This document shows positions 1 to 64,000 of a DNA stretch of 64,000 bases, piece after piece. Numbering within the stretch: position 1 is the first letter of the stretch; the number at the start of each line of letters is the position of its first letter. The stretch comes from Candidatus Omnitrophota bacterium (GTDB taxonomy: Bacteria; Omnitrophota; Gorgyraeia; Duberdicusellales; 4484-171). A model generated the notes under the pieces. That model was not told where the DNA came from. It searched no databases and worked only from the letters and a program-made list of their open reading frames with translations. The position numbers and the translations under genes were made by a program. The stretch is taken from positions 64,001 to 128,000 of the forward strand of contig JAIPGM010000001.1 of the NCBI GenBank assembly GCA_021735655.1. Reading direction: 5' to 3'.

Positions 1-3000
1 TATCGCCTGCCGGTTGATGAGGCGCTTTTAAAAGATGAAAGAGGACGTGTAGGAACATGGGGACCTGGTAATGATGATGTTAAGGTTCTTTTTATCGATG
101 AGAATGGTAAAGCAATTACTAAGTGGATCGATGGTGGCTCTGATGATTCAAATTTAGAAGATACTATCGAGGATTTCTATCAAGGCTACAAAGGGTCTAA
201 TGAAAGAACAAGTGGTAAGTTAGAATTGGATGCAGTTCAAGAGATGTATGGTGAATTTTCACCAAACGATGAAAATGCTTATGCCGCACTCACTGGCCAA
301 GGTTATGTCAAGCGGAATGCTTTAGGTGATCGTGACCCTAAAGGAACAACGAAATTTATACCGTTTGATGTAGATGTAAATCATTTAAAACTTGCTCCTA
401 AAGGTGATGCGGCTTTGGCGAGGGCTTTGAGTGATGCTAATGGTAATGGCGTAAGAGATAATGCTTTATTTGTTGATGGCGATGGAACAAAATATTTAAT
501 TCCTTGGGATGCCAAAAATCCTTTTAGTTTTTGGGATACTAGTTTTGAGCAAGCCTTAGAGGAAACCCGTACTAGCGATGTTTTATTCGTACTTCAGATT
601 AATGCTCAAGATATCATTGATTTTGAAAAAAAGGATCCATGGACCGGCGGCATGAAAAAGCTTGCGCCATTTGCAGTCAAAAAGGATGGTGAAATCATTG
701 CCTATCGTTTAGTGGTCAAAGGTTCACAAATCGTACCGGAAGGCAGCGACGGCATTACCGGAGAGACGGCTAATAGAATGAAATTAAAGATTGGTACTGA
801 CCGCGGGTGGTTCTTCGGGGCGGGTCAAAGTCATTTTGAAACCGCTCTTGAAACTAATGCTGAAAATCAACATTGGGCTTTTGATAACAAACTGTATACC
901 GAAGCGGTTGGGCGTTATACTAAAGGCTATGATTTTAGTCTAGATGATACTGCCATTGCTTCAATTGATACTGGAAGCTCAGGTGAATCTTCAGGCCGGC
1001 CTTACCAGGTAAGATGGCTTTCAGTGAATGATGCTACCGAACATTTTAAAGGTGGCTATTATGGCGAAGTTTCTAAAGAAAAGTGGGATGGATTTGTTGC
1101 TGACAACAAAAAAGTAATAGAGGTGCAAGACGAAGACGGCAAAGAGGTTAGAGAGGTTACAGTTGTTCCTTTACTTTTTAAAAGTGATAATATTTTTGAC
1201 ACCAGGGATGGAGGAATGTTTGACCGGGAATCAGATAATGTTGAGTTATTTGATCTTAATTCTAACAGTGAAGTAATTAGAACACAGTTTGCTGATGGCG
1301 GAACCTGGATGGATAGTAATGTAGAAGATGCAGCTGAAGATGCTATGCAGCCTACCGGTAACCTTGATTTTATAAATGAGTCTTGGAGTGGTTTAAATGC
1401 AAATAATTTTGCAATTTTAGGAAACAATGAAGCTTTTTATGTTGATGGTAAGTCGCTTGAACCTTATTTTATGGAGTTGTGGCATAATGATCCGGGTAAT
1501 CCTAACGTACTTGATCTTGTTTCAACTACCATGGCTGCCAATGATTATGTTGATGCTGTAACTTGGGGCTCAGCTGAGATAGCTGGCGAGGTTGTTTTAA
1601 CCGCAGTACTTTTCTTTGCTACACCTGGTCTTCCTGATGAGGTAGCTTCAGGTGGTGCCGCATTAAAAGGCGCGTCAACGATTTGGAGTGGTTTCAAGTT
1701 GGGCGCAGATGCTTCTAAGGCAACAATACGCACCGTCAAGGTGATGAGAACAATAAGAAATGGTTTGTATGCCTATAATATCGCCGGAGGAATTATGGCT
1801 GGGTATGCTGAGGCGAAGAACTGGGTGGTCCATGGTGAGTCACTGCTTGGCTCTGGTGAACATAGCAATCCTTTGGCTCTTGTAGATGCTTATAAAGATG
1901 CCGGACGTACGGCTTTTGTTATTACGGTTGCTATGGGTGCCGGAGGTGCTGCGCTATCGAAGGTTGCCAAATCAACTGGCTTATCAAAAGTAGCAGATGT
2001 TTATAAACATCTGCCCAACCTTGCTAAAATTCCGATTGGAATGCTTGGCCGTGCTGTTGGTTATGGATCATTGGGTGCCGGAAGAGCTGTTCTTTATGGT
2101 GATAACCCTGGTAGTGAGGAGTTTTGGACTCAAACTCTTGCAGCTGCTGCTATTGGGCAGGTTTCACCATTAATAAAGTTAGCTGGAAAAGGCATAAGAC
2201 GTGCCGGAGCACCAAAGCTTAATGATGCTGGAAATGCGATTAAGTCAAGCATCCCGGTTCGTTTAGCTCAAGCTACAGCTAGGACAGTTGGTAAAAGTTT
2301 ATATCGCAACAATGTTCCTTTTACTGGTGCCTTGGCTACTGGCGGAGCCGGAGCATTTAATGCTTGGGTCACTAATGAAAGCAATTATTCGGTTTATACC
2401 TTTGTTCAAGATGCCTTCATTGGTAGTTTAGCAGCCGGAGCTGCTAGTAATTTTGGCAAAGCTGTATTCAATTGGAATCAAAAGTTGAGCAAGCTAAATC
2501 CGGCAGAGTATGCTAAGGCTGAGGCAGCAGGTATTAAGAATATGGTTGGCGGCGTCAAACAATGGGCTTATCAAGGTTGGCCAGCGCTTTGGGCGGTTAC
2601 TGATCTCACTACTGAGGTTCTTAATAGAGGTAAGCTGGGCGGCTATGATATTGGCAAAGAATTCATGATCGGTGATTTAACCGCTAATACCGTACGTAAC
2701 ATTAACAATGTCGTTGCCTTATGGACTCTTTCTAGTAGTTTTGCTCAAGCTCGTGGTGCAGGCAAACATTCATGGTCGGAAGGATTTAAGAATCTTAAAG
2801 AAGGTTCTATTAAGCGTTTTACTGCTAGGGGTGATTTCTTGCCGATTAAAGGTCTTAATTCTCTTGAGTGGGGTTTAACCGCTGCCTTTGCTACTGGTTA
2901 TCCTACTTTTTATAAAAATTACCTTGGTTCAGATGCGTCTTGGAATTCTAAAGATTCTTGGTTTGGCCGTGATTTTTATCGCACTTTAAGTATAGTCACA

Positions 3001-6000
3001 ATAGGCACAAAACTAATTGTTCCGGGATTACGCGATACGCGCAATCTTTCTAGATCGTGGTTTATGGAAGAGCAGGGTGGAAAGCAAGTATTGCTTACGC
3101 CAATGAATCTTACAGCCAAGATGGTCGCTGAATCAGCTCGTCTAGTTAAAGATCTCTCGATCATGATGCCGCTTTTGCCGCATGTTCAGAATTATCTTTA
3201 TGAAAATAGTAGTGGTTGGAATTTTACTGATACGCTTCTTGGTGAGATGTTTGATATCCAGAAAATGCCGTCTGAAGTTTCCCGAGATGTCGTTGCTGCC
3301 ATTGAGGCCCTAAAAAAAGATCCATCTAAGGTAGATACCTTTATAAAGGAAAACATTAAAGATTCAGCTACCCGTGAAGCCTTAAGAAATAAGATCGATT
3401 TAATTAATAAGTCTTCTTTAGCTAATAAAAATCGCGAGATAAGAGAGTTAGTGATATCTACTTATACTGAAGATATGTTAACTGCTAGAAAAATTTCTAG
3501 TCATGGTATCGCCCGGCAGGCAATGGAATTAGGCCTTGATCCTAATGCTCCAAATACTTCGCTTTGGGATTTGCAAAAAAATATTGGAGTTGAACAGTTA
3601 AGAAATCAGCTTGATATTACAACTGGCCCAGAGCGTGAGCACATCTTGCAACAGATTAAAAACTTTGAACAAGCAACACCGTTTGAGTACAAGCTTAATG
3701 TGATGTCAAATTATTCATGGCAAGGTGCAATAACTGCTATGTACTTTGGTCCGACCATGCATTTTATAAGACCGATTTTAAACCCCGGTCTTAGTAAAAT
3801 GCCAGGCTTAGGTGAGTTTCAGTCGTTAGTTCAAGATTTCTTTGGTGATGGAGCTTTTATTGGCGATACGATGAGGAAAGTTGGTATAGACAGTATACCA
3901 TATATCGGAAAGCCAGTTGTTAACGCTGTTGGTAGGGTTATTGAATTCGGCGTTGAAGAAAATTTACGAGAAGTTGTCACTAATCTAGCATTTAGACAGG
4001 CCTTTGTTCAGATCGGCGGGTTTTTAGCTCCTCCGAGAAGAATGGATTATGCTTCTAATGCTGACTATTTTAGGGCTCAATCAGTTTATCAGCAGGCAAT
4101 GGAATGGATTGAGGAATCATTTGACGGTAAGGGGGTTTCGTTTGCTAGTGTCGCGGCTAATCTTAATTTAAATATTCCCACTCAAGCTCTTCAATCGCCA
4201 GGTAGTCCGACTAGTTCAGCTGTTTACGGTAGTGGAACCAGCCCTTTAAATAACGGCCGTGAATTAGCCACAGAGTTACTTACAGCTGAGGCAGATTATA
4301 CTGGTTATCATGATCCAAGTACAGTTGATATACAAACTGGTCCGGGAAGTTTTGCAACTTTGGCTGATCTTAGCTTGCCTTCATCAGGAACTCCAGCTGG
4401 CACTTCAGACTCAGCAAAAATAGTTTTAGTTCGTGGATTAACTAGGCAAACTGGTCAAGCTGACTTTGTTAATCCGGTTACCGGCGAAATTGGCATTGAT
4501 GCTTCCTTAGGAAAATATGATGCTTCTACTGGAAGGATAGCTCTTACCGATCAAGGTGGAGTAGCCGCACAACATGCTGCGGCTGAGTTTAGGGCGCACA
4601 GGGAAAACGCATCTAGAAAGGGTGTTTCATTAGAGGATTATAATACTTGGTTAGATAGTAATCCAACTGTGGCAAGAACAATCCATGATGGGGTTGTTTC
4701 TGATGGAGCCGTAGCACCGAGAAGTAATTTTGGTCTTTTTGCAACGCCGGTAGCTGATATTGTTGTTGAGGTTGGCGATAGACCAATAAAGATGAAGGGA
4801 ATAAAAGCTCCAGCTACAGCCGCAATTAATGGGATTTGGTCACTAAGCAGTGACAAGGAAAGAGTCACCACTTTAGATGGTTTAATTGGTTTTGTCAAGA
4901 GAGCGGTTATTCGAGATAAGGCTGCTGAGGTAAAGCTTAACACTGGCAGTGGTCAAATAGTCTTGACTGCTGACAATTTAATGGAATTAGAGATTTTAAG
5001 GGAACGTCTGGTTAATGTTCAAGGCAGTGTTAATACGGATGAGTTAATCAATAGAGCCCGTTATTCACAAGATAACGCGCGCCGTCTGGCTGCTCAACAG
5101 TCTTTAATTGAGACCCTTAACAATGATCAGCTATCAACACTTATTTCTGGAGAAGCAGTCGGTCAGTTAAAAATTGATTTTCTCCAGGAAGGTTTAACTC
5201 GAGCTATGGCTGGAAGGCCGAGTCAGCTAAGAAGAAAGATAGTTGGTGATGCTTTTGATAGATTAGGTAGTCGCTATAGAGATTTACCGCATGGGCTATG
5301 GTCTTTTTATCATTCTTTCCGATCAGCAATGAATCGGACTGAGTTCTATATGCATAAGGCTCAATTTAGATCTGACAGTGCACGTATAGATTTAGTTCAA
5401 AGGATTAGTGATTATCAAGATAGTCAATTCGGCCAAGGCGAGAGCAGCAGCCAAACTACGATTGCTTTGCAAGGTGTCTTACCTTATTATAGCCGTTATT
5501 TAAGGCGCGATGCTAATCGTCGCTTCTGGGCCCAGAAAGCTAACTCTGGTTTAGATTCTTATGGTCGCCTGTCACCATTACGATTGTTGCAATTAGCTGC
5601 CTGGAATCGGGAACTTAAATTAGCTGAATTCTACGTGGATGGATTTAAGACTGAGTTTGATGCTGAAGGTAAAATTGTAGTTAAGCCGCTAGACCCAACC
5701 AAAGATATAGCTTATGCTTTGGTCGGACGTAATGGAAGAGATTTTGATACTCCAATGCGCTGGGTTGAATGGCGGGCTGGTGATAAGTTGCAAGATTTCA
5801 TTTTCAGGTATGACCTTAAGGCTGATAAATTGCTTGAGTGGGCTTTTTATAAGGCAACGGATAATAGTGGATTGAAAACTTTAAGAAAGGCTTTAGGTCA
5901 TAGTGATGACCCTTATCCACCAATAGTTATGGAAATGAGCCAGCATTGGGGTGATCTTGATGATGACCCTGTTATTGCCCGTAAAAATAAACAAATTAAA

Positions 6001-9000
6001 GTTGCTAAGGTTTTTGAACCTGATTTTATTAGTGTTCCGGGCGTAGATACTCGTCGTCAATGGCCCATTGGCAAAGGACTAACCTTAACTCAAATCGATG
6101 ATAGCTTATATCAGTTAGAGGGAACATCTGATTCAGGAGAAGCGATTGACGAACCTATTGATTTTTCTGTTATAGGTAGTAGATCTCTAGAAGTGACAGT
6201 GGGCTCTGAAACTATCAAATTTTCTCGAGCTAAAAATAATGCTGCCATTGTAGTTACTAAAGCAGGAAAAGAAAGCAAGCTAACTGAGCACAATGTTCAG
6301 CTGTCTTTAAAGGTTGATGTTGATGGTAAAGAAGAAGAGATCTCAGTGACACTTGCAGAAATAGCTAGAAACGATAGCCTTTACCTTATATATCCTAGTC
6401 AGGCTCGAGGATATGATATTACAATTATTCATCGCAAGATGGGCGGACATCAGCTAACCATAAGGCCTTATGCCATTGATGTTTCTGGTAGTGATGATTT
6501 ATCGGATGTTGGTCCTCGTAGTTTGGTTGAAGATTGGAAAGATGTTTTACCTGAAGCAGAAGAGGCAACTGATAAACCTGGATTTAAGAAAGAAGCTGAT
6601 AAAGATGGTATTTTAGCTAGCTTAGAGGCCATCAGAGATGATGCAATGGCTGGCGATCCCGACGCTAGAGAAGCTTGGGGTCAATTAATTGATGATGGTG
6701 TGGCGGCTGGTCTTTGGGAATCTGCTAAAAAAGGTCCTAAATGGGATGGTTCTGGTCCGGCGATTAGTAGTATTGGAGAAGGTGACAATGGATCTGAAAA
6801 CCTAAGTATAGCTGGCAAATGGTCAAAACATCAAAAGATTAAGCAGATCGAAATGATAGTTCGTCTTAGTGATGGCCAGGAAGTTTCAGTTCCAGTAACA
6901 GTGTTTTATATTGAAGGTTTAAGAGCAAGCCATGTTGGTTTTTATGACGGAAGACCTTCTATATACTTAACTTACTATTCTGACTATTCACATGAGCTCG
7001 GTGAAATGCAGCGGCATTTACAGGCAATGGCTGACCTTGATTTATCAGCTACTAGCCGGACGGATATTGAGGAATATTATAGTAAGCTCACTCCTGAAGC
7101 CGCACGAGCTATCCATGATCAGGTTATTGGCGAGGCTATTGATGGTCTTATTAGTCAAGGTATTTTGCCGGGGAAGGATCCTTTGGCTGAATATGAGAAG
7201 TTTGTAGAGTTAAGGCATGCTCGTGAAGACCTTGAAAGAGCAACAACCAGTGAAGGTTTAGCTAAAGCTCACAAGAGGTTAAATGATTTATCTTTTGAGG
7301 CTAGTGATATGGGCATGAAGCCTAGCCGTGTTTTAGCAGTTGAAGCTGGAGTTGATCAAGAGCCGTCAGATAGCCAGACTAATGATAGCCCGTTTGTTCC
7401 TTCTAATCGCATACCTATGATACCGGGCTCTTCTTCACCAGTTGGCTTACCTAATCCTGTTCAGACTCCGCTTGGCCCAAAAGGACTTTCGCCTTTATCT
7501 ATTATTAGAAGGACATCAACTTTTATTACAAATTTAAGGGGTTATCTGGGTTTATCACCGGCTATAGCTGCTGAAGTAGGCGCTGTGCCGAGTGACAGTA
7601 GAAGACAAATAGATGCTTTAACAGCTAAGATTGACGATGAGAGTGATATAAGCTTTGGAAGATCAGCGAATTCGCCCGGCAAGACGGTGGTCCATGCCGT
7701 AATTGCCTTTGTACGGCGATGGATCAATTTTACAGAGGGCAAAATAGCAGTTGGATTTACAAATTTTGGTCATAAATTTGACCAATTTGAAAAAAGAATC
7801 AGCTCTTTATTAGGAAAAATAGGCAGAAATGCCACTTCTGAAAGCGAAAGAGGTGTATCTGGAAGCGCTAGGAGTGTATCTAGAAACGGAAGCCAGGCCG
7901 GAGTAGCTTTAGACAACGGAAAGGATTTAGAAGTCAAAGCTAACCCTGAAGATGGCCGCAGACCGTTAAGAAGAGCTGAGAGTAAGCTTATAGCAGGAGT
8001 AGATAGCATACCTAATAGTAGGGATGCTGAAGAAACTCAAGCTGAAGAGATTGGCTTGGGTGGTAATGGCAGTGGTTCACAAAATGGTGGTCAAGGAACT
8101 TTAGGCGGTTCGTCTATAGAGATCGAACTACCTGTAATTTTAGATTTACGACGTCTTCATGAATCCTTCAGACCAGTAGTAGTTGGCCATAATGCCTCAA
8201 AGGCTCAGGCTCCGCCTGCAAATTCAAGAAAACAAGCAAGTTTAATTTTCTATACCCACCCAATAACTGTACTTGCTTTAGGTTTTATCTTTTTAGGCTT
8301 AAAAATTCCTCAACTTTTACCAATATCCATATTAATAGCTTTAGGTTTATTAGCAATATTGCCGCTTTCTCGGATTCTACCAAACGTGGCCGGTGGGTCC
8401 TTGAGAGCGGCTTTTGATTTAAATCAATGGACCCATCCTACTGTCGAAGTTGCCTCTCCATCAACCTTCCTGGCAAGTGGGTCCCGTAATAATAGTTCCA
8501 GTAGCTCAATCCACACCGATAAGGTTGCCTCTCCAACTTCTAAATTGGTTGTTGGGCTTTCTGGAACTAGTCTTAATAGAGGGGTAAGTAGTAATAGTAG
8601 CAGTAAAACAGAACAAGGGGGTGCAAGATGGTCAGTAACATCAGATCGCTCAGGTTTCAACACTTGGTTGTGGCAACCGATGGAACGATTTTTGCATCAG
8701 CTAGAGACAGCTTTGACCGCATTGAGAACTACATCGTCAGCCGTTTTGGAGATGTTAAGCGCCAGGTTAACACGCGTTTTGAACCGGTTAGATCGGATGA
8801 GGCAGGATGGATTAAGAACCTTATCGGAGTTCCTCAGACGATTCCGATCTATCGGGCAAAGAACATTAGCGTTAGCTAGCGCTGAGAGAGGGTCCGTGGC
8901 AGGACAATTTTCTAAGGGGGTCCGTGGTAGACCACTCGATAATGGCCGAGCTAAAAGATTAGCATCTCGAGCTTTGTCAATAATTACTGCTTTAGCTGTT

Positions 9001-12000
9001 TTAGGTTCAGCTAATGTTGTTCAGGCAGCTGAAGCAGGTCAGGCAAGTGATAGCGAAGTAAATGTGGGGTTAGTTTTAGCAGTTGTTTTTGCGGTAGCAG
9101 CAGTTTTAGCAGGAATCAGTTTTAGAATTTATGCCGGACAGAGGATCAAAGATATTGAATCTAAAACTGGAATCCAAGATAGCGCAAGAATTACTAGAAT
9201 CAGAGCAATAATTGAAGAGTTAAAACAAGAAGCTCTCAGGTTAGCTCAAGTCGCTCGAGAAAATGCGATGATAAAGGTTCTAATAGCACCTCAGGGTGAC
9301 CCATATAGAAGACTTAGTGCTTCTGAAATAGAAAAATTAAGAGCTAACCAGAAACCAGATGTAGAGTTGAGATTGTGGGATGTAACTGTGAGCGGAACCG
9401 GAACCGTAAGAATAATTTATGGTTTTAGCGAGGATAGAGTTGATTTCATAGTCATTGCTACCGATGGCGTTGTTCGAAGACAAAGTTTACCACGCGATTA
9501 TGTAGTTGATTCTATTGTAAGCGATAATGTAATTGTCGATTTATATCGTGGGAACCTCAATACTCAGCGAATCATAGAACATAGCATATATCAACGCTTA
9601 ACATCAATTATTGGTAGCTACAACGCAGAATTAGAAGCTGCCCTTGAAGAGGCTGAAGCTAATTCAAAGCAAGCTAAAGAACTATTAGACAGTAACCAAA
9701 GACTATCAGCTCGTGCCATTCGTGCTAGAGCTCGTCAAGCTGCTAGCTTAGCCGGAGCAGCCATTGATAATGCTACAACCTTAATTGAAATCGCCATCTC
9801 ATTGAATGTAGCTAGATTAAGAGCTCGAGCTAAAGTCTTAGAGAGAGAAGCTCAGGCTACTTTAAGACAAGCTGAAAATAAAATACAGAGACCACTTGAT
9901 AATGGTCGAGTGAAAAATGAACCATTAATAGGTTTTAGTCCTAATGGTTTTCATGAAAGTAAACTATTTACAATAATAACGCTAGGTTTGCTTTTATTAG
10001 CCGTAGCAGCAACAGTGACCTATCCGATTTACGCGTTAATGTATTTATCAATACCGCTCGGTGGAACTATCATTCTTTATGCATTGCTCGCTTCTGCGGC
10101 AGTTTTCTTTTCTATTAATTTTATTAACCTTCTTAATAGGATTGAATATTATCTTTTAATCAGTCGAGCACCACAAGCTGAACAAAGTCTAATTAAGGCA
10201 AGGAACTATGTAGAATTTCAGGATGCAGTCTATGCAATAGCTAGAGAGGCTGGAATTAGCATTCCTCATATAGATAGTATAGGCCAAGCTGAGGTTATTA
10301 TTGATAAAGTTACTGCGTCGCTTGAAGCTAGGGATTTAGATAAAGAAAGAGTTCAGGGAATAAGAACAGCTTTAGAGATGTTATTTTTAGGCGATGGTTT
10401 TGCTTTCGATCTTTTCGCTGCAGCCGTCTATATGATATCTTATCGAGACGAAAATAGTAGGTATCCAGCTTGGGTAAGCGGGTATCAAGAGAATGTTGGA
10501 AGAGTATACTATTCCAATCATCGTAAAACTCGTTCTCATTTGGGAAGTTTCTATCCTTGGTTGAGCATTCTACCTCATGAAGCCATGCATGCATTTTTAG
10601 CTAGAGCTAATTTAATTGATGGCGGAGCGATCGGTGAGGAGATCGCTACCAAAGCTGCTCGTATGAGCGAAAACGTAATAATTAGAGAGGTAGTTTCACC
10701 GTCAACCGCTTGGGAATCTTACCTGAGAAATCATTGGGGAGAAGTTCAAGATGGCTATTCTCATGATGGACAAGAGGTAGAGGTATTAAATATCAGTTCA
10801 ATGGCCCTACGAGGAATTGCTTTAATTCGTTTTATTAGAAATTTACTTAGCTTGAGGCTATTTCAATTGAGAGAGCTAGCATCTTTAGCAAGAGTTATAT
10901 TATTAGGTACACCGAATACAACTCTTGGTTTAGCATTTGCGCTTGATAATGGAAAGAAACCTACTCGAGTATGGAAAAGAATGCCTAGTTTGCAGACGGT
11001 TTATGAAACAAGAGGCAACAGAATTGACCGTTTTTTCCGAGCCATAATGTTAGCTGAGACTTTTGAACAAGAGGAAAAGGCTGTTAGACTAGCTAAGAAA
11101 ACCCTTAACTCAGATGATTATCTCAAATTAATGAAAAGAATTATGGCTTCAGTTGAGGTTGTCGCTGATGATGATCAGACTGATAGTAGAGCAACTCCGC
11201 TCGACAATGGCCGTTCAAGAAGGGTAATACCTAGAACCTTATCAGTAATTGTTACCTTAGTTGTTTTAGGTTCAACTAAAACAGCCTTTGCTTCAGGAGC
11301 AGTCGCTGCCGGCTCAGCAACAGTGCCTTTTTGGGGTGTAGTTGCTATGATTGTTATGGGGCTAGCTTTTGCATATATGTTTGGTTTTGTAGTTTATAGT
11401 ATGATTCGTAGTGCCAATATTGGCGGCCGAGATGAAATTAATGAGTTAAGGGATCGGGTTAGAGAGTTAGGTGGAAGCAAAGCTTTAAGAGAAGCCGGAA
11501 CCCCTGAAGAACTTATTGGAAATCTAAACAGTAAAGGCCAGGTTAGTGAAAACGAAATAGAAGGAGAGCTTGATGTAGTAGAAGCTCAAATTAGGAACAT
11601 TGAAGAAAGTAATAGTTCAAGTTGGTCCCAAGATCAGTTAGTTAGCTTAGAGGGCTATAGAGATGAATTAAGAAGAGAACTACTTGAAGCACAAGAACGA
11701 TTAAGAGTTTTAGAAGAAGAAATTGCTGGAGATATTCGTGCTTTTGAAAGAGCTCATGAATTAAATGTACCTTATGCAGCAGATGGTGATTTAGAAGAAG
11801 CTCCTCAGCCAAAAACTGTAGTTGGTAGAACACTCAGATTAGCTGGTCAAATTGCTAAGGTAGCCGTGGTAGCTACATTTGGCATAATGGTTATTGCATC
11901 TCCGGCTACCAGTTTTGCAGGATCTACCTTTGGTCAGTCGGCAGATGGTTTGGCTATGGACCATAATTCAGATATGGATGATCAGGATATAGACATGGAT

Positions 12001-15000
12001 CATTCAATGGGAGCTGTTTTACCGAACACAGAAACATTAACAACTGATGAAGTAGTTTTTGATCCTTCTTCAGTTATTGATTCTTTGTCAGATCAAGCTG
12101 GGGTTGATATAGCCGACACAGCACATTTTAATAGAGAGCTTAGTGGAGCTAAAGATAAGGTTGTTGTGTTAGATTTTTGGGCTACTTGGTGTGGACCTTG
12201 TAGAGACGTGGCTCCACTTTTAGAAGAAATTGCTGAGTCTGATGATAATATTAGGTTATTGAAAATTGACATTGATGACAACCCTGAAATTTTTAATAAA
12301 TTTAAGGTAGTGGATAAGGTAACTGGCAAAGAATTAGTTCCTCAGATACACGTTTTGGTCCATAATCCTAAAAATGGAAATTGGGAACGAAGAGAAGCTT
12401 TGGTAGGTAAAAAGAGTAAAAATCAGATAGAGGCTAGCCTCAGGCCATACTTAGCTGGTTTGGCTAAAGCTGAAACAGAAAGCGATAAGCCGGCCAAGGA
12501 AGCTTCTGAGGGCGAAGCAAGTAGTGGTCATTTTTCAGTTCCTTCAGGGGAAGCGGATTCTAAAGATTTGGCCGAAAGAAGGATTGATGAGATAGAGAAA
12601 AAACTTGTAGCTGAAAAAGAATTAACTGAAAAGAAAAATAAGGCTGATCAAGCTTTTAGCAGCGGTGATTACAGAGAGGCTGCTGAGCTTTATGAGGAAG
12701 TTTTAAATTCGGATTTAGCTAAGGGAGCTTTAGAAGCAATCGCAAAAACAAAGTTGGCTGTTGCTAAGCAGAAAATTGAAGTAGGCGATTCCGATCAGAA
12801 TATTAAAACCACTGCTGTTGGAGATGATAAGGTAGCTCCTGAAAATGAGAGCTTACAGCAAGTTATAGACCAAGGTTTAAAACAAACATCCTCAGCGACT
12901 ATTAACGAAGCGTTAGTTAAGTTAAGAACATATAAGATTGAAGAAGGTAGCTTGTCTGATGAATCTTATAGAGCACTTAAGGCTGAACAAGAAAAAGCTA
13001 TAAGTTTGTTAGTTCAGAGAGTAAAAGCTGTTACTTTTGCTGAGCTCAAAATGCAAAGAGCAATTGAAGCTTCAAATTACAATAAAGCCATGAATGAAAT
13101 CGGTAATGTTTATGTAGAAACATCTACTGATGGTTTAACTAGAGCAATTACCGATGCTATTAATATTCAAGCTCAACACTTAGAGAGTGTATTGACGGCT
13201 ATCCACGTTGCAGACAGGACAGACAAGATTGATTTTGCCTTGAAAGTACTTAAAGAAAGTAAAGGTAAGAATTTACTCCCAGAGGAATTAGAAACAAAAC
13301 TTCAACAAAAAGTAGATAGAGCTATTGGCGAGCTCACAGCAAGAAAAGCCACAGTTGGTCAAGAGACTGATTCAATAAGAGCGCCACCAACTGATAAACC
13401 AGCTACTGAAGAAGCAGAAGCGTCCACAGATTATTCAAAGGTCGGTATTGAGCAATTGACAGAATTGGTAGATGCTAAGATTAAATCTCAACTTTCTCCG
13501 GAAGAGAAAAAAGTTTATGAGGCAAACAAAAACAAGTTAGATTATTTAAAGAAAAATCATCCGGATCTTTTTAAGAAACTTGTTGTTATTGCCGAAGACG
13601 ATATAAAGGCTTGGTTCGAAGCTAACCAAAAACCAATTGTTCAAGCTCAACAAACAGAAATACATAGAGCCGAAAATGTTCTTAAGCAATTCTTAACAAG
13701 ATTTGGCATAGAGTTTAATCAGCCGCGCTATGTAATGGTTTCGGAAAAATTACTTGATGGTCGCTTGGGCGCAGTTTATATTTTATCTCCGGATACAGTT
13801 ATTCTATCTGATAAATTTGAAGTTAAGCAGAAGGTTAGACCGCAAGGAAGGTCTCAGGGACGAAGCCTAGTCGCCCTTGAACCAGCTGGTTCAAATATCG
13901 AAGCTGCTAATCCTAATGAAAATTCTTTAGCTATCGTAGTTATTCATGAGAATCTTCATTTAGTTAAAAATTCTGGTTTAGGCAGCGATCAGATTAACGA
14001 AGGATTTATCCAACATACAACTGATATATTAGCAAAGCAAAATAATTTTAAAGTATCTCACGATCTATATGAACCGCAAAAGGCAGTTATTTATGCCTTA
14101 GAGGCAGAAATAAGTAAAGTTGCCGGAGTAAGCTTAGCTCAAGCTTACGATATGGTAGCCAAAGGATACTTATTAGGAGATACCAGTTTTATTTCAGCAA
14201 ATATTGGAGAAGGCTCCTGGGAAGAAATTGTTAGTATTTCTAATGAATATAGAGATAAAATGGCTTTTGATAATAATCCGTTGCTTTGGGATAAATATGT
14301 ACCTAGAGTAGCTAAAAAATTAGGGGTTAATGACGAAAGCTTAAAAGATCAGCCTAGAGGTTTGAGAGAGAGAGCTAAGCAGTCAGTGGTTGAGTTAGCC
14401 GTTGTTGTTGGAAAAGTTCAAGAGTCTGACAGCGTAGAGCCCGAAGTATCAGACCAAGAGTTACCTAAAGAAGAGGTCAAGAAGGCTGATGGTGATCAAT
14501 CTGTAGATGCTCAGGTTTATTCTTCAGCTCGAGGATTGAATTTAAAGGATAAACAAGAGGGCGAGCAGTTGCAGCAAGCATTCGCAAAAGCAGTTGTTGG
14601 CAATAATGTACCTGAAGAAGCGTTTGTTGTTACTGGCGATACAGATAAGAATTTTTCTGTTAAAGGCAAATTAAGTAATGAAGATGTTGTTAGTTATAGC
14701 ACTAAGAAGATATCTGAGCGCCAAGAGCAGGGATCTCTTACTGCTGGCAGTTTAATAAAGGTAAGAGAGGTTGGTGGAGATAAGAGTTTTCTCTGGCAGA
14801 CACATTTGGGTGATGTTTATGAATTTAAGGCTGACGGGACAGTAAGTAAACTTATTGATGCACGTGATCAAACGGCCTCTAAAATTAAGGTAAATCCAGC
14901 TGAAGAAGGATTGCTCGATACAATAGGCAGGCATGCTTATGAACAGATGCAGAGAGGAATTACGAAGGGATCTATTTTTAACTCTCAAGAGGAACAAATA

Positions 15001-18000
15001 GGTTTTTGGCAGAGAAAGGATAATAAAACTATAGCGGTTATTTATGCAGCTGCTGGCGAAAGAAAAGGTTTCGATGTAAGTTTTACTGAAGAAGTTCGTT
15101 CGGTTGAAGAGCAAAAAGCCAAGAAACTTGCTGATGACCAAGCTGCTGAAAAAGCTGCTGAAGTTAAGAAAGCCGCTGACGCTGAAAAACTTGCTGCTGA
15201 AAAAGCTGCTGAAGCCAAGAAAGTAGCTGATGCTGAAAAACTTGCTGCTGAAAAAGCTGCTGAAGCCAAGAAAGTAGCTGATGCTGAAAAAGCTGCTGAA
15301 GCCAAGAAAGTAGCTGATGCTGAAAAAGCTGCTGAAGCCAAGAAAGTAGCTGATGCTGAAAAACTTGCTGCTGAAAAAGCTGCTGAAGCCAAGAAAGTAG
15401 CTGATGCTGAAAAAGCTGCTGAAGCCAAGAAAGTCGCTGATGCTGAAAAAGCTGCCGAAGCCAAGAAAGTAGCTGATGCTGAAAAACTTGCTGCTGAAAA
15501 AGCTGCTGAAGCCAAGAAAGTAGCTGATGCTGAGAAAGCTGCTGAAGCTAAGAAAGTAGCTGATGCTGAAAAACTTGCTGCTGAAAAAGCTGCTGAAGCC
15601 AAGAAAGTAGCTGATGCTGAAAAAGCTGCTGCTGACAAAAAGATTGCTGATGAAGCTGCTGCTAAGAAATTAGCTGATGAGGCTGCCGCTAAACCAAAAA
15701 CCCAAAATGATGGAGCTAGGGGTATTCGCGCTCCGCCAGCTGCGGAACCAAAGGTTGAAGATCAGCCACTAGCTAAAGCAGAAGAAGCAGTTAGCCAAGC
15801 AATGGAGAAATTGGTTGATGCTGCTAATGCTTCAAATGATGCTGCTAATGCTTATTCCGAAGCTACCAGCAAAGAAGCTGAAGATAAACTTAATAAACTA
15901 GCTGGAGAGTTTGCTCAGTTAGTTTTAGCTAGGGATAATCAAGATGATCAGGTTGTTGACAACGATGGTCAGGTAAAGGCTAAGGAAGCCGAAGTAAGCC
16001 AGAAACAGAAATCAATAGCCGAGCAAGAGGAAAGATTAGAAAAAGCTCTTACTCCTCCAGAAATAAGTGAAGATTGGGAACAGGCTGCCAAGGAGAGGTT
16101 TGGTAAATATAGCCATAATTCTAGGGGTAAATATAATAAAAATAGATTTCATAGCCAGACTCGCACAGTTCCATCAGTAGCTTATGATCAACCAGAAGAA
16201 GATTTTCGTAAAGGAATTCATGAGGTTGTCGGTGAAGGCAAAGAAGCCGCTGCTTATGTTGATACTTCAGTAGTTCATCGTGGTAGTGAAGCGCGTGGTG
16301 CTGGTACAGTAGTTTTGATCTTTGCTGTAGATAAAAATGATTTTAATAAAAGAGTTTTAATATATGTTGATGCCAGCCGTAGACGCGGTATCGATTATAA
16401 TGATCAATATTTTGACTTAGAGGGTAATCAAGTTGAGCCTTTTGGAACAAGTGATAGCTTAATCATTAGGGTTGGCCAAGTTAGTTCCGACAAAGATGGA
16501 GAAATAAGCTTAGATTGGGGTGAACCTTACACTAGTTCTCGTGGCGAAATTAATGATATTTTTGGAAAATATAAACCTGAAGGTGAATTCGTGGCTGGAT
16601 CAGAAGCTCAAGCTAGCGAGCGATCAGCCAAAGATTTACAGGAAGAGTTAGAAAAAGCCGAAGGCGAATTAGAAGCCCTCAAGAAAGCTAAGGAGGAGTT
16701 AACTGGAAAGACAGCTGAAACTGATGAAGAATTAAAAACTAAACAAGCTGAGATTGAAAGATTAAAAGAAAACTTAAAACAAAGACAAGCCAAAGCTGCT
16801 GAACTAAAAAGCGAAACCGCTAAAGCAGTAGATTTGTCTATAGAGGCGCAAGATATAGTTAAAAAAGTTATAGAGGCCAAAGATGCTCCGTTAGAGGATA
16901 GGATTAAAGATCTTGATCAAGCTATTGACTTGGTTGATCAGGTAGCTGAAGTTGCTAGAAGTCTTTCAACCGAAGCGGATAATGAAGTAAAAATAGCCGA
17001 AGGCTTGGTTGATTCAGCTAAGAAAATTGAAGCCTATGCTATTAGTTTAAGAGAAGATGCTGAGAGGAAACTGGCTGAGGTAAAAGCCGCTGAAGAGGAA
17101 GCCCAAAGACAAGCCGAAGAAGCTAAAAAGGCTCAAGAAAAAGCTGAAGCAGAATTAAAGGTCAAAGAAGCTAAAGCCAAACAAGCTTTAGCTGAAGAAG
17201 ATAAGGCTAAGGAAGAATTAACCGAAGCTCAAGGTAAAACTGAGAAAGTTACCACTACCCAGACCGTAAGGGTAAATATTAATAAGCCGCGTTGTTGTTT
17301 AGTAAGATTTTTTATTGATCGTCCAAGATTTGTTCGTGGTTGGGTGCAAGATGGACATTCACGTCGTTGCGGCAGACAAACTTACCGTCAAGGTTTCTAC
17401 CCTGCAGAAATTTACGTAGAAACACTAGTAGCCGTAGATACAACTGATTTAGAGAAAGCCGCAGCTGATAAAGCTGAAGCAAGAAAGACAAGTGATGTGG
17501 AAGTTGAGACTGCTAAAGGAGAGGTTGAAGTTGCTTCAACGGCTACCCAAGAAGCTGAAGCTAATTATAATCAAGCAAAAGCGCAAAGGGAACAAGCTGA
17601 AAAATATTTAGAAAGAGCTAAAGAACTTGAACAGGCAGCTACCCAATGGCGCAAACAAGTAGAAAAAATAGCTCAAAGAGCTCAAGAGTTAGTTGACCGG
17701 GCTCAAGAATTGGAACAAAGAGCAAAAGAAGCAAAAGAGGCCATTGAGGCGTACAAAAAGGCTCTTTCTGAAGAAGAAGGGAGCGGTCAGCCTAAAGGGC
17801 CTGAAGTAGGATCCTTTTATGAGAATCATCCATTTTGGTTTTTCTTCTTACTTTTAACCCCCGGATATCTTTTCGGAATATGGGCTGCTATACGTCGTCG
17901 AAAGGGACTTTCAATCATTCCTGGACGAGGAAAAAAAGTTGTTATAGCTCTTATTGCTGTTGGATTAAGCTTAGCTTTGGCTGATAAGGCTTCTGCTGCA

Positions 18001-21000
18001 GACGTCAGCTTAGCAACTATGGCTGTAGAGAGCTACATGACTTTACAGAATACTACTGGTGGAGTTACTGGTTTTGGAACTGGTTATGCATTAGGAGAAG
18101 CTACAGTAGCTTTATTCTATTGGTTGTTTGGTAATAAAGATAAGACTGAACAATCCCAACCAATCCAACCTCAAGCAGATCAAGCCCCTTCTAGTCGCAA
18201 GAAAGGAAAGAAAAAAGTTGGGCCAGAAGTAACTGAAGAGTCTGATTCTGTTGTACATGAAGATGGTGATAGTGAGGACGGTGAAATGGGTTCTGGAATT
18301 GCCACTTCAAAAGGCCGGAAAGATAGTTCGCAGTCAGCACTTTCAGATATAAAAGTAAAAGCTGAATTAAGTCCTTTAGGCAGACAGGTACGTATTATTA
18401 TTGCTAGTAAGCAGGGTACCAAGAAAGCTCTATTGGATGAGATTTTTGATTTAGCAAATCTTCCGATATTTATTGCTACTGAGGAAGGAAGTTTCTATAT
18501 TTACTATAACCCACGAACCAATCAGTTGATTATTACCGCTGAACGAAGCATTAGTAATAATCCGGCTAGTGTCGGTATGGTACCGGTGAGTTCATACGGC
18601 CAAGCAGCGGAATTAGAGACTCTTTGGGAAAGTGAAGATGGGACTGAAATGGCAGCCCTTGAGGGCGAAGTTGATGACTTCGATGATGTTACTATAAACA
18701 ATATTCGTGGCATAAACAGTTATCTTACTCATCGTAACAGTATTGTTATTATTACCAGTGCTTCTGATCCAGAAGCTTACGTGCAGGATGGCGAGGATAC
18801 AGTCAATGCTGTTATAATCCAGTCAAGTAGGCGAATTGTTCATAACTCAGTTTCCTTGATGAATGCTCTTGGTCAGATAGAAGAGGTTAATGCGTTCTTA
18901 ATTTTAGGGACATCTTCTGATTGGATTACTACAGATGAAGATGGTAGAACTTTTATCCATCGCGCAGTGAAGTTAGTAGGTCGCGATGGTAATCGTATTC
19001 GTATGGTCGTTTTGGATTTTGATCAACCACTTGAAGTTCATTATGGAGTAATTCGTTTGGGACGACCGACTAACACTAAAAATATTCAGCATACCATAAT
19101 ACCTTTATCGCGTAAGCTTGGTTATGAATGGATTGCAAAACATAAAATTGCCGCCAATTTAGTTTTAGTTGATGCACACGTCGCTGTTCCGGATAGCTTT
19201 TCGTTTGTCCAAGATGGTCATGAAGATACGCCATGGATTAAGAGCGCACGTAAGCCTTGGACTATTCGAGGTCCACCCGGTTCGGGTATCCAATGGTATG
19301 AAGTAGCTCCGGGGACCTATGTTATGTTTGTTCAGGGCGCAGGTCGACAAGCCCGTATCAGAGCTGCGGTTGAGAATTTCGTTGCTACTCATCGGGCCGA
19401 AGACGGAACAGCTAAACCAGTTGTTGTCAAAATCGCCGATGGCTCACAGGGTGTAGGTATAGCAATGTTCGGTGTCGAAGAATACGATAACGAGTTAGAT
19501 TTTATCGATGATGCCGTTCAAACTATCCAGGGTTTTCTTAGTGAAGGTCACAGTGTTATGCTTCAAGAACGTGAAATACCGGTTAATGTTGCGGTTAGTG
19601 GCCAGGATTCAAATTATCGTGTCTTTATATCTCGCAAAAACGGAAAGCCAGTTGTAACCAAAATTGTGGTCCGTACTGGTCCTTTTTCGAATGATCCAGT
19701 TAACATTAGTCAGGGTGCCGAAACTATAAGTTTTGAAACAGAAAGCTACGCGATGCTTGGTTTGACTAGCGATGAGCATGCTCGTAAGCGTGAAGCTATT
19801 GAGTCAGCAGCTTTAGCAATGTTTAAGGCTTTAGATGCACAGGCTGATAATGATGCTCTTTATGAAGAAACAGAACGTAGCCAACAAGATTTTGCAAGTG
19901 CCGATATAATTGTTGTTGAAATTGAAGATGCTAACGGCGTTAAGCAGTTCCATCCTAAGATTATTGAAGGCAATGGTACCAATTCAGGTGGTTTTTGGCA
20001 TCTTGATGAATACTATAACAGTAGTTATAGCAGTAAGGGTCGTCAAACAACCGAAAGGGGTTTAGCTATCAAAGAATATGCTGAAACCATAGCCGCTCGT
20101 GCCCGCGCCTATCGTCAACGCCTTGAAGGGAAAGAAGGGGCAGCATACCTTGAACATCTTATGACTACCGCTGTGCAAGATGGCAATGGTTTGGCTGTTT
20201 CTGAAGATATTGCAGTTGATGAAGCCGAATATGATGCAGCGGTTGTTCTTATCGGAGGCTATGTTGATTCTCAGGCCTTGGCTATTTTACAAGCAGCGAC
20301 TGAGAGTGATCCTGCAGTTGCTTTTGTTTGGGTTCGTTGGTCTGGTGAGCTTCGTCGTCGGAAAGGTGTATTATATGTTCAGGATGGCGTTCGCTATCGC
20401 GAGGGCAAATTAGAAGCAGTACACTATGCAGCACCTATTGCTGTAGGTATGGTGCATGCTGCTGGCACTGTCAGCAATAAACAATTACGTAGATTAGGCA
20501 TAACACCACGTACTTGGAATACACGTGTTGAATTTTATATGCATCATAAGGCAGCTACTGCTTATATTTTACGTCAAGCTGGCGTATCAATGCCGAAAAC
20601 ACTTGCTTTCTTGCCGGGTAGTAACAGAGGGCCAGCTCTATTACGCGACGACCCCGATACAGTTATTGTATCTAAGAATGATTTACGTAGAAGAAAAGCT
20701 GCTGTTCGAGTAAGGATACGTCAACGCGTAAGTGAACTTTCAGAATTCACCACTGGCGCTATTGTTAAGCCGGCTAACCGTTCACGTAGTGAAGGCGTTG
20801 AAGCAATCCCTTATACTGGAACCGAAGCAACCATCGATGCTATTACTGATATGATTATGGCTCGTTTGCTTAAAGGCGAAAGTCTTATTCTCCAGGAAAC
20901 ACAATTAGCAAGATCAATCGATGGTTTATATGGTATCGGAAAAACTAGACACTTGGTACGAGCCTTCGGTATGATTGATCCGGTAACTGGGAAACCAGTT

Positions 21001-24000
21001 GTTTTTGCCATCAGATTTGATCCAGGACATATGCCGATCGGCGGAGCCGATAGTATTGTAGTTAACGCTACCCGTCATACCTTGACTGCTGATAAGTACC
21101 ACGGTTATACACTTGAAGAAGTTGCTGCTATGTGGGGTATGGATCCGGAAAGCTTACGCAGCAGCATTGAGCAGTTATTCATTGATGCAGTTACTGCAGT
21201 TGCCTCAACGGTTAATCCACGTGGTGTCAGTCAGGCTTGGATTACGACCGATATGATTATCGATGAAACAACCGGAAAGCCGGTTCTCGTCGAGATGAAT
21301 GGTCGTCGTTCAGCTCAAATCTTTGGTACTGAGAAGCACAGATCAGAACTTGCTCGTTCAGGAAAGGCTCCGGCACGTAGTTATACTGCTACTTTTACTG
21401 ATGCTTTAGCTGCGAAGGCCAAGAAACACCTTAAGGTAAGTATAGAAGAGACTTCGACAGCAGCAGTTCCTTTAGACAACGGAAGTAGTCATAGAGGATT
21501 GTCTATACCGGTATTTTTAGCTGGAATTTTAACTTTGGGTTTAACAAATATTGCTTCGGCTGCCGAAAAAGGGCAAGCAACTAATTCAGATAATCCGCTA
21601 TTTGCTTTATTTTTAATAGTTGCTATACCTTTAGCTGTAGCAGCTGTTGTATTCTTATTTGCTATAGATTGGGATTATTATTTTGGTAAATTAACCAGGC
21701 AATCGCCTCCCAGCGAGAGTGAAACCTCCCCGATAGGGGATGATAGATTAGAAGTTGATGGGGCTAGTTCATCCGTGGCTGCTAGCCCTACTTCTTCTAG
21801 CCATAGGGATGAGCCTCATCGACCTCTTGACAACAACTCTGGAGAAAAACGAAGCAGATTTTCTTTAAGATCTCTTTTCGGTGGAACAGCAGATAGCTCT
21901 TCAGCTTCTAGCTCTGCTAGTAGAACATCTCGAGAAACTCGTGCACCACCAGTTTTAAGAATTGTAATAGCTTGGGCTAGCGCAGGTAACATAGCCGCAT
22001 TAAAGGCTTTAGTCGAGCGTATTAGGCAGGATTTAATTGATGGATTACCTTTTGATGTTGTAATTGAAGAAACAGTAGTCTTAACTAAATTAGATAAATA
22101 TAACCAAAGTCATTTAGGCGCAACCAGAGATTCTAGCGTTGGTCAGTATATCCTTCCTTGGCCAAATTTAAAAACTAAAGCTAACGTACCTACCTTAGTT
22201 ATTACTGATGCTGATTTGGGCGGAACATCTGAAGATGATTCTGGAAAACGATCAACAAATAATAGCCTTATGGGCAGGACCTATGCTTGGCAGAATATAG
22301 CACTGGCCACTACTTGGAAATTCCGCAGTTCAAACCAAGGTCTATCAGATAGAAATAATCGCAATAACATATTACATGAACTCGGCCATCTTTTTGGAAT
22401 AAATCATGAGTGTGGCTGTAAAACCTGTATTATGCATCAAGCTGACTCAACCGAAGAAGTGGCCCGGACGAAACAATTTTGTAAGTCTTGTAATAACGAA
22501 TTAACTAAAATAAATGGTGTTAAATCTAAAAAAACACCACTTGATAACGGTAAACAAACTAGACAATCGTCTCCCAGCGATAGATTAGAAGTTGATGGGG
22601 CTAGCTCATCCGTGGCTGCTAGCCCTACTTCTTCTAAACCTTTGGATAATGGAATATTCGGAGTAATGTTTAGACAAAGAGCCACAAGGATTGATGCTGA
22701 TGGCCATGGTAATTGTTCTGCTGTGACTATTTGGGCTAAGAGAGTTGAGGCTTGGGATGGTTATTTTTCAGAGGGAGAGTCTTTTTATATAGCAGGTATT
22801 GAAGATAGTAGCGATTCATTAGGAGAAAGTACAGATCCTAGGTATGTACGAACTGTAGAAAGATCGGAATCTTCAGATAGGTCTCAAAGAATAGTTAAAG
22901 TAGAAGTCGCTGAGGGTGAATTCACGATTATTGAATTAGAAGACGGATCGGTTATTGCTCATGCCCATATATTTCCAAGACAGGGAACGGCCGATACTGC
23001 TTATTGGCAGCTTATTAGAGTGTTGGATTATTTTACCGACTCCAGAAATGGTTTTGATCAAGATAGCTTAAGAATTGCTTTTGGTTGGGAAGAACGTTTA
23101 GATGGATTTGGTTACGATGCAATTACTTTTAATAGAAGGTTGTTTAGAACTTCGGATTATATGGGGGATGGTCGAGGGCCAGTTTATAGTTCAGCTATGA
23201 CTTGGGATCAACAAGTCGCCGCAGCTGGTCTAGTCGGAGTATTACCTAGTGGTACCGAGCGCATTAATGAGTTAGAGCAGTTGGCCAGAGACAAAGGCTT
23301 TGAAGTTATTTCTTCAAATACCCGTCAATATACGCCAGATCCGGCAGGTTCCGGACAGGGGATGACCGCAACAGATATTAGCGTAACATCTAGTGATTAT
23401 TGGTTGTCGCATAGGCAGGCAGAATTTAGATTTCATTTACGCTTATCAGAAGATAAAAGACCGTTAGATAATGGTAAAGAGAGTGATTTACAGATTCCTC
23501 TTGATAATGGCCCAAAAGGACAGTCTGAATTAGCGGCTAATACCTTAGGCTCTCTAATTGCCGGATTAGTCGCTGCACTTCCAGTTGTTGGGTTGGTGGC
23601 GGGCGCCTTAGCTTTAGTAGTTGTACTTCCGCCGGCAATAACAACAACGACCGCAGTAGTAGTAATCGCAGTAATTGCGGCAGCAGGAATCCTATCGCTT
23701 CCTTTTGCCTATATCTCAGTAATGTTTTTGTCACAAGGCTTAAGAATTGCCATAGCTAATGTTGTTCATGGCGGCATAAGAGGCCCTACTGCTTTAACTG
23801 AACCTATTGCTACTCCGGGCAGTAATGTTTCAAGAAAAATTCCTGAATCAATTATGCCTTTAGCTCTAAGACATTCCATTAACCAGGTTCATGAACAAGC
23901 CCATCGTGATGGAAAAGATGAGCTTGGTGCTTATTCTGCTCAAGCAAAAGATTTCTTGGCTAAAGGAATAAAAGTTTTAATTCATCTTGGATTACTAATC

Positions 24001-27000
24001 GGTGCTACTAAATTAGTTTGGATAACTGGTTTCGGTAGTTTATTTAATGTATTTGTTCCAGCTCTCGTGGTCTTGGTTGCTGTTTTTTACCTATGGAAAG
24101 ATTTAAATTCCTTAAGGGATAGTCAGCCAATTAAACTTTTCTATGAATCTCGGGTTTTACTGACTCAAGCTGAAAGTTTAGCCATTGGCACATTTGTTTC
24201 AGCCCGTGGTGTTCAAAGCCAAAGGGTTGGGTTTGCCGATAGAAGCTTAATTGATTCAGTCTCTCGAGTAGTTACTAATCCAGTTTTAGTAGTAGCTTTT
24301 GTTTTATTAGGAATTTCGGTACCGTTAACTGGCGGAGCAAGTTTCTTCAGTCTAGCTGTATTGCAAGGTGCTCTTTTTGGAGTCTTTGCTCCTTATTTGT
24401 TTAATGTGTTATGGAATTTTTTCTGGGATCATGCTCAGAAGGATGATTACCTGCAAAAAATAGCCGAAGGTTATAAAGCTAGAACACTTTCAACTAATAA
24501 TTTGAACGAACTAGATAGGTTAGTTAAGCTTTTTGAGGATGGTTTAGCTAAGGCAAATAATTTTGAAAGAGTTTGGTTTAGGCTAAAGAGCTTTTGGATA
24601 ATAGGATCAGTAAGACTTCCAGCCTTAACCGGACCAGCTAAATTTTTGATAGGTAGGTTACAGTTAGTTTTCTGGGGTTCAGTAATAGCTCTAGGAGTTC
24701 TTCCTTTTGTTGATCAATGGTTATTAAATATTTTTGGAGTTGGGGCTGAATTTTCTTTGCTCAACCTAATTGGTTATGATGGCGTTAAAGATGGCGCTGC
24801 CAGCTTGAGTCTTTCACATACAATCGGTGGCTTAATAAGAACTGGCATAATTGTAATGTTGCTTAAGATTTTTAGCCGTAGATTTTCTCAGCTTAGGAAT
24901 AATATTCAAAATAACCGACTAGCCAATGGTAAGGATATCAAATTAGGTTCTTTGAGCGCTGGGTACTTAATTAAGAATTTTGATAGAGTAGATAAAGATT
25001 CAATAAAGCTAGCGCTTGAGCGGGGTTTAATTAATCCTTCAGGAATTCCGGCAGCTAAGGCGCTATTACGCGAAATGCTTGGAACTGAAGGCATAAACGT
25101 TGTTAATCCTTCAGTTTCCGGGAAGTTATTCCATCAGTTCTTTTATTACCTTATTCCCGATGCAATAACTTTTCTAGTCGTTATTTCTTCGCCGATATCC
25201 GGTTTATTGTATTTTTTACATAGAAGAGTACTTAAGAATTTAAACAATGATTTCAGTGTAGCGCATCCTTATTATTCTTTATGGCTTATGCAGGGCCGCG
25301 AGTATTGGGTAAGTTTTGGGCATATGTGGATAATATCAGCTGAGATTGAAGCAGTTGTCGATAGCGGCGATTATCTTGCCGGACATCAAGTTTTAAAGCA
25401 TGTTGGTGGTCAAGAAATAGGTCAGATTGCTCATCTCTTAGAAGGTAAAAATGGAGCAATTTCTTGGGGTGGCCATATTTTAGGATTAGTAGAATCTTCT
25501 TTAGGCATAAGCTTGGCTCAGGTTGCCCATAATGCTTTAGGTGGTGAAACTGATGTTGTAGCTTGGCAACAAAGCAACCAACTCAAGATTCAAATTGACA
25601 CAATAGAGTCGTCTAAAGATTTTAAAAGAATACATTCTAGAGCGAATGCAGAAGTTTTGAAGAATGCTGATGCCCTAGAGCAAATGTTTTCCTTTGAGGC
25701 AGAACGGAATGAATTAGAAGAATCGGTAAGAGTCCATGCTCGCAGTCTCCTTTATCAAGCTGCTGCTAGTAAAGAAGCGCACGATAATGTGTATGATCAA
25801 GATGGAAAGCTAAAACTTGATTTAGCAGTAGAGATTGTTGCAGCTAGGGTCACCGGTAGTATTTTAGGTAGAGTATTTTCAATGGGTCAATTTGGTGGCA
25901 GCAGTTCCTTGGGTAGCGAAATAGAAGTTGTGGTTGATGGGGACGCTGATGTGGTTGGATCAGAACCAAAAGTAGTAGCTGCTCCGTTAGACAATGGAAA
26001 GCCAAGCGAAAGACCGGTTGTTGATTCAGAAAAGGTAGATTCGGTTTCACCAAACCAGGCAGAGGGTTCTACGGTTGAAGATAGTTCAGAGGCTAAGGCT
26101 TCAGATACAAGAGAGGTCAAACAGTCCAGAGCGCCACCTGAGGAATCAAAGGAAGGTCTATTAACTCGTTTAAATAGAGGAATTTTCCGCAAAGTAGCTC
26201 CGGTCTTATTAAGTTTGCATATTGCTTTTTCACCGATAACTGAGTACTCTTTAGCTAGCTATTTAGAAAATCAAAATCAAGCAGTTGCAGTTCAAGTCCA
26301 GGAAGTTGACTCATTAGGGACGGTAGTTGATTATAGCCGTAGTCGAGACGGAAGCGCACTGAATGAAGCAAGGATTAAAGCTGAAGTTGAATCAACTCCG
26401 AGTGAAGCAGTTGATTTTGAACGGATTAACCGCGGCGGTGAACTGGATAAAGCTCGAGGATTTTACCAGACCCAAGGTCTAAAGGCTGCTTCGGATAGTT
26501 TTGCCGAGTATTTCAGACAACCTGGTAAGATTAGAGTAGGTGATTATGATCGATTTACCGGATCAGTCTATAATGGCAAATTATATCTATCTGAAGATAC
26601 CTTAGATGATTCTTCAGAGTTAACTCTTACCCTAGTCCATGAAATTGGAGCTTTCGCTAAAAGAACTCATGCTCAAAATAAAGCTATGGAGTATAAGTTC
26701 TTGGTAGCTGAAGGAAAAGTTCCTGAAATTGCTTTAGAGATGGATCCGGTATCTCGAGAAGTTGTTAAACTTAAACCAGGAAATACCATAGCGATTATCG
26801 AAAAGCCTAATGGCGATTGGGTTGCTGTAGGTAAAGATGGAAAAGAAACTGTTATATTTGGAGCATCTATCCAGGTCGCCGAAGGGGCTAACCCACCTTC
26901 AGCCTATGGTGAAAATAAGCCAGAGTTACCTTATCGTAACTTACACGATACTGACAGAGTAAAAACTGAAGATGGGAAAAATCTGACTAGTGTTTTAGAT

Positions 27001-30000
27001 CAAATCGGATTAAACTTTCAGCACTTCTACCTGATGACTAACCCTACTGCTGAGCAGTTAAAGATACTAGAAGGGATAGTAACAAAGGCAAGAGCAAGGG
27101 GTGTTGAAACTATGGTTACCTATTGGGCTGGTCAGCATACTAAGAACATTTCTTTAGAAGCTGAAATTAAGCAGGCTTTAAATATTCCGGCCGAGAGAGA
27201 TTTGACTGAGTTTAACTTAAGGCCGGTTGAGGATTGGAATAAGCTTACTCAAGTTAAGCAAAATCAATTAAAGGCCCAATTGGGTATCGCTGCTACTGAA
27301 ACTGTAAATGAAATACAGATTCAAAATCTTTTAATGCTTGAAAGCTGGAGTCAAATACCAGCGGCTCGGCAAAAAGAGCTTAGAGCCCAGATTGGTATCA
27401 GCGAAGCGGCCAAGTTAAGTATAGACCAGATAGATACGCTTTTATTTATCAATCTTTGGCAAAGTTTGCCGGTAGCTAAGCAAGCAGAGTTTAGAGGACG
27501 CTTAGGCTTTGAGGCTACCGAGAAACTCACCGATATCATGCAGATTGAATCAGGTCTATTTACTCTTTATAATCCTACCGCTGAAAATAAAAAGTATATT
27601 GTCGATCAGGCAAAGATGGTTGCCGAATGGGCCAATCAAGTTGGCGTTTTTGTAAAGATTGCTAATGAAATTAACTACTATGATAAGAATGGTCCGGTTC
27701 TTGATCTTGCAAAGATAAATCCAAACCAAATGGTCAATTTGTTTCCTCATCAGTTATATAAATTTTTAAACGAGGAAATAGCAGTATTGTTTAATAAGGA
27801 TAAAGTTTTCTTAAGCTTAGGAAGGTTAGATGTTCCTGGTTTTGAAGATGAGCCATTCTTAAAAGATAATCTTTCAAATTTCAAAGGGTTGGCCTTAAAC
27901 CTTTATCCTAACTGGGATCCTCAATTTGGCGGCTCACGTGAAACCGATCAATTATTTAGTTCGATAAACTATAGCCGTGGAATCATTGGTAGCATGCAAG
28001 CAGCAGCAAGTTTAAGAGTTCCAGTAATAATTTCAGAGTGGGGCGAGTCTTCATATTTAGCCGGCATTGCTAAAGCTATAGGAATTGGTGAAGTTGGTCA
28101 GGCTCTTTTTGCCCGAACTTTTTATCAGGGAATTCTACCATTTGTTGCCGGAAATAGTGATCCTAAATATGCTGATCGAACTCAATTTCCGAAAGTTATA
28201 GTTGGTGCGATCGTCTATAGTGGTGCTTACGAACAAGGTTGGCAGGCCACCTTAGATCCAGCTGAGCCAGGGTTGTCATTTACCGAAGTTGTTGACGCTT
28301 CAGATCCTTTAACTGTAAGAGTAAAACCGTTTGCTTTTGAACTTGCAAAGATAAATGATCTTTTGCAACGCATGGTCCAAGGGTTGGCAGTTGAGCAGGT
28401 AGTGGTTCCTGAATTTACCGCTAAGCCAAAGGCTAAGGTTGACCGAAGCCACGAAATACCGGAAGCCGAAATAACCAGGCCACTTGATGCTGCGGCTGTC
28501 GTTGAAATTTCTCGTGAGTCTCAAGCAATCCAATATTCTAAAGACAATCCTAAAGAGCCAACAGTTGTTTTATTGACTAAAGGGGTTGCTCGTCTTGATC
28601 CAAAGGTCATAGCAAGTAGTCTTTCTGGCATTGGAAGAGTATTCTTTGGGGATGATCCGCAACTTATTAGAGATTTCGGTGCTGATAATCTTAAAGAAGG
28701 TTTGTTTGAGGCGAGAGTATTACTTGACGGAAAAGTTATTGCAAGGCTTATTACTGAATCGGGTTGGAAAATTAGCGATCAGAGCAGAGTAGTTAAAAAT
28801 GGCAAGCTAGTAAATGAAAAGACTGAAAGAGATGGAAGCTTTGTAATGCTTGAACAGGTTAAAACAGCTGAAGGTTTTGTAACTAATGGGTACTATATTT
28901 TTGATGCTGACAAATCTGAATATCTGCATTTAGAGAATTTAAATATACGTAATATTGATGAATGGCTAGCCATAAGAGGAAATTTCCCTCAGTATAACTT
29001 AGCTAGATCCGTTGGGGGAACTACTGATGTAGAGTTTGTTCGTGTTGAGATTGATTCTGCCAATAAAAATATAATTATTGATTACACGAGAATTAATAGC
29101 GGTAAACAGGTTCCTCTAACTTGGTCAACGGTAATTAGTCGTTTAACTGCCACTGCAGAAAGCACTGAAGCCGTCACCGCTACAGATATGAAACCGGCTG
29201 AGGATATGCTGGATAAGTTGTTACAATTAATACATGATGGCAAGTTTCATCGAATATCAAAACAACGGGGTAGTCGCGCAGCCCATAATCGTGAGTTACG
29301 AGCCAATTGGCTTGATTGGGATTTAAGAAGACATACTGGCATGAATTACTGGGAAGTTGGCTTACCTAATCCAATCCAGGGTTTTGCAATTATTACTAGA
29401 GCCGGATCACGCGGACAAGTAATATTCCTTTCCGATACTGCGACTGACGCTAATCTTCAAGCAAAAATACTTGGTAATTATGATTTAAGATTTACCCCTA
29501 GCGGAAGAGTTCAATTTAACTTGGAAGGTAAGTTAGTTGAGTTGCCTTCAGTATCGGATTTGAGATGGGCCTTACGGAATATTAATTTTTCAGGAGCAAG
29601 AATAGTTGGTGAAAGCCCTGAAAAAGGAATGGATATTTTAAGTGCCGAGATTCCTTGGTACGGTGATAATTTAACATTTTTGGGCGAGAAGTTAGTTTCT
29701 AAGGGTGAGGCAGTAACTATGGTAATGCTTCACGATCGTGATCGTGGTGAAGTATCGATTAAGATTTTAGTTGGCGTTACTCCGCCGGAAGGTGGCGAGG
29801 CCAAGCTCGACTGGAAAGAGAAATTCAATAATTTAGTTAAGCGTGACGGCGCAAGTTCGAAATATCTTTTTGGTGAGGTGCCTTTAGTTGAAATTAATTT
29901 TGAGCGAGTTGGGCCTAATACTTATCGGGTGATGGCTGAGGTTGATCCGGTATATCCCGGTTTAAGAAAAATAAAAGACGTTAAGGTTGAGACTGCTGAA

Positions 30001-33000
30001 GATATGGCCAAATTAGTTGAAGCTACTTTAACTAAGAAGGCTATAGAGGGAGTTGACACTGGCTTACGTATCGTTACCAAGGGTAAGTATTCTTTACTTA
30101 TTCGTCTTGATAAGAATACCGGAGACCCGATTGAGGGAGCAATTGAGAAATCAGCAAAAGGCTTAAAAGCAGCCTCGCGACTTTTCGGTAAAACTGAATC
30201 ACACAAGACCTTTACCTTTGAGGAAAAACTTGACCCGCGAACTGGTCGAAGCAGCGATGTGGCAAGACTAATAACTGATAAGACTGACGCAAACTGGTTT
30301 GGGCTTTATATCGTTGAAGATGTAACTCTTAGGCAAATTATTGCTGCTTTTACTGAAAATGGCACACTTTCCGGAATAAACGGCGTTGATAGTGGGTTAA
30401 GAGCCTTACAAAAAGAAGTAAATGTGATTGTAGTTGACGCTCAAGGGCGTCGCACAACCCAAGAAGTTACTCGTAGCTTATTCTTACGCTTTGATTTAGA
30501 AACTAAAAAGTTAATTGAAGGAATTGTTCAAACTGAGGATCCTAATACTGATAGATTGCGTCCGGATAGCCTTGAAAAACGTCAAAAGGGCCAGAGAATT
30601 ACTGATGATGATTATTACTGGTTTGTCCGCGATGTCAGAGAGCCAAAACCGTTTGATTTTGAAGGTGCTATACCGTTAGATTCTGGACGCATCATAATTG
30701 TTAATCGCGAGGATCCTAATGTTCCTGGGCTTTGGTATGTGGTTGATGCTGAGGCTGGCGATATAGTCTCAGCTTTCCGTCAGAATGGATCATTAAGAAA
30801 TATTAGAGGCCGGGAAACTGGTTTCCGAGCTTATCAGACTGAAGTTACCTTACGAGATGGTGATGGAAAAGCTATTTTAGATGACCAGGGCCAGGAAGTT
30901 AAAGTAACTCATACTTTACTTTTCAGGTTTGAGTTAGATGATCAAGGAAGAATTATGAAAGATTCTTTGGCTGAAGGTGTACTCCAGGCTGAGACTACTG
31001 AAGCTAAATTGCGTCAAGGGAAAGATGGCAAAGATGAAACTAATGATTATTACTGGTTTATTAATATGTCTAAAAGCCTTATATCGTTTAAGGTTACCAG
31101 CTATGATCAAGGTAAGTCAGTATTAATGATTTCTCTGCCGGAAACAGAAGCTGACAAAGATGGTTGGCGTCCAGTTAGAAGGTTAGAGGTTGATAATGCC
31201 AATCAGATTAAAGATTTAGCTGAAGCCTTAAAGAGAGCAGTTACTAATAATGATTATAGCGAGCTGGGTGAGAAAACTGACACACGGATTAAGATCGTTG
31301 AAGTGGGTAAAGACCGTCGTTACATTATAATGGATAGTAATGGAGAATATTCAATAGAGGTTCAGTCAAAAACCGAAAATGATGAAGAATATGTCTTTAG
31401 CGCTAAGGCCTTGGAATATGGTTATATTGATAAAGAGGGTAAATATTGGTTGTACCGCGGAAATTTAAAAACAGTTACAACCGAAGATGGCAATAATAAA
31501 CTGCTATCAATTCAGGTAGATGAGAAACTCAATCCAGTTATTGATCAGACCACCAAAAAACCTTTTACCCAAACCGTAACTGTAGTCGCGGCCAATAGCC
31601 AGGCAGTAGTTATCATATTTGGCGACAATGAGCTTAATGTTTTAGCTCGCAAAAATGGGGAGAGGATCGGTTACGGTCTTAAAGATAAGGAAGATGGGAG
31701 ATTGTATATCTTTACTGGTTATACTCGTAACGATGACGGAAGCTACTCTTTAAATAAATCGAGTGTTAAGTTACAAGATATTGTTACGATAACTGTTGGT
31801 TTTAAGCTTGTTTCTACGGCGATTGATGAAGAAATGAAACCGCTTATTGATCTAGACACCAAGACACCATACACTCAAATTGCTCCGATTATTGCTGCCA
31901 ATGATGATTGGGTAGTAATTTTAGTTAAAGATAATAAGCTTAATGTTTTAAATCGAGATGACGGGAAAACGATCGGTTATGGCCAGAAAAATCCTAAAGA
32001 TGGAAAACTGTATTTATATATGATTTATGAGATAAAAGACGATGGTAAATATTATTTGAAGAAATCACCGGTTGATTTAAAGGATACAAAAGTCGTAACT
32101 ATCGGCTATGAGCTTATTTCTACTGAGATTGATTCAGATATTAATATAGTAATTGATCAAGCTACTAAGAAACCGAGCACCCAATTTGCTCCGATTGTTG
32201 CTGCTAATGATAAAGAAGTAGCAATCCTGGTTAACGGTGATGAACTAGTCGTTTTAGACCGAAAGAAAGGTAAAGAAACTGCCTACGGCTATGTTAAAGA
32301 TAAAAAATTCTACCTTTATGCATCAATTGATGTGCTTAAGGCAATCGAAGCCGGTCGATTTTTAGAGACCAAACAAGTTGATCAGAACCTTAAACCGGTT
32401 AAAGATCCGGCCACCGGAGAAGAGATAGTTGAAAAAGTACCAGTAGTTGCTGCAGATAAAACAATTGCCGTTATCTTAATTGAGAAAGAAGCCCCGGGCA
32501 TTGAGAATTCACACACACTTAATGCTTTAAGCAAGGCTACTGGTAGAAAAGCACGCTACGGCTATAAAGACTTAGCCGATGATAGTCTTTATTTATTTGA
32601 TTTAGTTGAAAAGATCAAGGTTGTTCAAGCTGGTCAAAGCTTAACTACTATTAAAATTGATGAAAAAGTCAATACGCTTAGTACTGAAACATTACCAGTA
32701 GTTGCCTCTAATGATGCGGAAGTCGTCATTCTGATCGACAAAGAAGCGCCGGGTTATCCAAATACTAAAACTCTTAATCTTATAAATAGAGAAACCGGTT
32801 TAGTCACTCGCTACGGCTATAAAGAGTTAGATGATAATAGTCTTTGGTTGTTTGATTCAATTGAAGCACTTAAAGCTGTCCAGGCCGATCAAAGCTTAAC
32901 TACCACTAAGATTGACAAAAAGATAGGCACGCTTGAAACTAAAGAAGTACCAGTAGTTGCTGCTAATGATAAGGTGGCGGTAATCTTAATTGATCGACCA

Positions 33001-36000
33001 GCTCCTGACTATGAAAATTCAAAAACTCTTAATGTTATAAGCAAGGATAATGGTAGAAAAGTACGCTACGGTTATAAAGATTTGAGTGATGATAGCCTTT
33101 ATCTATTTGATTTGATTGAAACATTCCAAGCTCTTCGAGGACCAGGAACTTTAACTACTACCAAGATTGATAAAAAGGTAGGCACACTTGATACTGAAAC
33201 AATAACTGTAGTTGCTTCTAATGGTTCAGAGGTAGTAATTAATCCAATTGGCGATAAGCTTGTTTCATTAGACAAATCTTCAGGCCGAAAAATCTATTGG
33301 GGTCATCAAAATAGATTTGGAATGTTTTTATTCTCAATGCAAGATTTAACTTTAGTTAACGTTGGCGATCCTTTAACTGGAAGAAAGATTGATCAAAATG
33401 TAAATAGCACACCGGTAAGTGCAAAAGTAGTGGCTACTGACCATTCTAACCGAATAGTTATTTTAGTAAACGGAAATGAGCTTAATACCTTAGATGCTCT
33501 CGGTGAGGTTAGAAGTGATGGTTATGGAGAGATGGATAAAAACGGCGATTTATTTTTATATGGCACAGAGTTATTGAATGCAAGGCCAGGCCAGATTATC
33601 CCAATCTATCCGATTGATCCAGATACTGTTGAGGCCGATAAAGCTAGAGGGGCCAAGGTAATACTTAAGATTAGAGGGGTAGTTGGGGTGGATGGTGTTA
33701 CTACCAAAGCCGTTTGGTTTGAAGTTTATGAGGCTAAGAATTATGATGCTACTACCAAAACATTTACCGGCCAACCAGAATCAAGTGAAATCCATTTAAT
33801 TGAAGCTGGCTCTAAGCCGAAAAAACTATATCTAAAAGACGATAAAATAACCCTAGAAGACCTTTGGTCAGTAGATCGGGCTGATTTTGGCAATCGCCAT
33901 ATTGCTACTGTGGCTGTTGATAAAGATAATTTTGGTGAAGTTGCCAAGGCGATTTTAACTGGCAAAATTGATACCTTAGAAAAATCAGGCGTAACTATTA
34001 TGGTCCGTGAAAGAAGCGATAGCGCTATCTGGTTTGACGTATTTAATGAAACCGGAAAGCGCCTTAGCAGCGAAATCCATATAAATGGCGACAGTCAAAC
34101 TTATATTGTTACCGGTAAAGACTCAAGCGCATTAATGTTGCTTGATGCAGAGGAAAATGCCGACAAAGATGGTTTTCGTAAAGTTTTTAAAATTAACTTA
34201 AGCTCTCCTGAGTCGTTAGAAAAAGTTGCTAAGGCTTTACGTGATCCGGAGAGTAAAGCTTTACTCGGAGAGGTAACTGGTACAATTGGAAAGGTATTTC
34301 ATGACAATGAGCATATAATTTTGTTTGCTTTTGACAGCGAAGGAAAGCTATCTCGAGGTTTACTCGAAGAGGTCGGTCCTACGGCAACTGATCAGCCGCT
34401 ACCGTTTAGAGTAAGAGATGGAACCATCAGAGTTCTTTGGGGAGAGGATGCTTCACAAACTGTAATCGTTGATGGATCGGAAATGCATTATTTAAAAGAA
34501 CGAGCAGTTGACGCTAAGGCTTTTGAGGCAAAGATAAGAGAAGCCACCACCTTTAAAGAAGTAAAAGATTTTCTTGATAATACTCCCGATACTGGTTTAG
34601 TCGCTTTAATCGTCAGCCAAGATATTATTTTTAAGGGAACCCCGGCAGTATTGAACCGGATATATATTCCCGGGTTATTACCTTTATACGAAGTAATTTC
34701 CAATACCGAAACTTCTAAAGTTTCTGAGTTTGAAGGTAAAGTTGAGGCTCGTTTTTATCCCTACACTCAGGAAAGAAAACTATTAGATCCTAGCCGAAAA
34801 GACCTTTTAACTGTTTCAGGGATGATGACCGTTGACGAAGGTCAAACCTTTAAAGATTTGCCAGTTGGATTACAGCAGACTCTTACTGATAAATATGGAC
34901 CAATTGCTCCGGATGCAGCGATAGTCCATCGTCACTTCTATAAGCAAGACGGTAATAAATACGATGAAGTACGTCAGCCCGGCGGTAGGGCTGATTCTTG
35001 GTTGCAAGGCTATGTTATCGAAGTTGACCATGCTATCGTTGTTGGTGGAAAAGAGTTACGCCAGGTAAATGGTAAGGATCTTAAATATACCATTGAGGTT
35101 GATAGAAAAGGTAATTTTGAAATCGCCCGCGTACATATTGATCATGTTGAATTGGCAACTATTGTTAAGGATCCAGAAAGCGGTAATATAGCTGCTATTT
35201 TTAAACCGGAAACCGGTCTTGTCCCCGATGAGGCCATACTTAGGATTGCTCAATATATTGACATAAATGGTATTGATTCATTTAATGTATCGGATAGTGA
35301 AAAGCAGAAAATAATTGTTGTTGCTAACGATATTTTAGAAAGAGATCTAAGGGCAGTGCCGATTACCGATGGCGAAAGAGAGCTAGTATCTCAGTTGATT
35401 TCGCGAATAAGTTTTCAGGCTGATTTTGTGGCTAAAAAATACTATAAGCTTGGTCAATTGCATAAAATTGTACTTGCGGAAAAACCACGAACAATTAGCG
35501 ATATCATTGGTTCTGTTGGTAATGATCCGATAGCCCGCGCTAAGATTGATAATAGACTTAAGGTGATTAGCCAAGGTTTAGGCCGACAGATGCCACGCGG
35601 CGGAGTAGCAGCGTTGACTATTACCCCTAGTTTGGTTTTACAGCTCAATGGGAATATTATGCGTGAGTATCGTTTTAAAGAAGATCGTTTAGCCAGGCTA
35701 ATTGCTTTTGAACAAGGTCAGGAATTGGCAGTTAATGTAGCGTTTAATAACCGAGGTGATCCAGTTCAAACCTTTAAGCTTTCAAAAAGCGAGCATTCAG
35801 ACCGTCAGGTTGGCTCACAAGTAATTGCTTGGGGCCAAACTCCGATGGCCGAGCGTGATGGTGAAATTTCTGATGAAGCTGATAGCTCTGAAGCTAAAGT
35901 TATCTTTGAACAGGATATTCCGGAGACTGCTCGGGCATTTCAGGAATTTGCCGCTAGCTTGAAAGAGAAACATGGGGTAACGGTTACCGGAGATCTCTGG

Positions 36001-39000
36001 GAAGCGATGGGTAAAATGGGAATTGTTCCGTCAACCATGATTACTCGCAGCGTACTTTATGAATATCCGCATAGTGGTAATATTGGTTCAACCAGCTTTA
36101 CTTCACCGCTTATTGAAAATAACGGTAGGGTTGAGATTGATCCGCAATATCGTGATTCAACTAAACAGATTGAGATGCTTTTTGTGCCTAATGATCCGCA
36201 AGGCCGGACATTGGCAACTAGATTTATTACCGAAGAAGGGTATAACTGGGTTATTAATATGTGGGGGCTTAAGGGCACCGATGCCCCGTTAGGAGTTTTG
36301 CCGGCCAGCATAACTATTAAATATGAAAATGGTAAATATAGCGGTTATGAGTTTAGCCGCTTCAAGCAATCAATTAGCGGCGAAGAATTAAATGCTGAAT
36401 CAGGTTTGAATTTATATAGTGGCCTGCAGGCTTACGAATATGAAGTATTTAATTCCGCTGTTGTACGTAATGTAATTTATTCTTCACAGGCTCAACTTTT
36501 AGGCGAGCGTTATGCTTTTGTAACTGGCAGGCCGGCTAAGGAGATTTTAGGAACCTCAACTTTAAACAAACCAGCGGTTGAGACTTTGTTTTTTAATCCC
36601 AACTCATCTTTACGCAGCCCGGTCAGATCAGTGTTAACAGTTGAACAAGAGCTAGCTAATAAAATTATAATTCCTGAGATGATCGATGATCAACATTGGA
36701 TTACTCCGCCTGGCGAAACAGTGTTGATTCAAACCGATAAAGGCATTAAGCCGGCGGTTAGGGTTGTGGTTAAAGATCAATATAGCGTACGCTACGAAAT
36801 AGAAGAAGGTAAACAGATTACCTATATTGTTGCTTTAGAGAGTGAAGGTTCAGCAATCCATACTAGATTTTGGCAAGAGTCAAAATTCATCGGTGACAAA
36901 GCAATAACTAAATATCGCGTAAACATAACTGATGAGTGGAAGGCTGATTTAAAAGCTAGTGCAAAATATATAGCTTTTATGCCGCTTGTGCTTGCGGCAA
37001 TTGTGCTTTTAGGTTTTATTTTATCTAAGGTCGGCTTTACTCTAAGAAGGGCCTTGCAGCTTTTAGGATTAATCTTTGATGTCGTCATTAGACCGATACT
37101 TTTAATTCCTCATCTTTATAAAATATGGAAATACGGAAGCAGCAGTACCGGAGATTTCTTTAGACGTTGGCTTTGGCCGTTTGGCTTAAAGGAGTCTAAT
37201 CCTTATGTTCATGCTTATAAGGTTTGGCTAGCTATTAGCGGAAAAACCGACGAGAAATTTACTGAAGGCATTAACAACCCCGACACTACTGATACCACTG
37301 AAGCCGAGATTACTAAATTGTTTGAGGAGATGTATGAGTTCTCAGTTAAACTTAAAGACGCCCCTGATTTTGTATTGTATCTTGTTTGGAGAAAGAGGAT
37401 GGGGGCAACTGAAGCTGAAATGGAGGAGCATAAAGACATCTGGTTTGATATTATTGTAGCCAACCAGAACTTTACAAAAAAAAGCAAGGGTACAGTTACC
37501 ATGCAGCATCGTTTTCATTATGACGATCTTGGTAATTTGTTCAGAACCCGTAAGTTCATTGATCGTTATGAACAATACAGAGAAAGTGGAAATCTTGACC
37601 CTTACCGAAAGTATGTTGATTTATTAAACAGCGATCTTGGCGCTATCAACTTATCGCGCCGTCAGCTACTTGAAATAATCCACTATAGTGGCAGTTTAAT
37701 TAATTCATTAAAGTATAGGGGTCGACATTCTGAGTTTGGATTACCTAGCGAAGCAATACTTTGGAAAACATTTCGCACCCTTGACGGTGGACCTTCAGGA
37801 TTATTTGGTTGGTTGGGCATTGCTCGAATACTTTTCAGACAAGGCTCGATATTTGCTATAAGTTTCTTTGTATTCTTAGCTAAATACTTACCGTTAGCAA
37901 AAATTGTAGCCTTCCTTTTTAGTAATCCTTGGATTATCTTAGCTTTAATTGCTATTGCCCTTAGCTTAGGAATATATACTTATTTAAGAAGAAATTACGA
38001 CAAGGTAAGTCATATGGGTCCGGCCTCAAGAGCATTAGCTTATCCTTTTGTTTTAGTTGCTTCAATTGTTAGAAGCGTGTTGAATGCCTATACTTTAAGC
38101 ATAGCTGCCATATTTGCCGGTGGAGTATTAATGAATGATGCGGCAGCTTTCAGTGGTGTAACTGGGTTAGCTTCTTTTTCTGAGGCAGCTTTAGGTAGTT
38201 TAAAAGCAGTTTCCTTAAGTGATCCTTATGTATTAAGCTTTATATTGATGCTAGTTGCTTTGTTTGGGATATTTGGCTTTTTGGATAATATGATTTCAGT
38301 TAAATATAACCCAACCAAGAAAGAGTTCGGCTATGCACCTTTGAGAGACGCAAAGTGGTTTAGTGAAATTGTTTTTTCTGGTGGAATGATGTTGCTTACC
38401 TTTGGTATAAAATTTGTCCTAAACTACTTTACTTTTAAATTTGTAATGGTTCCAACTAGCAGTTATTTGGCGAGCTCTTATGCTCCGCCAGCTTGGGCTT
38501 TTAAAACATATTTGGCTATAATGGCTATTGTAATTGTTATTGTAATTACTGTAAAACTTGTTGCTTATATTAGAAAGCTTAATGCAGTTAGAAAGTCAGA
38601 TACGGGTAAAGTTATGGCAACAGTATGGAGTGATATCAAATCTTTAAAACTTGTTGCTTATGTTAGAAAGCTTAATGCAGTTAGAAAGTCGGATACGGGT
38701 TCAGTTATGGCAACAGTATGGAGTGATATCAGATCTTTAGGAAGAGGCGACATTGGCGATTGGATAGGATTTGCCTTTAAGTGGTTTAGTTTAATTGGCT
38801 TGCCTTTGTTGCTTTATTTCTATGGGCAAGTATTTTTAGTAATTGTCCTTTGGCTTCCTTTTGCTGCTTTTTATATACTGGATACTTTCTTTGTTTTCTA
38901 TATTTTAGAGGGTATAGCCGGATACTTGCGTGGCAGCTACCTTGGTTTAAACCGAATAAGGAATTGGCCGCAATTAGTGGCTAATTTTCCTCATTTAAAA

Positions 39001-42000
39001 CAGGCCATTAGGGCTAATTATGCTCATCGGGGAATTCGCAAGGCTGATGGGTCACGCCTAACTAAAGAAGAAAGAGACTCAATAGTTGAGGAGATTTGGA
39101 ATGGAATAATAGAGCATGTTTTTAAGGAGGATAGACTTTTCGAGGAAGAAAGGGATCGATATTCTTACACGGCTGATGGTGGTCCCAATCTCATAAAAGC
39201 ACCGGAAGAGGATGAGGCTTTCGATCGAATTATCTTTTTTGCAACTTCCATGTTCATGCATACACCGCGTATGCCCAAGACCTGGGCAGACTTACGTTCC
39301 CATGCTGTTGTTGATCCGGCTAATGATGAAGATGTCTTTTATAATTTTGAAGGGACAATTACTAGTTTAAATGAAGAAGCAAGGGTAGATCCTGACGATG
39401 ATTCTCTTCCCGGTGTACAGAAAACATTCTTGTGTTATGAGATTTATCTTTATTCTAACCAGTGGTTAAATTTTAAACGCCGAATGCAGGCCTCAGGAAA
39501 ATTCAGGAATACTGAAATTCAGGAGTTACAGAACATATACGATGCAGTTGTTAACGGAGACCTTACTTATAAATTAAAGTTAAAGGATGGAAGAAAGAGG
39601 CTAAGTAAAGCTTTGCAGGACGAAGTTCGTCTTTGGGCCTCTTATAGGTTCCAGCCGCTTATTCGAACTGTTCGGGGAATTGAATATCGTCGAGATGCTT
39701 TAAAGTTGATTGCTAATAGTGTTTATTTCAGGGGGCTTGGCTATACTGATGAGCAAATCAGAGAGGAAGTTAATAAGAAGTTTCGGTTTGTGCTTGGATA
39801 CCAAAGCTATGCTCGACAACAAGCGGATATGGTAAATCCAGAGAAGAAACTTTCAGAACGAATTGCAGCTAGATCTCGCGTAGAAGGCGTCAAAAAAATA
39901 ATGGAACTTTTCCCTGATATATTCGTTGCTAACTTAACTAAAGACGGAATATCAATTTGCATGCAAGGCGGCGAAGAAATAGGCAGCAAAAATGAGAAGG
40001 ATTTCTTTTGGTTAGGTCCTGAAGTTACTCAAGGTAAACCTGAACATCAAAAAGTTCTTTCAATCTGGGTTGATCACGACGGCGGTAATTATGATCATGT
40101 TGATACAGTGGATATGAACCAGGATGATTACTTTGAAGAAGCTTTAAAGCATCCGTTAGTCTTACAGGAGCATAGCCCTGATGTTGCTATTGTTGGTATT
40201 CCTGAGCATATTTTTACTGCTAGCTTTGGTAATGAGGGGAAACTGCTTGCCTTCTCTGATAGCACCTTTGCGAACATGGTTCAGAGGGTAATTGCTATGG
40301 GCGGTACACGTATGCATTATGGTCACCCGGATAGTTTCCGTAAACGATTTGCTAAACGTATGGGCTGGACAGCTTCTTCAAGCAAATTGAACGAAGATAT
40401 CTTTGCTGGATATCGGGCAATACGCTACGGTAAACGAATTAAGTTTATTGAATATCGCCGAGTCGGTAAGGCCCGTGAGGTTAAATTCGCGACTTCAGTA
40501 ATTTTATTTCAGAAATTCGGACGTGGTTCTGGTGAACAAGCTCATGATTTTATGTTATATGAACTTTATGAATGTCAGAACTTTGGTTTCACCAAAGGAA
40601 TGTTTTTCTTGATCAGCTCAATTGGTTTTTATATCAGGAAGCCGGCTGTTGTCTTAGCTGTCCAGGGTTACATCTTTACCTTAATCTTTATGGGTTTAAG
40701 TGGTTTTGTTTCTTTTCCTTTAGAAGCTTTTCTTGGAGTCTTGGGTGTTTTAGCTTCTCAGGGTATTGTGGCTACCGGTTGGTTTGAATTGATATTGCGC
40801 AAGGGCGTAATCCGAGGAACTTCTGATTTAATCGCGATGATGGCTACTGGAAATGTTCCTTTTTATATGGCTCATGTTTATACCAATGCTTTTGGGTTTT
40901 CTGAAGCTCAGGCCGGTATTGCTGGATACTTAGGAAGTGGTCGTGGACCGATGTTACATCATACTCCGATTTTCTATCCTAATTTTAAGTTAAGCTTATA
41001 TGGATTTTTAGAAGGAAAACAGCTTTCGAAAATGATGATTGTTAATATGGTATTTATTATAGCCGGTATAGTTATCTGGCAGAGTCCGCCGATTCTTTGG
41101 TCAGCCTTATTTATCTTGCTTCCTTTTGCGGCTTACTTTTATCCTAATATGTCTAACCCGGGAGCATTACCGATAGGCGTTACTGTCGGTAGATGGCTTG
41201 AGATATATAAATCTGATCTTTCTTTATGGCGCAAAACCATAGCTTCTGATAATCCTCTTTGGGAAGGTAAGAAATTAGACGTAGTGCTTCACGGAGCAAT
41301 ATTATTTCCTGTATTATTAATAGTCGGTGGTTTTATAGCTCTCTTTATTAAGTTACCGGTTACCGTAGGCCGTTGGTTAAATTCTCAATTTTCTGACCGA
41401 GGCCATGTAATCTCGACCTGGGCTATTAATTTGATTGGTGCGGTGTTTGGTGTGGTTTACTTAGCCAATATGTTGGTTGATAAATTACCTCAATTGGGCA
41501 ACATCATTGAAGCTTCACCGATGGCTGCGGCAATAGTTGCGGCTATAGTTATTGCTCGAGTCCTTCTTTACATTGGAAGTTACTTTTATAATTTGATCGC
41601 TGCCCGTTCTCATCAGGGAGTAAGTGAGGCAGTAGCGGCTTTAACTTTAGCTGGAATTATTCTTGCTGGGTTGAAGTGGGGTTTAGCGCTTAAGGCTTTA
41701 GTAGTTGGCTGGTTTAGCTGGTTACCAGCTTTGTTAGCTAGTCCGATTGGCCCTTGGGTTGCTGCAGTCTTATTGGTCCTTGCAGTCGCAGCAATTGTAA
41801 TTATTGCTTTACCGAGACGTATGCAAACTCATCCTACAGTACCGGCTTGGTTTGTTATTATGGGTGGTTTAGGTTTGCTACTAACAACATTAGGGGTACC
41901 AATAGTGATAAATACCCTTACTATATTTGCTGCGATTGCAGTGGGTTCGTTTGTTAATGGAATAGTTGCTCAGGATTTACCAAGAAAGGCTAAAGAGAAG

Positions 42001-45000
42001 AGATTAAAACGTAACCAAGCATTACCTTACCCGGCAACTATGCCAATAACTAATAAATTAGATCGTTCGCTTACTGAAAGTGAAAAAGAAAAAGTTATTT
42101 TAGCTTTTGGCGGAAGCGATGCCTTGGCAACTAATGGTATAGAGTTGAATGATCAAAATCTAGTAATGAGTCCGGCTCTTTCAGCTCCAGCTGAAGTAAG
42201 AGGCGGAGTTCTATATATAAATCCTAATACTTTAAGAGGTCCACCAGAACAGCTAAGAGTGATATTTGAAGGCCATGAATTAGCTCATTTTTTAGGAATG
42301 GATGAAATTCAAGCCAGACAATATACCATCGACTATCTTTTAGCGAATGGTTTACTTGAGAGCCACATTGCTTTCTTAGAGAATAATTCTATTGGTCTTG
42401 TAGCTGATCAGGAATGGTTAGAGGCTTTGAGCCAGAAATCAGTTTCTTTGGATAACGGAATTGAGCTTAAAGTTTATAAGTATAGGCCAGGAGTAAAAGT
42501 TGCTGTTGCTCAGATAGATCCGTCAATTTTACAGCCGCATATTTTAGTTTCCAGTGAGTTGGAAGGTAAGTTGCATTCGGTTGATCGTCGCTCTAACTAT
42601 GTATTGTATTATGATCATGAGACTGGCGAGCGTCTAGATAGCTTTCCTGAATCACGCCTAAAAGTATCTACGGTTACTAGTTTAATTGAAAGATTCCAGG
42701 ATCTTCATCCAGATTCACGAATAGAGATTATTACTGGTAACGAAAACCTTTTCTATAACAAGCCGATAGTTACAGTTATAGCCAATAAAGCTTACCATGC
42801 TGTCGGCGTTGACATAGAGAATCGTAATTATCCTATGCTTGTAATTTGGGCTGACGGTGCAGTAACTATCGAGGAAAGTGTTAGTTTCGAGTTTACTGAT
42901 TTTGATCAAAATGAAGTCAGAGTGTTGATTAATGGGAAAGAAGAAGATATACGCTATGCTACGGTTATCCAGTTAGTTTTAAATAAACAAGGTGTTGTTA
43001 ATCCGGGATCCCAGTTATATTTCTTTGATGATATCAAACATTTATTTGCGATGCCACGATTCAGCTCAGATGACTTTCCAGGAACTTTACCCAAGGGTTT
43101 GATGAGCGGAGCCATATTTTTTATGGCTGATCAACTTCTATCTGAAAATGCCCAGCGTGTAATCGACTATTACGATTCACAAAATCCAAAAACTGTTCAG
43201 GATTTTAATTTAACAAGCACCGTTTTTAGCAGAAGTGCCGATGGCCAAGATCGGGTAAGATTAATCAATATACCAGCAGAGTTATTAGAAGCTAGGTTGT
43301 TTGAAGCCGGATACTTACCTGATGACTATTCTATTGATCAAAGAAGAGGTGTAATTACTATAAAGCTTAGAGAAAATGTTTATCCTTTTCATATTATTGG
43401 AGTTACAAGTGATGGATTGGTGAAGGAGATAGTAGTTAATGGTAAATCTGGTAAGGTTGGTGTCACTGTAAGAGAAGCTGCCACTATTGCTCAAAAAGAG
43501 GGATTAATTAAGGCCGGAATAGTGGATCAAGGGATGACCGTTCGTTTAGATGTGGGTGATTTACGTTTTGGTAATGTTATAGTGGATAAACCTGGGCCTG
43601 AGAGGGCTAGTTCTTTAATCGTTTATACCCATATGCCTCTTGATAATGGTAAACAAAATAGACAATCGCCTCCCAGCGATGATAGATTAGGAGGAAGGGC
43701 TAGCCATAACGTGGCTGTGGCTGGTCCTGCTTCTAAGCCTTTGGATAATGGTCGACCAGGAAAGACCGAATGGAGCGATTTAATGAATCGCGTTGATCGG
43801 GTAAATGGCCTTAGGCAAGATGCACGAATAGCCGTAGTGCTTTATATAGTAGGAGTTGATCAAGAAATCGATGCCGGAACAAGAACAGCTCCTTTAACTG
43901 CCGGAGAACTACTGGTTAATGTTAATGGCGTAGGCCAGATAACTTCACGAAGAATTTTCCGAATAGTCGGTGAATTAAATCTTGCCGGAGTTACTTTAAC
44001 TCCGCTTGATAATGGAAGAGATAATCAATCCTCCCTCAGCGTTTCAGGGACCGACTTAAATCAATTATCGGGTGGATCAAGAACGCGGGCCTTAGAAGGC
44101 TTAAGTAGCTTCTACATAAAAACTAATTCAGTACCGGAGGGTATTCAAGAATTGTTTGATAGTCCTTCCGGATTATTAATAACCGTATCTGATTCTGATG
44201 GTGTGGTTGGCTATGCTTGGATTGATGTCCCAGCTGATGAGGATCAAGTACCAGCCAGGGTAGTCGTTAGTTTAAGTGACCGTCAATCTTTGGCAGTAGC
44301 TGAAAAGCTTAACCATGCAGTAATAAAAACCTTTATCGAAAGAAGTATCCTAAGTGGTAGTAAATTCCTCTTATCAACTCCTAGTGGAGAAAACCTTAAC
44401 TTCGCTCAATGGTTAAATCAACAATCACAATTCATCGCTGGTTTAGCCCAAGCCGGAATAGTTGTTGCTGACATTCAAACTAGTTTTTTAATTGAAGAAG
44501 GTAAACTAATGACTGTGACAGTAGCATCAAGACATCAAGATAAAACCAGAGCAAATAGAAAACCTTTAAATAACGGAAAACAAAATAGACAATCGCCTCC
44601 CAGCGATATAGATGGATCCCTGTTAAGGGATCAGGTAAGAGGAAGGGCTAGTCATGACGTGGCCGTGACTGGTCCTGCTTCTAAACCTTTGGATAATGGT
44701 AAGGATGTCGAAAGAGCAGAACATGTATTAGAACAAATAGGGACTGCTTTGGAGGGAGTTAAGGAATTAGTAAGTGCTCATTCTATTATTGTTGGCTTAT
44801 TAGTTGCCACGGTGCTAGTAGCGGTTAGCATTGGTTTATTCTTAGCCATCTGGCGCATATTCTTTTCAGTAAGTTGGTGGTTGCGACGATTGGAGAAGGT
44901 AGAGGCTAAGATGCAGATTCATGAGTTTTTTGTTCGTTTAGATCGGGATAAAGCTATAAAGCTTGTACAAAATATTTTAGCCAACTTCAGGGCAGAGCTT

Positions 45001-48000
45001 AAAAAAATTGATAAAAAAATAAATAAAGTGCACAATCGTAAAGAGCGTCTTCCCGAACTGGTTTCCGAGTCTACTTTTGTAGAGGATTTTGCTTATCAGT
45101 CTGATGTAAATGGGGTTACAATTATCGAAGGCCACATGGAACAAATATTAGTTCCTAATCCTAAACGTGAAGATTTAGATTCCAGGATAAAGGGATTAAG
45201 GGAAAGGGAAGAACTCATAACTAAACAAATATCTAAATTGGAAGGTATGTTGACTTCTTGGGAAGAAGCAGCATTAAGGTTAAGATTAGACCAATTGCAA
45301 AAAGAGTTAACCTCAACCCTAACTACTACTCTTGTATATGACTTAGATAGTGAATTAGTTTGGTGTGGAGACTTCGACTATAAATATGGTCAAGAAATTG
45401 GTGATTGGGTTCACTCAAAAATGAAAAGGGTAGTGAATCCAAGGTATTTGCAGCTTGAACAGGAGATAGCAGAAGTAGCTACTAGGTTGGATCGATTATT
45501 AGATGATAGTGCAAGCAGGGAACAAAGAAGACCCACCCCTCTCGACAACGGCACAGAACCTAGCGTGTCTTCTTATCCTCATCCCAGAGCAATACTTTGG
45601 GATTTAGATGGCACCTTAGTCAATACCATGCCACAGGTGTTAGAGAGTTTCGGAAAGGTAATATATTGGATCAGGACGGCCAGTTCGATTGAACCACAAC
45701 AGTCACAATCCCAAATAGCTCAAGATTATTTCGAGCATAAGCCTTGGAAGGCCTTAACTGATCATTTAGTTGATGTTATAGCTCAAGCTCAACAGGATCA
45801 TGTTTCTCAGGCTCAGCTAGCTCAGGTCGCACAAGAGCTAGGCCAACGCTATCAAGCTCCAGCAATGAATCAGGCTGATGAATTAGTTTTTAGTTTTGCT
45901 AAGATTTACGAGGCGGTATTATTAGATGAGGTTGAACATAATCCGCCAGCCTTATTTCCAGGAGCTTTTGCATTAATACATAACGCTAATCAACAGGGAG
46001 TATTACTTTATATTGCTACGGGTACACCGCAAAGGGTAGCTGAAGCTATAGCTATAAACTTACGCCTTGATAATTATTTTAGACGTATATATGGTGTACC
46101 AGTTGATAGTCCCTATCCTTTTGTTAATGGAAAGGCAGATATTTTAGTACAAATAGAGACTGAGCTAGAAATTTCCAGCAGTCAGATTGCTATTGTCGGT
46201 GATTCGGCAGGTGATGTTGCAGCAGCAAGACATCCGTCTCTACCGGAAGGATCTAAGTTTGTTTCAGTCGGTATTGCCAGCAGCCCTGAGAAACGTCAAG
46301 AGTTAAAAGAGGCTGGGGCTGATTTCATTGTTCCGGATTTAGAGTTTACTGGAGGCCAGATAGTTAAGCTATGGTTTCCGGCGGTTCCAGTTGTTCCAAA
46401 TTTACCGCAACGTAACGATAGTTTACCTTTTCAGTTTGTTTTTATGACGGTAACTAAATCAAGCCAAGCTCAAGATTTACAGGTTGAGCCTATTGAATTA
46501 AGGCCATTTTCAAGTCGGATCATCGGGTCGGTACTTGAAGGTGATTATACCGGAGCTCCGGCAGAACTTTCAGCTCGTCAAGTAGACTTTAACCGGCCGT
46601 TAGCCGATCTTTTTCCGATCGTAAGAGCCGCTATCGAGACTAATGATGCTGCTGAATTCTTTTATCTAGTAGAAGGTATCGTAGCTTCTGAAGTTCTTAA
46701 TCCGGCTGAAAAGCGCGAAGCATTCCTTACAATTTCTGCCTGGAGTAAATTTATGCCTAATACAATCAAGGGCGAAGGTTACTGTTCTTATTCTTTTGAA
46801 TGGTTTGCTAACGCTGCCTTAGAGCATCAGCATAGCAATCAAGGTGATCAAGAGTTAAGAATCGGATCTTTGGGCTCAGGCGATGGTTTAGCGATTTATC
46901 AGAATAGAACCTTAATGAGAATACAAGGAGTAACTCCTAAAATTACCCAGTTTGAAATTGATCCGAGAAGTATAGATCGATCTAAGGTTCTTAACCCCGA
47001 TGATGATTATGTTCAATGCGATCTTTCAAAGCTAGATCCTGAGGTACGTAAAAGATATCAGGGCCAATTTGATGTAATTTACCTTAATAATGTTTTACAT
47101 GAACTTTTTGCCTTCTGCGGTGAAGAAGGCGTCAGAGAAACTTTACGATTGGCTAATGAGTTTTTAAAGCCAAACGGAAGAATAGTCTTTCGAGATGGAT
47201 TGTATCCGCACAACGGAAACACCTATGTTCGGGTTGCGGTATCGGAACAGTATGAAAAAGCCTTCCTTTATTTTATCGCTAATTTTAACTGGCCAATACC
47301 TCTTTTTCTGGGATTTGATGAGGATGAGGTAGTGTTAAGATTCGGAGACTTAGCTAAAATTTTAACCAAAATTAAATTCATACAACAACGAGCCTGGGAT
47401 GATCGTTATCCGGTAGAAGACGAGATGCGGCAAGTTTATCCTTACGCTAGTGTTTATGATTATATGAAATATTTTCATGAAGCTGGATTCGTTAGCGAGT
47501 TTATCAGATTGGGTAATGAGCAGGAAAGCTTACAGCTGTGGAAAGAAGTTTTCCCCTTTAGACAGATGCTTTCACTTGAACAAATTGAAGATGCTGGAAT
47601 CTCACCATTGCAGGAGGCGAGCATTCCGGAAGCGAATTTTACTTCTAAGCCTTTGGATAATGGCAAAGATGTCTCAAGGGCAGAACATATTTTAGGACAA
47701 ATGGATAGATTTCCTCATTCAGCCAGCACTCAAAGCATAGTGTTACATTTTAACCCAGAAGCATTCGCTCAAAGTTTTAGCCCTACAAGCTTTGCTGAGA
47801 GAGTAGCTGAAGTAATTACTTTTAATCCAAAAACTACAGCCGGAAGAGAGTTAGGCCAAACTCTTGATAGAATAGTAAATCAATTCCAGAGTCAAAAATC
47901 AGTATTCGTTCCTTTAATTATTAAATCAGGCCTAGATAGCCCAGAATCATTTGGTTATAAGTCTATAGCAGATTTCTTAAGAAGTAATTTTAATCACAAT

Positions 48001-51000
48001 ACTCCGGCTTTACAGTTTATCGTTATAACTGATAGCGTCAGTGACTATCAAGGATTTCTAGATTCTGGTAGTCAATTCGTTTGGGAATTAGTAGCAGTTA
48101 ATAAATTCGATTTCACGCAGAACACCCCCCTCGACAACGGCTATCAAAACCCGGCTGATTTAGCTGCCCGAGCTCGCGAGCTTGGTTTGGAAAATCTAGC
48201 TTTAAATATTGAACAAAATGTAGTTACTACCCAAAAAGACTTAACCGTAGTAGCTGATATGTTTGCTATCGGCCAAAGCCATATCTTTGTTGGTTGGGAT
48301 CAACCAGGGATACATGATAATCAGAAGCTTCAGGTGTTGGGTCAGATCCGTCGTCGTAGTAAGCAATACCCAGGAAACCTAAAAGCCTTGGCTGATAACT
48401 CAAGAAAACTACTTGAAGGTTATTATGCTGGTAAAGGAAGATTCGATGACTACGAAGTAGGCACTCCAGAGACAACTGAAATATCAAGTCTAGTAACTAA
48501 AGAAGGAGAATTAATCCCACAAGCGGTAGCTGCTTATCTAGCTCTAGAAGCTGAAGGTTTAAGCTTAGCTAATCAGGTAGTTTGGGCTGAACCTGCCGGT
48601 GGTAGAGGTGAACGTCTCAGCAAAGAACAACCAATACCTTATCGAGGCATTAAACCAGCTCTTCTTATTGCTTTAATCAGTCAAAACTCTCAATTTGCCA
48701 GCTTCCAGACTCGTCAGATTATGGGTTGGCAGAGATTAGCCAATCAATCTCAAGGAGGGCAATTAGACCTAATTAATTCAATCATGAGTTCAGAAGATAA
48801 CCATGAAGATCTACGTCGTCTTTATGAACAACATAATTACTTTGGCGCTAAACCCGATTCAGTTAACCTACATCCACAACCATTAGTCTTTGCTGTAAAC
48901 ACCTACGAAGGTCATTTTGCGGTTGAAGACGATGCTTATCCTTATCGTTTAGTTGAAAAAGCTCATGGCCATGGTGATATCCATATGGTTTTTCATCAAC
49001 AAGAGGTTGCTAAACATGCCCTCGATCGGGGAAGAAAATATATCGTCTTCTATCAAGATACTAACTTACCGATATTCAGAGCTCTTCTACCTACTTTAGC
49101 CATAACTGAAAGAGAAGGTTATGTTTTAAGCTTTATTGCTTCACCGCGTCACCCTGGTTCAGCAGTCGGAGCTTTAGCTAAATTAACGCATAAGCAAACT
49201 GGCGATGAAACCGTAATGAACGTTGAATATATGCTTTTAGGTGATATGGATGTAGCCGCCAAAGGTAGTGAATTTACTCCATTCCCGGGTAACTTAAACG
49301 GTCTAGTCTTAGCTCTTGAGCCTTATCATCAAGCTCTTGAAGAAGCTCATGGCTTAGTACCAGAATTAATCAATCCGAAAGACCCTGAGCGTGATCTAGA
49401 AGCTTTAAAAGTAATCACCTTGCCTGATGGCTCAACAGCTCATAAACTTAAATCAGAAGCTCGAGCTGAAAATAATATGCAGGATATTGCTGAGATTATG
49501 GGTGATAAAGGTCCGGTAAGAGTAATCCAATTTGAAGATGGAACCTGGATCTTCTCAGCTGCCAAAAATAGCCAAGAATTAGGTAGGCAAGCTGTAGCTA
49601 AAGGTATTCCTTCTGAGACCATGGCTTCAGCTGAAGCTGACTTCTATCGTAATAATCGAATTGCTCTTGCAGTTGCCGGTTTACAAGTAAATGTTAATGG
49701 CCACCAAACTCAATCTCAAGGCGTACCCTACCAGGACGGAGCCAAGATCTATCTTGATCCGTTTATGTATCCGACTCTGGCCTCAGTAGTCGAAGCCTTC
49801 CGTAACGGTGGTTCACTCAGCGAAGAATCAACTTTGGTCGTTGAAGGTGAGGGACGAGTAAACTTTAACCACCTAGAACTAAACGGAACTTTAACTATCC
49901 ATGCTGGTGAAGGAGTAACTATACTCGTAGACGGGTCTTTTGAGACTGTTGGTACCTGGCGCTTTAGAAATTTAAGCCTTGAGGAACTAAGTAACCCAGC
50001 TATCGGAGATAACGAACTGATCAGAGGTTATCAGTTAATCAGAGATGGTGGCTTAAGATACAATGTAACCGAACCAGGAAGTTATACCTTAACTCAAGAT
50101 GGTTTAACTAAGAATCAAAGTCCTTTGGATAATGGTAAACAAACTTTAGACAATCAACGGACGTTCAGATCTAATAGAGCATGTATAACACCGACAATTA
50201 TCATTGCGGTGGCAGTGGCTTTATCATTTTTAGTTGGAGTAGAAAGATTTTTTACTTACTTTGCAATAGGAATATCCGCCCTAGCTGTGATTTTTAGTCT
50301 TTACTATTCAATTATTGAATTAATTTCTTTTATGAACAATCAGTCTTTTGATAGTAGAAGGCAAGGAGATAGGCAGGATGACCCTAGACGTGAAGAGCTC
50401 AAACGAAGATTAGAACAATCAGATACTGAGAATGATCGAAAAAGACCGTTAGATAACGGTAGAGAGAAGACCATCGTAGATTTATCCGTAAATTTAAAAC
50501 CCGGCCGTTATCATTACCCGGCCTACGCACCAACTGCTGATCAAGACGAACGTGAACCAGACGATGAAGAACGTGGAAGAATTATCGCACTTTTTGGCGG
50601 AAGAAATGTATTTGATCAAGCAGATTTGATTGTAAGAATTGCTCCGAGATTAGAATGGGTTGCTGAGGTTGACATTCTAAGAGAACAACCCAAGAAGTAT
50701 TTATTAATTAATCCTAATGTTATTCGGGGGCCACCGCAGTATGATTCACAACTTAAAATAATTTTTGAGCAGCATGAAGCATATCATTTAGATGGTGATG
50801 ATGAGAATGTCGCTACAAATAAAACTATTGAGTATTTAGTTTCAACTCCAACCGCAGTTAACCAACCAAGATTATTAATTAGCCATCTTCGTTTCCTTGA
50901 AAATAATTCTTTAGGCATAAGGCCGAAGCGAACATGGCGCAATCGCCTCGTTCGACGCATTGATGTGCAAGATTTACCAAGCACAAGACAGAGAACCGAT

Positions 51001-54000
51001 CAAGAAAAAAGATTGATTCAAGAAGTTATTGAACGAAACCAAAAGGCCCGGGAATTTTTGCAACCAGTTGAAATATCAGAAAGCATTGCGGTTGATCCGC
51101 TCTTAGCTGATGCGGTTTTGGCTAACTCACCTGAGGATTATCGCAACGCCATGCCAGCCGAAACTTTTTATTATGAAATGGTTGATATAACTATTTTACT
51201 TGATGAATTAGATGATGATGCCGAAGGAAAAGCCGTGTTTGTTTCTTTTGCTAATCAACATGGCTTGACTTATACCAAGGTTATTACCGTTAATCGGGAG
51301 TCTGCTGGAATTGTTCATAGGGTATCGGGAGTAATTAGCGATTTAGATGCTCATATCGGTGACACTATTCAATATCAGGGAAGTCAGAATGAAACTAAGT
51401 TTGCTCCGGCCGCCGGTAAGGAAATTTTTATTCATTGTGCTTGGGTTGGTTCAAGTTTAAACCCGGAACAAATTCCCCAAAACCAACTTAACGCAGTTAC
51501 GATTCCCGAAGATTTCAAGGCTACTAGTGAACAAAGAAGAGCTAAGCGACGCACTAATCGTCGTTTAGTGGTTAGTGCTCAAGGCAGATTTGACCGACAG
51601 AAGGAAATAGTTGACTTAGCTGAGTTACCGGAAGAGGTCAGGAACTCGATAGTTGAAAAATTAGAAGGCATGTTTACGATTTCTGGGGCAACCGATTCAA
51701 GGCGAATTGTAAGAATTGGCGAAATTGTTAAATATGACAATCAAGATCAGGGATACCCTTTGACTTATAAGGTTAGCTGTGTTGAAGGAGAAATAGCTAT
51801 CTTAACCCAAGCGGTTGAAGCAGTTTTAGCTAATCTAGAGATTGAAGTTGATGGTTTGGGAGGAATTTCCAAAGAAACTATTAGTGGATTAATTTTAGCG
51901 GCCTTAGAATTTGGTGTAGCTGAGGCAAGAGCAACTGAATTTGTGCCGATAGCCGGATTTTTAACTTGGGTTGAACAAATTTTAACTGCAGTTGATGCTT
52001 TAACCAACCAAAAAACTCACTCACGTTTAATTACTAGAATTGCTGAAAATACTGAGACATTACCGAGTACATACCGGGAAGCTGCAGTAGTAGCTTTAAG
52101 CGGTCATGATGATCCAGGCACTCTGTTTAAGAAAGTGCATTCGGCGGCAGTAGCTGTGTCGGGAAAGATTTATCTTAAAGAGGATTCTGAGCTAGCAAGA
52201 AAACAGAGTCTTGAGCCGCAAAACCCGACCGAACAAAGAGTTATAGAAGTCTTTACTAGTAGAATTGATGAATATGAGGCAGCTTTAGCTGATCCAAGCC
52301 TATCTGATGAGATGAAAAGTAAAATTTGTTCATTCCCGTTGGTGCTTTTACAGAGTTTAGGTCACACCTTAGCAATTATGCGTTTCTCTGATCCAGTTGT
52401 ATCGGCTCATGTAGCTGTTTTTAGAGGAACGCAATTTAGTGTAGTCGGCTTTGCTATTGATTCACGGGCTCAAAGGGCAATGTTTAATAAAGCTTTTCAT
52501 GAAGTATCAAAAATTACCACTGCAATAATTAGAGAAATTCAGTTTCCCGAGGCTGATTTAGCTGTTGTGCTTGAAGATGTTCCAGAACATGCACCGTTTA
52601 TCCTTATGTTAAGACATGATTTAAGTGATTTATCGCAATATCGCCAGTTACGTCAGAGCTATCCGAATCTGGTGGCAATTGTAGTTATTGAAACCGGAGT
52701 TTTGCATTATGGTATTGCAGCTCGAGCCGAAGGTTTTCCGGTTTTAGCTGAGGCTCACCTTGTTGTTGATGGACATAAGATCTCAGTTTGGGAAGCCGTG
52801 CCTGAGCGGGAAGCTGATGGTCAAAGAGTAAGAGCAATTGTTGATACTGAGGCCGGGATTCTAACAGTTCGTCCGGATAGCCAGACTGCCAATCAGGCTT
52901 TATCGGAGGAGATGGCCGAGGACGCCGTAGATGCTTATGTATTTTCTCGAAGAAGTAATCCAGTTATCTTAGCCGATGGCAGCACTGTCTTTTCAGTAGC
53001 CGTAATTATGGATTATCTTGAACAACTATCTGATATTGCTCTGGCTTTGGTCCACTTAATTGGTTTAGTTCGGGTTGAGAACTTATATGATGGAATCGGC
53101 AAAGAAGGCATCTCGGGTCAAGGTATTTACTCCGATCAAGAGGAAGAGGCTTGGGTTAATATATATCGTGAGATTGCCACTAAGTCTGGTGTTCGGGTAG
53201 TTCAGGTGAGGTTACCGGATCGAACTTTGATTGATAAAAATCCGCCGGCTTTCCACGGTAATGATTTAGAGAATTTAGCTTTTCTGCTTGAACCGGGTGA
53301 TGGGCGTAATATTGCCACAGTTCATCTAAGAGCCTTGATACGGGTTAACGCTGAAGGAATAGTTGCTAACCAGGGCCAGTCGGGTTCTTATGCTGAGCTT
53401 AGAGCAATGTTTCCAATGGTTACTGATGCGCAAGCTTGGGATCAAGCCATGACCTTAGTTGATGAAGTCAAAGCGGAGTTAGGCGATGATGGTGTTTTAG
53501 CCGAAGGATTCAGCGAAGGGGTAATGTTTGAAACTTCTAGCGCTATTGATCAGGCTGAAACCCTAGCGGCTAATTCAAAATTTGGCAGTGTTGGCAGCAA
53601 TGACTTGATTTCATTTTCATTGGGTAAGACTCGTGGTGGTCAGGACACTACTCAATACCAGCGTGAGTTTAGCTTTATGGTTATGCGTGAGCTTAATCGA
53701 TTAATGGACGCTGTTTCAGCTGATTATCCATTATGTCTTTGTGGTCAGCTAGCCTCGGTTGATGAATTTTTATTATTTGCTGCTTACTCAGCTTCACAGG
53801 GAAGAATAATCGTTCCTAGCGTTGGAGTTGGTCAAGTTGCTTATGTTAAAGAATTTCTCCGACAAGTTGATCCGCAAAGGTTAGCAGCTTTATTTGATGT
53901 ACACTCAGCCGAAGATTTTAATACTCGTACCATAGCTGGCTTAAGAAAAGAAGCAGCGAGGATTAGAGGCCAGATTAGATTAGCTAGCCAGCCATTATTA

Positions 54001-57000
54001 TTTGAGATGATTGCTCGCCTAAGGTCAGGCCAGGCACAGCGAAGACCTTTAGATAATGGTAAAAAAGAAAATCCAGTAATAGTTATTCCAGTCCATGTGC
54101 CAGGACAAAATCAAGCCGTAAGTCAGATATTGTCAGATCAAGGAGTAGATAATGAACTTTTTCCGATAACCGTACGTGAATACGAGTGGTATATGCATAA
54201 AAGAATTCGCGAAAAAATTGAAAGTATAAAAGCACAAGCTATTACTACTGTTATCTATGGTTCAAGGTGGCGGGTGTGTGTTCATGATGCTTTTTATGGA
54301 GTGCTACTGGCAACCTCGCTTGATGAAGATAGGGTTGATTTTGATCAGGTTGAGATTTTAATCCCAATTGATTATATTGATGGGATCGACCAAGCTATTT
54401 TAGATAGGCCAGAATTCGTAAATGCTGATTTTAGCAACACCCACTTATTTGGTGGAAATATGAGCACGGAAAATTTATTTCTCATCCCACACCGAATTTT
54501 TGTTTATGGTCAACAGTATCCTGACTTTTCGGGAAGAAAATTAGATGAAATAGATGCTGATTTTACCGTAAGAATTTTTCGTACAGCTCAAGAAATGGCT
54601 GCGCATATCAAATCAAGCCGTAATCATCAAGCTCAGACGCCACTAGATAACGGTAAAAAAGTCAATAAGTTGGACTTAGTCAATTCGCAAGTCAGAGGTT
54701 TAATTTCCGGCAATCAGACTCGTTTTCAGTCGCGACATTTAACTTATACTAATTCGGTAGAGGGGATTAAGGTGGACGATTTAGTTGGTAGTGAAGAACA
54801 GCTAGGAAGAATTATTGATTTTCTTGAACAAATTTATGATAAGGGCGTGGGAAGCTTAGGTGATATTTTACTTTATGGCGGAGCAGTAAGAAGAAAGGTT
54901 TATGATTTAGGTCGTTTTGTCAGCGATTACGATCTTATGGCCCTTCCGAAGCTATCGGCGCGTGAATTACAATTACCAGTAAAAGCTCAGAGGAAGGTTG
55001 CCCGGGGAAAAGCCGAAGCAATCTTAGAAATGGTTGCTGATGATTTAGATAGTACTCCTGAGCGGATAAGTTCACCGCGCGGCAAAGCTGCCTTTGAACG
55101 CATACCGGTAAGCTTAACTTGCTATATTGGCCAAGACGGGGCACCGATTAGCTTCATTAAGCGCAGCCGTCAGCATTTTATCGATTTATCGATTTCACAT
55201 ACCTATATATCAGTTGGTCAAAGACTTATTTGGGATTTTTGGAACGGTCAGGGCTTAGCTGATTCAGTTACTAGCACAGCTCGTTTAGTCGGGTTTGCCG
55301 ATGAAGACGAAATAACCTTACCTAATGTTTTAAGAACAATCAGATTCGTTTATGAATGCGGTCTTAATTTCGAACCAGAGACCGAGCGGATAGTCAGAGG
55401 TTATCTTAGACGATCCCCGGATAGAATTTCTTTAGGAACATTGTCAGATCTTTCGCGGGACATGATTGAGAATGTTCTTTTTGGTATATTCCTTGGAATT
55501 ATGCGGGCTGCTGAATCACAGGAGGCACAGGAGGAGGCCAAAGCTTTCTTGCGGGAAATCGATCCGAACGAGGTATTAACTGATTTCTCACCGCAAATTA
55601 CCAATGAACTTCATTCTAGCCGTCCGCTCGATAATGGAAGGCAACGCGCCTATCAAGATATCGGAGAGTTTACTCACAAACATGTTGTTTATCCGGAATA
55701 TTTACCGGGCGGAACAACCGTAGATAAGCTCATTGAGCGTGAAATGCCCTCAGCCTTATTTGCTTATGAAACAATATTAAGAATAAGACATTGGATGGAT
55801 TCTAATGGGCTAAGTAATCGGCCATTAGTTATTTGGCAGAATATGCGCTTAGCTGGTTTATATCCTTACATGACTAAAGAAGTAATGAGAGAGCTTGAAA
55901 TTATAGAAGTTTCGTCAGAACAAATGAACAGTATTGTTGCTGGAAGAAGAAAATTGCCGCAAGGGCTACAAACGGCACGATTTATACTTATCCGTCATAA
56001 AATTCCTTCATTGCGTGTTCCTTATGATAGTAGTTTTCCGGATGCCTTGTCAGCCTTTGGAGCAAAACTGAAAGCTCCGGTGATGATGCTTGACCATTCA
56101 GCTTGTCATTTTAGCCGGGCACAGCAGCCACTTTTAGGTATGATGTATGACGAACAATATTTGAGATCTAATATCGCTATTAATTGGTTAAATAACCAAA
56201 GAGATCTTTCAGAAGTTACTGATTTGCTTTTAGAAGATACAGTTTTAATAGCGGTAAATGCAAATACATTGCTTAATGGCTCTTACGATCCAAAACATGC
56301 GTCGTTTTTAGATGATTGTGATGGAATCCTCGATCGTAGCCCCAAGGAAACAGTAAGCATCGCCGGTCAAGATACTCCGATTGGAGATGCTTTCTTCAGG
56401 GTTTATGAAGCACGCACTGATAAAGCGATAGCTAGTTATAATGCTGATGCTCAGGCTAAACCTTTAGATAACGGAAAGATAAGTCCAGCCGAACAACGCC
56501 TAGTCAAAGATACACTTTTAATTTCCTATCGAGAAGAAACAACCATTCCGGAAGGTTTCCTTAAAGCGGAAGCTGATTCAAAAAGGTTTGAGGCTTATTT
56601 AGATAAGCAAGTTAGACATATTTTATGGGAAATGAGTACAAATATAATTTTACATGCAGCCGGTAATGGCTCAGTAACTGTTAATCTAGTTACTTTAGAT
56701 GGTCAGTCGGCCTTAGAAATTATTTCTGAGAGTGATGCTTCGGAATTCTCATTAAGTAACTTTTTTGTTAGTTATGATGATTTAGTTAATTTTGCCGCTA
56801 ACCTTAGTAGTAAACATGTGGGATTATTACAGATGATGCAATATGCTGATCGTTTCCGATTTACTCATCGAGATGGCATTTTAACTATTGAAATCGTAAA
56901 GTGGCAAGATCAGACACAACCAAAGGAAATTGCTATTGATTTAGCAGTTGATCAGGCTTCAGTTGAGACAGCCTTAGCTAAAGTTAGGACTGCTCCTAAT

Positions 57001-60000
57001 AGTAATCGTCAGCGTTTAGAAATACTTTCTCAAGATAAGGGAGAAATTGGTGCAGTAGCTCAAATTTTTATTCAGAGCATTAGTGCGCCTTTAGATAATG
57101 GAAAGAAACTTGACCCTGAGACCGAACTTAGAAGAATCGCTCAAGAGTTAGATGATTTAGGCTTGGGCCAAGCTGATGTCAGTGACAGTATTGATAGAGT
57201 AAGGGTTGCTTTAGGGCAAGGTTGGTATATACCGGAAAATAGGCCGCATATTGAAATTCTAGGCGATGAGCAGGGGAGGCTTTTACGTGCCTTAGATGAA
57301 ACTCATCTGCATCAAGAGCTGCCGGTAGTCGGAGCCGTAGATACAATAGTTGCAAAGTTGTGTGGTTTTTGTTTTCGTTCGGCTGACGTAGTAGTTTTAT
57401 CGCCCAGAGGAAGGAGAGGTTTCTTTATTCGTCGGGCAATTAAACCATATGAGGGTTATCTTACTTTGGTTGGCGGCGGGGTCCAGAGCGGTAGTTATGA
57501 AACAACCGCAAGAATGGAGATAAGAGAAGAGTTGATTTTAAGCAGATTACCAACTAATCCAATACAGATTATTAGTTATTATATTGCCGTAAAGCACATA
57601 TCTTATCTTAAAGGTGCTTTCTTATTATATATTTTAACTGATGATGAATTAGGCCAAGCTAGGGAATCCAGTCGCCGGGTTAATTCAGCTAAGGTAAATA
57701 AGAGCCGAGGAGAATTTATTGCTTGGTTAGCTCAACAGCGCGATCAGGAAGATGGTACTGGCGAGGCTTTTGGAATTTATGAGATTGATCTTGAAACAGT
57801 ATTTGATCGTCATCTACCGAATCCTGAAGTAGCTGGCGAAATTGGCCTAAGAATTCCTGAAACTTACGTTGGTGGTGAAGTTGAAGAAGAGTTTGCCGCC
57901 TATACCCCGGATATATTACAGTTATTTATGCAAGATCCAGCAAGGATAGCCAGAGCTAAAGAGGAATCCTTGAAACTCATCCGAGGACCTTTAGATAATG
58001 GAAAAACCCAGCAAGAAAGGAAACGTATTTTAGCTAGAGCTCGGTCAATCAGAAATACCAACCACGATATTGGTAATCATCTAAATGGTTTGCTAGGCTG
58101 TTTGAAAGAATCCAAAGAAATTGAAGAAGCTTATGCGATTTTTGGAAGATTTTCCGCAGACATTGCTGGTTTAAGAAAGTATCGCGAAGGTGGCGAGGCT
58201 GTTACCGATCAAGTTCTTGATGAAATAGCTCAGGCTTGTGATCATTGTGAAGCATTATTGGAAGAGTTACGTGATAAACTTCTTGAATTTGAATTTATCC
58301 GGACTATGGGTATTGACGATTTGGGTGAATGTTTTAGTCATATGGATCTAGAAATAAGAGGGTGGTTAGTCCAGGCAACCAAAGATGCCTATGATGTAGT
58401 TTTAATGTTGTTACATGACGAGATAGCCATTTTTAGTGCAGTTGAGGCAATAACTTTTATAACTCGAAGAGAGGCTAGCGAAGAAGAACTTGAGGTTCCC
58501 GAGATAAGGGTCAATCCTGAAGGTAGTCGAGTTATAGTATCGATAAACAGTCGTTACTTTTTAGGAATTTTTATGAATATCATCAGGAATTCTTGCACAG
58601 TTTGCAAGGGAATGTCTGGTCCGTTTGCTTCGATTGAAATTGATGAATCAGGAGAAGAATTTAAAGTTGTGGTTCGCGATAACGGACCGGGCATGAATGA
58701 TGCTCAGGTGCATCAATACAATCTTCAAGCGGTCGGTGATCTAACGGCTGTTACCGGAGTAATTTCTTCAAAGCCAGCCAAGGTACATGCTGAATCAAGT
58801 GGCTACGGCCGAGGCCTAAAAGAAGTTATTGCTGATATTGTTTTGCTTGGTGGGCGTACTTTTGTTGAGCGGTTATCAGCCGGAGGCATGCAAACCGTAG
58901 TAATTTTACCGAAACGACAAATAAAGAAACCTTTAGATAATGGCAAAAAATCTTTAAAATCTCGCCTAGCTGAAGCCGATACAGTAATTATTCCTACGCT
59001 GGTTGGTTTAACTGAGGGTCGAATTACTATGATAGTAGGTGATAATTTTGTGTCTTCTTACCAAACAGTTTTAGAGTTTTTAAATAGTGAAAAAACTAAC
59101 ATAACCGCTCTAAAGACAATATCAGGAGTTTTAAGTGAATTTTTCTTCGACGGTCATCCTAAGGCGGTAATGGTAGGTGAAGCTGATCTAGAGGCGGTGG
59201 GTATAGTTTTACCTGAGAGTGGAATAATTGATCCATCCAAAGATAATGTAGACATAGATGATTTAAGACAAAAGATCCTTGAGCTGCGTGATGTCATTGC
59301 CGGGTTTCCTTTAAGTCAAGTTGAAGAGTTTGAACAACATAAGTTTGATACCTTGGCTGACAATAAAAAACAAAAAATAGACGAAGATTTAACCGTATAT
59401 GCTAATACTCATATCTTTGACCTTAGATTAAGGGCAAAAAATGAAAGTGAAGTTGTGGTAAGAACTTTTAAGAATTCTCCGGTTGTTTCAGATCAAGTAG
59501 AGATTTTGGGAGTTGGCCCGGAAACTATCCAAACATGGTCAAGAATAATAGAAGCTTCAGAATTAATTGCTCTTTTTGGCCAGTTCCCTCAAGAATTAAC
59601 TCCAGCCTTAGAGGATAAAGTTATAGTGAAAGTTGCTGTTCCGCTTGATAACGGCCGGAATAGTTCAGCTGATACAACTAACCAGCTATTAACCCAACTT
59701 GAGCAAATGGCTCGCGGTCAGATTCCTGACGCTCAAGCCAGTAAAATAATTAAACAACTTTTAGTTTTGGGTACCGAGCGTTCGGATGTCCAAAGAGCTT
59801 TATTACTTTACAGTCGCCTGAGAGAGAAGCCACTCGATGGTTTATTTGATAATTATCATATAAATGGTGTGCCGGTAAGATTAGCAAGAGATCAAGAAGT
59901 CGTTTATATGACTAGAACCGGAAAAACTTTTAAACAGGTTTTTGGTGGTAAAAATATTATGGTTGTCGAAGTCCATCCGGATGACGCTATGCTTAATTTT

Positions 60001-63000
60001 GGTGATCTTGCCTTTGCTTTAAAAATGTATGGCGATAGTAATACTATTTTTGCTATGGCCATACCTGATCCAGCCGGAGTTTCTGATTATCAAGTAGATT
60101 TTATCAGAGTCCTTTACCTGATTAGTGAGTTTCTTGCGTTCTCAAAATCTGGGGATTTCGTAACCAAAATTGCAGAAAACCCTTTTATGAATACGAGTTC
60201 AAATGTATTAAAGTCTTGGATTCGGAGCGCTGAAGCTAAACTTGGGTCTGATTGCATGGCTCAAGGTGAATATGTAGATTTAGAGATAAACTTACCGATT
60301 GATCAAGCAGCTCGTGATGAATCTGGCCGATTGTTATCATTTGAGACTATATTCCAGGAACCAACTGATGAAGATCAAGAAAAAGTAGATAATTTAGTTA
60401 AGCAGCATTCCGATAGAGATATCTATATAGTTCCATCTCCGTTTTCGAATCATCCGCATCATCGAGCAATAGCCCGGATATTTTTATCAGCTATTTATCA
60501 ATTTAATCCGAATGCCCAGATATTTCTTTGGGATGATGATTTAAGTTTTAGACAGCATCGAATGAGAGCAAACACATTCTATTTCTATAGTCAATTAGAA
60601 CAGGCTCATAAGGAGAAATGGATTGAAAAAATTTATGATTCTCAAATTCTAAGAAGAGGTAAGGGTTTTTATGCCCAGCGAGCCGAACAAATAGCTTTAG
60701 CTGCGGCTGATGCTGGATTTAAAGAGATGATATTTGAGCGTGGCGATGTAGAGGCTTTCCTGGTTATTTTGGCCCATGAGCTTTTTTACGCTGAAAGATT
60801 ATTAAAGGTGAACATTGTTGAACGGCCAGCAGGTAGGCCTCTCGACAACGGTCGTCAATCAGATAAGGTTCAAGAAATAAGCTTTAGTGATAGAGTAGCG
60901 CTCAGACTTTTAAGCTTCTTGCATTTAATTAGAATGCCTACTTGGATTGTTTGGCATCTTACGCCAATTCGTTTTCGGGGTGGAATATTAGTTAGCGGCG
61001 GTGATTGTGCTGGTCTTAACCCAGTTGCCGGATATCTTTCGCGTTATCTTTGGCAAGATGGCCATATGCTAGCCGGGGTTAAAAAAGGCTTAGATGGCTT
61101 GATTAAAGCTGACCCAACTTCTGAGATTGTTCCAATAACTAGGGGAATGGCTAAGATTATGCCTTATGCTCCGAGTTTTGAATTTGCTTCAACCCGCAGG
61201 AATTTAAAAGAGGGAGAAGCTGAGACCGCCGTAGCCTTAGATAATATCCGTAAGAATTTTGGATTTTTAGTAGTTATTGGCGGCAATGATCATCTTTATG
61301 AAGCTAAAAAATTAGGTGAATTATTGGAGAAGGCCGGGTTAAAAGTTATTGTAGTTGGCGTGCCTAAAACAATTGATGCTGACACTTTATACACTAAACC
61401 CTTAGGAATTGAGTCAGCTGCCCAAGCGGTGAACGAATATGTTTATCGGGCAGCAGCTTTACCGGGGTCAGGCGAAGTAGTAATTATTGAAGCTATGGGT
61501 CGGGATTGCGGTTATTTAGCAGCTCGGGCCGGAGATAGAAGAGATGAAGCGATCGCCTTACTTGGTGCCGAGTTAGCCGAAAAAGCCGAAAAAGCCAAGC
61601 CAACTATGGAGACTTATGTTCCCGAGCATCCTAAAACTGTAGCTGAAATCCGCCGCCGGGCTAGAGAAAAAATGGCTAAAGTCGGAGCAATAACTATTAT
61701 TCTTTCTGAAGGTTTTAGAATTAACCAAACAGATGATCCGGACTATGGACCATTGCTAGAGGCTAATCCAGTATTAGCTGAAATCCTTAGAGGGCTTAAG
61801 CCTGACACACAAGGAAATATTGTTATTCCACAAGGTATTGCTGCTGAATTTGTCGCAGCTATTTTAGCCGAATATAATCCGACAATAGAAGTATTAGGTT
61901 TTACACCGCGCGGGGCTATCCCGGTTGATCAGGAAAGAGAGCTTGCTTCCGGTTTTGCCCGTCAAGCTAGAAAAGCTATAGTTGAAAGAATCAGTGGCAG
62001 GGCTGTTGCCTGTTGTGATGATATTAATCATCCGGCTGATTTAGGCGTTATTGACCTTGTGCCGATAACTCGGGTTTGCGGTAAAGATGCTAAAGGAAGA
62101 TCCATCAGTAAAGATGTAGATCAAATTATGAGTTTAACTGATCAGAAAGCAGCCGGAGTGATAATTTCCGATAATCAAGAAATTATGCCGGAAGAACCAT
62201 CAGCTGAGACTATTCGGAATAAAGATCCGCCGACTACCGTTAGCGCAGTTGCTGCAACTGCAATTTCAGCCTGGGCACATCGTCGGCCTTCAATTTTTGT
62301 TATTCGCGGGCAGGAAGCTGATGAAACAGTTAATCGATTAGCAGATCTTTTAGCTGCATCAACCAATTTAGGGGTTATCTATGTACGTCAAAGAACTGAA
62401 AATTCATATCTTGTTCTTTCGCGAAATACGTCTTTATCCTTAGGGGAGGTTCTTTCTAGCGCTCACCAGATAAAAGCAGCTGTTGGCCATCTCAATGTTG
62501 TTGTTTCACCATATTTTCAAATCAGAAAGAATGATCCAGTCATAGTTCAGTTAAGCCAAGTCAGAGAAAGGCTAACTGCTGAATTATCTGCCTTAGGTGA
62601 AGCTAAGGACAATCAAGCTAAGCGAGAAGGTATAATCAAGGCTCTTGCGCCTTATCGAGAGTTAGCCTTACGTTTAGCTAATGGCGATATTTCTGATTCA
62701 GCCTACTACGAATTTAATCCAGCCTTAAATGATCTTGGTCAGGTAGTTAAATTGATACTTTCCTTAGCTGTTCCTCAGGTCGAGAATCATACAGGGCCAT
62801 TGTCCGGCATGCGGCTGACTTCTTTAGGCCGGGCTTTAGATAGAGAAGAGAGAATCTTAACTTATAAACCGCTTGACAATGGCAAATCAAAAGAAGTTAT
62901 GACAGTTTCACACTTAGCTTATCCGACAAAGGCAGCTCTTATTCTTGAATTTGGTTTTTATCATGAAATAGAGCTTACTGCGGGGTACTTTTGCCTAGAG

Positions 63001-64000
63001 AATGAAGGTTTAGAAACAACTGTCGGTTTTAGAAGATGGTCTGAGCAACTAGAAGACTACTTAGAACAACCAAAACGTGGTCAGCAAGGAAATTTAGTCG
63101 CGATAATATTTGATGTTCCAATTGGATGGATTACAAATGGTGAGCGGATAGTATGGCATCAAGATGTAGGTTCGACTTTTTTAAGTTTGTCATCGGAAAC
63201 AAAAGTGGAAGCATTACCGCAGGAATTTTTAGATAGATTGGCCGCCGAAGATGTTGAGTGGTGGGGCAAGCAAGGTTTAGAAATGAATCTGGCCGATTTT
63301 TTTGCTTTGCATTATCGCAGGGGCACCTTAGGCCATGTGCCAGCTGAAAGTCTAAATCTTGAACAAACCATACAGCGAAATGTAGCACATTATGATGAAA
63401 GTTTTCTTGAAACATTAGTTGGCCAAAAGTTAACAGCGATGAGCCAATTGGCACCTCTCGATAATGGCATCAGAAAGTCTGGCCCTCGTTCGCATATCGG
63501 AACTTCAGGGAAAGTGACGAAAGTTCAACCAGTTGCCAAAGTTGGTGATCGTGATGCTGATCCTGAAGAACTAAAGAAAGAAACCAAAACCAAAAAAAGT
63601 GAGCCAAAAGCTATTGATTTTGGTCCAGCGGTAATTGTTGAGCTTTCTCAAGAAGCGCAAAGGTTGTTGGCTGAATCGAAAGATGGCCCAGACAATCCTG
63701 ACGGAAAATCTCAAGCCCCACTTGATAATGGCGTTAATGGTCTTGAGGTGATCAGCCAGGAAGAAGTGTTTTATAAAAATATTCACGAACATTTATCTCA
63801 ACGATCAGTGCCAGCTGATCAGATAGATTTTATTATTAAGGCAATGCGCTTAAATGCGCGCCATAATTTTGTTTCGCAATTAAGTAGACCGGCAACCTAT
63901 AATTCAAATTATCCGATATTTATCGGTAATTGCATGATGTCTCAAGGTACTGGTGTTGCCTATCAAGCCGCGCTGTTAAAACTTGAATATGGACAGTATG
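1..64000 (+). CDS. Single giant ORF, partial at both ends (more than 21,333 codons inside the window). Modular 'polyprotein-like' megaprotein.
   Basis: Frame 1 translates without stops in every line I spot-checked, including 1-600, 3001, 7201, 8821-9300, 10561, 17281-17460, 36001, 47461 and 63901-64000. All 36 PLDNG-type motifs (4243 to 63718) fall in the same frame (start position = 1 mod 3). The ORF track contains no frame-1 ORF and only ORFs of 198 aa or shorter elsewhere. The translated sequence shows recognisable enzyme motifs throughout. Confidence 0.85.
8947..9063 (+). other. Internal signal-peptide-like segment straight after PLDNG (RAKRLASRALSIITALAVLGSANVVQA|AEA). Similar segments sit at 11212-11330 and 21484-21600.
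   Basis: Translation shows a basic n-region, a hydrophobic h-region of about 17 aa and an AxA-type site directly downstream of the motif at 8932. Confidence 0.5.
12121..12465 (+). other. Thioredoxin-fold domain with the active site WCGPC (12187-12201).
   Basis: Translation ...[26 protein letters not shown]...IDIDDNPEIFNKFKV... carries the canonical thioredoxin CxxC motif and matching surroundings. Confidence 0.75.
15121..15624 (+). repeat. In-frame near-perfect tandem repeat array of 36-nt units (AAEAKKVADAEK) and 51-nt units (LAAEKAAEAKKVADAEK), about 10 clean copies plus degenerate flanks reaching about 15700.
   Basis: The units tile exactly: 15190-15240 (51), 15241-15291 (51), 15292-15327 (36), 15328-15363 (36), 15364-15414 (51), 15415-15450 (36), 15451-15486 (36), 15487-15537 (51), 15538-15573 (36), 15574-15624 (51). 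Copies differ by only 0-2 nt. Confidence 0.9.
16590..17790 (+). other. Long coiled-coil-like region rich in Glu, Lys, Ala and Gln, interrupted by a Cys/Arg-rich insert at 17284-17440.
   Basis: Heptad-like charged and Ala-rich sequence, for example ELEKAEGELEALKKAKEELTGKTAETDEELKTKQAEIERLKENLKQRQ... Confidence 0.55.
17810..18130 (+). other. Cluster of transmembrane helices (FYENHPFWFFFLLLTPGYLFGIWAAI...VVIALIAVGLSLALA...).
   Basis: Several hydrophobic stretches of 18-22 aa flanked by basic residues. Confidence 0.5.
19060..19760 (+). other. ATP-grasp-like domain, first copy (VVKIADGSQGVGIAMF resembles the RimK/GshB-type motif xLKPxDGSGGRGV).
   Basis: Motif at about 19420-19470 with surroundings typical of an ATP-grasp ligase. 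Confidence 0.45.
20520..21340 (+). other. ATP-grasp-like domain, second and more degenerate copy (HKAATAYILRQAGVSMPKT...AIVKPANRSRSEGVEAI).
   Basis: N-terminal ligase-like motif plus a xVKPxxGSxGxGV-like stretch at about 20760-20800. Confidence 0.35.
21850..22536 (+). other. Archaemetzincin-like (peptidase M54-type) zinc metalloprotease module. HELGHLFGINH lies at 22375-22407, with the Cys cluster running to about 22500.
   Basis: HELGHLFGINHECGCKTCIMHQADSTEEVARTKQFCKSC fits the pattern HExxHxxG-x4-C-x4-CxM-x15-CxxC. Confidence 0.6.
22537..22653 (+). repeat. Linker cassette PLDNGKQTRQSSPSDRLEVDGASSSVAASPTSSKPLDNG. A partial copy lies at about 21700-21840, and related copies at 43636-43752 and 44563-44700.
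   Basis: Nucleotide strings shared between copies include caatcg(c/t)ctcccagcgat and gctagccctacttcttct. Each copy has PLDNG at both ends. Confidence 0.8.
23530..24450 (+). other. Polytopic membrane module, with further helices out to about 25250.
   Basis: Many consecutive hydrophobic helices (LGSLIAGLVAALPVVGLVAGALALVVVLPPAI..., LVWITGFGSLFNVFVPALVVLVAVFYLW...). Confidence 0.5.
27540..28300 (+). other. Candidate GH-A clan (GH5-like) TIM-barrel glycoside hydrolase.
   Basis: IANEINYYD (an NE-x acid/base-like motif) at about 27658, and VIISEWGE (a nucleophile-like Glu) at about 28030, spaced roughly as in GH5 enzymes. Confidence 0.3.
31500..33560 (+). repeat. Eight tandem protein domains of about 85-100 aa each. 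Consensus ...(V/I)VAANDxxVxILIDxxAP...T(L/N)...(R/K)YGYK(D/E)LxDDSL(Y/W)LFD...
   Basis: Unit starts near 31578, 31883, 32190, 32440, 32697, 32948, 33205 and 33430. The last four are also clearly similar to each other at the nucleotide level. Confidence 0.7.
37790..38900 (+). other. Polytopic membrane module, with additional helices at 36960-37100.
   Basis: Repeated hydrophobic stretches of about 20 aa (IFAISFFVFLAKYLPLAKIVAFLF..., LAIMAIVIVIVITV...). Confidence 0.45.
38554..38739 (+). repeat. In-frame tandem duplication, 2 x 93 nt (KLVAY(I/V)RKLNAVRKSDTG(K/S)VMATVWSDI(K/R)SL).
   Basis: Copy 1 is 38554-38646 and copy 2 is 38647-38739. They differ at about 5 positions. Confidence 0.85.
39900..41990 (+). 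other. GT48-family (FKS1 / callose-synthase-like) beta-1,3-glucan synthase catalytic core (40180-40600), followed by a C-terminal multi-TM region (40590-41980).
   Basis: IVGIPEHIFTASFGNEGKLLAFSDSTFANMVQRVIAMGGTRMHYGHPDSFRKRFAKRMGWTASSSKLNEDIFAGYRAIRYGKRIKFIEYRRVGKAREVKF...FGRGSGEQ matches the conserved FKS blocks I recall (...GGKLHYGHPD...LNEDIYAG...R(G)G.IKH.EY.Q.GKGRD(V/L)G...G.GEQ). Confidence 0.65.
42085..42440 (+). other. Novel HExxH domain, paralog A (HELAH at 42274-42288), ending near the SLDNG variant at 42448.
   Basis: ILAFGGSDALATNGIELNDQNLVMSPALSAPAEVRGGVLYINPNTLRGPPEQLRVIFEGHELAHFLGMDE...AFLENNSIGL is paralogous to 50560-50930. Confidence 0.5.
45583..46380 (+). other. HAD-superfamily phosphatase domain (motif I DLDGT at 45601-45615; motif IV GDSAGD at about 46195-46215).
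   Basis: ILWDLDGTLVNT ... IVGDSAGDVAAAR, spaced as expected for a HAD hydrolase. Confidence 0.7.
46790..47300 (+). other. Class I SAM-dependent methyltransferase fold.
   Basis: LRIGSLGSGDGLAIYQ (motif I, at about 46870-46895), followed by an acidic post-I loop and FDVIYLNNVLHELF (a motif II/III-like region). Confidence 0.5.
48480..49600 (+). other. UAP1/USP-type nucleotide-sugar (UDP-sugar) pyrophosphorylase domain.
   Basis: WAEPAGGRGERLS (compare LAGGQGTRLG) at about 48590-48625, and AHGHGDIH (a GHGD motif) at about 48961-48985. Confidence 0.5.
50560..50930 (+). other. Novel HExxH domain, paralog B (HEAYH at 50773-50787).
   Basis: IIALFGGRNVFDQ...LLINPNVIRGPPQYDSQLKIIFEQHEAYHLDGDDE...RFLENNSLGI is paralogous to 42085-42440. 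Confidence 0.5.
52650..53960 (+). other. PEP-utilizing enzyme domains (PPDK / PEP-synthase-like): a phosphohistidine 'mobile' domain followed by a PEP/pyruvate-binding TIM barrel.
   Basis: ETGVLHYGIAARAEGFPVLA (compare GGxTSHAAIxARExGxP) at about 52700-52750, and FGSVGSNDLISF (compare S(I/F)G(T/S)NDL) at about 53590-53620. Confidence 0.5.
54760..55100 (+). other. Pol-beta superfamily nucleotidyltransferase head domain, of the CCA-adding / poly(A) polymerase type.
   Basis: LYGGAVRRKVYDLGRFVSDYDLMA (a GGAVRD...DxD motif) at 54850-54940. Confidence 0.45.
57380..57640 (+). other. Nudix-hydrolase-like domain with a degenerate Nudix box.
   Basis: GGGVQSGSYETTARMEIREEL (57473-57535), compared with the typical GGGVEPGETPEEALRRELKEEL, sits in a context shaped like a Nudix fold. 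Confidence 0.4.
58040..58925 (+). other. Histidine kinase module: a HisKA-like H-box followed by a GHKL/HATPase_c domain.
   Basis: IRNTNHDIGNHLNGLLG (H-box) at about 58050-58100. VVRDNGPGMNDA (G1, DxGxG) at about 58665-58710. SGYGRGL (G2) at about 58801-58825. Confidence 0.6.
59950..60500 (+). other. LmbE / PIG-L-like (GlcNAc de-N-acetylase family) domain candidate.
   Basis: MVVEVHPDDAMLNFGD (an HPDD(E)-type motif) at 59961-60010. Confidence 0.35.
60940..62100 (+). other. Phosphofructokinase (PFK-A family, possibly PPi-dependent) domain.
   Basis: ILVSGGDCAGLNPV (about 60985-61025), VVIGGNDHL (about 61275-61300), VPKTIDAD (about 61360-61383), EAMGRDCGYLA (about 61493-61520). Confidence 0.65.

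Follow-up and report, generated by a model that had tools for sequence, protein, structure and literature searches.

Giant genes have already been described from the Omnitrophota. ORFs longer than 20 kb occur in 77 of 116 genomes of the Velamenicoccia (PMC10066038), and multi-enzyme giants were described of up to 85,804 aa (West-Roberts et al. 2023, bioRxiv 10.1101/2023.11.21.568195) and up to 147,155 aa (Nielsen & Lui 2026, bioRxiv 10.64898/2026.06.07.730766). In the accessible parts of these two preprints the giants appear as multi-domain assemblies that are anchored in the membrane and have HEAT/TPR scaffolds, and peptides have been mapped to positions along one giant ORF. The accessible text of the 2023 study suspects cleavage, states the cleavage points as unknown and gives this missing information as the reason why structure prediction per unit was abandoned.

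The window, i.e. the whole stretch of 64,000 nt that was analysed (40% GC), is the internal part of one ORF longer than 64 kb (>21,333 aa). A stop count over the whole window gave no TAA, TAG or TGA in frame +1 (21,333 codons) against 952-2,749 stops in each of the other five frames, which are open for 918 nt at most. In 16 of 16 bins of 4 kb, GC1>GC2>GC3 holds for frame 1 (about 0.53/0.39/0.28) and 61-75% of its first codon positions are purines. The GC skew is positive along the whole window, and Pfam and PDB homologies in frame 1 span nt 12,091 to nt 61,977. Since the coding statistics are uniform, the ORF extends past both window ends; it exceeds the size that defines a giant ORF (a single ORF >20 kb, at least 10,000 aa). 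Among ORFs of 150 aa or more there is just one other, of 198 aa, which lies antisense at 15042-15638, within a tandem array. Sigma-70-like and terminator-like sites showed no excess over nt 1-60,000, with counts at or below shuffle expectation, and neither tRNAs nor Rfam matches at gathering score were found in the window. The preliminary description had claimed one uninterrupted frame-1 ORF, a gene larger than 64 kb, only short off-frame or antisense ORFs and the absence of promoters and terminators, all of which agrees with these results. Its statistical argument from the shared frame of the motif copies, (1/3)^35, is needless because frame 1 has been shown to be free of stops.

That the long ORF is an artefact, either a chimeric assembly via repeats or non-coding DNA open by chance, is effectively refuted. 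Repeats are present at 15.1-15.7 kb and in the junction cassettes, but chance cannot keep 21,333 codons free of stops at 40% GC, given the stops in the other frames, the codon statistics are even across all 16 bins, genuine protein homologies lie in frame 1 along the window, and the frame would not survive random chimeric joins. Outside the 15.1-15.7 kb array no exact repeat is longer than 31 nt. Copies of the junction cassettes (21.7, 22.5, 43.6 and 44.6 kb) measure 55-69 nt and share 62-91% DNA identity, and every tandem period is a multiple of 3. Mis-assembly through the repeated cassettes is unlikely.

Judged by its sequence, the gene is a further example of the known Omnitrophota giant multi-enzyme genes, and the size of the ORF is not unique. 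The 'exceedingly rare' status given to it earlier holds across life but not within the source phylum. All labelled homologues among the best matches belong to Candidatus Omnitrophota (P0001 with 51% identity, P0002, L004, P0080, P0061 and P0047). The enzyme families in the window are varied (thioredoxin, M54, Glucan_synthase, HAD, methyltransferase, UDP-sugar pyrophosphorylase, PEP-utilizers_C, NUDIX, HATPase_c and PFK) and none dominates by copy number, as in the multi-enzyme type of giant. Hydrophobic 19-mers with a Kyte-Doolittle value of at least 1.7 number 47 in 16 clusters, as counted by a heuristic and not a dedicated TM predictor. A PKS/NRPS megasynthase was rejected with no KS/AT/ACP or C/A/T Pfam family in 21,333 aa, and a giant repetitive adhesin (RTX/Bap/Ig-repeat type) was rejected as well, the tandem domain array being limited to aa 9968-11472 (about 7% of the protein), the one repeat region found by self-comparison. 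The mosaic of unrelated enzymes reported in the preliminary description is borne out and, apart from this region, so is its distinction from a repetitive adhesin.

As far as the accessible parts of the two preprints go, the gene resembles the giants of the 'Archaeovorin' type and the 'multi-enzyme metabolic cluster' class: the ORF stays open over tens of kb, TM segments are many, the homologues are from Omnitrophota, glycosyltransferase, methyltransferase, peptidase, NUDIX, HAD, HATPase_c, glycolytic and PEP-utilising domains form a mosaic, and most of the sequence carries no annotation. The SecA DEAD-like, C39 and S8 peptidase domains that these sources show as typical of full-length giants were not found in the window (Pfam E<=1e-3), which covers neither the N-terminal nor the C-terminal part of the gene. 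Conversely, the window encodes an FKS1/GT48-type glucan synthase and an M54 archaemetzincin, neither of which the accessible text of the two preprints notes for the giants, nor does that text report a recurrent junction peptide. This peptide, PLDNG (Table 1), is what looks new and seems the most interesting part of the finding. The preliminary description had treated it as a marker of the frame only.

Table 1. Features of the 64,000-nt window (positions in nt; TM, transmembrane)
Feature	Position	Strand	Basis
Giant-ORF internal fragment, no start or stop in window	1..64000	+	frame 1; 21,333 codons, 0 stops, uniform codon-position statistics, domain matches along it
Variant junction motif PLNNG	4243..4257	+	variant search
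Variant junction motif ALDNG, then K	7906..7920	+	variant search
PLDNG, then signal-peptide-like segment RAKRLASRALSIITALAVLGSANVVQA/AE at 8947-9045	8932..8946	+	exact motif
PLDNG; hydrophobic segments begin 24 aa downstream	9892..9906	+	exact motif
Variant junction motif ALDNG, then K	10939..10953	+	variant search
PLDNG, then signal-peptide-like segment RSRRVIPRTLSVIVTLVVLGSTKTAFA/SG at 11212-11310	11197..11211	+	exact motif; repeat family D8
Thioredoxin-fold domain, membrane segments upstream	12091..12435	+	Pfam PF00085 1.1e-15; PDB thioredoxins 4e-15
Low-complexity tandem array (AEKAAEAKKVAD)n	15105..15688	+	periods 18/36/51/123 nt
PLDNG, then signal-peptide-like segment SSHRGLSIPVFLAGILTLGLTNIASA/AE at 21484-21582, then TM helix	21469..21483	+	exact motif
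Degenerate junction cassette KLTRQSPPSE...DRLEVDGASSSVAASPTSS...PLDNN	21664..21837	+	repeat families D3, D9
Archaemetzincin-like (M54) metalloprotease module; signature HELGHLFGINHECGCKTC...CKSC intact, junction cassettes on both sides	22252..22503	+	Pfam PF07998 2.7e-7; NCBIfam NF033823 6e-12
Double-motif junction cassette PLDNG-KQTRQSSPSDRLEVDGASSSVAASPTSSK-PLDNG	22537..22653	+	repeat families D3, D5, D9
Two PLDNG 12 aa apart, then TM-helix cluster	23461..23511	+	exact motifs
PLDNG, last before 5,884-aa stretch free of exact PLDNG	25984..25998	+	exact motif
Diverged tandem domain repeats, ~85 aa (255 nt) each	29902..34416	+	repeat families D2, D4; self-comparison
TM-rich region, ~20 hydrophobic segments	36970..41946	+	hydrophobicity
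FKS1/GSC2-like (GT48) beta-1,3-glucan synthase core, inside TM-rich region	38830-40695	+	Pfam PF02364 1.8e-55; PDB 9lu8/7xe4 3e-22
Small HExxH domain copy 1; ends 2 aa before variant SLDNG at 42445	42028..42438	+	sequence
Double-motif junction cassette PLDNG-KQNRQSPPSDDRLGGRASHNVAVAGPASK-PLDNG	43636..43752	+	exact motifs and repeats
PLDNG	44002..44016	+	exact motif
Double-motif cassette PLNNG-KQNRQSPPSD...GRASHDVAVTGPASK-PLDNG, then single TM helix	44563..44700	+	motifs and repeats
PLDNG opening module with HAD phosphatase (45586-46230) and methyltransferase (about 46870-47250)	45538..45552	+	exact motif, domain search
PLDNG	47650..47664	+	exact motif
PLDNG opening UDP-sugar pyrophosphorylase module	48127..48141	+	exact motif
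Complete UDP-sugar pyrophosphorylase unit, motifs at 48127 and 50122	48235..49965	+	PDB 9uml_A (600 aa) residues 15-561, E 1.8e-71
PLDNG, then two-helix hydrophobic hairpin	50122..50136	+	exact motif
PLDNG; HExxH domain copy 2 (50515-50958) begins 18 aa later	50446..50460	+	exact motif
PEP-utilising (enzyme I / PPDK-like) domain, same 1,200-aa module as HExxH copy 2	52792-53772	+	domain search
Module M9, leading PLDNG 54046 to next PLDNG 54640	54046..54639	+	homology
Module M10, leading PLDNG 54640; homologue search negative	54640..55623	+	HMMER search
Module M11, leading PLDNG 55624; conserved alpha/beta domain, RPLIIWQNMRLG...MIDHS...LLNAN...SFFDD	55624..56460	+	homology; AF2 pTM 0.82
Module M12, leading PLDNG 56461; homologues confined to M12	56461..57087	+	HMMER search
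Module with leading PLDNG and NUDIX domain (57376-57657)	57088..57987	+	domain search
Histidine-kinase-like module, leading PLDNG; HATPase_c 58567-58917	57988..58929	+	domain search
Module with leading PLDNG, no function assigned	58930..59640	+	exact motif
Module with leading PLDNG, no function assigned	59641..60837	+	exact motif
Phosphofructokinase module, leading PLDNG; PFK domain 60982-61977	60838..62868	+	domain search; 51%-identical orthologue fragment over 60991-62847
PLDNG	62869..62883	+	exact motif
PLDNG	63454..63468	+	exact motif
PLDNG, last in window	63718..63732	+	exact motif

PLDNG was found in 30 exact copies (0.015 expected) from nt 8932 to nt 63718. Another seven copies differ from it at one residue, the first of them at nt 4243 (shuffles predict about 1.3). 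Every copy is in frame 1, so that the recurrence in a single frame noted earlier stands, with its count revised to these figures. The only dispersed over-represented k-mer is of the PLDNG type, with PL.NG occurring 32 times and at most 7 times in shuffles. The extended consensus is [R/K/T]-P-L-D-N-G-[K/R], with K/R after the motif in 23 of 30 copies. No other PLDNG-rich protein came up when 5.8 billion proteins were searched with a profile, which leaves a single gene as the known source of the motif.

The 30 copies are encoded by 27 distinct 15-mers, with leucine specified by both CTN and TTR codons and codon use mostly near background (the exception is Leu CTC). This variety behind an invariant peptide argues for purifying selection on the peptide, and the motif appears to be selected as peptide and not as DNA. 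An improbable alternative is that the motifs are scars of gene assembly at the DNA level (insertion, duplication, recombination or a small in-frame mobile cassette) with little or no function as peptide. It would suit the recurrence of related cassettes at four sites, the duplications of motif plus flank (families D3, D5, D8, D9 and D11) and the shuffling of modules between lineages, with homology breaking at the motif. A neutral scar, however, would decay non-synonymously, and degenerate copies number only seven; 15 nt are too short and too variable as recombination substrate, and the codons of R[SA]ExR, a second junction motif described below, vary synonymously too.

None of the 30 copies overlaps the detected domains, which cover 6,335 aa (P about 3e-5). 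The UDP-sugar pyrophosphorylase unit, nearly the length of its PDB match, has a motif on each side, the HAD domain starts 11 aa past PLDNG, and HATPase_c and M54 end 4 aa and 11 aa before one. Homology with the 51%-identical Omnitrophota PFK orthologue stops 7 aa before PLDNG, beyond which the orthologue continues with sequence absent from the entire window. Four orphan modules, run as queries in an exhaustive HMMER search, produced 44 matches, nearly all confined to one motif-delimited module: more than 30 of the 44 matches in large proteins are M11-only alignments, and the M9 homologues in other large Omnitrophota proteins are confined to M9 (query 10-193, 7-197 and 11-195). AlphaFold models of two modules have compact cores (pLDDT 80-95) and carry all four motifs in poorly predicted end segments, three in tails with pLDDT<50 and the fourth adjoining such a tail, in a 10-residue block averaging 68, where the low pLDDT at model ends may merely reflect thin alignment coverage. 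PLDNG is predicted by these models to lie in flexible linkers. As in a polyprotein, one ORF holds several complete, independently folding units, judging by the pyrophosphorylase match, the module homology and the AlphaFold cores, and a short consensus is conserved at the unit junctions. Between aa 8662 and 14546 (5,884 aa) there is no exact PLDNG, so that some domain borders are without the motif.

Three of the 'dark' modules have homologues in other large Omnitrophota proteins, which are without PLDNG. The homologous modules are flanked there by R[SA]ExR, with 9-19 copies per protein against at most 5 in shuffles (RSE.R in 10-19 copies per protein, RAE.R in 9 copies in one protein). Projected onto eight of these proteins, 12 of 16 PLDNG borders have R[SA]ExR within 1-24 aa; by this projection R[SA]ExR is shown to be positionally equivalent to PLDNG at module borders. 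One copy is followed by a Tat-like signal, and another lies 3 aa before the stop codon, at the C-terminus of P0080. That each gene keeps to one motif, that the motif differs in other lineages and that the positions agree together suggest a junction signal with a single co-evolving reader.

Three PLDNG copies directly precede textbook Sec signal peptides (n-region, h-region of 12-15 aa, AxA), and of the 16 TM clusters 7 begin no more than 60 aa downstream of PLDNG (1.3 expected, P about 2e-4). Signal-like segments follow only 8 of 30 PLDNG copies and 2 of 83 R[SA]ExR copies. The segments after the motifs are suggestive of new N-termini. Such N-termini, like the unit-sized modules, would equally be accounted for if the motif acted in translation, by bond skipping as in 2A/StopGo or by internal re-initiation, giving separate proteins without a protease. 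The 2A/StopGo peptides act on eukaryotic ribosomes and have the consensus D(V/I)ExNPG/P with a conserved upstream tract. PLDNG resembles them as a short motif at unit junctions in one ORF and in having Asn followed by Gly towards its end, as in NPG, but it departs from the consensus: information upstream is at most 1.35 bits per flanking position, the conserved context being limited to the pentapeptide and the K/R at +1, and Pro follows Gly in just one of 30 copies. Shine-Dalgarno-plus-start sites are not enriched near the motifs (4 vs 2.1 +/- 1.4) and neither are Met residues, R[SA]ExR has nothing in common with 2A, and we know of no bacterial precedent for 2A-like skipping. An action in translation is thus very improbable.

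The best explanation, to which we give a probability of roughly 45%, is that PLDNG is the junction signal of a giant multi-enzyme polyprotein and that its reader is most likely a processing endoprotease. The gene would be of the membrane-anchored, multi-enzyme 'Archaeovorin' or 'multi-enzyme metabolic cluster' type, with complete units fused in frame: PFK, UDP-sugar pyrophosphorylase, HAD phosphatase plus methyltransferase, an enzyme-I/PPDK-like unit, a histidine-kinase core, NUDIX, M54 metalloprotease, thioredoxin, glucan synthase and many orphan domains. The junction peptide would lie in flexible linkers, probably facing the cytoplasm, and be read by one lineage-specific factor, with R[S/A]ExR used at the same borders in other Omnitrophota lineages. 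An endoprotease would cut at or beside the motif; soluble enzymes would be set free, and the N-termini newly exposed would include Sec-type signal peptides. The single reader, the proteolysis and the membrane side of the motif are what we infer. Within the window, the intact M54 module between junction cassettes and the duplicated HExxH domain are candidate proteases for the motif.

Less likely, in our judgement, the giant protein stays uncut and PLDNG and R[SA]ExR are hinges or docking linkers for a partner (scaffold, chaperone, SecA-like or repeat domain) that organises membrane-tethered enzymes. The single-reader statistics are as compatible with a binding partner as with a protease, the location in flexible linkers would fit, and neither a protease domain nor a neighbouring protease gene was found for the R[SA]ExR proteins examined. 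The membrane-anchored, scaffolded assemblies and the peptides along a giant ORF in the accessible parts of the preprints are also in its favour. Cleavable-looking Sec signals and the Tat-like one directly after motifs deep in the chain, however, would be hard to use without a free N-terminus, the C-terminal motif of P0080 has three residues after it and nothing downstream to tether, and the mini-cassettes of 29-36 aa between two motifs have no obvious tethered role. Extending the polyprotein explanation, we tentatively propose, a little less firmly than for PLDNG itself, that the Omnitrophota giants would be true cellular polyproteins, in which dozens of complete enzymes, those of central metabolism among them, would be made as a single chain and then cut by a co-evolving protease at gene-specific pentapeptides (PLDNG, R[SA]ExR, possibly DAAMxS and others).

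Picorna-, poty- and flavivirus polyproteins carry a protease-specific cleavage consensus at their junctions. The likeness lies in the many complete proteins in one ORF, a junction consensus uniform within a genome and differing between lineages, internal signal sequences after some junctions (as in flaviviruses) and a protease module itself flanked by junction motifs. The present case differs in its cellular genome, its central-metabolism enzymes and a size about ten times larger, and it is known from sequence alone. The cyanobactin precursor PatE, a multi-core RiPP precursor, likewise has repeated short recognition sequences flanking each cargo in one bacterial ORF, which are read by dedicated processing enzymes; its cargo consists of core peptides of 6-8 residues, here of folded enzymes of 100-1,200 aa, and the recognition sequences are unrelated. 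Polymorphic toxins have demarcation motifs (VENN in CdiA, PxxxxDPxGL in Rhs), each at one boundary before the C-terminal toxin. These too are short conserved peptides at points of broken homology and module exchange; the gene described here has 30 or more boundaries, which lie between enzymes, and a toxin/immunity context was not seen.

The junction peptide supplies concrete candidate cut or docking sites that can be tested in existing metaproteomes, and a handle to find the reader through co-evolution. It allows the giants to be divided from sequence into real units for annotation and structure prediction, which worked for two modules. It also bears on whether Omnitrophota giants act as one chain or as many cut proteins, explicitly an open question in the accessible preprint text. 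If the polyprotein reading is true, a virus-like expression strategy would exist in a free-standing bacterial genome, and the junction 'dialects' would be a cleavage map obtained from sequence. Were cleavage to take place, this would be a cellular polyprotein expression strategy at unprecedented scale, and gene counts and metabolic reconstructions for the Omnitrophota would change.

Frame +1 contained no TAA, TAG or TGA codon over 64,000 nt, and the remaining five frames carried 952–2,749 stops each with a longest open stretch of 918 nt. The coding signature was alike in all sixteen 4-kb bins (GC1 ~0.53, GC2 ~0.39, GC3 ~0.28), with 61–75% purine at codon position 1, and the GC skew was positive along the entire window. 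Given a frame without stops and a uniform coding signature, the ORF therefore enters and leaves the window, which confirms the single ORF proposed in the preliminary description. The shortness of off-frame ORFs reported there was also reproduced: besides the giant ORF only one reaches 150 aa, an antisense ORF of 198 aa (15042–15638), a by-product of the low-complexity tandem array in which it lies. The same holds for the lack of promoters and terminators, as promoter-like and terminator-like sites did not exceed the dinucleotide-shuffle level (nt 1–60,000). Candidate internal promoters were rejected, the −10-like matches arising partly from GATAAT within the recurrent motif PLDNG, where GAT and AAT are simply common codons. 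Rfam and tRNA searches of the window gave no matches. In composition the translation (21,333 aa) is unremarkable save for very low cysteine (0.21%, 45/21,333 residues, at least six of them in the M54 zinc-binding signature).

A chimeric assembly joined through the repeated PLDNG cassettes was not borne out, since outside the tandem array only short or diverged repeats are present and every tandem period is a multiple of three. The longest exact repeat of the window (117 nt) lies inside the tandem array, outside which the longest measures 31 nt; the junction cassettes are 55–69 nt long with 62–91% identity. An assembly artefact as the source of the long ORF is not credible and is effectively excluded. 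The array is the only place in the window where copy number could be mis-assembled. Shortly before the glucan-synthase core, the membrane region carries an apparently recent in-frame tandem duplication of 93 nt (38549–38734, 94% identity).

Pfam, NCBIfam and PDB sequence searches of frame 1 gave divergent but clear domain matches (see table). All NCBIfam matches fell under the curated cut-offs and so only confirm divergent thioredoxin, archaemetzincin, HAD and enzyme-I-like domains. By hydropathy scan, 47 TM-like segments were found. The glucan-synthase core is located within a TM-rich block (36970–41946) and in the one long stretch without exact PLDNG (aa 8662–14546). It is of the eukaryote type, a family which is to our knowledge uncommon in bacteria. 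Self-comparison revealed one repeat region only (aa 9968–11472), so that the remainder of the protein is a true mosaic.

Features of the window (nucleotide positions unless marked aa)
Feature	Position	Frame	Details
Thioredoxin	aa 4031–4145	1	
M54 archaemetzincin-like metalloprotease	aa 7418–7501	1	intact HELGHLFGINHECGCKTC...CKSC signature; module at nt 21823–22551
FKS1/GSC2-like (GT48) beta-1,3-glucan synthase core	aa 12944–13565; 38830–40695		Pfam 1.8e-55; PDB 3e-22
HAD phosphatase + methyltransferase		1	
UDP-sugar pyrophosphorylase		1	
PEP-utilising (enzyme-I/PPDK-like) domain		1	
NUDIX domain		1	
Histidine-kinase ATPase		1	
Phosphofructokinase (PFK)		1	
Small HExxH domain, ~150 aa, two copies	42028–42438; 50515–50958		36% identity, E 3e-22
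Tandem low-complexity array (AEKAAEAKKVAD)n	15105–15688		123-nt super-unit, 96% identity
"Empty" cassettes, 29–36 aa, four copies	21664–21837; 22537–22653; 43636–43752; 44563–44700		bounded by two junction motifs

The pentapeptide PLDNG is the only dispersed over-represented k-mer in the translation. Its recurrence in frame 1, on which the preliminary description had relied, was upheld, but the exact copies number 30 and not 36 (0.015 expected), together with seven one-mismatch variants (~1.3 expected); PL.NG occurs 32 times, versus at most seven in shuffles. The motif logo reads [R/K/T]-P-L-D-N-G-[K/R] with almost no information outside it. The 30 copies represent 27 distinct 15-mers, in which all four Pro codons and Leu codons of both the CTN and TTR type are used, mostly near the background of the gene. 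With the pentapeptide fixed and its synonymous codons varied, selection therefore acts on the peptide and not on the DNA. An assembly scar at the DNA level is improbable, as the variation within the motif is synonymous only. At the Leu position CTC was found in 7/30 copies versus 3% of the gene's leucines and TTA was under-used (9/30 versus 48%); the other four positions were nearer background.

The motif copies are located between protein units. None of the 30 overlaps with a detected domain or homology block (6,335 aa in total), which has a probability of ~3e-5 (1e-5 when only the second half, where motifs are dense, is counted). For the UDP-sugar pyrophosphorylase block, the alignment covers residues 15–561 of a chain of 600 aa from a crystal structure (E 1.8e-71), and motifs stand 31 aa before the block and 52 aa after it; this near-full-chain alignment between bracketing motifs indicates one complete protein between two PLDNG. 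Similarly, the HAD domain starts 11 aa past a motif, and HATPase_c and M54 end 4 aa and 11 aa ahead of one. The 51%-identical orthologue could be aligned through the PFK unit, with homology lost 7 aa before PLDNG, and its 350 aa beyond this break matched nowhere in the window. AlphaFold models of the PFK unit (mean pLDDT 79) and of the orphan unit M11 (pTM 0.82) had confident cores and placed all four flanking motifs in poorly predicted end segments, three in tails of pLDDT<50 and the fourth adjoining such a tail (block average 68). A non-cleaved docking or hinge motif would account for the same statistics and is possible rather than probable.

Textbook Sec signal peptides, with a basic n-region, an h-region of 12–15 aa and AxA, directly follow three PLDNG copies, and 7 of 16 TM clusters start within 60 aa past a motif (1.3 expected, P ~2e-4). 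Internal translation starts were considered and rejected, as neither SD-plus-start sites nor Met were enriched after motifs. With the 2A consensus and its upstream tract absent as well, translational recoding or internal initiation at the motifs is very unlikely.

The empty cassettes follow the pattern KQxRQSxPSD...GRASHxVAVxGPASK. Two of the four flank the M54 protease module. A segment of ~45 aa preceding the cassette likewise occurs twice (aa 14501–14585 and 14814–14901, 45% identity).

Relatives of the protein were found in Omnitrophota. Among 5.8 billion clustered proteins, in which the window's own protein is absent, the closest match showed 51% identity. The best relatives of the PFK module are labelled Candidatus Omnitrophota, namely P0001 (51% identity), from a 2.9-kb contig that is ORF throughout, and P0002 (30%), and so is every other labelled relative. 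Scans of genome and metagenome contig collections with the PFK module and alignments returned only distant PFK relatives of 26–32% identity. In two loci from more distant Omnitrophota, L001 (ERZ27247363 k141_1845039) and L004 (JAZDOS010000042.1), PFK of the same type either stands alone as a gene of 1,150 aa that encodes a signal peptide of its own, or forms part of an ORF of 1,973 aa. Next to it lies a multi-enzyme gene of 3,846 aa or of at least 2,062 aa, with ordinary genes following (PGI, oxidoreductases and a sugar-phosphate mutase (PGM/PMM)). Both loci resemble a version of this gene neighbourhood in which less has been fused.

A 29-site profile for other PLDNG-rich proteins gave 51 word-sharing candidates among the 5.8 billion proteins, none at E≤10, and five orphan modules had no matches in a word-index homology search. 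Exhaustive HMMER searches with four orphan modules (aa 18016–19034) against 1.84 billion representatives yielded 44 relatives, nearly all aligning with just one motif-delimited module. They are parts of large Omnitrophota proteins (217–6,765 aa), and none contains PLDNG.

A different pentapeptide, R[SA]ExR, recurs in at least eight of these module relatives with 9–19 copies per protein (RSE.R 10–19; RAE.R 9 in one protein) versus at most five in shuffles; P0080 has 14 versus 0.47 expected. When the PLDNG borders of the window were projected through the alignments, R[SA]ExR was found within 1–24 aa at 12 of 16 borders in eight proteins (offsets −15/−9 in P0061, −13/+1 in P0071, −7/+8 in P0074 and −1/+23 in P0075). 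In the one gene read at the DNA level, at locus L010, its codons vary synonymously, and it is absent from nine ordinary genes neighbouring this gene. The final copy ends three residues from the stop codon (P0080, RAEVRKAA then stop; L010:30272–30298). A Tat-like signal (STRRTFL and a hydrophobic stretch) stands right after one copy, RSETR-ILSTRRTFLTGLFAVGAIAITGAPIKALA, at residue 3725 of the 5,717-aa P0092 (residue 729 of P0061), deep within the protein. A protease beside the R[SA]ExR genes was sought, but none was found in L010 or L011, nor inside P0080 or P0048.

The large R[SA]ExR-bearing proteins (P0053, P0061/P0075/P0092, P0064, P0071, P0073, P0074 and P0080) all share a similar C-terminal tail, -[R/S/K/H/Q/I]-[A/S]-A (FARAA, ISSAA, SRAA, RKAA, HSA, QSA, ISA), a form that recalls SsrA-like tails or those recognised by C-terminal proteases.

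DAAM[TAS]S, with five copies in P0048 and also present in P0067 at the same borders, is a candidate third dialect of the junction peptide, just above shuffles. [AG][AS]SLG (P0054) and TDMS (P0059) occur at projected borders, not above family-wise shuffles; these and Ser-runs are tentative further dialects.

Being fixed within a gene, swapped between lineages and placed at homologous unit borders, the peptide behaves as would be expected of a site recognised by a single co-evolving factor. Proteolytic processing at the junction motifs is ranked first (probability of about 0.45) because the units are whole proteins, Sec signals and a single Tat-like signal occupy the positions at which cleavage would leave a new N-terminus, one motif copy is terminal, the gene includes a protease module with junction cassettes on either side, and cleavage was already suspected, with sites lacking, in the available text of West-Roberts et al. 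(2023; bioRxiv 10.1101/2023.11.21.568195). A single co-evolving factor would then read the motif, and cleavage there would create the new N-termini. The duplicated HExxH domain (...INPN..RGPP..QL..IFE.HE..H..G.DE in the window) is a possible metallopeptidase and candidate reader. The large Omnitrophota protein P0072 has a domain of similar layout three times (residues ~2000–2080, 3640–3720 and 4850–4930).

The giant mosaic ORF as such is already known. Of 116 Velamenicoccia genomes, 77 contain ORFs >20 kb (PMC10066038), and proteins of up to 85,804 aa (West-Roberts et al., bioRxiv 10.1101/2023.11.21.568195) and 147,155 aa (Nielsen and Lui, bioRxiv 10.64898/2026.06.07.730766) have been described. 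Nielsen and Lui catalogued 916 long Omnitrophota proteins (10 kAA or more). The window fits the 'Archaeovorin' class of West-Roberts et al. (glycosyltransferases, methyltransferases, peptidases, NUDIX, glycolytic enzymes and PPDK domains) and the 'multi-enzyme metabolic cluster' class of Nielsen and Lui (rich in methyltransferase, HATPase_c and HAD), and the available text of both papers mentions neither a motif-delimited architecture nor lineage-specific junction dialects. Literature text searches returned no relevant mention of PLDNG, RSEAR/RSEVR or polyproteins in Omnitrophota. The junction motifs offer a practical rule for splitting giant proteins into real units, and their observation makes the question 'one protein or many?' testable on existing metaproteomes.

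Follow-up and report, generated by a model that had tools for sequence, protein, structure and literature searches.

The window analysed, a 64,000-nucleotide stretch of DNA, is one uninterrupted open reading frame in frame +1 (1..63999, + strand; 21,333 codons) that is open at both window ends. Over its whole length frame +1 holds no stop codons, versus 952–2,749 in the other frames. Eleven Pfam families tile the chain, with thioredoxin, M54 peptidase, glucan synthase, HAD, methyltransferase, PEP-utilizer, NUDIX, HATPase, and PFK domains, and 63 transmembrane-like segments are present in the window. The closest homologues are Omnitrophota: proteins P0001 (51% identity) and P0002 are named Candidatus Omnitrophota, and locus L001 belongs to an Omnitrophota MAG. 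The window is part of an Omnitrophota-type 'multi-enzyme' giant gene, with an open reading frame of more than 10,000 codons, Omnitrophota relatives, and many enzyme Pfams alongside transmembrane segments. It shares with the Omnitrophota giants their extreme size, many transmembrane segments, and PFK, PEP-utilizer, HAD, methyltransferase, HATPase, NUDIX, and glycosyltransferase domains, and the class 1 'multi-enzyme metabolic clusters' of bioRxiv 10.64898/2026.06.07.730766 are among its closest known counterparts.

Omnitrophota giant proteins reach ~147,000 aa, and West-Roberts et al. 2023 hypothesised that they are cleaved post-translationally (10.1101/2023.11.21.568195). The same work reported that 'information about cleavage points' was absent, a lack that blocked analysis of the giants. 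Whether they act as single chains or as cut pieces is the issue addressed here. C39 and S8 domains are reported from other Omnitrophota giants; no C39 or S8 peptidase domain was found in the window.

The pentapeptide PLDNG occurs 30 times in the window translation, always in frame +1, and has no copies in the other five frames. It is the commonest 5-mer of the window protein, with 0.015 copies expected from residue composition (Poisson P ~4e-88). A recount returned exactly the 30 coordinates, all in frame 1, of the initial annotation. That annotation counted six variant sites; seven one-mismatch variants were found where chance alone would give ~1.25 (P = 3e-4), so the majority are probably genuine, with one or two possibly accidental. 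Sites and associated features are as follows.

4243..4257, +, variant PLNNG, aa 1415, GTS-PLNNG-REL; plausible delimiter
7906..7920, +, variant ALDNG, aa 2636, K next
8932..8946, +, PLDNG, aa 2978, RGR-PLDNG-RAK; signal peptide immediately after
8947..9027, +, predicted Sec-type signal peptide RAKRLASRALSIITALAVLGSANVVQA/AE; begins at +1 of PLDNG 8932
9892..9906, +, PLDNG, aa 3298, IQR-PLDNG-RVK; transmembrane segments ~20 aa downstream
10939..10953, +, variant ALDNG, aa 3647, KK next
11197..11211, +, PLDNG, aa 3733, RAT-PLDNG-RSR
11212..11292, +, predicted twin-arginine-like signal peptide RSRRVIPRTLSVIVTLVVLGSTKTAFA/SG; begins at +1 of PLDNG 11197
21469..21483, +, PLDNG, aa 7157, AAV-PLDNG-SSH
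21484..21561, +, predicted signal peptide SSHRGLSIPVFLAGILTLGLTNIASA/AE; begins at +1 of PLDNG 21469
21823..21837, +, variant PLDNN, aa 7275, at start of metalloprotease module
21838..22536, +, archaemetzincin-like (M54) zinc metalloprotease module, HELGHLFGINHECGCKTC...CKSC; bracketed by sites; candidate processing protease
22537..22551, +, PLDNG, aa 7513, KKT-PLDNG-KQT
22552..22638, +, spacer KQTRQSSPSD...SPTSSK, 29 aa, PLDNG at each end; paralogous to the spacers at 43651 and 44578
22639..22653, +, PLDNG, aa 7547, SSK-PLDNG-IFG
22654..23460, +, 269-aa module of unassigned family; DGHGNCSAV, then AHAH ~100 aa later; candidate papain-like, a reading of the sequence only
23461..23475, +, PLDNG, aa 7821, DKR-PLDNG-KES
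23497..23511, +, PLDNG, aa 7833, LQI-PLDNG-PKG; preceding site 7 aa upstream
25984..25998, +, PLDNG, aa 8662, VAA-PLDNG-KPS
30673..30687, +, variant PLDSG, aa 10225; uncertain, possibly chance
42445..42459, +, variant SLDNG, aa 14149; uncertain
43636..43650, +, PLDNG, aa 14546, THM-PLDNG-KQN; NAGPA (phosphodiester glycosidase) Pfam match stops 15 aa upstream
43651..43737, +, spacer KQNRQSPPSDD...GPASK, 29 aa, between PLDNG 43636 and 43738
43738..43752, +, PLDNG, aa 14580
44002..44016, +, PLDNG, aa 14668
44563..44577, +, variant PLNNG, aa 14855, start of third spacer copy; likely real
44578..44685, +, spacer KQNRQSPPSDID...GPASK, 36 aa, between variant 44563 and PLDNG 44686
44686..44700, +, PLDNG, aa 14896
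45538..45552, +, PLDNG, aa 15180; HAD profile begins 11 aa downstream
47650..47664, +, PLDNG, aa 15884
48127..48141, +, PLDNG, aa 16043
50122..50136, +, PLDNG, aa 16708; then basic stretch, then transmembrane segments
50446..50460, +, PLDNG, aa 16816
54046..54060, +, PLDNG, aa 18016; relatives' homology begins 5–10 aa downstream
54640..54654, +, PLDNG, aa 18214; relatives' homology stops just upstream
55624..55638, +, PLDNG, aa 18542; AF2 low-confidence linker; relatives have their own motif here
55639..56460, +, Module 3, alpha/beta, 274 aa; conserved in >35 multi-module relatives, HMMER hits at query 530–800 only
56461..56475, +, PLDNG, aa 18821; AF2 segment with pLDDT <50
57088..57102, +, PLDNG, aa 19030
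57988..58002, +, PLDNG, aa 19330
58930..58944, +, PLDNG, aa 19644; HATPase_c profile ends 4 aa upstream
59641..59655, +, PLDNG, aa 19881
60838..60852, +, PLDNG, aa 20280, start of PFK-like module
62869..62883, +, PLDNG, aa 20957; P0001 homology lost 8 aa upstream
63454..63468, +, PLDNG, aa 21152
63718..63732, +, PLDNG, aa 21240

The 30 copies are written in 27 distinct 15-nt spellings, with Leu drawn from TTR codons in 14 and CTN codons in 16, which places conservation at the peptide level, as had been argued from the synonymous differences. The codons used in the motif for Pro, Asp, Asn, and Gly follow the usage of the remaining ORF; the sole over-used codon is Leu CTC (7 copies versus 0.9 expected). 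Thirty perfect amino-acid copies with synonymous positions at background codon usage indicate purifying selection on the peptide. It is very unlikely that PLDNG is a junction scar of module shuffling, such as a target-site duplication or cassette junction without protein function: the peptide is perfect while its synonymous positions are randomised, synonymous variation at the DNA level is likewise found in RSEVR and DAAM, two motifs of relatives described below, and a neutral footprint is expected to decay at non-synonymous positions also. A scar would fit the independent shuffling of modules among proteins, which break at the motif, and the CTC over-use hints at shared ancestry of some copies.

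Lys or Arg comes directly after PLDNG in 23 of the 30 copies and directly before it in 14 (Thr in 6, Ala in 4), so the basic residue described on each side is usual after the motif and not before it. Site flanks are mutually unrelated, apart from three small paralogous groups. From 43.6 kb onward there are 21 canonical sites, and the 23 previously counted between 43.6 and 64 kb are reached by including two variants. Median delimiter spacing is 284 aa in the window versus 289 aa in relatives. Large site-free stretches (3,400–5,900 aa) hold several domains, a point against the processing reading developed below.

PLDNG sites are strongly supported as real module boundaries by where domains end, where homology breaks off, a structure model, the polarity of the linkers, and signal peptides immediately after sites, in agreement with their initial description as lying between stand-alone-like modules. 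None of the 11 Pfam domain intervals contains a site, and the M54, HATPase_c, NAGPA, and HAD profiles end or begin 4–15 aa from sites. The HATPase_c profile reaches position 110 of 111 before PLDNG 58930, like a native C-terminus, and the HAD module after PLDNG 45538 places its DxDGT as stand-alone HAD proteins do. A four-module HMMER query returned 44 hits, all confined to one module each with ranges bounded by sites. In P0001, an unrelated module continues where homology is lost before PLDNG 62869. An alignment showed a conserved core running from 5 aa past one PLDNG to ~6 aa short of the next.

An AF2 model (pLDDT 77.6 overall, ~90 in the Module 3 core) places both sites in low-confidence linkers; this linker evidence covers two sites, a second structure model being too poor to contribute. 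No specific structural relative of Module 3 was found. Over all sites, hydropathy of the 10 aa on each side averages -0.90 versus a background of -0.24, a difference reached in 0 of 3,000 resamples. The modules are independently folding, independently shuffled, and protein-sized, with the motif in exposed, unstructured linkers. The refuting alternative raised at the outset, that the motif is a structural repeat within a single fold family, was checked and does not hold.

Homologous giant ORFs had been proposed as a place to find the same motif. PLDNG has no copies in the 47 proteins and 11 loci searched as relatives (Omnitrophota where labelled), no second PLDNG-type genome was found among them, and the relatives have their own motifs at homologous junctions. 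Their enriched junction motifs are RSExR, DAAM, TDMS, SSSA, ASLG, and ARLA; RSEV occurs 10 times in L006 (0.11 expected), SEAR 9 times in P0040 (0.2 expected), DAAM 5 times (0.04 expected), and TDMS 4 times (0.007 expected). For eight relatives the motif was picked out blind from k-mer enrichment, and all 16 of their homologous-module boundaries lie within 18 aa of it; across all 18 relatives tested 30 of 36 lie within 30 aa. The presence of other enriched motifs at homologous junctions makes PLDNG one form of a lineage-specific delimiter. Neither the delimiter nor its counterparts are described in 10.1101/2023.11.21.568195 or 10.64898/2026.06.07.730766, which contain no cleavage sites or junction motifs.

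Lineage-specific motifs at homologous junctions favour an endopeptidase that recognises the delimiter and evolves along with it, on the model of viral polyproteins. We lean towards reading PLDNG, usually with a following Lys or Arg, as the lineage form of a delimiter that is read and cut by such an enzyme, the precursor being processed as a polyprotein. As a counterpoint, the delimiter classes are chemically very unlike (Gly/Asn, Arg, Met, Ser/Ala), so reading them all would demand either marked changes of specificity within one protease family or the involvement of several.

No dipeptide forms a succinimide more readily than Asn-Gly, and both residues are invariant in all 30 copies. Self-cleavage, in which the Asn side chain forms a succinimide and the N-G bond breaks without a protease, as in the asparagine peptide lyases (inteins, FlhB/YscU NPTH, some autotransporters), had been raised as an autocatalytic alternative. 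It is now disfavoured and regarded as highly improbable. Known Asn lyases require a conserved fold at the scissile bond; around the PLDNG sites there is no conserved fold, and the flanks, unrelated to one another, fall in predicted disorder. Conservation is as strict for Pro, Leu, and Asp as it is for Asn and Gly, for which pure Asn-Gly chemistry gives no reason. The relatives' homologous junctions carry the Asn-free motifs listed above. In peptide Asn-Gly, spontaneous backbone cleavage is slow relative to deamidation.

Features beside the sites, read from sequence, hint at the creation of new N-termini. At three PLDNG sites a canonical n-h-c signal peptide starts at position +1, and signal-peptide-like starts occur 6 times versus 1.35 expected. 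The window has four signal-peptide cases, but the signal peptides at 8947, 11212, and 21484 are paralogous, so these three amount to roughly one observation. Internal signal-like segments can alternatively serve merely as membrane anchors. In L006, a Tat signal (TRRTFL...ALA/Q) starts 3 aa past an RSETR. Short spacers are enclosed by two sites, and the complete protein P0040 ends in ...RAEVR-KAA, with its motif 3 aa from the C-terminus.

The same linkers could instead remain uncut, the motif being bound by a partner such as a scaffold, chaperone, translocon or SecA-like protein, or modifying enzyme, and the giant forming a beads-on-a-string assembly. Disordered, polar surroundings are typical for short linear motifs, no protease is linked to PLDNG, and lineage-specific motif switching is also compatible with co-evolution of a binding partner. 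This arrangement is nevertheless rather unlikely. It would hold cytoplasmic-type enzymes (PFK, HAD, NUDIX, SAM methyltransferases, HATPase) and modules that open with cleavable Sec/Tat-type signal peptides on one chain, a mixture that one uncleaved topology could hardly accommodate, and both the two-site spacers and the P0040 end suit excision over docking.

Modules might also be separated without a protease, by 2A/StopGo-like ribosome release or by an internal translation start per module. A release event is compatible with the data, and nascent-peptide effects on bacterial ribosomes are generally lineage-specific. The sites are unlike the 2A NPGP consensus, though, and we know of no StopGo mechanism on bacterial ribosomes. 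Neither ATG/GTG/TTG codons (ATG 3 versus 5.1 expected) nor Shine-Dalgarno-like sequences (7 versus 15.5 expected) are enriched after or around PLDNG sites, and a Shine-Dalgarno sequence is absent upstream of DAAM sites. Either form of protease-free separation is extremely improbable.

The M54 module is only a candidate for the enzyme that processes PLDNG. It matches Pfam PF07998 (E = 6.6e-9; 36.5 bits versus a cutoff of 24.4) through the last profile position, 9 aa ahead of PLDNG 22537, and matches the PDB archaemetzincins 2x7m and 3zvs, aligning to 2x7m. The archaemetzincin consensus, HExxHxxGxxH followed by CX4CXMX17CXXC (PMC3427221), is present in the module as HELGHLFGINHECGCKTCIMH...CKSC. 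One archaemetzincin, AMZ-tk, acts as an endoprotease and also cleaves itself (PMC4681839). No recognisable peptidase domain was found in the complete or long RSExR-type relatives P0040, L006, and P0034, so embedded proteases are no general feature and the M54 module could be one more piece of cargo. The 269-aa module at 22654..23460 returned no homologues, Pfam match, or PDB match. A peptidase encoded outside the window is an alternative candidate source.

The window combines protein-like units in one ORF, a peptide-selected junction motif, and accessible junctions, as viral-type polyproteins do. Polyprotein processing is the best explanation of the window, with cleavage that we infer from sequence. 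A dedicated endopeptidase would recognise and cut the delimiter, its specificity co-evolving with the motif, and the giant precursor would yield at least 30 separate polypeptides in the style of a viral polyprotein. Products would include soluble enzymes, short spacer peptides, and small membrane proteins; Sec/Tat signal peptides would become N-terminal only once cut. Site-poor regions would give a few very large multi-domain polypeptides.

The balance is even on whether Omnitrophota express enzymes, membrane proteins, and secreted proteins, in sets on the scale of operons, as true cellular polyproteins with a lineage-specific 'cleavage code' of 4–5 residues that co-evolving processing proteases read. 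If so, these bacteria would organise their gene expression in the manner of an RNA virus, and any giant protein could be split computationally into mature products by its genome's own delimiter. PLDNG and its counterparts are the first concrete, testable cleavage-site candidates for the giant proteins. Segmenting giants by each genome's enriched k-mer would aid structure prediction and annotation, and correlating motif class with peptidase repertoire offers a handle on the cognate protease. Were cleavage confirmed, this would be the first case of a cellular organism using polyproteins on a large scale, ordinary metabolic enzymes included.

Several known systems resemble parts of this arrangement. 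Asparagine peptide lyases (inteins, FlhB/YscU NPTH) and 2A peptides share an invariant Asn with Gly next at the putative scission point, and differ in their NPTH, NPGP, and intein blocks. As noted initially, neither a 2A 'NPGP' nor an intein motif is present at the sites. A 2A/StopGo peptide was rejected on the absence of its D(V/I)ExNPGP consensus, the motif being PLDNG then K/R; an asparagine peptide lyase was rejected on the absence of a conserved folded context and on equivalent junctions without Asn in relatives. C39 double-glycine leaders share the Gly at the last position (-1) and the Leu four residues from the end (-4) with PLDNG. Such a system was also rejected, position -2 being Asn in 30 of 30 copies and not Gly, Ala, or Ser. 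PF03412 (C39) has no match anywhere in the window, there is no upstream leader helix pattern, and PLDNG recurs internally 30 times versus a single post-leader site.

MARTX toxins, autoprocessed by a cysteine protease domain, and the gingipains RgpA and Kgp are likewise large bacterial multi-module proteins cut in inter-domain linkers, and gingipain cleavage after Arg or Lys resembles a possible fate of the RSExR class. MARTX sites are loosely defined (after Leu), in contrast to the strict pentapeptide here, and both systems have few modules with toxin or adhesin cargo, whereas the window has dozens with housekeeping-type enzymes. Neither an InsP6-activated cysteine protease domain of the MARTX type nor a gingipain domain gave a Pfam match in the whole window, and a MARTX-type autoprocessing toxin was rejected on the absence of that cysteine protease domain.

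Viral polyproteins (picornavirus 3C, potyvirus NIa, flavivirus NS2B-NS3 with host signal peptidase) differ from the window in that it belongs to a cellular bacterium, exceeds 21,000 aa, has at least 30 junctions with putative cleavage, and carries metabolic and signalling enzymes and membrane proteins as cargo; its other-motif relatives also lack a recognisable embedded protease. Shared with these viruses are many mature-protein-sized units per ORF, a short junction motif in flexible linkers with a consensus that varies by lineage, a protease module flanked by sites, small spacers, and internal signal peptides after junctions.

Six-frame translation of the window yielded a frame +1 of 21,333 codons with zero stops, open on both sides, and 952–2,749 stops in the remaining five frames. 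Besides this giant frame, one ORF of at least 150 aa was listed, a 198-aa antisense frame (nt 15042–15638) that is probably a by-product of the Lys/Ala/Glu-rich repeat in which it lies. Pfam domains of the giant ORF form a mosaic of unrelated enzymes, and 63 transmembrane-like segments were counted. Its closest database proteins are annotated Candidatus Omnitrophota, and species-representative genomes yielded a single related locus, an Omnitrophota MAG contig likewise consisting of one long ORF. Giant genes of Omnitrophota (West-Roberts et al. 2023, 10.1101/2023.11.21.568195) and a "multi-enzyme metabolic cluster" class (2026 preprint, 10.64898/2026.06.07.730766) are known, and the ORF matches both.

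Pfam domains of the giant ORF (forward strand, frame +1)
thioredoxin
21838–22536, M54 metalloprotease
NAGPA (phosphodiester glycosidase family)
HAD and methyltransferase
PEP-utilising enzyme
NUDIX
HATPase_c
PIG-L
phosphofructokinase
39202–40695 (aa 13068–13565), eukaryote-type 1,3-beta-glucan synthase (FKS, PF02364, E = 1.8e-55)

The FKS domain, of a family unusual for a bacterium, sits among ~30 transmembrane-like segments (aa ~12,300–14,100). Tandem Lys/Ala/Glu-rich repeats of AEKAAEAKKVAD type occupy 15142–15652 with periods of 36, 51, 87, and 123 nt; a 255-nt (85-aa) unit occurs three times at 32467–33223 (69% match) and a 93-nt unit twice at 38552–38739 (94% match). Two PLDNG-bounded modules at 47665–50121 have GC skews of -0.01 and 0.02 versus ~0.15 elsewhere in the ORF and may differ in origin or age. 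A 660-aa module within this stretch resembles UDP-sugar pyrophosphorylase (GGRGERL, HGHGD) and has no Pfam match at E ≤ 0.05.

PLDNG is the most frequent 5-mer of the encoded protein, followed by 5-mers supplied by the Lys/Ala/Glu-rich repeats. All 30 copies lie in frame 1 exactly where the initial annotation had placed them, and the other frames contain 0. Residue frequencies predict 0.015 copies (Poisson P about 4e-88), ruling out chance or a compositional artefact. Seven one-mismatch variants were counted versus 1.25 expected (PLNNG and ALDNG twice each, PLDNN, PLDSG, and SLDNG), one more than the six previously claimed. The 40-aa flanks are mutually unrelated except for three small paralogous groups (a 29–36 aa spacer, a signal-peptide family, and one pair), ruling out a repeat inherited with duplicated flanks. 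Outside the pentapeptide, the following position alone is appreciably informative, with K or R in 23/30; the preceding residue is K or R in 14/30, T in 6, and A in 4. The basic residue described as usual on each side is thus mostly present after the motif but precedes it at fewer than half of the sites.

The 30 copies use 27 distinct 15-nt spellings, with Leu encoded by TTR in 14 and CTN in 16. Codons for Pro, Asp, Asn, and Gly are used as elsewhere in the ORF; CTC, 3% of the ORF's Leu codons, is over-used (7/30 vs 0.9 expected), and the other motif codons are at background. The many spellings and background codon use indicate that PLDNG is conserved at the peptide level, as first proposed, and rule out a nucleotide-level signal. 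The TAATG created by GAT-AAT codon pairs is not a conserved feature, and stops abound in the other frames. Selection on the peptide excludes a neutral insertion scar. Production of the modules by internal initiation is not supported: neither start codons nor Shine-Dalgarno-like sequences are enriched at PLDNG sites, and the Met of DAAM, a delimiter in relatives, is not preceded by a Shine-Dalgarno sequence.

PLDNG sites fall between protein-like modules. The motif is absent from all 11 Pfam domain intervals. The M54 match reaches the final profile position 9 aa upstream of PLDNG, and the alignment of this module with archaemetzincin chain 2x7m stops no more than 8 residues short of that chain's C-terminus. 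The HATPase_c match ends at profile position 110/111, 4 aa before PLDNG, and the HAD match begins 11 aa after one, with DxDGT placed as in stand-alone HAD proteins. A 1,019-aa four-module query searched with HMMER against 1.84 billion representative proteins gave 44 hits, each to one module only, with PLDNG-bounded query ranges of ~10–195, 530–800, and 850–1010. The matched modules occupy arbitrary positions in proteins of 217–6,765 aa and therefore shuffle independently. A 51% identical protein fragment, P0001, is collinear with the phosphofructokinase-like module up to 8 aa upstream of the aa 20957 PLDNG; beyond this point all similarity is lost and P0001 continues with an unrelated module. 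A BLAST HSP test for avoidance of PLDNG crossing was uninformative because relatives cover only four modules.

Module 3, a 274-aa alpha/beta module (55639–56460, forward strand), was aligned with 21 relatives. Conservation is confined to a core that begins 5 aa past one PLDNG and stops ~6 aa short of the following one; the flanks outside it are unalignable. AlphaFold2 modeled this module with a mean pLDDT of 77.6 and pTM of 0.72; the alpha/beta core is confident (~90), and both PLDNG sites are in low-confidence segments. A model of the phosphofructokinase module from a four-sequence alignment (pLDDT 49) was too poor for any reading. Hydropathy of the ten residues on each side of the 30 sites averages -0.90 versus -0.24 at random positions, a value reached in 0 of 3,000 resamples. 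Consecutive sites lie a median of 284 aa apart, and 258 aa in the dense 3′ part, which corresponds to the length of a typical bacterial protein. A neighbor-joining tree of module 3 is star-like and silent on monophyly of the motif classes. The module 3 alignment and model, flank polarity, and Pfam intervals rule out a structural element repeated within one fold, one of the outcomes that the initial annotation had named as refuting its reading. PLDNG is established as a functional module delimiter.

A search of homologous giant ORFs for the same motif had been proposed. PLDNG is absent from 47 related proteins (110,563 aa) and from the translated ORFs checked in related loci L001–L009; loci L010 and L011 encode P0040 and P0008, already counted among the 47. 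Two word-index searches with site-rich queries, HMMER against the 1.84 billion representative proteins, and genome and metagenome scans found no second PLDNG-type protein or locus. In many relatives, blind k-mer enrichment revealed an over-represented motif other than PLDNG.

Over-represented motifs in related proteins (P) and loci (L)
L006, RSEV/SEVR, 10 observed, 0.11 expected
P0040, SEAR, 9 observed, 0.2 expected
P0031, SEAR, 9 observed, 0.15 expected
P0034, SESR, 7 observed, 0.14 expected
P0008, DAAM, 5 observed, 0.04 expected
P0019, TDMS, 4 observed, 0.007 expected
L001, SSSA, 5 observed, 0.08 expected
P0007, SSSA, 4 observed, 0.08 expected
P0014/L005, ASLG, 4 observed, 0.11 expected
P0015, [AG]ARLA, 5 observed

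These motifs occur in variable contexts at a protein-like pooled median spacing of 289 aa. The window's PLDNG positions were projected onto relatives through module alignments. In the clean subset of 8 relatives with a blind-found motif, 16/16 homologous-module boundaries are within 18 aa of the relative's own motif; in all 18 relatives tested, 30/36 are within 30 aa, with some classes (single-copy DAAM cases) assigned after the junctions were seen. RSEVR in L006 varies synonymously (CGN and AGR, several TCN, both GAA and GAG codons), and DAAM in L011 has several nucleotide spellings. No Pfam domain spans a delimiter in L006 or P0034. Because relatives carry other enriched motifs at homologous junctions, PLDNG is one version of a punctuation mark that differs between lineages.

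The complete 6,765-aa gene of P0040 (L010 10001–30298, GCA_016196565.1) shares the architecture, begins with a signal peptide, and carries 14 RSExR delimiters. Its neighbors are ordinary purine-biosynthesis genes, with no peptidase gene adjacent. L001 (JBAYMZ010000026.1) is a 10.7-kb contig consisting of one ORF with three paralogous modules that start with ...NRIMGG.LPLFSV..KTGQG.G.IE every ~600–650 aa, with Ser/Ala-rich linkers of the SSSA type between them. The C-termini of many multi-module relatives, chiefly from the RSExR class, are small-residue tails (-RAA, -SAA, -ISA, -QSA, -HSA, -KAA; P0013, P0021, P0024, P0031, P0033, P0034, P0035, P0040, P0042, and P0044 compared) that look like tags for C-terminal degradation or processing. 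The ending of DAAM-type proteins is -LFSYN.

A strict pentapeptide in an exposed linker, selected at the peptide level and swapped wholesale in other lineages, has the signature of a recognition site, and PLDNG would co-evolve with its reader. In three modules, a textbook n-h-c signal peptide starts at the +1 position of PLDNG.

Signal peptides after delimiters (slash, predicted cleavage position)
+1 of PLDNG, RAKRLASRALSIITALAVLGSANVVQA/AE
+1 of PLDNG, RSRRVIPRTLSVIVTLVVLGSTKTAFA/SG, twin-arginine
+1 of PLDNG, SSHRGLSIPVFLAGILTLGLTNIASA/AE
L006, from 3 aa after RSETR, TRRTFLTGLFAVGAIAITGAPIKALA/Q, Tat signal

Signal-peptide-like starts follow delimiters six times versus 1.35 expected, three of the window's four being paralogs. 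One chain holds cytoplasmic-type enzymes together with exported or membrane modules, spacers of 29–36 aa have a delimiter at each end, and two PLDNG sites are only 7 aa apart. P0040 ends in ...RAEVR-KAA, so a delimiter is present even after the last module. The +1 signal peptides, mixed topology, two-ended spacers, and terminal delimiter favor scission over mere binding, and an uncleaved docking motif, the main alternative, is considered rather improbable. The recognition-site signature and scission-type details suggest cleavage of the chain at or beside PLDNG, which is judged slightly likelier than not; of the polyprotein-processing reading, the delimiter stands firmly and the cutting at this lower confidence. 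Asn-Gly self-cleavage, the autocatalytic alternative in the initial annotation, is unlikely: the sites lack a folded context, Pro, Leu, and Asp are as strictly conserved as Asn and Gly, and Asn-free delimiters occur in relatives. Co-translational separation of the 2A type found no support and is judged very improbable.

The M54 module has a complete HExxHxxGxxH-Cys4 signature and lies between PLDNN (nt 21823) and PLDNG (nt 22537) in the tightest site cluster. One archaemetzincin-family member is an endoprotease with self-cleavage (PMC4681839). The module is a candidate processing protease only. No peptidase Pfam domain was found in the complete or long RSExR-type relatives L006, P0034, and P0040, making a trans-acting or unrecognized enzyme just as likely. 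C39 and S8 domains are reported in other Omnitrophota giants (10.1101/2023.11.21.568195); Pfam detected neither in the window.

Further protease-like features (forward strand, frame +1)
nt ~10576 (aa 3526), HExxH terminating a hydrophobic segment (ILP-HEAMH)
22654–23460 (aa 7552–7820), module with DGHGNCSAV and AHAH
nt ~42274 (aa 14092) and nt ~50773 (aa 16925), paralogous HExxH segments

Double PLDNG sites flank the 22654–23460 module, a neighbor of the M54 protease. The Cys of this module is at a likely helix start, with AHAH ~100 aa downstream, and could form a papain-like or OTU-like Cys-His pair; homologs and Pfam or PDB matches were not detected. The window's HExxH regions other than M54 likewise have no Pfam or PDB match. 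The paralogous segments (...INPN..RGPP...IFE-HELAH / HEAYH...FLENN) may represent an uncharacterized zincin-like module family. The hydrophobic-end HExxH, which has no Pfam support, also occurs in P0017 (aa 1007 and 1553), P0028 (aa 4038), and the L002 ORF (aa 1169), where it reads HELSH, HEWGH, or HELTH. The motif recalls site-2-protease-like membrane-embedded metalloproteases, and its recurrence across delimiter classes makes it a further protease candidate.

Multi-enzyme giant proteins are known in Omnitrophota, and their possible cleavage was suggested before (10.1101/2023.11.21.568195). Neither PLDNG nor the relatives' motifs were found in this context in the searchable literature; the literature searched describes neither the delimiter, nor its location at module boundaries, nor the equivalent motifs of other lineages. 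The explicit open question of whether the giants are cleaved becomes directly testable, and the delimiters provide a practical rule for segmenting Omnitrophota giant proteins. The giant gene appears to represent a polyprotein-style organization in a cellular organism at an unprecedented scale, and the closest precedent for PLDNG is the cleavage consensus of viral polyproteins.

Follow-up and report, generated by a model that had tools for sequence, protein, structure and literature searches.

The window, the whole 64,000-nucleotide stretch of DNA analysed here, appears from its sequence to be an internal piece of an Omnitrophota-type multi-enzyme ORF of more than 64 kb. This ORF may act as a polyprotein that is cut at a recurrent pentapeptide, PLDNG, with a few one-residue variants of the motif being decayed sites of local effect; we assign this reading a probability of about 0.5. 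The seven variants are a mixed set of decayed copies, probable relics, two less certain cases (10939 and 42445) and a probable chance look-alike. The original prediction, that near-misses descend from PLDNG sites and that their decay joins the neighbouring modules, is supported by spacer paralogy for those at nt 21823 and 44563 and is plausible from context for those at 4243 and 7906.

Frame +1 is open across the window (21,333 codons, no stops), whereas the other five frames contain 952-2749 stops each. Pfam and PDB domains were recognised along the ORF, and its closest matches are giant ORFs from Omnitrophota genomes. Exact PLDNG is present in 30 copies where 0.012 would be expected, and is directly followed by Lys or Arg at 23 of these canonical sites (Table 1). 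The five residues are invariant across all 30 sites despite synonymous codon drift, with four codons in use for Pro, five for Leu, two each for Asp and Asn, and three for Gly; this synonymous variety demonstrates selection on the peptide. Disorder-promoting residues are over-represented around the canonical sites, in their flanks (Mann-Whitney P=1e-6).

Complete enzymes end within 4-50 residues of PLDNG sites. A full-length UDP-sugar pyrophosphorylase occupies a 665-aa module between two sites (PDB 9uml, residues 15-561 of 600, matched by aa 16079-16655, E=1.6e-71), and boundaries of HAD, HATPase_c and phosphofructokinase (PFK) domains lie at the distances given in Table 1. Short spacers, 12 and 34 aa long, lie between paired sites, and downstream of several sites there is a basic patch with a transmembrane (TM) hairpin, as at an N-terminal start.

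Table 1. Features of the window; letters after the hyphen are the residues that follow the motif, and aa numbers count along the window ORF
Feature	aa	Nucleotides	Strand	Remark
Giant ORF		1..63999	+	frame +1, no stop; no boundary inside the window at either end
Variant PLNNG-R	1415	4243..4257	+	codons CCT TTA AAT AAC GGC; D to N, one transition
Variant ALDNG-K	2636	7906..7920	+	P to A, one nt change; K at +1
PLDNG-R	2978	8932..8946	+	basic patch and TM hairpin next
PLDNG-R	3298	9892..9906	+	exact motif
Variant ALDNG-KK	3647	10939..10953	+	K at +1
PLDNG-R	3733	11197..11211	+	basic patch and TM hairpin next
PLDNG-S	7157	21469..21483	+	exact motif
Archaemetzincin module	7157-7512	21469..22536	+	PLDNG, basic patch, two TM helices, dead spacer, archaemetzincin (M54)
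Eroded first site DYYFG	7225-7229	21673..21687	+	PLDNG there in paralogues
Degenerate spacer	7228-7284	21682..21852	+	80.7 bits, i-Evalue 5e-25; both flank sites dead
Variant PLDNN-S	7275	21823..21837	+	column-for-column with PLDNG at aa 7547, 14580, 14896
Canonical spacer unit	7508-7556	22522..22668	+	PLDNG at both flanks, 90.7 bits
PLDNG-K	7513	22537..22551	+	exact motif
PLDNG-I	7547	22639..22653	+	exact motif
PLDNG-K	7821	23461..23475	+	first of pair spaced 12 aa
PLDNG-P	7833	23497..23511	+	exact motif
PLDNG-K	8662	25984..25998	+	exact motif
Variant PLDSG-R	10225	30673..30687	+	inside repeat unit aa 10209-10362, about 16 residues from its start
HExxH domain A (small)	14010-14146	42028..42438	+	paralogue aa 16839-16986 (nt 50515-50958)
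Variant SLDNG-I	14149	42445..42459	+	3 aa past HExxH-A end; no K/R at +1
Canonical spacer unit	14542-14589	43624..43767	+	PLDNG at both flanks, 87.6 bits
PLDNG-K	14546	43636..43650	+	exact motif
PLDNG-R	14580	43738..43752	+	exact motif
PLDNG-R	14668	44002..44016	+	exact motif
Spacer unit	14850-14905	44548..44715	+	PLNNG first flank, PLDNG second; 107 bits
Variant PLNNG-K	14855	44563..44577	+	first spacer-flanking site; D to N, one transition
PLDNG-K	14896	44686..44700	+	exact motif
PLDNG-T	15180	45538..45552	+	HAD start 17 aa downstream
PLDNG-K	15884	47650..47664	+	exact motif
PLDNG-Y	16043	48127..48141	+	start of UDP-sugar pyrophosphorylase module (nt 48127-50121)
PLDNG-K	16708	50122..50136	+	UDP-sugar pyrophosphorylase module end
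PLDNG-R	16816	50446..50460	+	exact motif
PLDNG-K	18016	54046..54060	+	exact motif
PLDNG-K	18214	54640..54654	+	exact motif
PLDNG-R	18542	55624..55638	+	exact motif
PLDNG-K	18821	56461..56475	+	exact motif
PLDNG-K	19030	57088..57102	+	NUDIX module next
PLDNG-K	19330	57988..58002	+	exact motif
PLDNG-K	19644	58930..58944	+	HATPase_c end 4 aa upstream
PLDNG-R	19881	59641..59655	+	exact motif
PLDNG-R	20280	60838..60852	+	PFK residue 3 aligned 46 aa downstream
PLDNG-K	20957	62869..62883	+	exact motif
PLDNG-I	21152	63454..63468	+	exact motif
PLDNG-V	21240	63718..63732	+	exact motif

Most likely, PLDNG, usually with Lys or Arg after it and set in linker-like sequence, is recognised by a dedicated endopeptidase, which would release complete proteins from the chain. 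The cut would probably fall at or next to the bond between Gly and Lys/Arg, or after Asn; in bacteria with Leu/Phe-transferase, a new N-terminal Lys or Arg is a secondary destabilising residue, which counts against a cut there. The invariance of the motif amid synonymous drift points to stringent recognition, so that one-residue variants would probably be cut poorly or not at all. On a position matrix no canonical site falls below 23 bits, whereas the best variant reaches 21.8 and the remaining variants at most 14.7.

One-mismatch variants number seven, against 1.15 expected (P about 2e-4, 5000 shuffles), and five of them are followed by Lys or Arg, against 0.13 expected (0/5000 shuffles); forms with two mismatches show no excess (29 observed vs 38.8 expected). 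About one of the seven is still expected by chance. The six variants listed originally are all in frame +1, but SLDNG starts at 42445, one codon away from the position given (42448); a seventh, ALDNG at 10939, had been overlooked.

Descent from PLDNG is proven for PLDNN at 21823 and PLNNG at 44563 because both belong to a family of paralogous spacers of about 34-45 aa, found four times in the ORF by alignment and HMM. Two copies have PLDNG at both flanks (aa 7513/7547 and 14546/14580), the third has PLNNG first and PLDNG second (aa 14855/14896), and in the fourth DYYFG replaces the first site, with PLDNN as the second. At aa 14855, PLNNGKQNRQSPPSD is set against PLDNGKQNRQSPPSD (aa 14546) and PLDNGKQTRQSSPSD (aa 7513). 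The spacer matches holding the two variants have i-Evalues of about 1e-25 to 1e-33, and BLAST aligns aa 7229-7278 with 7517-7550 at 62% identity (E about 1e-8). With PLNNG at 44563 left uncut, a 41-aa spacer would remain on the upstream module.

The fourth spacer copy links a TM hairpin to an archaemetzincin domain, and this predicted union of membrane hairpin, dead spacer and archaemetzincin-type protease is the clearest fusion. The domain carries HELGHLFGINHECGCKTCIM...FCKSC, has the archaemetzincin signature HExxHxxG...C-x4-C-x-M...CxxC, and matches Pfam PF07998 (E=1.5e-8, profile reached to 194/194, ending 9 aa short of PLDNG at 22537) as well as the PDB archaemetzincins 2x7m, 3lmc and 3zvs; its predicted structure, with a pLDDT of 41, is too low in confidence for use. 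Loss of both sites around the spacer would keep the hairpin joined to the archaemetzincin, and the protease would stay anchored. This membrane-tethered metalloprotease, encoded in the same ORF, is a plausible candidate for the enzyme that processes PLDNG, although archaemetzincins are not, to our knowledge, site-specific processing endopeptidases, which counts against the proposal; the cutting enzyme might instead be a protease encoded outside the window.

The variants had also been placed at expected module boundaries. This agrees with the sites at 4243, 7906, 21823 and 44563, with flanks in the 90th-96th percentile on the disorder-propensity scale, and with 42445, at the end of a homologous HExxH domain, but not with 30673 (17th percentile), which lies inside a repeat unit. 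PLNNG at 4243 is probably a decayed site; its upstream flank is rich in Ser, Pro, Thr and Gly (90th percentile), Lys or Arg follows at +1, and spacer homology there gives an HMM score of 3.7, below significance. ALDNG at 7906, probably also decayed, has flanks at the 96th percentile and ranks next after 44563 in matrix score among the variants; the homology to canonical module starts originally described for the segment that it begins did not hold up (Smith-Waterman z at most 2.6 against seven starts). The second ALDNG, at 10939, is preceded by a hydrophobic flank (12th percentile on that side, 46th overall) and lies 86 aa ahead of the canonical site at 11197, in a module with HExxH at aa 3526.

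SLDNG at 42445 does follow an HExxH domain, as originally noted, and is plausibly a relic site. Its flanks are neutral (53rd percentile), and a weak NAGPA-like domain comes after it (PF09992, E=1.8e-4, residues 304-383 of the following segment). The motif is absent at this position in both the HExxH-A paralogue (36% identity, E=1e-20) and the orthologue in L006 (48% identity). PLDSG at 30673 is probably a chance look-alike within a folded tandem domain; the paralogous unit reads KLDPRTGR at this place, and the Ser codon TCT is at least two nucleotide changes away from AAY.

The longest PLDNG-free stretches had been expected to contain several variants. The stretch 11197-21469 (3,424 aa) contains none, and 25984-43636 (5,884 aa) only the two weakest, PLDSG and SLDNG; site decay is not supported as the cause of these multi-thousand-residue stretches, and the lack of an excess of two-mismatch relics also speaks against it. 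Almost without cysteine and rich in repeats or TM segments, they probably represent a different class of modules, exported or membrane-embedded.

It is rather unlikely that the variants are working but suboptimal sites, where slow cleavage governs how far, or in what order, processing proceeds and lets intermediates persist, in the manner of weak sites in viral polyproteins. Such sites would fit the conservative nature of the D to N and P to A changes, the Lys or Arg at +1 in five of the seven variants and the linker-like context kept at four; PLNNG and ALDNG moreover occur twice each, a recurrence that could signal tolerated forms instead of random decay. The invariance of 30 sites, however, speaks against any tolerance of single substitutions at positions that have to be cut, and the full erosion of the partner site in the spacer at aa 7228-7284 resembles decay, not tuning.

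We also consider it doubtful that PLDNG is a short linear motif in linkers, bound by a chaperone, a secretion or assembly factor or a scaffold repeat, or else a hinge, the ORF product remaining intact and the variants being weaker or dead binding sites. Disordered linkers are the usual place of binding motifs, HEAT and TPR scaffolding has been reported within giant Omnitrophota proteins (10.1101/2023.11.21.568195), and cleavage is what we infer here; related Omnitrophota giant ORFs sharing the GT48 to HExxH-A order lack PLDNG, and no alternative punctuation motif was found in them either. Against binding stand the close bracketing of complete enzymes, the 12- and 34-aa spacers between paired sites, which are typical of excision, and the N-terminal-like basic and TM segments after sites. 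In addition, PFK, UDP-sugar pyrophosphorylase, NUDIX and HAD are interleaved with TM segments (by crude hydropathy only), and an uncut chain of one topology could hardly accommodate both cytoplasmic enzymes and TM segments.

That all near-misses are chance matches unrelated to PLDNG is very improbable: the expected single match would account for PLDSG at 30673, which behaves so, but not for the excess of variants and of Lys or Arg after them, and spacer paralogy refutes chance for 21823 and 44563. Hardly credible, too, is a 2A-like signal for peptide-bond skipping or pausing in translation, with non-skipping variants; it would separate whole proteins within one ORF, as 2A peptides do, and over-use of the rare Leu codon CTC at PLDNG (7/30 vs 2.9%, P=2e-5) could reflect local pausing, but 2A depends on a nascent-chain context of about 18 residues and terminates in NPG-P, whereas no conservation was seen upstream of the five residues and Pro follows the motif at one canonical site only, and we know of no such mechanism in bacteria.

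Returning to processing at PLDNG as the preferred reading, the punctuation was found in no other protein of the libraries searched, nor did these contain a homologous giant ORF carrying PLDNG; if processing is general in the Omnitrophota group, it would use no recognisable signal outside this ORF. The likeness to viral polyproteins lies in the bracketing of complete enzymes by PLDNG.

The window is occupied by one uninterrupted reading frame: frame +1 runs through all 64,000 bases as 21,333 codons with 0 stops and is open at both window ends, whereas each of the other five frames contains 952-2749 stops. The window is part of a single ORF tens of kilobases long, with at least 21,333 codons, which is above the 10,000 aa taken as the minimum for a giant ORF. 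In this frame, Pfam and PDB searches detect thioredoxin, archaemetzincin M54, GT48 glucan-synthase-like, HAD hydrolase and methyltransferase domains, together with a full-length UDP-sugar pyrophosphorylase, PEP-utilizers_C, NUDIX, a histidine-kinase ATPase (HATPase_c) and phosphofructokinase (PFK); these enzyme domains are tiled with transmembrane (TM) segments, about 50 hydropathy peaks being present in the window. C39, S8 and SecA-DEAD-like domains were not detected within the window (Pfam, E<=0.001-0.01), and the ends of the ORF lie outside it. The closest relatives of the GT48 region are contig-filling ORFs, P0001 from a Ca. Omnitrophota genome (47% identity) and L001-L007, retrieved in our searches (30-34%). 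In L006, GT48 is followed by a small HExxH domain, an order common to the window, where the corresponding domain (HExxH-A) is 48% identical. The window ORF is thus homologous to giant ORFs of Omnitrophota genomes and has gene order in common with them, and it matches the 'Archaeovorin' or 'multi-enzyme metabolic cluster' type described in this phylum (10.1101/2023.11.21.568195; 10.64898/2026.06.07.730766).

GC content is 39-42% across the whole window, and GC skew is positive in all 4-kb blocks (0.07-0.21), the coding strand being richer in G than in C along its whole length. The segment 15144-15652 is an A/E/K-rich tandem repeat ('AEKAAEAKKVAD...'), with DNA periods of 18, 36, 51, 87 and 123 and matches of up to 96%; the only long antisense ORF listed (minus strand, 15042-15638) sits on this repeat and was dismissed as spurious. 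An in-frame 93-nt tandem duplication (38552-38739, 94% identical) shortly upstream of the GT48 domain and a three-copy 255-nt repeat (32467-33223) inside the tandem-domain array both point to duplications that arose recently within the giant ORF.

The pentapeptide PLDNG occurs 30 times in the window ORF, against 0.012 occurrences expected, with K or R at +1 in 23 cases. Each of its residues is encoded by several synonymous codons, and the constraint is therefore on the peptide rather than on DNA or RNA, which rules out a nucleotide-level signal. No conservation was found upstream of position -1 across the sites, and disorder-promoting residues are over-represented in their flanks (P=1e-6). The junctions bracket UDP-sugar pyrophosphorylase, HAD, the histidine-kinase core, M54 and PFK. 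The module at aa 16043-16708 matches a UDP-sugar pyrophosphorylase of 600 residues over its residues 15-561 (PDB match 1e-71); HAD motif I starts about 20 aa past site 15180; site 19644 comes 4 aa after the end of HATPase_c and site 7513 comes 9 aa after the end of the M54 profile; residue 3 of PFK lies 46 aa past site 20280. A basic patch and a TM helix pair follow several sites, and some sites are paired, with only a short spacer (12 aa or 34 aa) between them. From this anatomy we infer a polyprotein with a dedicated processing signal, at which the chain would be cleaved.

Several local features of the sites were also observed. Two canonical sites at 23461-23511 are 12 residues apart (PLDNGKESDLQIPLDNG) and would delimit the shortest 'spacer' if both were cut. 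The modules at 44686-44748 and 47650-47712 are nearly the same over the first ~20 post-site residues (SKPLDNGKDVERAEHVLEQ versus SKPLDNGKDVSRAEHILGQ, 76-80% identical), which points to a common N-terminal element or to a junction that was duplicated recently. Across the 30 sites (among them 8932, 11197, 45538, 48127, 55624, 60838 and 63454), 7 of the motif leucines are encoded by the rare codon CTC, versus 2.9% of the other Leu codons of the ORF (binomial P=2e-5), and no other motif codon clearly deviates; a local pause in translation or an effect of context may lie behind this excess. The contig edge of L001 (the same sequence as P0002), from another genome, ends '...EEKPLDS', a motif-like but single and truncated instance.

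The original prediction was that one-mismatch forms of PLDNG may be inactivated sites that yield multi-domain products. Such variants exist and are enriched: seven were observed versus 1.15 expected (P ~2e-4), and five carry K/R at +1 versus 0.13 expected, a number reached in 0 of 5000 shuffles. Most are therefore not chance matches, yet about one should be. The prediction needed amendment in that SLDNG lies at 42445, not 42448, and ALDNG at 10939 had been missed; three of its sub-claims found no support.

Positions of the PLDNG variants, spacer units and HExxH motifs in the window ORF
Feature	aa	nt	Remark
Variant PLNNG		4243	probable relic
Variant ALDNG		7906	probable relic
Variant ALDNG		10939	K at +1
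Variant PLDNN		21823	decayed copy by spacer alignment
Variant PLDSG		30673	probable chance match
Variant SLDNG		42445	no K/R at +1
Variant PLNNG		44563	decayed copy by spacer alignment
Spacer unit	7228-7284		'DYYFG' replaces first site; second site PLDNN (nt 21823)
Spacer unit	7513/7547		PLDNG at both flanks
Spacer unit	14546/14580		PLDNG at both flanks
Spacer unit	14855/14896		first flank PLNNG (nt 44563)
HExxH	3526	10576	
HExxH	4649	13945	
HExxH	7459	22375	archaemetzincin domain
HExxH	7964	23890	
HExxH	14092	42274	HExxH-A (aa 14010-14146)
HExxH	16925	50773	paralogue of HExxH-A (aa 16839-16986)

The variants differ in how firmly they can be assigned. A spacer of the pattern PLDNG-KQ(T/N)RQS(S/P)PSD...G(R)AS.xVA...(S/A)SK-PLDNG is present in four copies (HMM i-Evalues 1e-25 to 1e-33), and the alignment of this family puts PLDNN at 21823 and PLNNG at 44563 in the positions of canonical sites, which, at the level of sequence, proves them to be decayed copies of PLDNG. 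PLNNG at 4243 and ALDNG at 7906 are probably relics as well: both are single-nucleotide derivatives with K/R at +1, their flanks are strongly linker-like (90th and 96th percentile, respectively), and the residues upstream loosely resemble spacer ends, with spacer-HMM scores that are not significant. ALDNG at 10939, a possible relic, keeps K at +1 but has a hydrophobic upstream flank, and a search for small-module homology, made to see if it starts a module, returned nothing convincing. SLDNG at 42445, likewise a possible relic, lacks K/R at +1 and lies three residues past the end of HExxH-A, ahead of a weak NAGPA-like domain, and thus marks a true domain junction; nothing similar is found at the matching position in the HExxH-A paralogue or the L006 orthologue. 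PLDSG at 30673 falls within a tandem-domain unit, in a place where a paralogous unit has 'KLDPRTGR'; its Ser codon TCT is at least 2 changes away from Asn and its flanks look folded, so that this one is probably a chance match. The segment starting at 7906 had been described as homologous to the starts of canonical modules, which the comparison did not bear out (z <=2.6), and the segments after the other variants showed no homology to such starts either (z <=2.6).

Fusion of neighbours across decayed sites, the second element of the prediction, stands where it is checkable; two decayed sites are proven and two probable, and the fusions are small and local. The clearest fused product would be one that had previously gone unnoticed: the degenerate spacer at aa 7228-7284 links the archaemetzincin domain to the TM hairpin located after site 7157. 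Because this spacer has lost both of its sites, the candidate protease would be permanently tethered to the hairpin and would therefore stay membrane-anchored. With the loss of the site at 44563, the upstream module would keep a 41-aa spacer. These cases suggest that product architecture evolves by site loss.

The case for inactivity of the variants is indirect, being built on sequence comparison, and leaves room for the alternative that they are tolerated, slow sites, in favor of which the same two substitutions recur (D to N and P to A, each seen in two variants). In favor of inactivity, there are 30 perfect sites with drifting codons, one spacer partner is fully eroded, and the position-matrix scores are discontinuous (canonical sites at least 23 bits, all variants but one at most 14.7 bits), a pattern that would fit stringent recognition and a rapid erosion of sites once these are freed from selection. 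Additional relics with two mismatches were rejected, as such forms are not enriched in the window ORF (29 observed versus 38.8 expected).

The variants had also been invoked to explain the long PLDNG-free stretches, and this part of the prediction fails. The stretch at aa 3733-7157 contains no variants, and that at aa 8662-14546 contains two only, both the weakest; together with the lack of enrichment of two-mismatch forms, this distribution indicates that dead sites do not account for stretches of several thousand residues. No cysteine is encoded in aa 1-4063 (window 1-12189; 4,063 residues) or in aa 7573-13144 (window 22717-39432; 5,572 residues), versus 31 in the enzyme-dense aa 14546-21333, and we therefore read the long PLDNG-free parts as probably extracytoplasmic. 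Repeat arrays and the multi-TM GT48 region are likewise located in these parts, which differ in kind from the rest and may represent mega-modules, exported or in the membrane, where a processing signal would be neither needed nor accessible.

A candidate for the processing enzyme is encoded in the same chain. The domain at aa ~7400-7505 contains HExxHxxG and a four-cysteine second metal site (HELGHLFGINHECGCKTCIMHQADSTEEVARTKQFCKSC), carries spacer units on both sides, and matches PF07998 (35.3 bits versus a cut-off of 24.4) and PDB 2x7m (E=5e-4); it can be assigned to archaemetzincin M54, for which the signature is HExxHxxGx3Cx4CxMx17CxxC together with PF07998, the spacing here being x4 and x15. 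The AlphaFold single-sequence model of this domain (pLDDT 41) is not usable for fold. The window contains six HExxH motifs versus ~0.4 expected: one belongs to the clear archaemetzincin, two to the paralogous small domain with the L006 orthologue, and two of the remaining three are located in TM-rich modules. Nothing ties either the archaemetzincin-type domain or the five other motifs to PLDNG.

Most likely, a site-specific endopeptidase would release the modules at PLDNG. A cut at G|K/R is conceivable because some metzincins, such as ulilysin/LysargiNase, need K/R at P1'; a cut after Asn, or cutting by a protease encoded beyond the window, is no less conceivable. C39 and S8 domains have been reported near the N-termini of such giant proteins (10.1101/2023.11.21.568195). 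To the full scheme, a cellular polyprotein of more than 64 kb that comprises dozens of ordinary enzymes, is cut at an invariant pentapeptide by an in-chain metalloprotease and has its products edited by site loss, we tentatively assign a probability of about 0.35.

Neither the profile search, the giant-ORF loci nor the viral scans yielded another punctuated protein, and the PLDNG signal therefore appears to be confined to the lineage of the window, which is itself absent from the collections searched. When genomes and metagenomes were scanned with the GT48 region, nine giant-ORF loci came up as relatives, with identities of up to 34%; none of them contains PLDNG or any other enriched short motif. 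Against 1.84 billion representative proteins, a profile built from 29 site contexts gave one match, a tandem Fn3 protein in which 'TPLDNGT.YTFEV' belongs to the fold and which is unrelated. Viral-contig scans gave no matches, and a literature search for 'PLDNG' found no relevant paper. Word-indexed protein searches returned 0 matches for aa 2500-3900 and 0 for the UDP-sugar pyrophosphorylase module; the strong PDB match of the latter shows that this index lacks sensitivity here.

Giant genes have been described in Omnitrophota, and published work leaves open whether they yield one chain or cut products. With an invariant motif at the borders of whole enzymes, this question can be tested directly: PLDNG predicts exact termini for proteomes and offers a way to split giants for structure prediction, and the decayed copies provide an internal control in the form of naturally mutated sites (D to N, P to A and G to N) in their native context. 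If the reading is correct, cleavage would be mapped for the first time in an Omnitrophota giant protein, and the logic of viral polyproteins would have a counterpart in bacteria. The system proposed here, a punctuated bacterial mega-polyprotein with a self-encoded candidate protease, would be a variation on the known Omnitrophota giant ORFs and on polyprotein processing.

PLDNG fits none of the familiar patterns of sortase (LPXTG), Rhs (DPxGL), 2A (NPGP) or double-glycine sites. Ribosomal skipping of the 2A type, D(V/I)ExNPG-P, is rejected as there is no NPGP and no upstream conservation at PLDNG. For the C39 double-glycine leader, only hydrophobic P4 and Gly P1 are in common; the motif ends in Asn-Gly, not Gly-Gly, Gly-Ala or Gly-Ser at P2-P1, and the window has no PF03412. 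MARTX toxins, large bacterial proteins cut between functional modules by their own InsP6-activated cysteine protease domain after Leu in loose linker contexts, resemble the proposed system in that a large bacterial protein carries a protease, here a candidate, that would cut between its modules. However, Pfam scans detected no such cysteine protease domain in the window, the motif differs, and the cargo consists of housekeeping-type enzymes rather than toxins; MARTX-type self-processing was rejected on the first of these grounds.

Archaemetzincins (MEROPS M54; PDB 2x7m, 3zvs) share HExxHxxG, the four-cysteine site and PF07998 with the window domain, which differs from them slightly in its spacing (x4 and x15 versus x3 and x17) and in being part of a predicted polyprotein, where a TM hairpin serves as its tether and punctuation spacers lie on either side. 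We know of no established role for archaemetzincins as processing endopeptidases.

Other Omnitrophota giant ORFs, to which the contig-filling closest homologues of the window ORF belong, are likewise tens of kilobases long without a stop and combine numerous TM segments with glycosyltransferase, methyltransferase, NUDIX, peptidase, glycolytic and PEP-utilising domains. Unlike the window, the related ORFs that were fetched have no PLDNG and no enriched short motif. For such proteins, proteolytic processing has been suspected from C39 and S8 domains, with the cleavage points stated to be unknown (10.1101/2023.11.21.568195), and neither this study nor 10.64898/2026.06.07.730766 mentions a junction or punctuation motif.

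In organization, the window ORF also parallels viral polyproteins. As proposed for the window, many mature proteins are encoded per ORF, with a short conserved junction motif, an in-chain protease (a candidate one here) and small spacers between two sites, as exemplified by picornavirus 3C sites, the LxGG sites of nidovirus PLpro and the spacers of retroviral Gag. In contrast to these, the window ORF is cellular, at least 10 times longer and composed of metabolic and envelope enzyme modules; its motif is invariant at five positions, its cleavage is predicted from sequence, and its candidate protease is a metzincin rather than a chymotrypsin-like or papain-like enzyme. In viral polyproteins, weak or dead sites lead to fused intermediates, and the decayed PLDNG copies of the window may be viewed in the same way.

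Follow-up and report, generated by a model that had tools for sequence, protein, structure and literature searches.

Does a near-perfect tandem repeat within the coding DNA of an Omnitrophota bacterium give its protein a spacer of adjustable length, or is it a neutral expansion, an artefact of assembly or a variable surface antigen? In the present study, this question was raised by an array at 15.1-15.7 kb of a window of 64,000 nt (the whole stretch of DNA that was analysed). The original prediction had described a perfect repeat of irregularly alternating 36- and 51-nt units, which arose by recent slippage, which is likely to vary in length and which resembles the Ala/Glu/Lys helical repeats of surface proteins. 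We consider it probable, on the whole, that the array is a recently expanded or homogenised in-frame repeat encoding a stable single alpha-helix, which would act as a semi-rigid spacer in a giant protein with a predicted exported arm.

Results

The host gene. Frame +1 of the window has no stop codon in 21,333 codons, against 1,300-2,700 in each of the other frames. It is open over all 64,000 nt, and therefore the array is part of a giant ORF (Table 1). This context, in which the array forms a linker in the interior of a giant gene (more than 21,333 aa), was absent from the original prediction. Ten distinct domain families were found in the ORF, and its in-frame Pfam domains include thioredoxin, an M54-like peptidase, GT48 glucan synthase, HAD, methyltransferase, PEP-utilizers_C, NUDIX, HATPase_c and PFK. 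In addition, a Kyte-Doolittle scan gave about 40 hydrophobic TM-like segments. On its predicted domain content, the ORF is a multi-enzyme, multi-TM giant protein of the kind described for Omnitrophota (West-Roberts et al. 2023, bioRxiv 10.1101/2023.11.21.568195; Nielsen & Lui 2026, bioRxiv 10.64898/2026.06.07.730766). The size and architecture by which such proteins are recognised (a length of 10,000 aa or more, with numerous TM helices and many distinct enzymatic Pfam domains) were found here. The likeness extends to the ORF length (above 10 kAA), the TM helices, which number in the dozens, the status of a sequence singleton and many distinct Pfam domains, and the domains in common are HATPase_c, methyltransferase, HAD, NUDIX, PEP-utilising and those of sugar metabolism, whereas no SecA-DEAD, C39 or HEAT domain was seen in this window. 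The sole named prokaryotic relatives were proteins of Omnitrophota MAGs, which have only the GT48 module in common with the ORF, at 25% identity; by BLAST, the module is equally distant from eukaryotic (oomycete) callose synthases. A second multi-domain query of the giant ORF was matched by one fragment only, and the 64-kb window contains no phylogenetic marker gene.

The sole ORF of at least 150 aa that had been listed in the window, a minus-strand frame of 198 aa, is itself repetitive, (SASATFLASAAF)n. It lies wholly within the giant plus-strand ORF and was ruled out as a real gene; it is the reverse-complement artefact that it had been taken for.

Table 1. Positions of the array, its neighbours and the host gene (window coordinates)
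Feature	Position	Strand	Description
Host gene, single ORF, frame +1	1..64000	+	Runs off both window ends; >21,333 aa
TM helix aa 3947-3965, opens predicted exported segment	11839..11895	+	Signal-anchor-like: GRTLR + hydrophobic core + ASPATSFAGS
Thioredoxin-fold domain (WCGPC)	12115..12435	+	Pfam PF00085, E = 5.5e-16
HENLH (HExxH) motif	13945..13959	+	In orphan globular module aa 4541-5035, just upstream of array
Spurious 198-aa ORF	15042..15638	-	TTG start; reverse complement of GCT/GAA/AAA-rich repeat
5' degenerate edge of array	15118..15189	+	AKKLADD, then QAAEK-AAEVKKAADAEK
Diverged 51-nt unit	15139-15189	+	Part of 5' degenerate edge
Core array, ten near-identical units	15190..15624	+	145 aa; 36-nt core AAEAKKVADAEK +/- 15-nt insert LAAEK
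3' degenerate edge, two diverged 36-nt units	15625..15696	+	AAADKKIADEAA, AKKLADEAAAKP
Pro-rich helix terminator and linker	15691..15768	+	KPKTQNDGARGIRAPPAAEPKVEDQP
GIRAPP	15721-15738	+	In Pro-rich linker, 8 residues after array
TM pair aa 5946-5964 + 5980-5998, closes predicted exported segment	17836..17994	+	Kyte-Doolittle scan

Anatomy of the array. Direct parsing returned exactly the unit structure that had been predicted: ten units in the order 51, 51, 36, 36, 51, 36, 36, 51, 36 and 51 nt, all in frame with the plus-strand ORF, so that the reading frame is indeed preserved. Eleven 36-nt cores encode AAEAKKVADAEK, the first degenerate and the other ten near-perfect. The 15-nt insert CTTGCTGCTGAAAAA (LAAEK) stands 5' of five of these ten cores and is identical in all five. 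Six of the ten cores are identical to one another and the remaining four carry one private nucleotide change each (GTA>GTC, GCT>GCC, GAA>GAG and GCC>GCT, all synonymous), hence any two cores differ by 0-2 nt. The description as a perfect repeat holds for the protein but not for the DNA, where the repeat is only near-perfect. At the 5' edge, the degenerate core (15154-15189) has five mismatches to the consensus, some of them non-synonymous.

Tandem Repeats Finder reported periods of 18, 36, 51, 87 and 123 nt, of which 123 nt (51+36+36) was the best, with 96% identity over 3.1 copies. Thus, the order of the units is not fully irregular, and the alternation that had been called so is partly a higher-order repeat. 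The array is built up from sub-units of 18 nt (a hexad) and 15 nt (a pentad) to the 36- and 51-nt units and to the 123-nt super-unit. The longest exact direct repeat, 117 nt at an offset of 123, is far above chance, and 82 nt are repeated exactly at an offset of 36. Such long exact identity, with unit lengths that are all multiples of 3 (36, 51 and 123 nt), is one of the sequence features expected of a hypermutable in-frame VNTR. Across the whole window, the same program found this short-period, high-identity array only.

The exported segment and its modules. The array is predicted, by a hydropathy scan and the positive-inside rule, to lie inside an exported segment of about 1,980 aa. Within 15 aa on the N-terminal side of the TM helix that opens this segment there are three K/R; the 15 aa on its C-terminal side have none. 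The two helices that close it are connected by the short loop RRRKGLSIIPGRGKK, which holds 7 K/R and is predicted by the same rule to be cytoplasmic. The K/R bias at both ends (TM 3947-3965 and TM 5946-5964) agrees with an exported array. The thioredoxin-fold domain is located about 900 aa upstream of the array in the same predicted segment, and its NCBIfam matches were of the thioredoxin/DsbE/ResA type, all under cutoff. The module with the HENLH motif gave no Pfam match and no homologue, and its AF2 model (mean pLDDT 35) was unusable; the motif is only a hint of a peptidase function. Comparison of the exported segment with the whole ORF revealed no internal paralogue.

The encoded peptide. 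Of the 193 residues encoded by the array (A 41%, K 24%, E 16%, D 8%), 48% are charged, with 46 Lys to 46 Asp/Glu and a net charge of 0. Opposite-charge pairs at i/i+3 and i/i+4 number 72, compared with 43±5 in shuffled sequences (z = 5.5), and same-charge pairs number 12. The exact charge balance and the excess of salt-bridge pairs point to constraint on the peptide. The four substitutions between units are all synonymous (P = 0.002-0.008 under neutrality), which likewise argues that the peptide sequence is constrained. V, L and I make up 10% of the residues and are spread across all heptad positions with no hydrophobic seam; the lack of a seam and the excess of opposite-charge pairs are two of the features of a stable single alpha-helix (SAH). 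In a single-sequence AF2 model, helices cover aa 5030-5128 and 5139-5229 at a pLDDT of about 65-75, and the array is accordingly predicted, with moderate confidence, to be alpha-helical. The break between the two helices lies in sequence identical to stretches that are predicted helical elsewhere. No match to the repeat was obtained in a PDB sequence search.

The downstream linker. The Pro-rich linker lies between the end of the second helix (aa 5229) and the start of the next (aa 5256). The GIRAPP in this linker is similar to the ribosome-arrest motifs of SecM (GIRAGP) and ApdP (IRAPP), and we infer only from this likeness that it might have an arrest function. Across the giant ORF, RAPP/RGPP motifs of the arrest type, which are normally avoided, occur in more than 20-fold excess (4 RAPP and 3 RGPP). 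Two of the RGPP, at aa 14079 and 16909, fall within a paralogous 'INPNxxRGPP…IFE' domain motif that is also found in the protein P0127; given this domain context, they are probably structural and were set aside as linker-located signals. The giant ORF also contains 33 PLDNG junction motifs. Because their codons vary freely at every position of the motif, a DNA-level element or a recoding signal was ruled out.

Discussion

Among the systems compared, the tract of E. coli TolA domain II is the closest analogue of the array, and a better one than the surface-protein repeats that had been proposed. TolA domain II is an Ala/Lys/Glu/Asp-rich alpha-helical spacer with an inner-membrane anchor that extends outside the cytoplasm, as is predicted for the array. 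Its composition (A40 K19 E15 D5 vs A41 K24 E16 D8 in the array) is almost the same, raw identity is about 53%, and its in-frame sub-units of 15 and 18 bp equal the pentad and hexad of the array in size. This likeness is compositional and not a demonstrable homology. Homology was rejected since the alignments vanish under composition-based statistics in BLAST and no family model matched; TolA/TonB_C models gave no match in Pfam, nor in NCBIfam even at E up to 1. The two also differ in that the TolA units are imperfect and each unique, whereas those of the array are near-identical and ordered at 36, 51 and 123 nt. Moreover, TolA is a 421-aa component of the Tol-Pal system, whereas the host of the array is a giant multi-enzyme ORF without TolA domain III. 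Experiments have shown that the tolA tract varies in length: the 15- or 18-bp units number from 8 to 16 copies among 234 isolates, contraction reaches up to 6.9e-5 and is RecA-dependent, and tolerance of stress and of phage shifts with the copy number (Zhou, Michiels & Aertsen 2012, PMC3477136).

The array also resembles SAH (ER/K) helices and the Ala-based Glu-Lys or designed (EAAAK)n helices in the lack of a seam, the dense opposite-charge pairs at i/i+3-4 and the prediction of a long isolated helix. Helices of this type serve as spacers or constant-force springs between domains. Natural ER/K SAHs are typically far more charged than the array, which at 48% charged and 41% Ala is therefore closer to the Ala-based designed helices. 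With a charge content below that of canonical ER/K SAHs, the stability of a monomeric helix is not assured. The Ala-based Glu-Lys and designed (EAAAK)n helices are reportedly due to Marqusee and Baldwin in 1987 and to Arai et al. in 2001. The array differs from the helices of this group in being encoded by near-perfect DNA repeats.

The perfect in-frame amino-acid tandem repeats (aaTRs) of Borg elements are also perfect at the protein level, with partial or degenerate flanking repeats, an A-rich coding strand and an enrichment in extracellular and membrane proteins (Schoelmerich et al. 2023, PMC9879509). In contrast to the array, which is predicted to be helical and lies in one giant ORF, they are mostly intrinsically disordered and belong to genes of ordinary size on archaeal extrachromosomal elements. 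The window is a single 64-kb ORF and not a multi-gene archaeal element, and membership in this class was rejected.

It is suggested that the array arose by recent in-frame expansion or homogenisation within the giant ORF, by slippage, as originally proposed, or by recombination. Its product would be an Ala/Lys/Glu/Asp-rich stable single alpha-helix of about 193 residues, about 29 nm long if fully helical, which probably serves to hold globular modules of the predicted exported segment apart as a semi-rigid spacer, like TolA domain II or designed (EAAAK)n linkers. Since the units are exactly identical over 82-117 nt, they should be gained or lost in frame by replication slippage or by RecA-dependent unequal recombination, and the length of the spacer would then shift by 12, 17 or 41 residues at a time (about 1.8, 2.6 or 6.2 nm). 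By analogy with tolA, and with the metagenomic array of P0128 and P0227 described below, variability of the array length is plausible, and we infer that the length may be adaptively tuned. Against such instability, the four private substitutions show that the array has been stable over a time sufficient for point changes to arise, and the strict nucleotide tandems of long genes in Omnitrophota have been described as 'short, locally stable tandems' (Nielsen & Lui 2026, bioRxiv 10.64898/2026.06.07.730766).

A neutral origin must be weighed against the spacer reading. It would make the array the outcome of recent slippage in an inter-domain linker that tolerates it, a length without a role that persists as a harmless Ala/Glu/Lys helix. 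The flanks are orphan sequence and offer no conservation for comparison: no orthologue of the 500-aa upstream flank (aa 4541-5040) was found in a 5.8-billion-cluster protein database, GTDB genomes, JGI metagenomes or IMG/VR, and blastn with this flank found none in phage records. Degenerate back-translation of AAEAKKVADAEK reached two metagenome contigs only, both encoding ribosomal protein S16, whose charged tail carries the motif once; these were rejected as unrelated, single chance copies. The closest array among 1.84 billion representatives was (AAVEAKR[VI]ADEK)n in the metagenomic protein P0128, with a unit matching at 9 of 12 positions. All differences between P0128 and its 98.6%-identical cluster-mate P0227 are indels within the array, and one of these is an exact 12-aa unit. 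These and other metagenomic arrays (P0137, P0131 and P0140) share the hexad theme A-[ED]-A-K-[KR]-Φ and periods of 12 or 24 aa with the array studied here, but their hosts are unrelated proteins of 300-1,400 aa (OTU protease, caspase, secretin+TPR) and the pentad insert is missing; the kinship is most likely convergent. Similar arrays lie between unrelated domains (OTU, TIR+FGE, secretin, LysM and caspase), as expected for a generic spacer. Their independent origin beside so many unrelated domains would equally suit a neutral expansion, as would the near-identity of the units, which could reflect recency and not selection. Nevertheless, with all four substitutions synonymous, the charge exactly balanced, salt-bridge pairs in excess and a copy number that alters phenotype in tolA, the experimentally studied analogue, we regard a neutral expansion as unlikely.

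That the copy number or the unit order was mis-resolved in assembly, so that the array does not exist in the exact form written, is improbable. K-mers as long as 99 nt recur in the array, which becomes unambiguous only at k of at least 118, but at k = 127 the path is unique, owing to the four unit-private substitutions, the ordered 51/36 pattern and the diverged edges. Furthermore, the frame is kept within the 64-kb ORF, and a wrong count would still leave the repeat itself.

In-frame perfect repeats within a predicted exported segment, and a weak, sub-threshold match to the model of the GBS IgA-binding protein BAC, might suggest that an exposed surface protein varies in size or antigenicity to evade antibodies, phage or host recognition, in the manner of streptococcal M, alpha-C and BAC or mycoplasma Vlp/Vsa. 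We find this very improbable. The GBS_IgA_bnd_BAC match scored 19.5 bits against a cutoff of 1700, the PDB gave no sequence match, neither a cell-wall anchor nor a lipoprotein signal is tied to the array, and the array is buried midway in a giant multi-TM enzyme fusion. On the same score, the missing PDB match and this internal position, a place was rejected among the surface-protein repeats of Gram-positive bacteria (M protein, alpha-C, GBS BAC), which are recognised by their family models and by a signal peptide with an LPXTG anchor. The original comparison with surface proteins is partly borne out, as the array is predicted to be helical and to lie outside the cytoplasm, but it matches no surface-protein family and lacks coiled-coil periodicity. 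It is hardly credible that the repeat multimerises the giant protein as a coiled coil of two or three strands, for in spite of the long predicted helices, with the array folded back as two by AF2, this was rejected on periodicity at 3.5 (heptad) and 3.67 (hendecad), the Fourier power of V/L/I being 0.02 at 3.5, 0.01 at 3.6 and 0.15 at 3.67 vs 0.8 at non-coiled-coil periods, and units of 12 and 17 residues are not multiples of 7 or 11.

A bolder form of the spacer reading was also considered, and we hold it to be quite doubtful. Here, the bacterium would be predatory or attached to a host, and the array would be a length-adjustable ruler that sets how far an exported enzymatic arm extends from its membrane; GIRAPP would couple synthesis to export, the ORF would be cut into unit proteins at the 33 PLDNG motifs, and the unit that carries the repeat (aa 3735-7157) would form one processed product of about 3,400 aa.

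Conclusion

Taken alone, the array is an ordinary in-frame repeat for a helical spacer and is unsurprising, and it may serve as a useful strain marker and a natural (EAAAK)n-like linker. Its value lies in its context: over 64 kb of a giant ORF, no other nucleotide tandem has been active recently, and the array belongs to a predicted exported arm. Variation of its copy number, if present, would give a simple and testable handle on selection for the reach of this arm. The side motifs, namely the 33 PLDNG and the excess of RAPP/RGPP, are possibly more interesting than the array. The authors of the giant-gene studies have raised the question of whether and where the giant proteins are cleaved. The PLDNG and RAPP/RGPP motifs may offer concrete candidate sites for such cleavage and for the orderly translation and export of a membrane protein of more than 21,333 aa.

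Results

Direct reading and parsing of the sequence gave 13 in-frame units on the plus strand (15139-15696). The 36-nt core, GCTGCTGAAGCCAAGAAAGTAGCTGATGCTGAAAAA, encodes the peptide AAEAKKVADAEK, and the 51-nt unit is this core preceded by an invariant 15-nt prefix, CTTGCTGCTGAAAAA (LAAEK). Among the ten central cores, six share one sequence and the other four each have a single private substitution. The unit structure, order and near-identity described in the original prediction were borne out in every particular. Tandem Repeats Finder returned nested periods of 18, 36, 51, 87 and 123 nt, the best being 123 nt (51+36+36) at 96% identity, so that the order which had been called irregular has in part a higher-order periodicity, [51][51-36-36][51-36-36][51-36][51]. 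The array is the sole high-identity short-period array within the 64-kb window. Exact direct repeats within it reach 117 nt, and the array becomes unambiguous only at k of at least 118; the assembled unit count carries the caveat that k-mers up to 99 nt recur within the array.

Features of the array and of the giant ORF (aa numbers follow the frame +1 translation)
Feature	Window position (nt)	Residues (aa)	Strand	Remarks
Diverged 51-nt unit, 5' edge of array	15139-15189		+	5 mismatches in core
Ten near-identical units	15190-15624		+	Order 51,51,36,36,51,36,36,51,36,51 nt
Two diverged 36-nt units, 3' edge of array	15625-15696		+	
GIRAPP	15721-15738		+	8 residues after array
SIRAPP	13372-13389	4458-4463	+	After the helical stretch preceding that of the array
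RAPP sites		4460, 5243, 7314, 8710		
RGPP sites		6423, 14079, 16909		
PLDNG, example	8932-8946	2978-2982	+	
PLDNG, example	21469-21483	7157-7161	+	
PLDNG, example	45538-45552	15180-15184	+	
PLDNG, example	60838-60852	20280-20284	+	
Thioredoxin domain		4039-4145		In-frame in giant ORF
Orphan globular module	13621-15105	4541-5035		Directly upstream of array; HENLH at nt 13945-13959, NEGF 13 residues later
M54/reprolysin-like Zn-peptidase signature		~7405-7502		In-frame in giant ORF
GT48 FKS-type glucan synthase	39202-40695	13068-13565		In-frame in giant ORF; E = 4e-56
~85-aa domain, three tandem copies	32467-33223	10823-11077		~69% nucleotide identity
93-nt in-frame tandem duplication	38552-38737			Two copies of 31 aa
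Signal-peptide-like internal segments	~11200-11310, 11818-11925, 17923-18009	3734-3770, 3940-3975, 5975-6003		

The single ORF of at least 150 aa listed for the window lies on the minus strand, and its earlier description as an artefact was upheld. It alone was listed because frame +1 has no stop codon in 21,333 codons, against 1,300-2,700 in each other frame; the entire window thus falls within one giant plus-strand ORF that extends past both window ends. The translation is ordinary and globular in composition and includes some 40 hydrophobic, TM-like segments. Only 0.21% of the 21,333 aa are cysteine, an extremely low share, although a WCGPC thioredoxin domain is present. HAD, methyltransferase, PEP-utilizers_C, NUDIX, HATPase_c and phosphofructokinase domains also lie in frame. 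In this content the ORF matches the giant proteins of Omnitrophota that have been classed as 'multi-enzyme'. The commonest domains of that class include HATPase_c, methyltransferase, HAD, NUDIX and PPDK-type domains, and 80% of its members with a length of at least 10 kAA are sequence singletons (West-Roberts et al. 2023, bioRxiv 10.1101/2023.11.21.568195; Nielsen & Lui 2026, bioRxiv 10.64898/2026.06.07.730766).

No close relative of the giant ORF was found in any collection searched. A second multi-domain query matched one fragment, the protein P0127, a 2,023-aa ORF filling a 6.1-kb contig (L004, ENA ERZ27254754 contig k141_1883966), which has the same PEP-utilizers_C and HATPase_c pairing and is 32% identical to that part of the window. 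A 1,3-β-glucan synthase module (GT48, FKS/callose-synthase-type) is embedded in the ORF with TM-rich flanks (aa ~12300-14000). Among named prokaryotes, relatives were limited to MAG proteins of Omnitrophota, in which the GT48 module is 25% identical; this module is equidistant (~27% identity) from oomycete/plant callose synthases and from metagenomic/Omnitrophota MAG proteins of 3,700-4,500 aa. In the membrane region upstream of this domain, directly after a TM helix, another recent tandem duplication was seen, whose two copies differ by 5 nt and 3 aa. The triplicated ~85-aa domain (VILIDKEAPG…RYGYKDL…LTTTKIDKK…), an older event, has no Pfam match.

The pattern [KRT]-P-L-D-N-G-[KR] recurs 33 times in the giant ORF (~0.3 expected; LDNG, 33 observed against 0.37 expected), and the codons are free to vary at each position; selection thus acts on the peptide. 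All 33 motifs lie outside Pfam domains, several of them at a distance of 6-17 aa from a domain boundary, in sequence that resembles linkers: aromatics are depleted, and R, Q, S, P, K and T are enriched. Eight of the motifs have a TM or anchor-like helix within 45 aa downstream, and only one has such a helix upstream (P = 0.0004 for the asymmetry). By sequence, these motifs are candidate junctions and may be polyprotein junctions or cleavage sites; no report of PLDNG as a junction motif was found in the giant-gene literature. P0127 has a recurrent motif as well, [GS]SSPV, with 6 copies where 0.04 are expected, spaced at 105-504 aa. This suggests that other giant proteins have junction motifs particular to their lineages. 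As a separate observation, three internal segments resemble N-terminal signal peptides, with a basic n-region ahead of a hydrophobic core and, after it, an AxA-like site of small residues (e.g. …ALADKASA|AD); some lie directly 3' of a PLDNG motif, as if there were one export signal per unit.

The array product comprises 193 aa (aa 5040-5232) with 41% Ala, 46 Lys, 46 Asp+Glu and zero net charge. Opposite-charge i/i+3 and i/i+4 pairs number 72, against 43±5 in shuffles (z = 5.5). A coiled coil was rejected: V, L and I make up only 10% of residues, occupy every heptad position and have no 3.5- or 3.6-residue periodicity. A single-sequence AlphaFold2 run predicted helix at aa 5030-5128 and 5139-5229 (pLDDT ~65-75), terminated by a Pro-rich stretch; the break between them was read as a fold-back artefact, since identical sequence is predicted helical elsewhere. 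The array thus bears the signature of a predicted Ala-based, salt-bridge-stabilised single helix, which would be ~29 nm long if fully helical.

This helix sits in a 1,980-aa soluble segment running from TM 3947-3965 to TM 5946-5964. There are three K/R in the 15 aa preceding the first TM and none after it, and the 15-residue loop after the second, RRRKGLSIIPGRGKK, contains seven. Both ends conform to the positive-inside rule; from this and a simple hydrophobicity scan, an extracytoplasmic location is predicted for the segment. The thioredoxin domain and the orphan HExxH module share the same predicted exported segment. For the latter, Pfam and NCBIfam gave no match, 5.8 billion clusters contained no homologue, and AF2 gave a model too poor to use (pLDDT 35).

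Discussion

All four substitutions among the ten array units are synonymous, and only 22-30% of the single-nucleotide changes possible in the core are so; neutrality would produce such an outcome with a probability of 0.002-0.008, which indicates that the peptide sequence is constrained. Constraint on the peptide has likewise been reported for the in-frame repeats of Borgs (Schoelmerich et al. 2023, PMC9879509). A homogeneous centre with diverged edge units is the usual pattern of arrays kept by slippage or unequal exchange, and the earlier reading of a slippage-type in-frame array is sensible.

RAPP and RGPP are both in more than 20-fold excess in the giant ORF (4 observed against 0.17 expected and 3 against 0.13), and PPP has zero occurrences. 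Few tetrapeptides are avoided so strongly in bacterial proteomes, E. coli having one RAPP and no RGPP; both block peptide-bond formation and so stall the ribosome, a stall that export relieves by its pulling force in arrest peptides of the SecM type. Two of the RAPP copies are IRAPP, each right behind a long helical stretch, and the GIRAPP next to the array resembles GIRAGP of SecM and …CIRAPP of ApdP. Judged from sequence, these sites may serve to couple translational pausing to export, or may do no more than terminate helices as Pro-rich stretches; two RGPP sites appear to belong to a conserved domain motif.

Searches with the upstream flank of the array found no orthologue in protein clusters (5.8 billion), GTDB genomes, JGI metagenomes, IMG/VR or phage records. 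The 12-aa motif was absent as an array from JGI metagenomes, GTDB genomes and IMG/VR; the two matches were tails of ribosomal protein S16 with one chance copy each. When 1.84 billion representatives were scanned exhaustively with the array by HMMER, 99 proteins matched, 16 of them at E ≤ 1e-10; none of the 99 is giant. In the top matches the arrays adjoin unrelated domains (OTU, TIR+FGE-sulfatase, secretin+TPR, LysM, caspase) and have in common the hexad theme A-[ED]-A-K-[KR]-Φ, as would be expected of a convergent, generic spacer.

Length variability of the array is likely by two analogies. The best HMMER match, the metagenomic protein P0128, carries (AAVEAKR[VI]ADEK)n, identical to the array unit at 9 of 12 positions, and its 98.6%-identical cluster-mate P0227 differs solely by indels inside the array, one exact 12-aa unit included. 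The other is tolA of E. coli, whose repeat tract of 15-/18-bp units encodes domain II, an α-helix rich in Ala and Lys. In 234 isolates the copy number of this tract ranged from 8 to 16; its contraction is RecA-dependent and reaches 6.9e-5, and changes in copy number alter detergent, osmotic and phage tolerance (Zhou, Michiels & Aertsen 2012, PMC3477136). The pentad and hexads of the array have the same sub-unit sizes. TolA from NC_000913.3 is near-equal to the array in composition and ~53% identical in raw alignment. Membership was rejected, as no alignment survived composition-based statistics and no TolA model matched; the relation is one of functional analogy. The likeness first drawn to surface-protein repeats is only loosely right: a predicted helix in a predicted exported arm stands, and the closer likeness is TolA domain II. 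The array is best read as a helical spacer of the TolA-domain-II kind in the predicted exported arm of a giant gene, in which gain or loss of 12-, 17- or 41-residue units would shift the length by ~1.8, 2.6 or 6.2 nm.

What the first reader, a model, noticed from the sequence alone, without database searches (positions are those of the whole stretch)
22375..22500. An archaemetzincin-like HExxHxxGxxH + CxxC module is embedded in the polyprotein: a candidate cis-acting processing protease
HELGHLFGINHECGCKTCIMHQADSTEEVARTKQFCKSC reproduces the archaemetzincin/peptidase-M54 signature (HExxHxxGx3Cx4CxMx17CxxC as I recall it) almost residue for residue. The module is itself bounded by a PLDNN variant (21823) and the double-PLDNG cassette (22537/22639). 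Viral polyproteins typically carry their own proteases. Further bare HExxH motifs occur at 10576 (HEAMH), 13945 (HENLH), 42274 and 50773.
Basis: partly seen in the sequence, partly recalled or inferred. Interest (0 to 1): 0.75.

Follow-up and report, generated by a model that had tools for sequence, protein, structure and literature searches.

The report
Archaemetzincin protease module in giant ORF
A genuine, apparently intact archaemetzincin-type zinc protease domain sits as one module inside a giant (>64 kb) bacterial, Omnitrophota-type multi-enzyme gene whose modules are separated by a strictly conserved PLDNG peptide, which makes it a testable but unproven candidate for the enzyme that cuts the giant protein into pieces.

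Summary
HELGHLFGINHECGCKTCIMHQADSTEEVARTKQFCKSC is at 22375-22491. It passes Pfam Peptidase_M54 (36.4 bits, cut-off 24.4) and matches solved archaemetzincins by sequence. An AlphaFold model (core pLDDT about 80-93) has the five archaemetzincin entries as its best PDB matches.

The context is not viral. The whole 64-kb window is one stop-free ORF encoding thioredoxin, GT48 glucan synthase, HAD, methyltransferase, PEP-utilising, NUDIX and PFK domains. Its closest relatives are Candidatus Omnitrophota proteins, which matches the published multi-enzyme giant proteins.

PLDNG occurs 30 times (0.01 expected) with variable codons. It lies in polar linkers and never falls inside a Pfam domain.

The M54 module is single-copy. 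It belongs to a distinct subfamily found inside similar long multi-enzyme ORFs. In 7 of 9 informative relatives it is flanked by the same kind of junction motif ([LVF]DNG[GS], or PRTNGS).

Whether the module cleaves these junctions, or whether they are cleaved at all, remains inference. My probability for the processing-protease reading is about 0.35. The main rival is that the module is just another cargo enzyme and that a different protease, or none, acts on the junctions. Neither the motif nor an M54 role appears in the papers I could search.

The parts
1..64000 (+). Host ORF. Frame +1 is open across the whole window (21,333 codons, no stop) and runs off both ends. It is a multi-enzyme, polyprotein-like giant gene.
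   Evidence: Pfam content
21469..21483 (+). PLDNG junction motif that opens the short membrane-hairpin segment upstream of the protease module
21499..21666 (+). Two hydrophobic, transmembrane-like helices (21499-21555 and 21610-21666) forming a hairpin. This cassette is homologous to the PLDNG+basic+TM cassettes at 8932 and 11188.
   Evidence: Kyte-Doolittle scan; self-BLAST
21685..21810 (+). Linker cassette, copy 1 (Ser/Pro-rich, ...DRLEVDGASSSVAASPTSS...). It is the left arm of a direct DNA repeat that brackets the protease module.
21823..21837 (+). PLDNN, the only variant of the junction motif (G to N). It is the N-terminal boundary of the module.
21838..21942 (+). Ser/Arg-rich N-terminal linker, predicted disordered (module aa 6-40; aa 1-39 have pLDDT <50)
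21943..22524 (+). Folded archaemetzincin (peptidase M54) catalytic domain, module aa 41-234. It has an N-terminal beta-sheet/helix subdomain and a C-terminal subdomain.
   Evidence: AlphaFold model; Foldseek; Pfam; subfamily alignment
22375..22407 (+). Catalytic zinc site HELGHLFGINH: His185, catalytic Glu186, His189, Gly192 and the third ligand His195
   Evidence: H185, E186, H189 and G192 are invariant in the subfamily
22411..22434 (+). C197-x4-C202-x-M204: the first half of the Cys4 structural zinc site plus the Met-turn methionine
   Evidence: C197, C202 and M204 invariant
22480..22491 (+). C220-K-S-C223: the second half of the Cys4 structural zinc site
   Evidence: C220 and C223 invariant
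22537..22551 (+). PLDNG junction motif 9 aa after the end of the Pfam M54 match. It is the C-terminal boundary of the module and is predicted disordered.
22549..22647 (+). Linker cassette, copy 2, the right arm of the direct repeat. 22579-22647 matches 21742-21810 (69 nt, first 58 of 59 bases identical). 22549-22583 matches 21685-21719 (83%).
22639..22653 (+). Second PLDNG of the double cassette, 34 aa after the first. It starts the next module.

Best explanation
The segment 21823-22536 encodes a single-copy, catalytically complete archaemetzincin (MEROPS/Pfam M54) zinc metalloprotease domain. It has two disordered flanks. It is one module of an Omnitrophota-type giant multi-enzyme ORF.

Shown: the family, the fold, intact zinc ligands, the general base, the Met-turn and the Cys4 site. 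Also shown: it belongs to a distinct M54 subfamily that lives inside such giant ORFs. The ORF's modules are separated by an invariant, protein-level junction motif ([RKT]-P-L-D-N-G-[KR] here; [LVF]DNG[GS] or PRTNGS in relatives) that sits in polar linkers and also flanks the protease module.

Inferred: the giant chain is translated whole. This cytoplasmic protease, whose Cys4 zinc site and neighbouring sugar-metabolism enzymes argue for the reducing cytoplasm, recognises the exposed junction peptide. It cuts at or next to the conserved D/T-N-G core, first freeing itself and then releasing the other enzymes and membrane-anchored pieces in trans. This would work like a viral polyprotein protease or the MARTX cysteine protease domain.

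Because its upstream boundary here is the variant PLDNN, the protease may stay attached to the preceding two-helix membrane hairpin.
For: Family and integrity:
- Pfam Peptidase_M54 scores 36.4 bits against a cut-off of 24.4.
- phmmer matches archaemetzincins 2x7m, 3lmc, 3zvs and 4axq.
- The subfamily profile retrieves about 100 PF07998 proteins, with E-values down to 1e-19 for the standalone archaemetzincins.
- The AlphaFold core has pLDDT about 80-93. The top five Foldseek hits are archaemetzincin structures (E 2.5e-11 to 1.8e-8, TM 0.64-0.78), followed by ADAM17 and MMP-7.
- H185, E186, H189, G192, C197, C202, M204, C220 and C223 are invariant in 10 subfamily members.

Junction motif:
- There are 30 PLDNG against 0.01 expected. 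Synonymous codons vary, so selection acts on the peptide.
- The flanks are enriched in K/R and polar residues and depleted in hydrophobic ones. K/R follows the G at 23 of 30 sites.
- No Pfam domain is interrupted. HAD begins 17 aa after a motif and HATPase_c ends 4 aa before one.
- The motifs flanking the module are predicted disordered, that is, accessible.

Association:
- Exhaustive phmmer finds a subfamily covering the whole module. Most members lie inside long multi-enzyme proteins.
- In P0001, P0002, P0004, P0005, P0007, L001/P0003 and the independent 20-kb stop-free locus L050, the module is again flanked by the local junction motif. The same motif delimits PGM, PGI, TAL+TKT, HAD and CofD units.
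- DNG or TNG is 6- to 20-fold enriched in those proteins.

Other support:
- The module is the only Pfam-recognisable peptidase in 21,333 aa and occurs exactly once there. It also occurs once in L050.
- Endopeptidase and self-cleavage activity is documented for one family member, AMZ-tk (PMC4681839).
- AfAmzA's groove was read as suited to basic or hydrophobic substrates (PMC3427221).
Against: - There is no direct evidence that the junctions are cleaved at all.
- AlphaFold does not place either flanking motif in the active site (pLDDT <50).
- Two long M54-bearing fragments, P0008 and P0034, have no DNG motif.
- Archaemetzincins are widespread as small stand-alone proteins in archaea and bacteria without giant ORFs, including a Candidatus Omnitrophota MAG (L014). 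The family is therefore not dedicated to polyproteins.
- M. kandleri and A. fulgidus AmzA are inactive in standard assays, their natural substrates are unknown, and the homologue CarG is non-proteolytic (PMC3427221).
- Only about ten subfamily representatives exist among 1.84 billion cluster representatives, while hundreds of giant Omnitrophota ORFs are reported. It may therefore not be universal in them.
- The literature proposes C39 and S8 domains as the processing enzymes (10.1101/2023.11.21.568195). The relatives' motif ending in G-G or G-S loosely resembles double-glycine sites.
- Large stretches (3,424 and 5,884 aa) have no junction motif.
Confidence: 0.35

Rival explanations
1. Cargo enzyme. 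The M54 module is the lineage's version of an ordinary cytoplasmic archaemetzincin with its own, still unknown, substrate. It was fused into the giant ORF like PFK, PGM, HAD or NUDIX. The junction motif is processed by a different enzyme: a C39 or S8 domain elsewhere in the giant protein, an Asn/Asp-specific endopeptidase, or a separately encoded protease.
For: The giant ORFs carry many unrelated housekeeping enzymes, each flanked by the motif, so flanking by the motif is not specific to the protease. Stand-alone archaemetzincins exist in many bacteria, including an Omnitrophota MAG. P0008 and P0034 have the module without DNG. C39 and S8 domains are reported as ubiquitous near the N-termini of these giant proteins (10.1101/2023.11.21.568195). 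The window shows only part of the gene, so other proteases may lie outside it.
Against: No C39, S8 or other peptidase family is detectable in 21,333 aa of this ORF or 6,795 aa of L050. The embedded modules form a separate, well-conserved subfamily scoring 204-304 bits against 99 bits or less for stand-alone forms. The window's motif is followed by K/R rather than G/A/S, and it lacks the hydrophobic -4/-7 pattern of double-glycine leaders (the leader pattern is from general knowledge of C39 substrates).
Confidence: 0.3
2. There is no processing. PLDNG is a structural or functional linker element, for example a hinge, a docking site for a partner, or a module-assembly or recombination scar under peptide-level selection. 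The giant protein stays intact as a membrane-tethered multi-enzyme scaffold. The M54 domain acts on other proteins, or is regulatory like CarG.
For: There is no evidence of cleavage anywhere. Published reanalysis of proteomics could not settle whether the product is one chain. The linker cassettes are duplicated at the DNA level around modules, which suggests a role in module shuffling. Asn-Gly is chemically labile to deamidation (general protein chemistry) and could act as something other than a protease site.
Against: An invariant pentapeptide with variable codons at 30 junctions, with lineage-specific flavours that keep the N-G core, is typical of an enzyme recognition site rather than a passive hinge. 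Several motifs are followed by a basic stretch and then a TM helix, resembling the N-termini of separate membrane proteins. The catalytic residues of the protease are fully conserved, unlike CarG, where the general-base Glu is replaced by Gln (PMC3427221).
Confidence: 0.2
3. One reading: a viral polyprotein carrying its own protease.
For: The formal layout (one long ORF, repeated junction motif, embedded protease) resembles viral polyproteins.
Against: The ORF is longer than 64 kb and encodes cellular metabolism (PFK, PEP-utilising enzyme, glucan synthase, thioredoxin, HAD, NUDIX), with no viral hallmark by Pfam. The nearest relatives are annotated Candidatus Omnitrophota/Omnitrophica. There are no relatives and no exact match in 2.9 million viral contigs. 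The layout matches published Omnitrophota multi-enzyme giant proteins.
Confidence: 0.02

Closest known systems
Archaemetzincins (MEROPS/Pfam family M54; AmzA of Methanopyrus kandleri 2X7M, Archaeoglobus fulgidus 3ZVS/4AXQ, Methanocorpusculum 3LMC; AMZ-tk; human AMZ1/AMZ2)
   Same: HExxHxxGxxH zinc site, Met-turn, Cys4 structural zinc site, metzincin fold of about 190 aa. It passes the Pfam threshold, and the best structural matches are these proteins.
   Different: It is embedded in a giant ORF rather than being a free protein of 160-210 aa. Its N-terminal subdomain is divergent and is not matched by the Pfam profile. There is a one-residue insertion between the third His and the first Cys, and the Met-to-CxxC spacer is shorter. 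Most subfamily relatives carry a 9-10 aa loop before the third ligand, and one uses Asp. Natural substrates of the known members are unknown.
Omnitrophota giant multi-enzyme proteins ('Archaeovorins', West-Roberts et al. 2023 preprint; 'multi-enzyme metabolic clusters', Nielsen & Lui 2026 preprint)
   Same: A stop-free ORF of tens of kb, many TM helices, and glycosyltransferase, methyltransferase, NUDIX, sugar-metabolism and PEP/pyruvate-kinase-type domains. The closest sequence relatives are Omnitrophota.
   Different: Those papers propose C39 and S8 peptidases as possible processing enzymes and state that the cleavage points are unknown. Neither mentions a recurrent junction motif or an M54 domain in the text I could search.
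MARTX toxin cysteine protease domain (autoprocessing of a multi-effector bacterial protein at inter-domain Leu-X sites) and viral polyprotein proteases such as picornavirus 3C (from general knowledge)
   Same: The logic is the same: a protease embedded in the chain, and short conserved sites in disordered inter-module linkers, including sites flanking the protease itself.
   Different: The catalytic class differs (zinc metzincin against cysteine or serine-like proteases). The scale differs (dozens of metabolic enzymes). The host differs (a free-living or episymbiotic bacterium). Cleavage has not been demonstrated here.
Multi-core RiPP precursors (cyanobactin PatE with repeated recognition sequences) and C39 double-glycine leader processing (from general knowledge)
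   Same: Repeated short recognition peptides flank each cassette of one precursor. The relatives' motif ends in G-G or G-S.
   Different: The cassettes here are whole enzymes rather than peptides. The window's motif is followed by K/R. No C39 or subtilisin-like domain was found in the window or in L050.

Membership tests
Archaemetzincin / peptidase M54 | HExxHxxGxxH/D catalytic zinc motif with the general-base Glu | tested here: met
   HELGHLFGINH at 22375-22407. H, E, H and G are invariant in the subfamily alignment.
Archaemetzincin / peptidase M54 | Four conserved cysteines (Cx4C ... CxxC, the Cys4 structural zinc site) and a Met-turn (CxM) | tested here: met
   C197, C202, M204, C220 and C223 are present and invariant. 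Spacing deviates from the consensus by +1 (His to Cys) and -2 (Met to CxxC) (PMC3427221).
Archaemetzincin / peptidase M54 | Score above the curated Pfam PF07998 gathering threshold | tested here: met
   36.4 bits against 24.4, E 7e-9, although only over profile positions 136-194. Relatives score 42-51 bits.
Archaemetzincin / peptidase M54 | Metzincin fold closest to solved archaemetzincins | tested here: met
   Foldseek against PDB: ranks 1-5 are 2x7m, 3zvs (two chains), 4axq and 3lmc, with E 2.5e-11 to 1.8e-8 and TM (target) 0.64-0.78. The model core has pLDDT about 80-93.
Archaemetzincin / peptidase M54 | Zinc-dependent peptidase activity | not testable with these tools
   This needs a recombinant enzyme. 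In the family, activity is shown for AMZ-tk, while Mk and Af AmzA are inactive in standard assays (PMC4681839, PMC3427221).
Polyprotein with embedded processing protease (functional class) | Protease encoded inside the same ORF as its presumed substrates | tested here: met
   A single M54 module lies within a stop-free ORF of 21,333 codons.
Polyprotein with embedded processing protease (functional class) | Conserved short sites at module junctions, including those flanking the protease | tested here: met
   30 PLDNG plus 1 PLDNN, all in linkers and none inside Pfam domains. The same arrangement is seen in L050, P0001, P0002, P0004, P0005 and P0007.
Polyprotein with embedded processing protease (functional class) | The sites are actually cleaved, and by this protease | not testable with these tools
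   No proteomic or biochemical data were accessible. The cis motifs are not docked in the AlphaFold model.
Polyprotein with embedded processing protease (functional class) | Protease and site motif co-occur across lineages | tested here: inconclusive
   7 of 9 informative M54-bearing long ORFs or fragments carry a D/T-N-G junction motif, while P0008 and P0034 do not. The reverse test, whether motif-bearing ORFs lack M54, could not be run.
Viral polyprotein | Viral genomic context or hallmark genes | tested here: not met
   Only cellular enzyme domains were found. Relatives are annotated Omnitrophota. Nothing was found in viral contigs.
Omnitrophota giant multi-enzyme protein ('Archaeovorin'-like) | A very long stop-free ORF with TM helices and GT, methyltransferase, NUDIX and sugar-metabolism domains, of Omnitrophota affiliation | tested here: met
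   The best hits for the glucan-synthase region are Candidatus Omnitrophota proteins (49% identity). The source contig itself was not recovered.

The most novel reading that the evidence does not exclude
Some Omnitrophota encode an 'operon in one ORF'. Dozens of cytoplasmic and membrane enzymes are translated as a single chain and are matured by a dedicated archaemetzincin-subfamily protease that cuts at the (P)LDNG / xDNG[GS] / PRTNGS junction peptides. That would be a cellular, bacterial polyprotein system on a scale unknown outside viruses. It would also give the archaemetzincin family its first natural substrate and recognition sequence.
Probability: 0.25. Interest if true: 0.85.

Novelty: new variant of a known kind. 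Interest (0 to 1): 0.62.

Why it matters
Two open questions meet here.

1. Are the giant Omnitrophota proteins (up to about 147,000 aa) used whole, or cut into pieces? The published work says cleavage points are unknown.
2. What do archaemetzincins cut? They are a structurally solved protease family with no known natural substrate.

An invariant junction peptide, together with a conserved and catalytically intact M54 module flanked by it, gives both questions a concrete and inexpensive experiment: peptide or self-cleavage assays with an E186A control, and searches for DNG-junction termini in existing metaproteomes.

The junction motif has practical value even if the protease link fails. It offers a rational way to cut these giant ORFs into modules for structure prediction and annotation.

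Tried and rejected
- A word-indexed homology search with the single module found nothing. Only the exhaustive phmmer search and the profile search worked.
- The source genome was not recovered. The metagenome scan gave one, L050. An alignment without the HExxH block was too variable to scan with.
- The viral origin was checked and rejected.
The afdb50 fold library was unavailable.
- The other HExxH sites were examined as alternative proteases. They have no Pfam or PDB sequence support. The paralogous pair at 41956-42480 and 50446-50970 gave a low-confidence model (pLDDT 49). Its best fold matches are metalloproteases (BlaR1, MATCAP) but are non-significant (E >= 0.02, TM about 0.2). This is inconclusive and is not used as evidence.
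- A DNA- or RNA-level explanation of PLDNG was rejected because the codons vary synonymously.
- Internal translation starts after each motif were rejected because no Met follows the motif.
- Spontaneous Asn-Gly chain cleavage was considered unlikely on chemical grounds, since Asn-Gly favours deamidation. This was not tested.
- The literature shows no use of 'PLDNG' as a motif. No paper links archaemetzincin with Omnitrophota giant proteins.
Full report
**1. The observation**

Translating 22375-22500 in frame +1 gives HELGHLFGINHECGCKTCIMHQADSTEEVARTKQFCKSCNNE. It contains an exact HExxHxxGxxH, then C-x4-C-x-M, then C-x-x-C.

It differs from the published archaemetzincin consensus HEXXHXXGXXHCX4CXMX17CXXC (PMC3427221) in two ways. 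One extra residue separates the third His from the first Cys, and the Met-to-CxxC spacer has 15 residues instead of 17.

The full signature occurs once in the window and in none of 2000 shuffles of the translated ORF. Five of the ORF's 45 cysteines are in this module.

The stated boundaries are correct: PLDNN at 21823, and PLDNG at 22537 and 22639. The additional HExxH sites exist, and there is a sixth at 23890. That makes 6 against about 0.4 expected.

**2. Context**

The entire window is a single reading frame with no stop codon in 21,333 codons. It runs off both ends. Pfam finds the following domains:

| Domain | Position |
|---|---|
| Thioredoxin | about 12.1 kb |
| Peptidase_M54 | 22.3-22.5 kb |
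| GT48 1,3-beta-glucan synthase (184 bits) | 39.2-40.7 kb |
| HAD plus a methyltransferase | 45.6-47.3 kb |
| PEP-utilizers_C | 53.0-53.8 kb |
| NUDIX and HATPase_c | 57.4-58.9 kb |
| Phosphofructokinase | 61.0-62.0 kb |

About 40 hydrophobic, TM-like segments are scattered through the ORF.

The best database matches of the glucan-synthase region are partial proteins annotated Candidatus Omnitrophota (49% identity), ahead of oomycete and plant callose synthases. One relative of the protease module is annotated Candidatus Omnitrophica.

This content and layout match the Omnitrophota giant proteins described in two preprints: 'Archaeovorins' and 'multi-enzyme metabolic clusters'. Nothing related was found in the viral collection. 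The host is therefore a bacterial giant gene, not a viral polyprotein. The source contig itself was not recovered.

**3. The junction motif**

- PLDNG occurs 30 times against 0.01 expected, and at most once in any of 2000 shuffles. There is one additional PLDNN.
- All five codons vary synonymously between copies, so selection acts on the peptide.
- The preferred context is [R/K/T]-PLDNG-[K/R], with K/R at 23 of 30 sites. The flanks are polar and basic and are depleted in hydrophobic residues.
- Segment lengths between motifs are mostly protein-sized (88-1200 aa). Two long motif-free stretches of 3,424 and 5,884 aa are the exceptions.
- No Pfam domain is interrupted. HAD starts 17 aa after a motif, PFK 49 aa after one, HATPase_c ends 4 aa before one, and M54 ends 9 aa before one.
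- Several motifs are followed by a basic stretch and a TM helix. Three such PLDNG+basic+TM cassettes are homologous to each other.

**4. The module is an archaemetzincin**

- Pfam Peptidase_M54 scores 36.4 bits (gathering threshold 24.4, E 7e-9). The match covers only the C-terminal 60 residues of the profile.
- phmmer against PDB sequences finds archaemetzincins 2x7m, 3lmc, 3zvs and 4axq (E 3e-4 to 2e-3), aligning the zinc motif, the Met-turn and the CxxC.
- Exhaustive phmmer against 1.84 billion representatives finds 40 hits. The top eight (E 1e-19 to 7e-10) cover the whole module.
- Their alignment has H185, E186, H189, G192, C197, C202, M204, C220 and C223 invariant, plus a conserved PTLVITDxDLTG strand.
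- The profile of this alignment retrieves about 100 PF07998 proteins.
- An AlphaFold model built on the alignment has mean pLDDT 74.9. The core (aa 41-234) is mostly 80-93. Residues 1-39 and 235-243, which include both junction motifs, are below 50.
- Foldseek against the PDB ranks the five archaemetzincin entries first (E 2.5e-11 to 1.8e-8, target TM 0.64-0.78). ADAM17, MMP-7 and other metzincins follow.

That condition is not met.

**5. A distinct, embedded subfamily**

With a local HMM of the alignment, embedded modules score 204-304 bits. This includes L050 at 250 bits, which was not used to build the model. Stand-alone archaemetzincins score 99 bits or less. The window and L050 each contain exactly one copy.

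Context of the relatives:

- **P0004:** PGM | VDNGG | M54 | SDNGG | PGI.
- **P0007:** M54 | FDNGG | transaldolase+transketolase | LDNGG | HAD.
- **P0001:** LDNGG | M54 | PLDNGG | kinase ... B12/radical SAM.
- **P0002:** LDNGG | M54 | SDNGG ... LDNGG.
- **P0005:** uses PRTNGS, CTNGS or QTNGR instead. Its third zinc ligand is Asp.
- **L001:** ILDNGG | M54, then a stop codon, following a glucan-synthase-like membrane region.
- **L050:** 20.4 kb, stop-free, taken from a 335-kb metagenome contig. It has nine [LVF]DNG[GS] sites, two of which flank the M54 module and two of which exactly frame a HAD domain.

DNG or TNG is 6- to 20-fold enriched in these proteins. The invariant core across lineages is [D/T]-N-G.

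Two M54-bearing long fragments, P0008 and P0034, lack it.

**6. Mechanism: what is shown and what is inferred**

Shown:
- The family, the fold and the intact catalytic and structural metal sites.
- Single copy in the window.
- Disordered flanks that carry the junction motif.
- Recurrence of the module-plus-motif arrangement in independent giant ORFs.
- It is the only recognisable peptidase in the window and in L050.

Inferred:
- The junctions are cleavage sites.
- This protease cuts them.
- It works in the cytoplasm. The argument rests on the Cys4 zinc site, the neighbouring glycolytic and pentose-phosphate enzymes, and the basic residues next to TM helices.

Literature support is limited. AMZ-tk degrades casein and the endopeptidase substrate FS-6 and cleaves itself (PMC4681839). 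Mk and Af AmzA are inactive in standard assays and natural substrates are unknown. The authors read this as stringent specificity or a need for activation (PMC3427221). CarG shows that the fold can be non-proteolytic.

The upstream boundary here is PLDNN. If Gly is required for cleavage, the protease would remain tethered to the preceding two-helix membrane hairpin (21469-21822). This is speculation.

**7. Rivals**

- **(a) Cargo enzyme, with another protease acting on the junctions.** This is favoured by the fact that every module, not just the protease, is motif-flanked. It is also favoured by stand-alone archaemetzincins in Omnitrophota (L014), by the two motif-less relatives, and by the published C39/S8 proposal.
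- **(b) No processing, with the motif as a linker or docking element.**
- **(c) Viral polyprotein.** Rejected.

I put about 0.35 on the processing-protease reading, 0.30 on (a), 0.20 on (b) and 0.02 on (c). The remainder is unassigned.

**8. Novelty**

'PLDNG' does not occur as a motif in the searchable literature. No paper links archaemetzincin to Omnitrophota giant proteins. The two giant-protein preprints do not mention M54 or a junction motif in the held text, and one says explicitly that cleavage points are unknown.

The domain itself is a new subfamily of a known family. Combining it with a conserved junction peptide in a cellular giant ORF is a new variant of the polyprotein-plus-embedded-protease theme.

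**9. Verdict**

The viral context is rejected. The functional claim is plausible, testable and unproven.

Noticed in passing
window 1-64000 (+), frame 1: The whole 64-kb window is one stop-free ORF (21,333 codons) that fuses unrelated enzymes: thioredoxin, GT48 glucan synthase, HAD, methyltransferase, PEP-utilising domain, NUDIX, HATPase_c and PFK. About 70% of it has no Pfam match.
   Followed up: partly
window, 30 sites from 8932 to 63718 (list): Invariant PLDNG junction peptide (0.01 expected) with variable codons, preferred context [RKT]-PLDNG-[KR]. Relatives use [LVF]DNG[GS] or PRTNGS, so the conserved core is [D/T]-N-G. Near-variants ALDNG (7906, 10939) and SLDNG (42445) also occur.
   Followed up: partly
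window 21685-21810 and 22549-22647: The protease module is bracketed by a direct DNA repeat of the linker cassette (69 nt with the first 58 of 59 bases identical, plus 35 nt at 83%; spacing about 840-860 nt). Related cassettes lie at 43636-43752 and 44548-44700. This suggests modules are moved or duplicated by recombination between linker cassettes.
   Followed up: partly
window 8932-9180, 11188-11445, 21469-21690: Three homologous 'PLDNG + basic stretch + TM helix or hairpin' cassettes (34-41% identity). Many other junctions are also followed within 10-45 aa by a hydrophobic helix, like the N-termini of separate membrane proteins.
   Followed up: no
window 41956-42480 and 50446-50970: Two paralogous modules of about 140 aa share INPN..RGPP..IFExHExxHxxGxDE...SH..FLENNS. 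The second begins at a PLDNG and the first ends at an SLDNG. There is no Pfam or PDB sequence match. The AlphaFold model is poor (pLDDT 49). Its best but non-significant fold matches are the zinc proteases BlaR1 and MATCAP. This may be a second, uncharacterised metallopeptidase-like domain.
   Followed up: partly
window 29900-33600: A block of degenerate internal protein repeats (pairwise 24-46% identity over 100-310 aa, E down to 3e-67) with no Pfam match. It may correspond to the periodic beta-helix-type regions reported for these giant proteins.
   Followed up: no
window 38851-42000: A eukaryote-type GT48 1,3-beta-glucan (callose) synthase domain with a multi-TM region. Apart from three Omnitrophota or metagenome fragments, the nearest relatives are oomycete and plant callose synthases at 26-31% identity.
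   Followed up: partly
P0005 (2947 aa) and L001 (CAZBSU010000120.1): P0005 pairs a changed junction motif (PRTNGS) with a changed third zinc ligand (GLEDC, Asp instead of His). In L001 the M54 module is the last module of its ORF and is followed by a stop codon, directly after a glucan-synthase-like membrane region and coiled repeats.
   Followed up: no
window 15100-15500; AT-skew shift 12000-18000: A low-complexity, His-rich stretch (weak Plasmodium_HRP hit, below threshold). AT skew is markedly positive (0.13-0.20) over 12-18 kb, compared with about 0 elsewhere.
   Followed up: no
L014 7519-7824 (JAMWCT010000045.1, Candidatus Omnitrophota MAG): A stand-alone 219-aa ORF with the canonical archaemetzincin signature ([21 protein letters not shown]...CNNC). 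Omnitrophota therefore also have ordinary free archaemetzincins.
   Followed up: no
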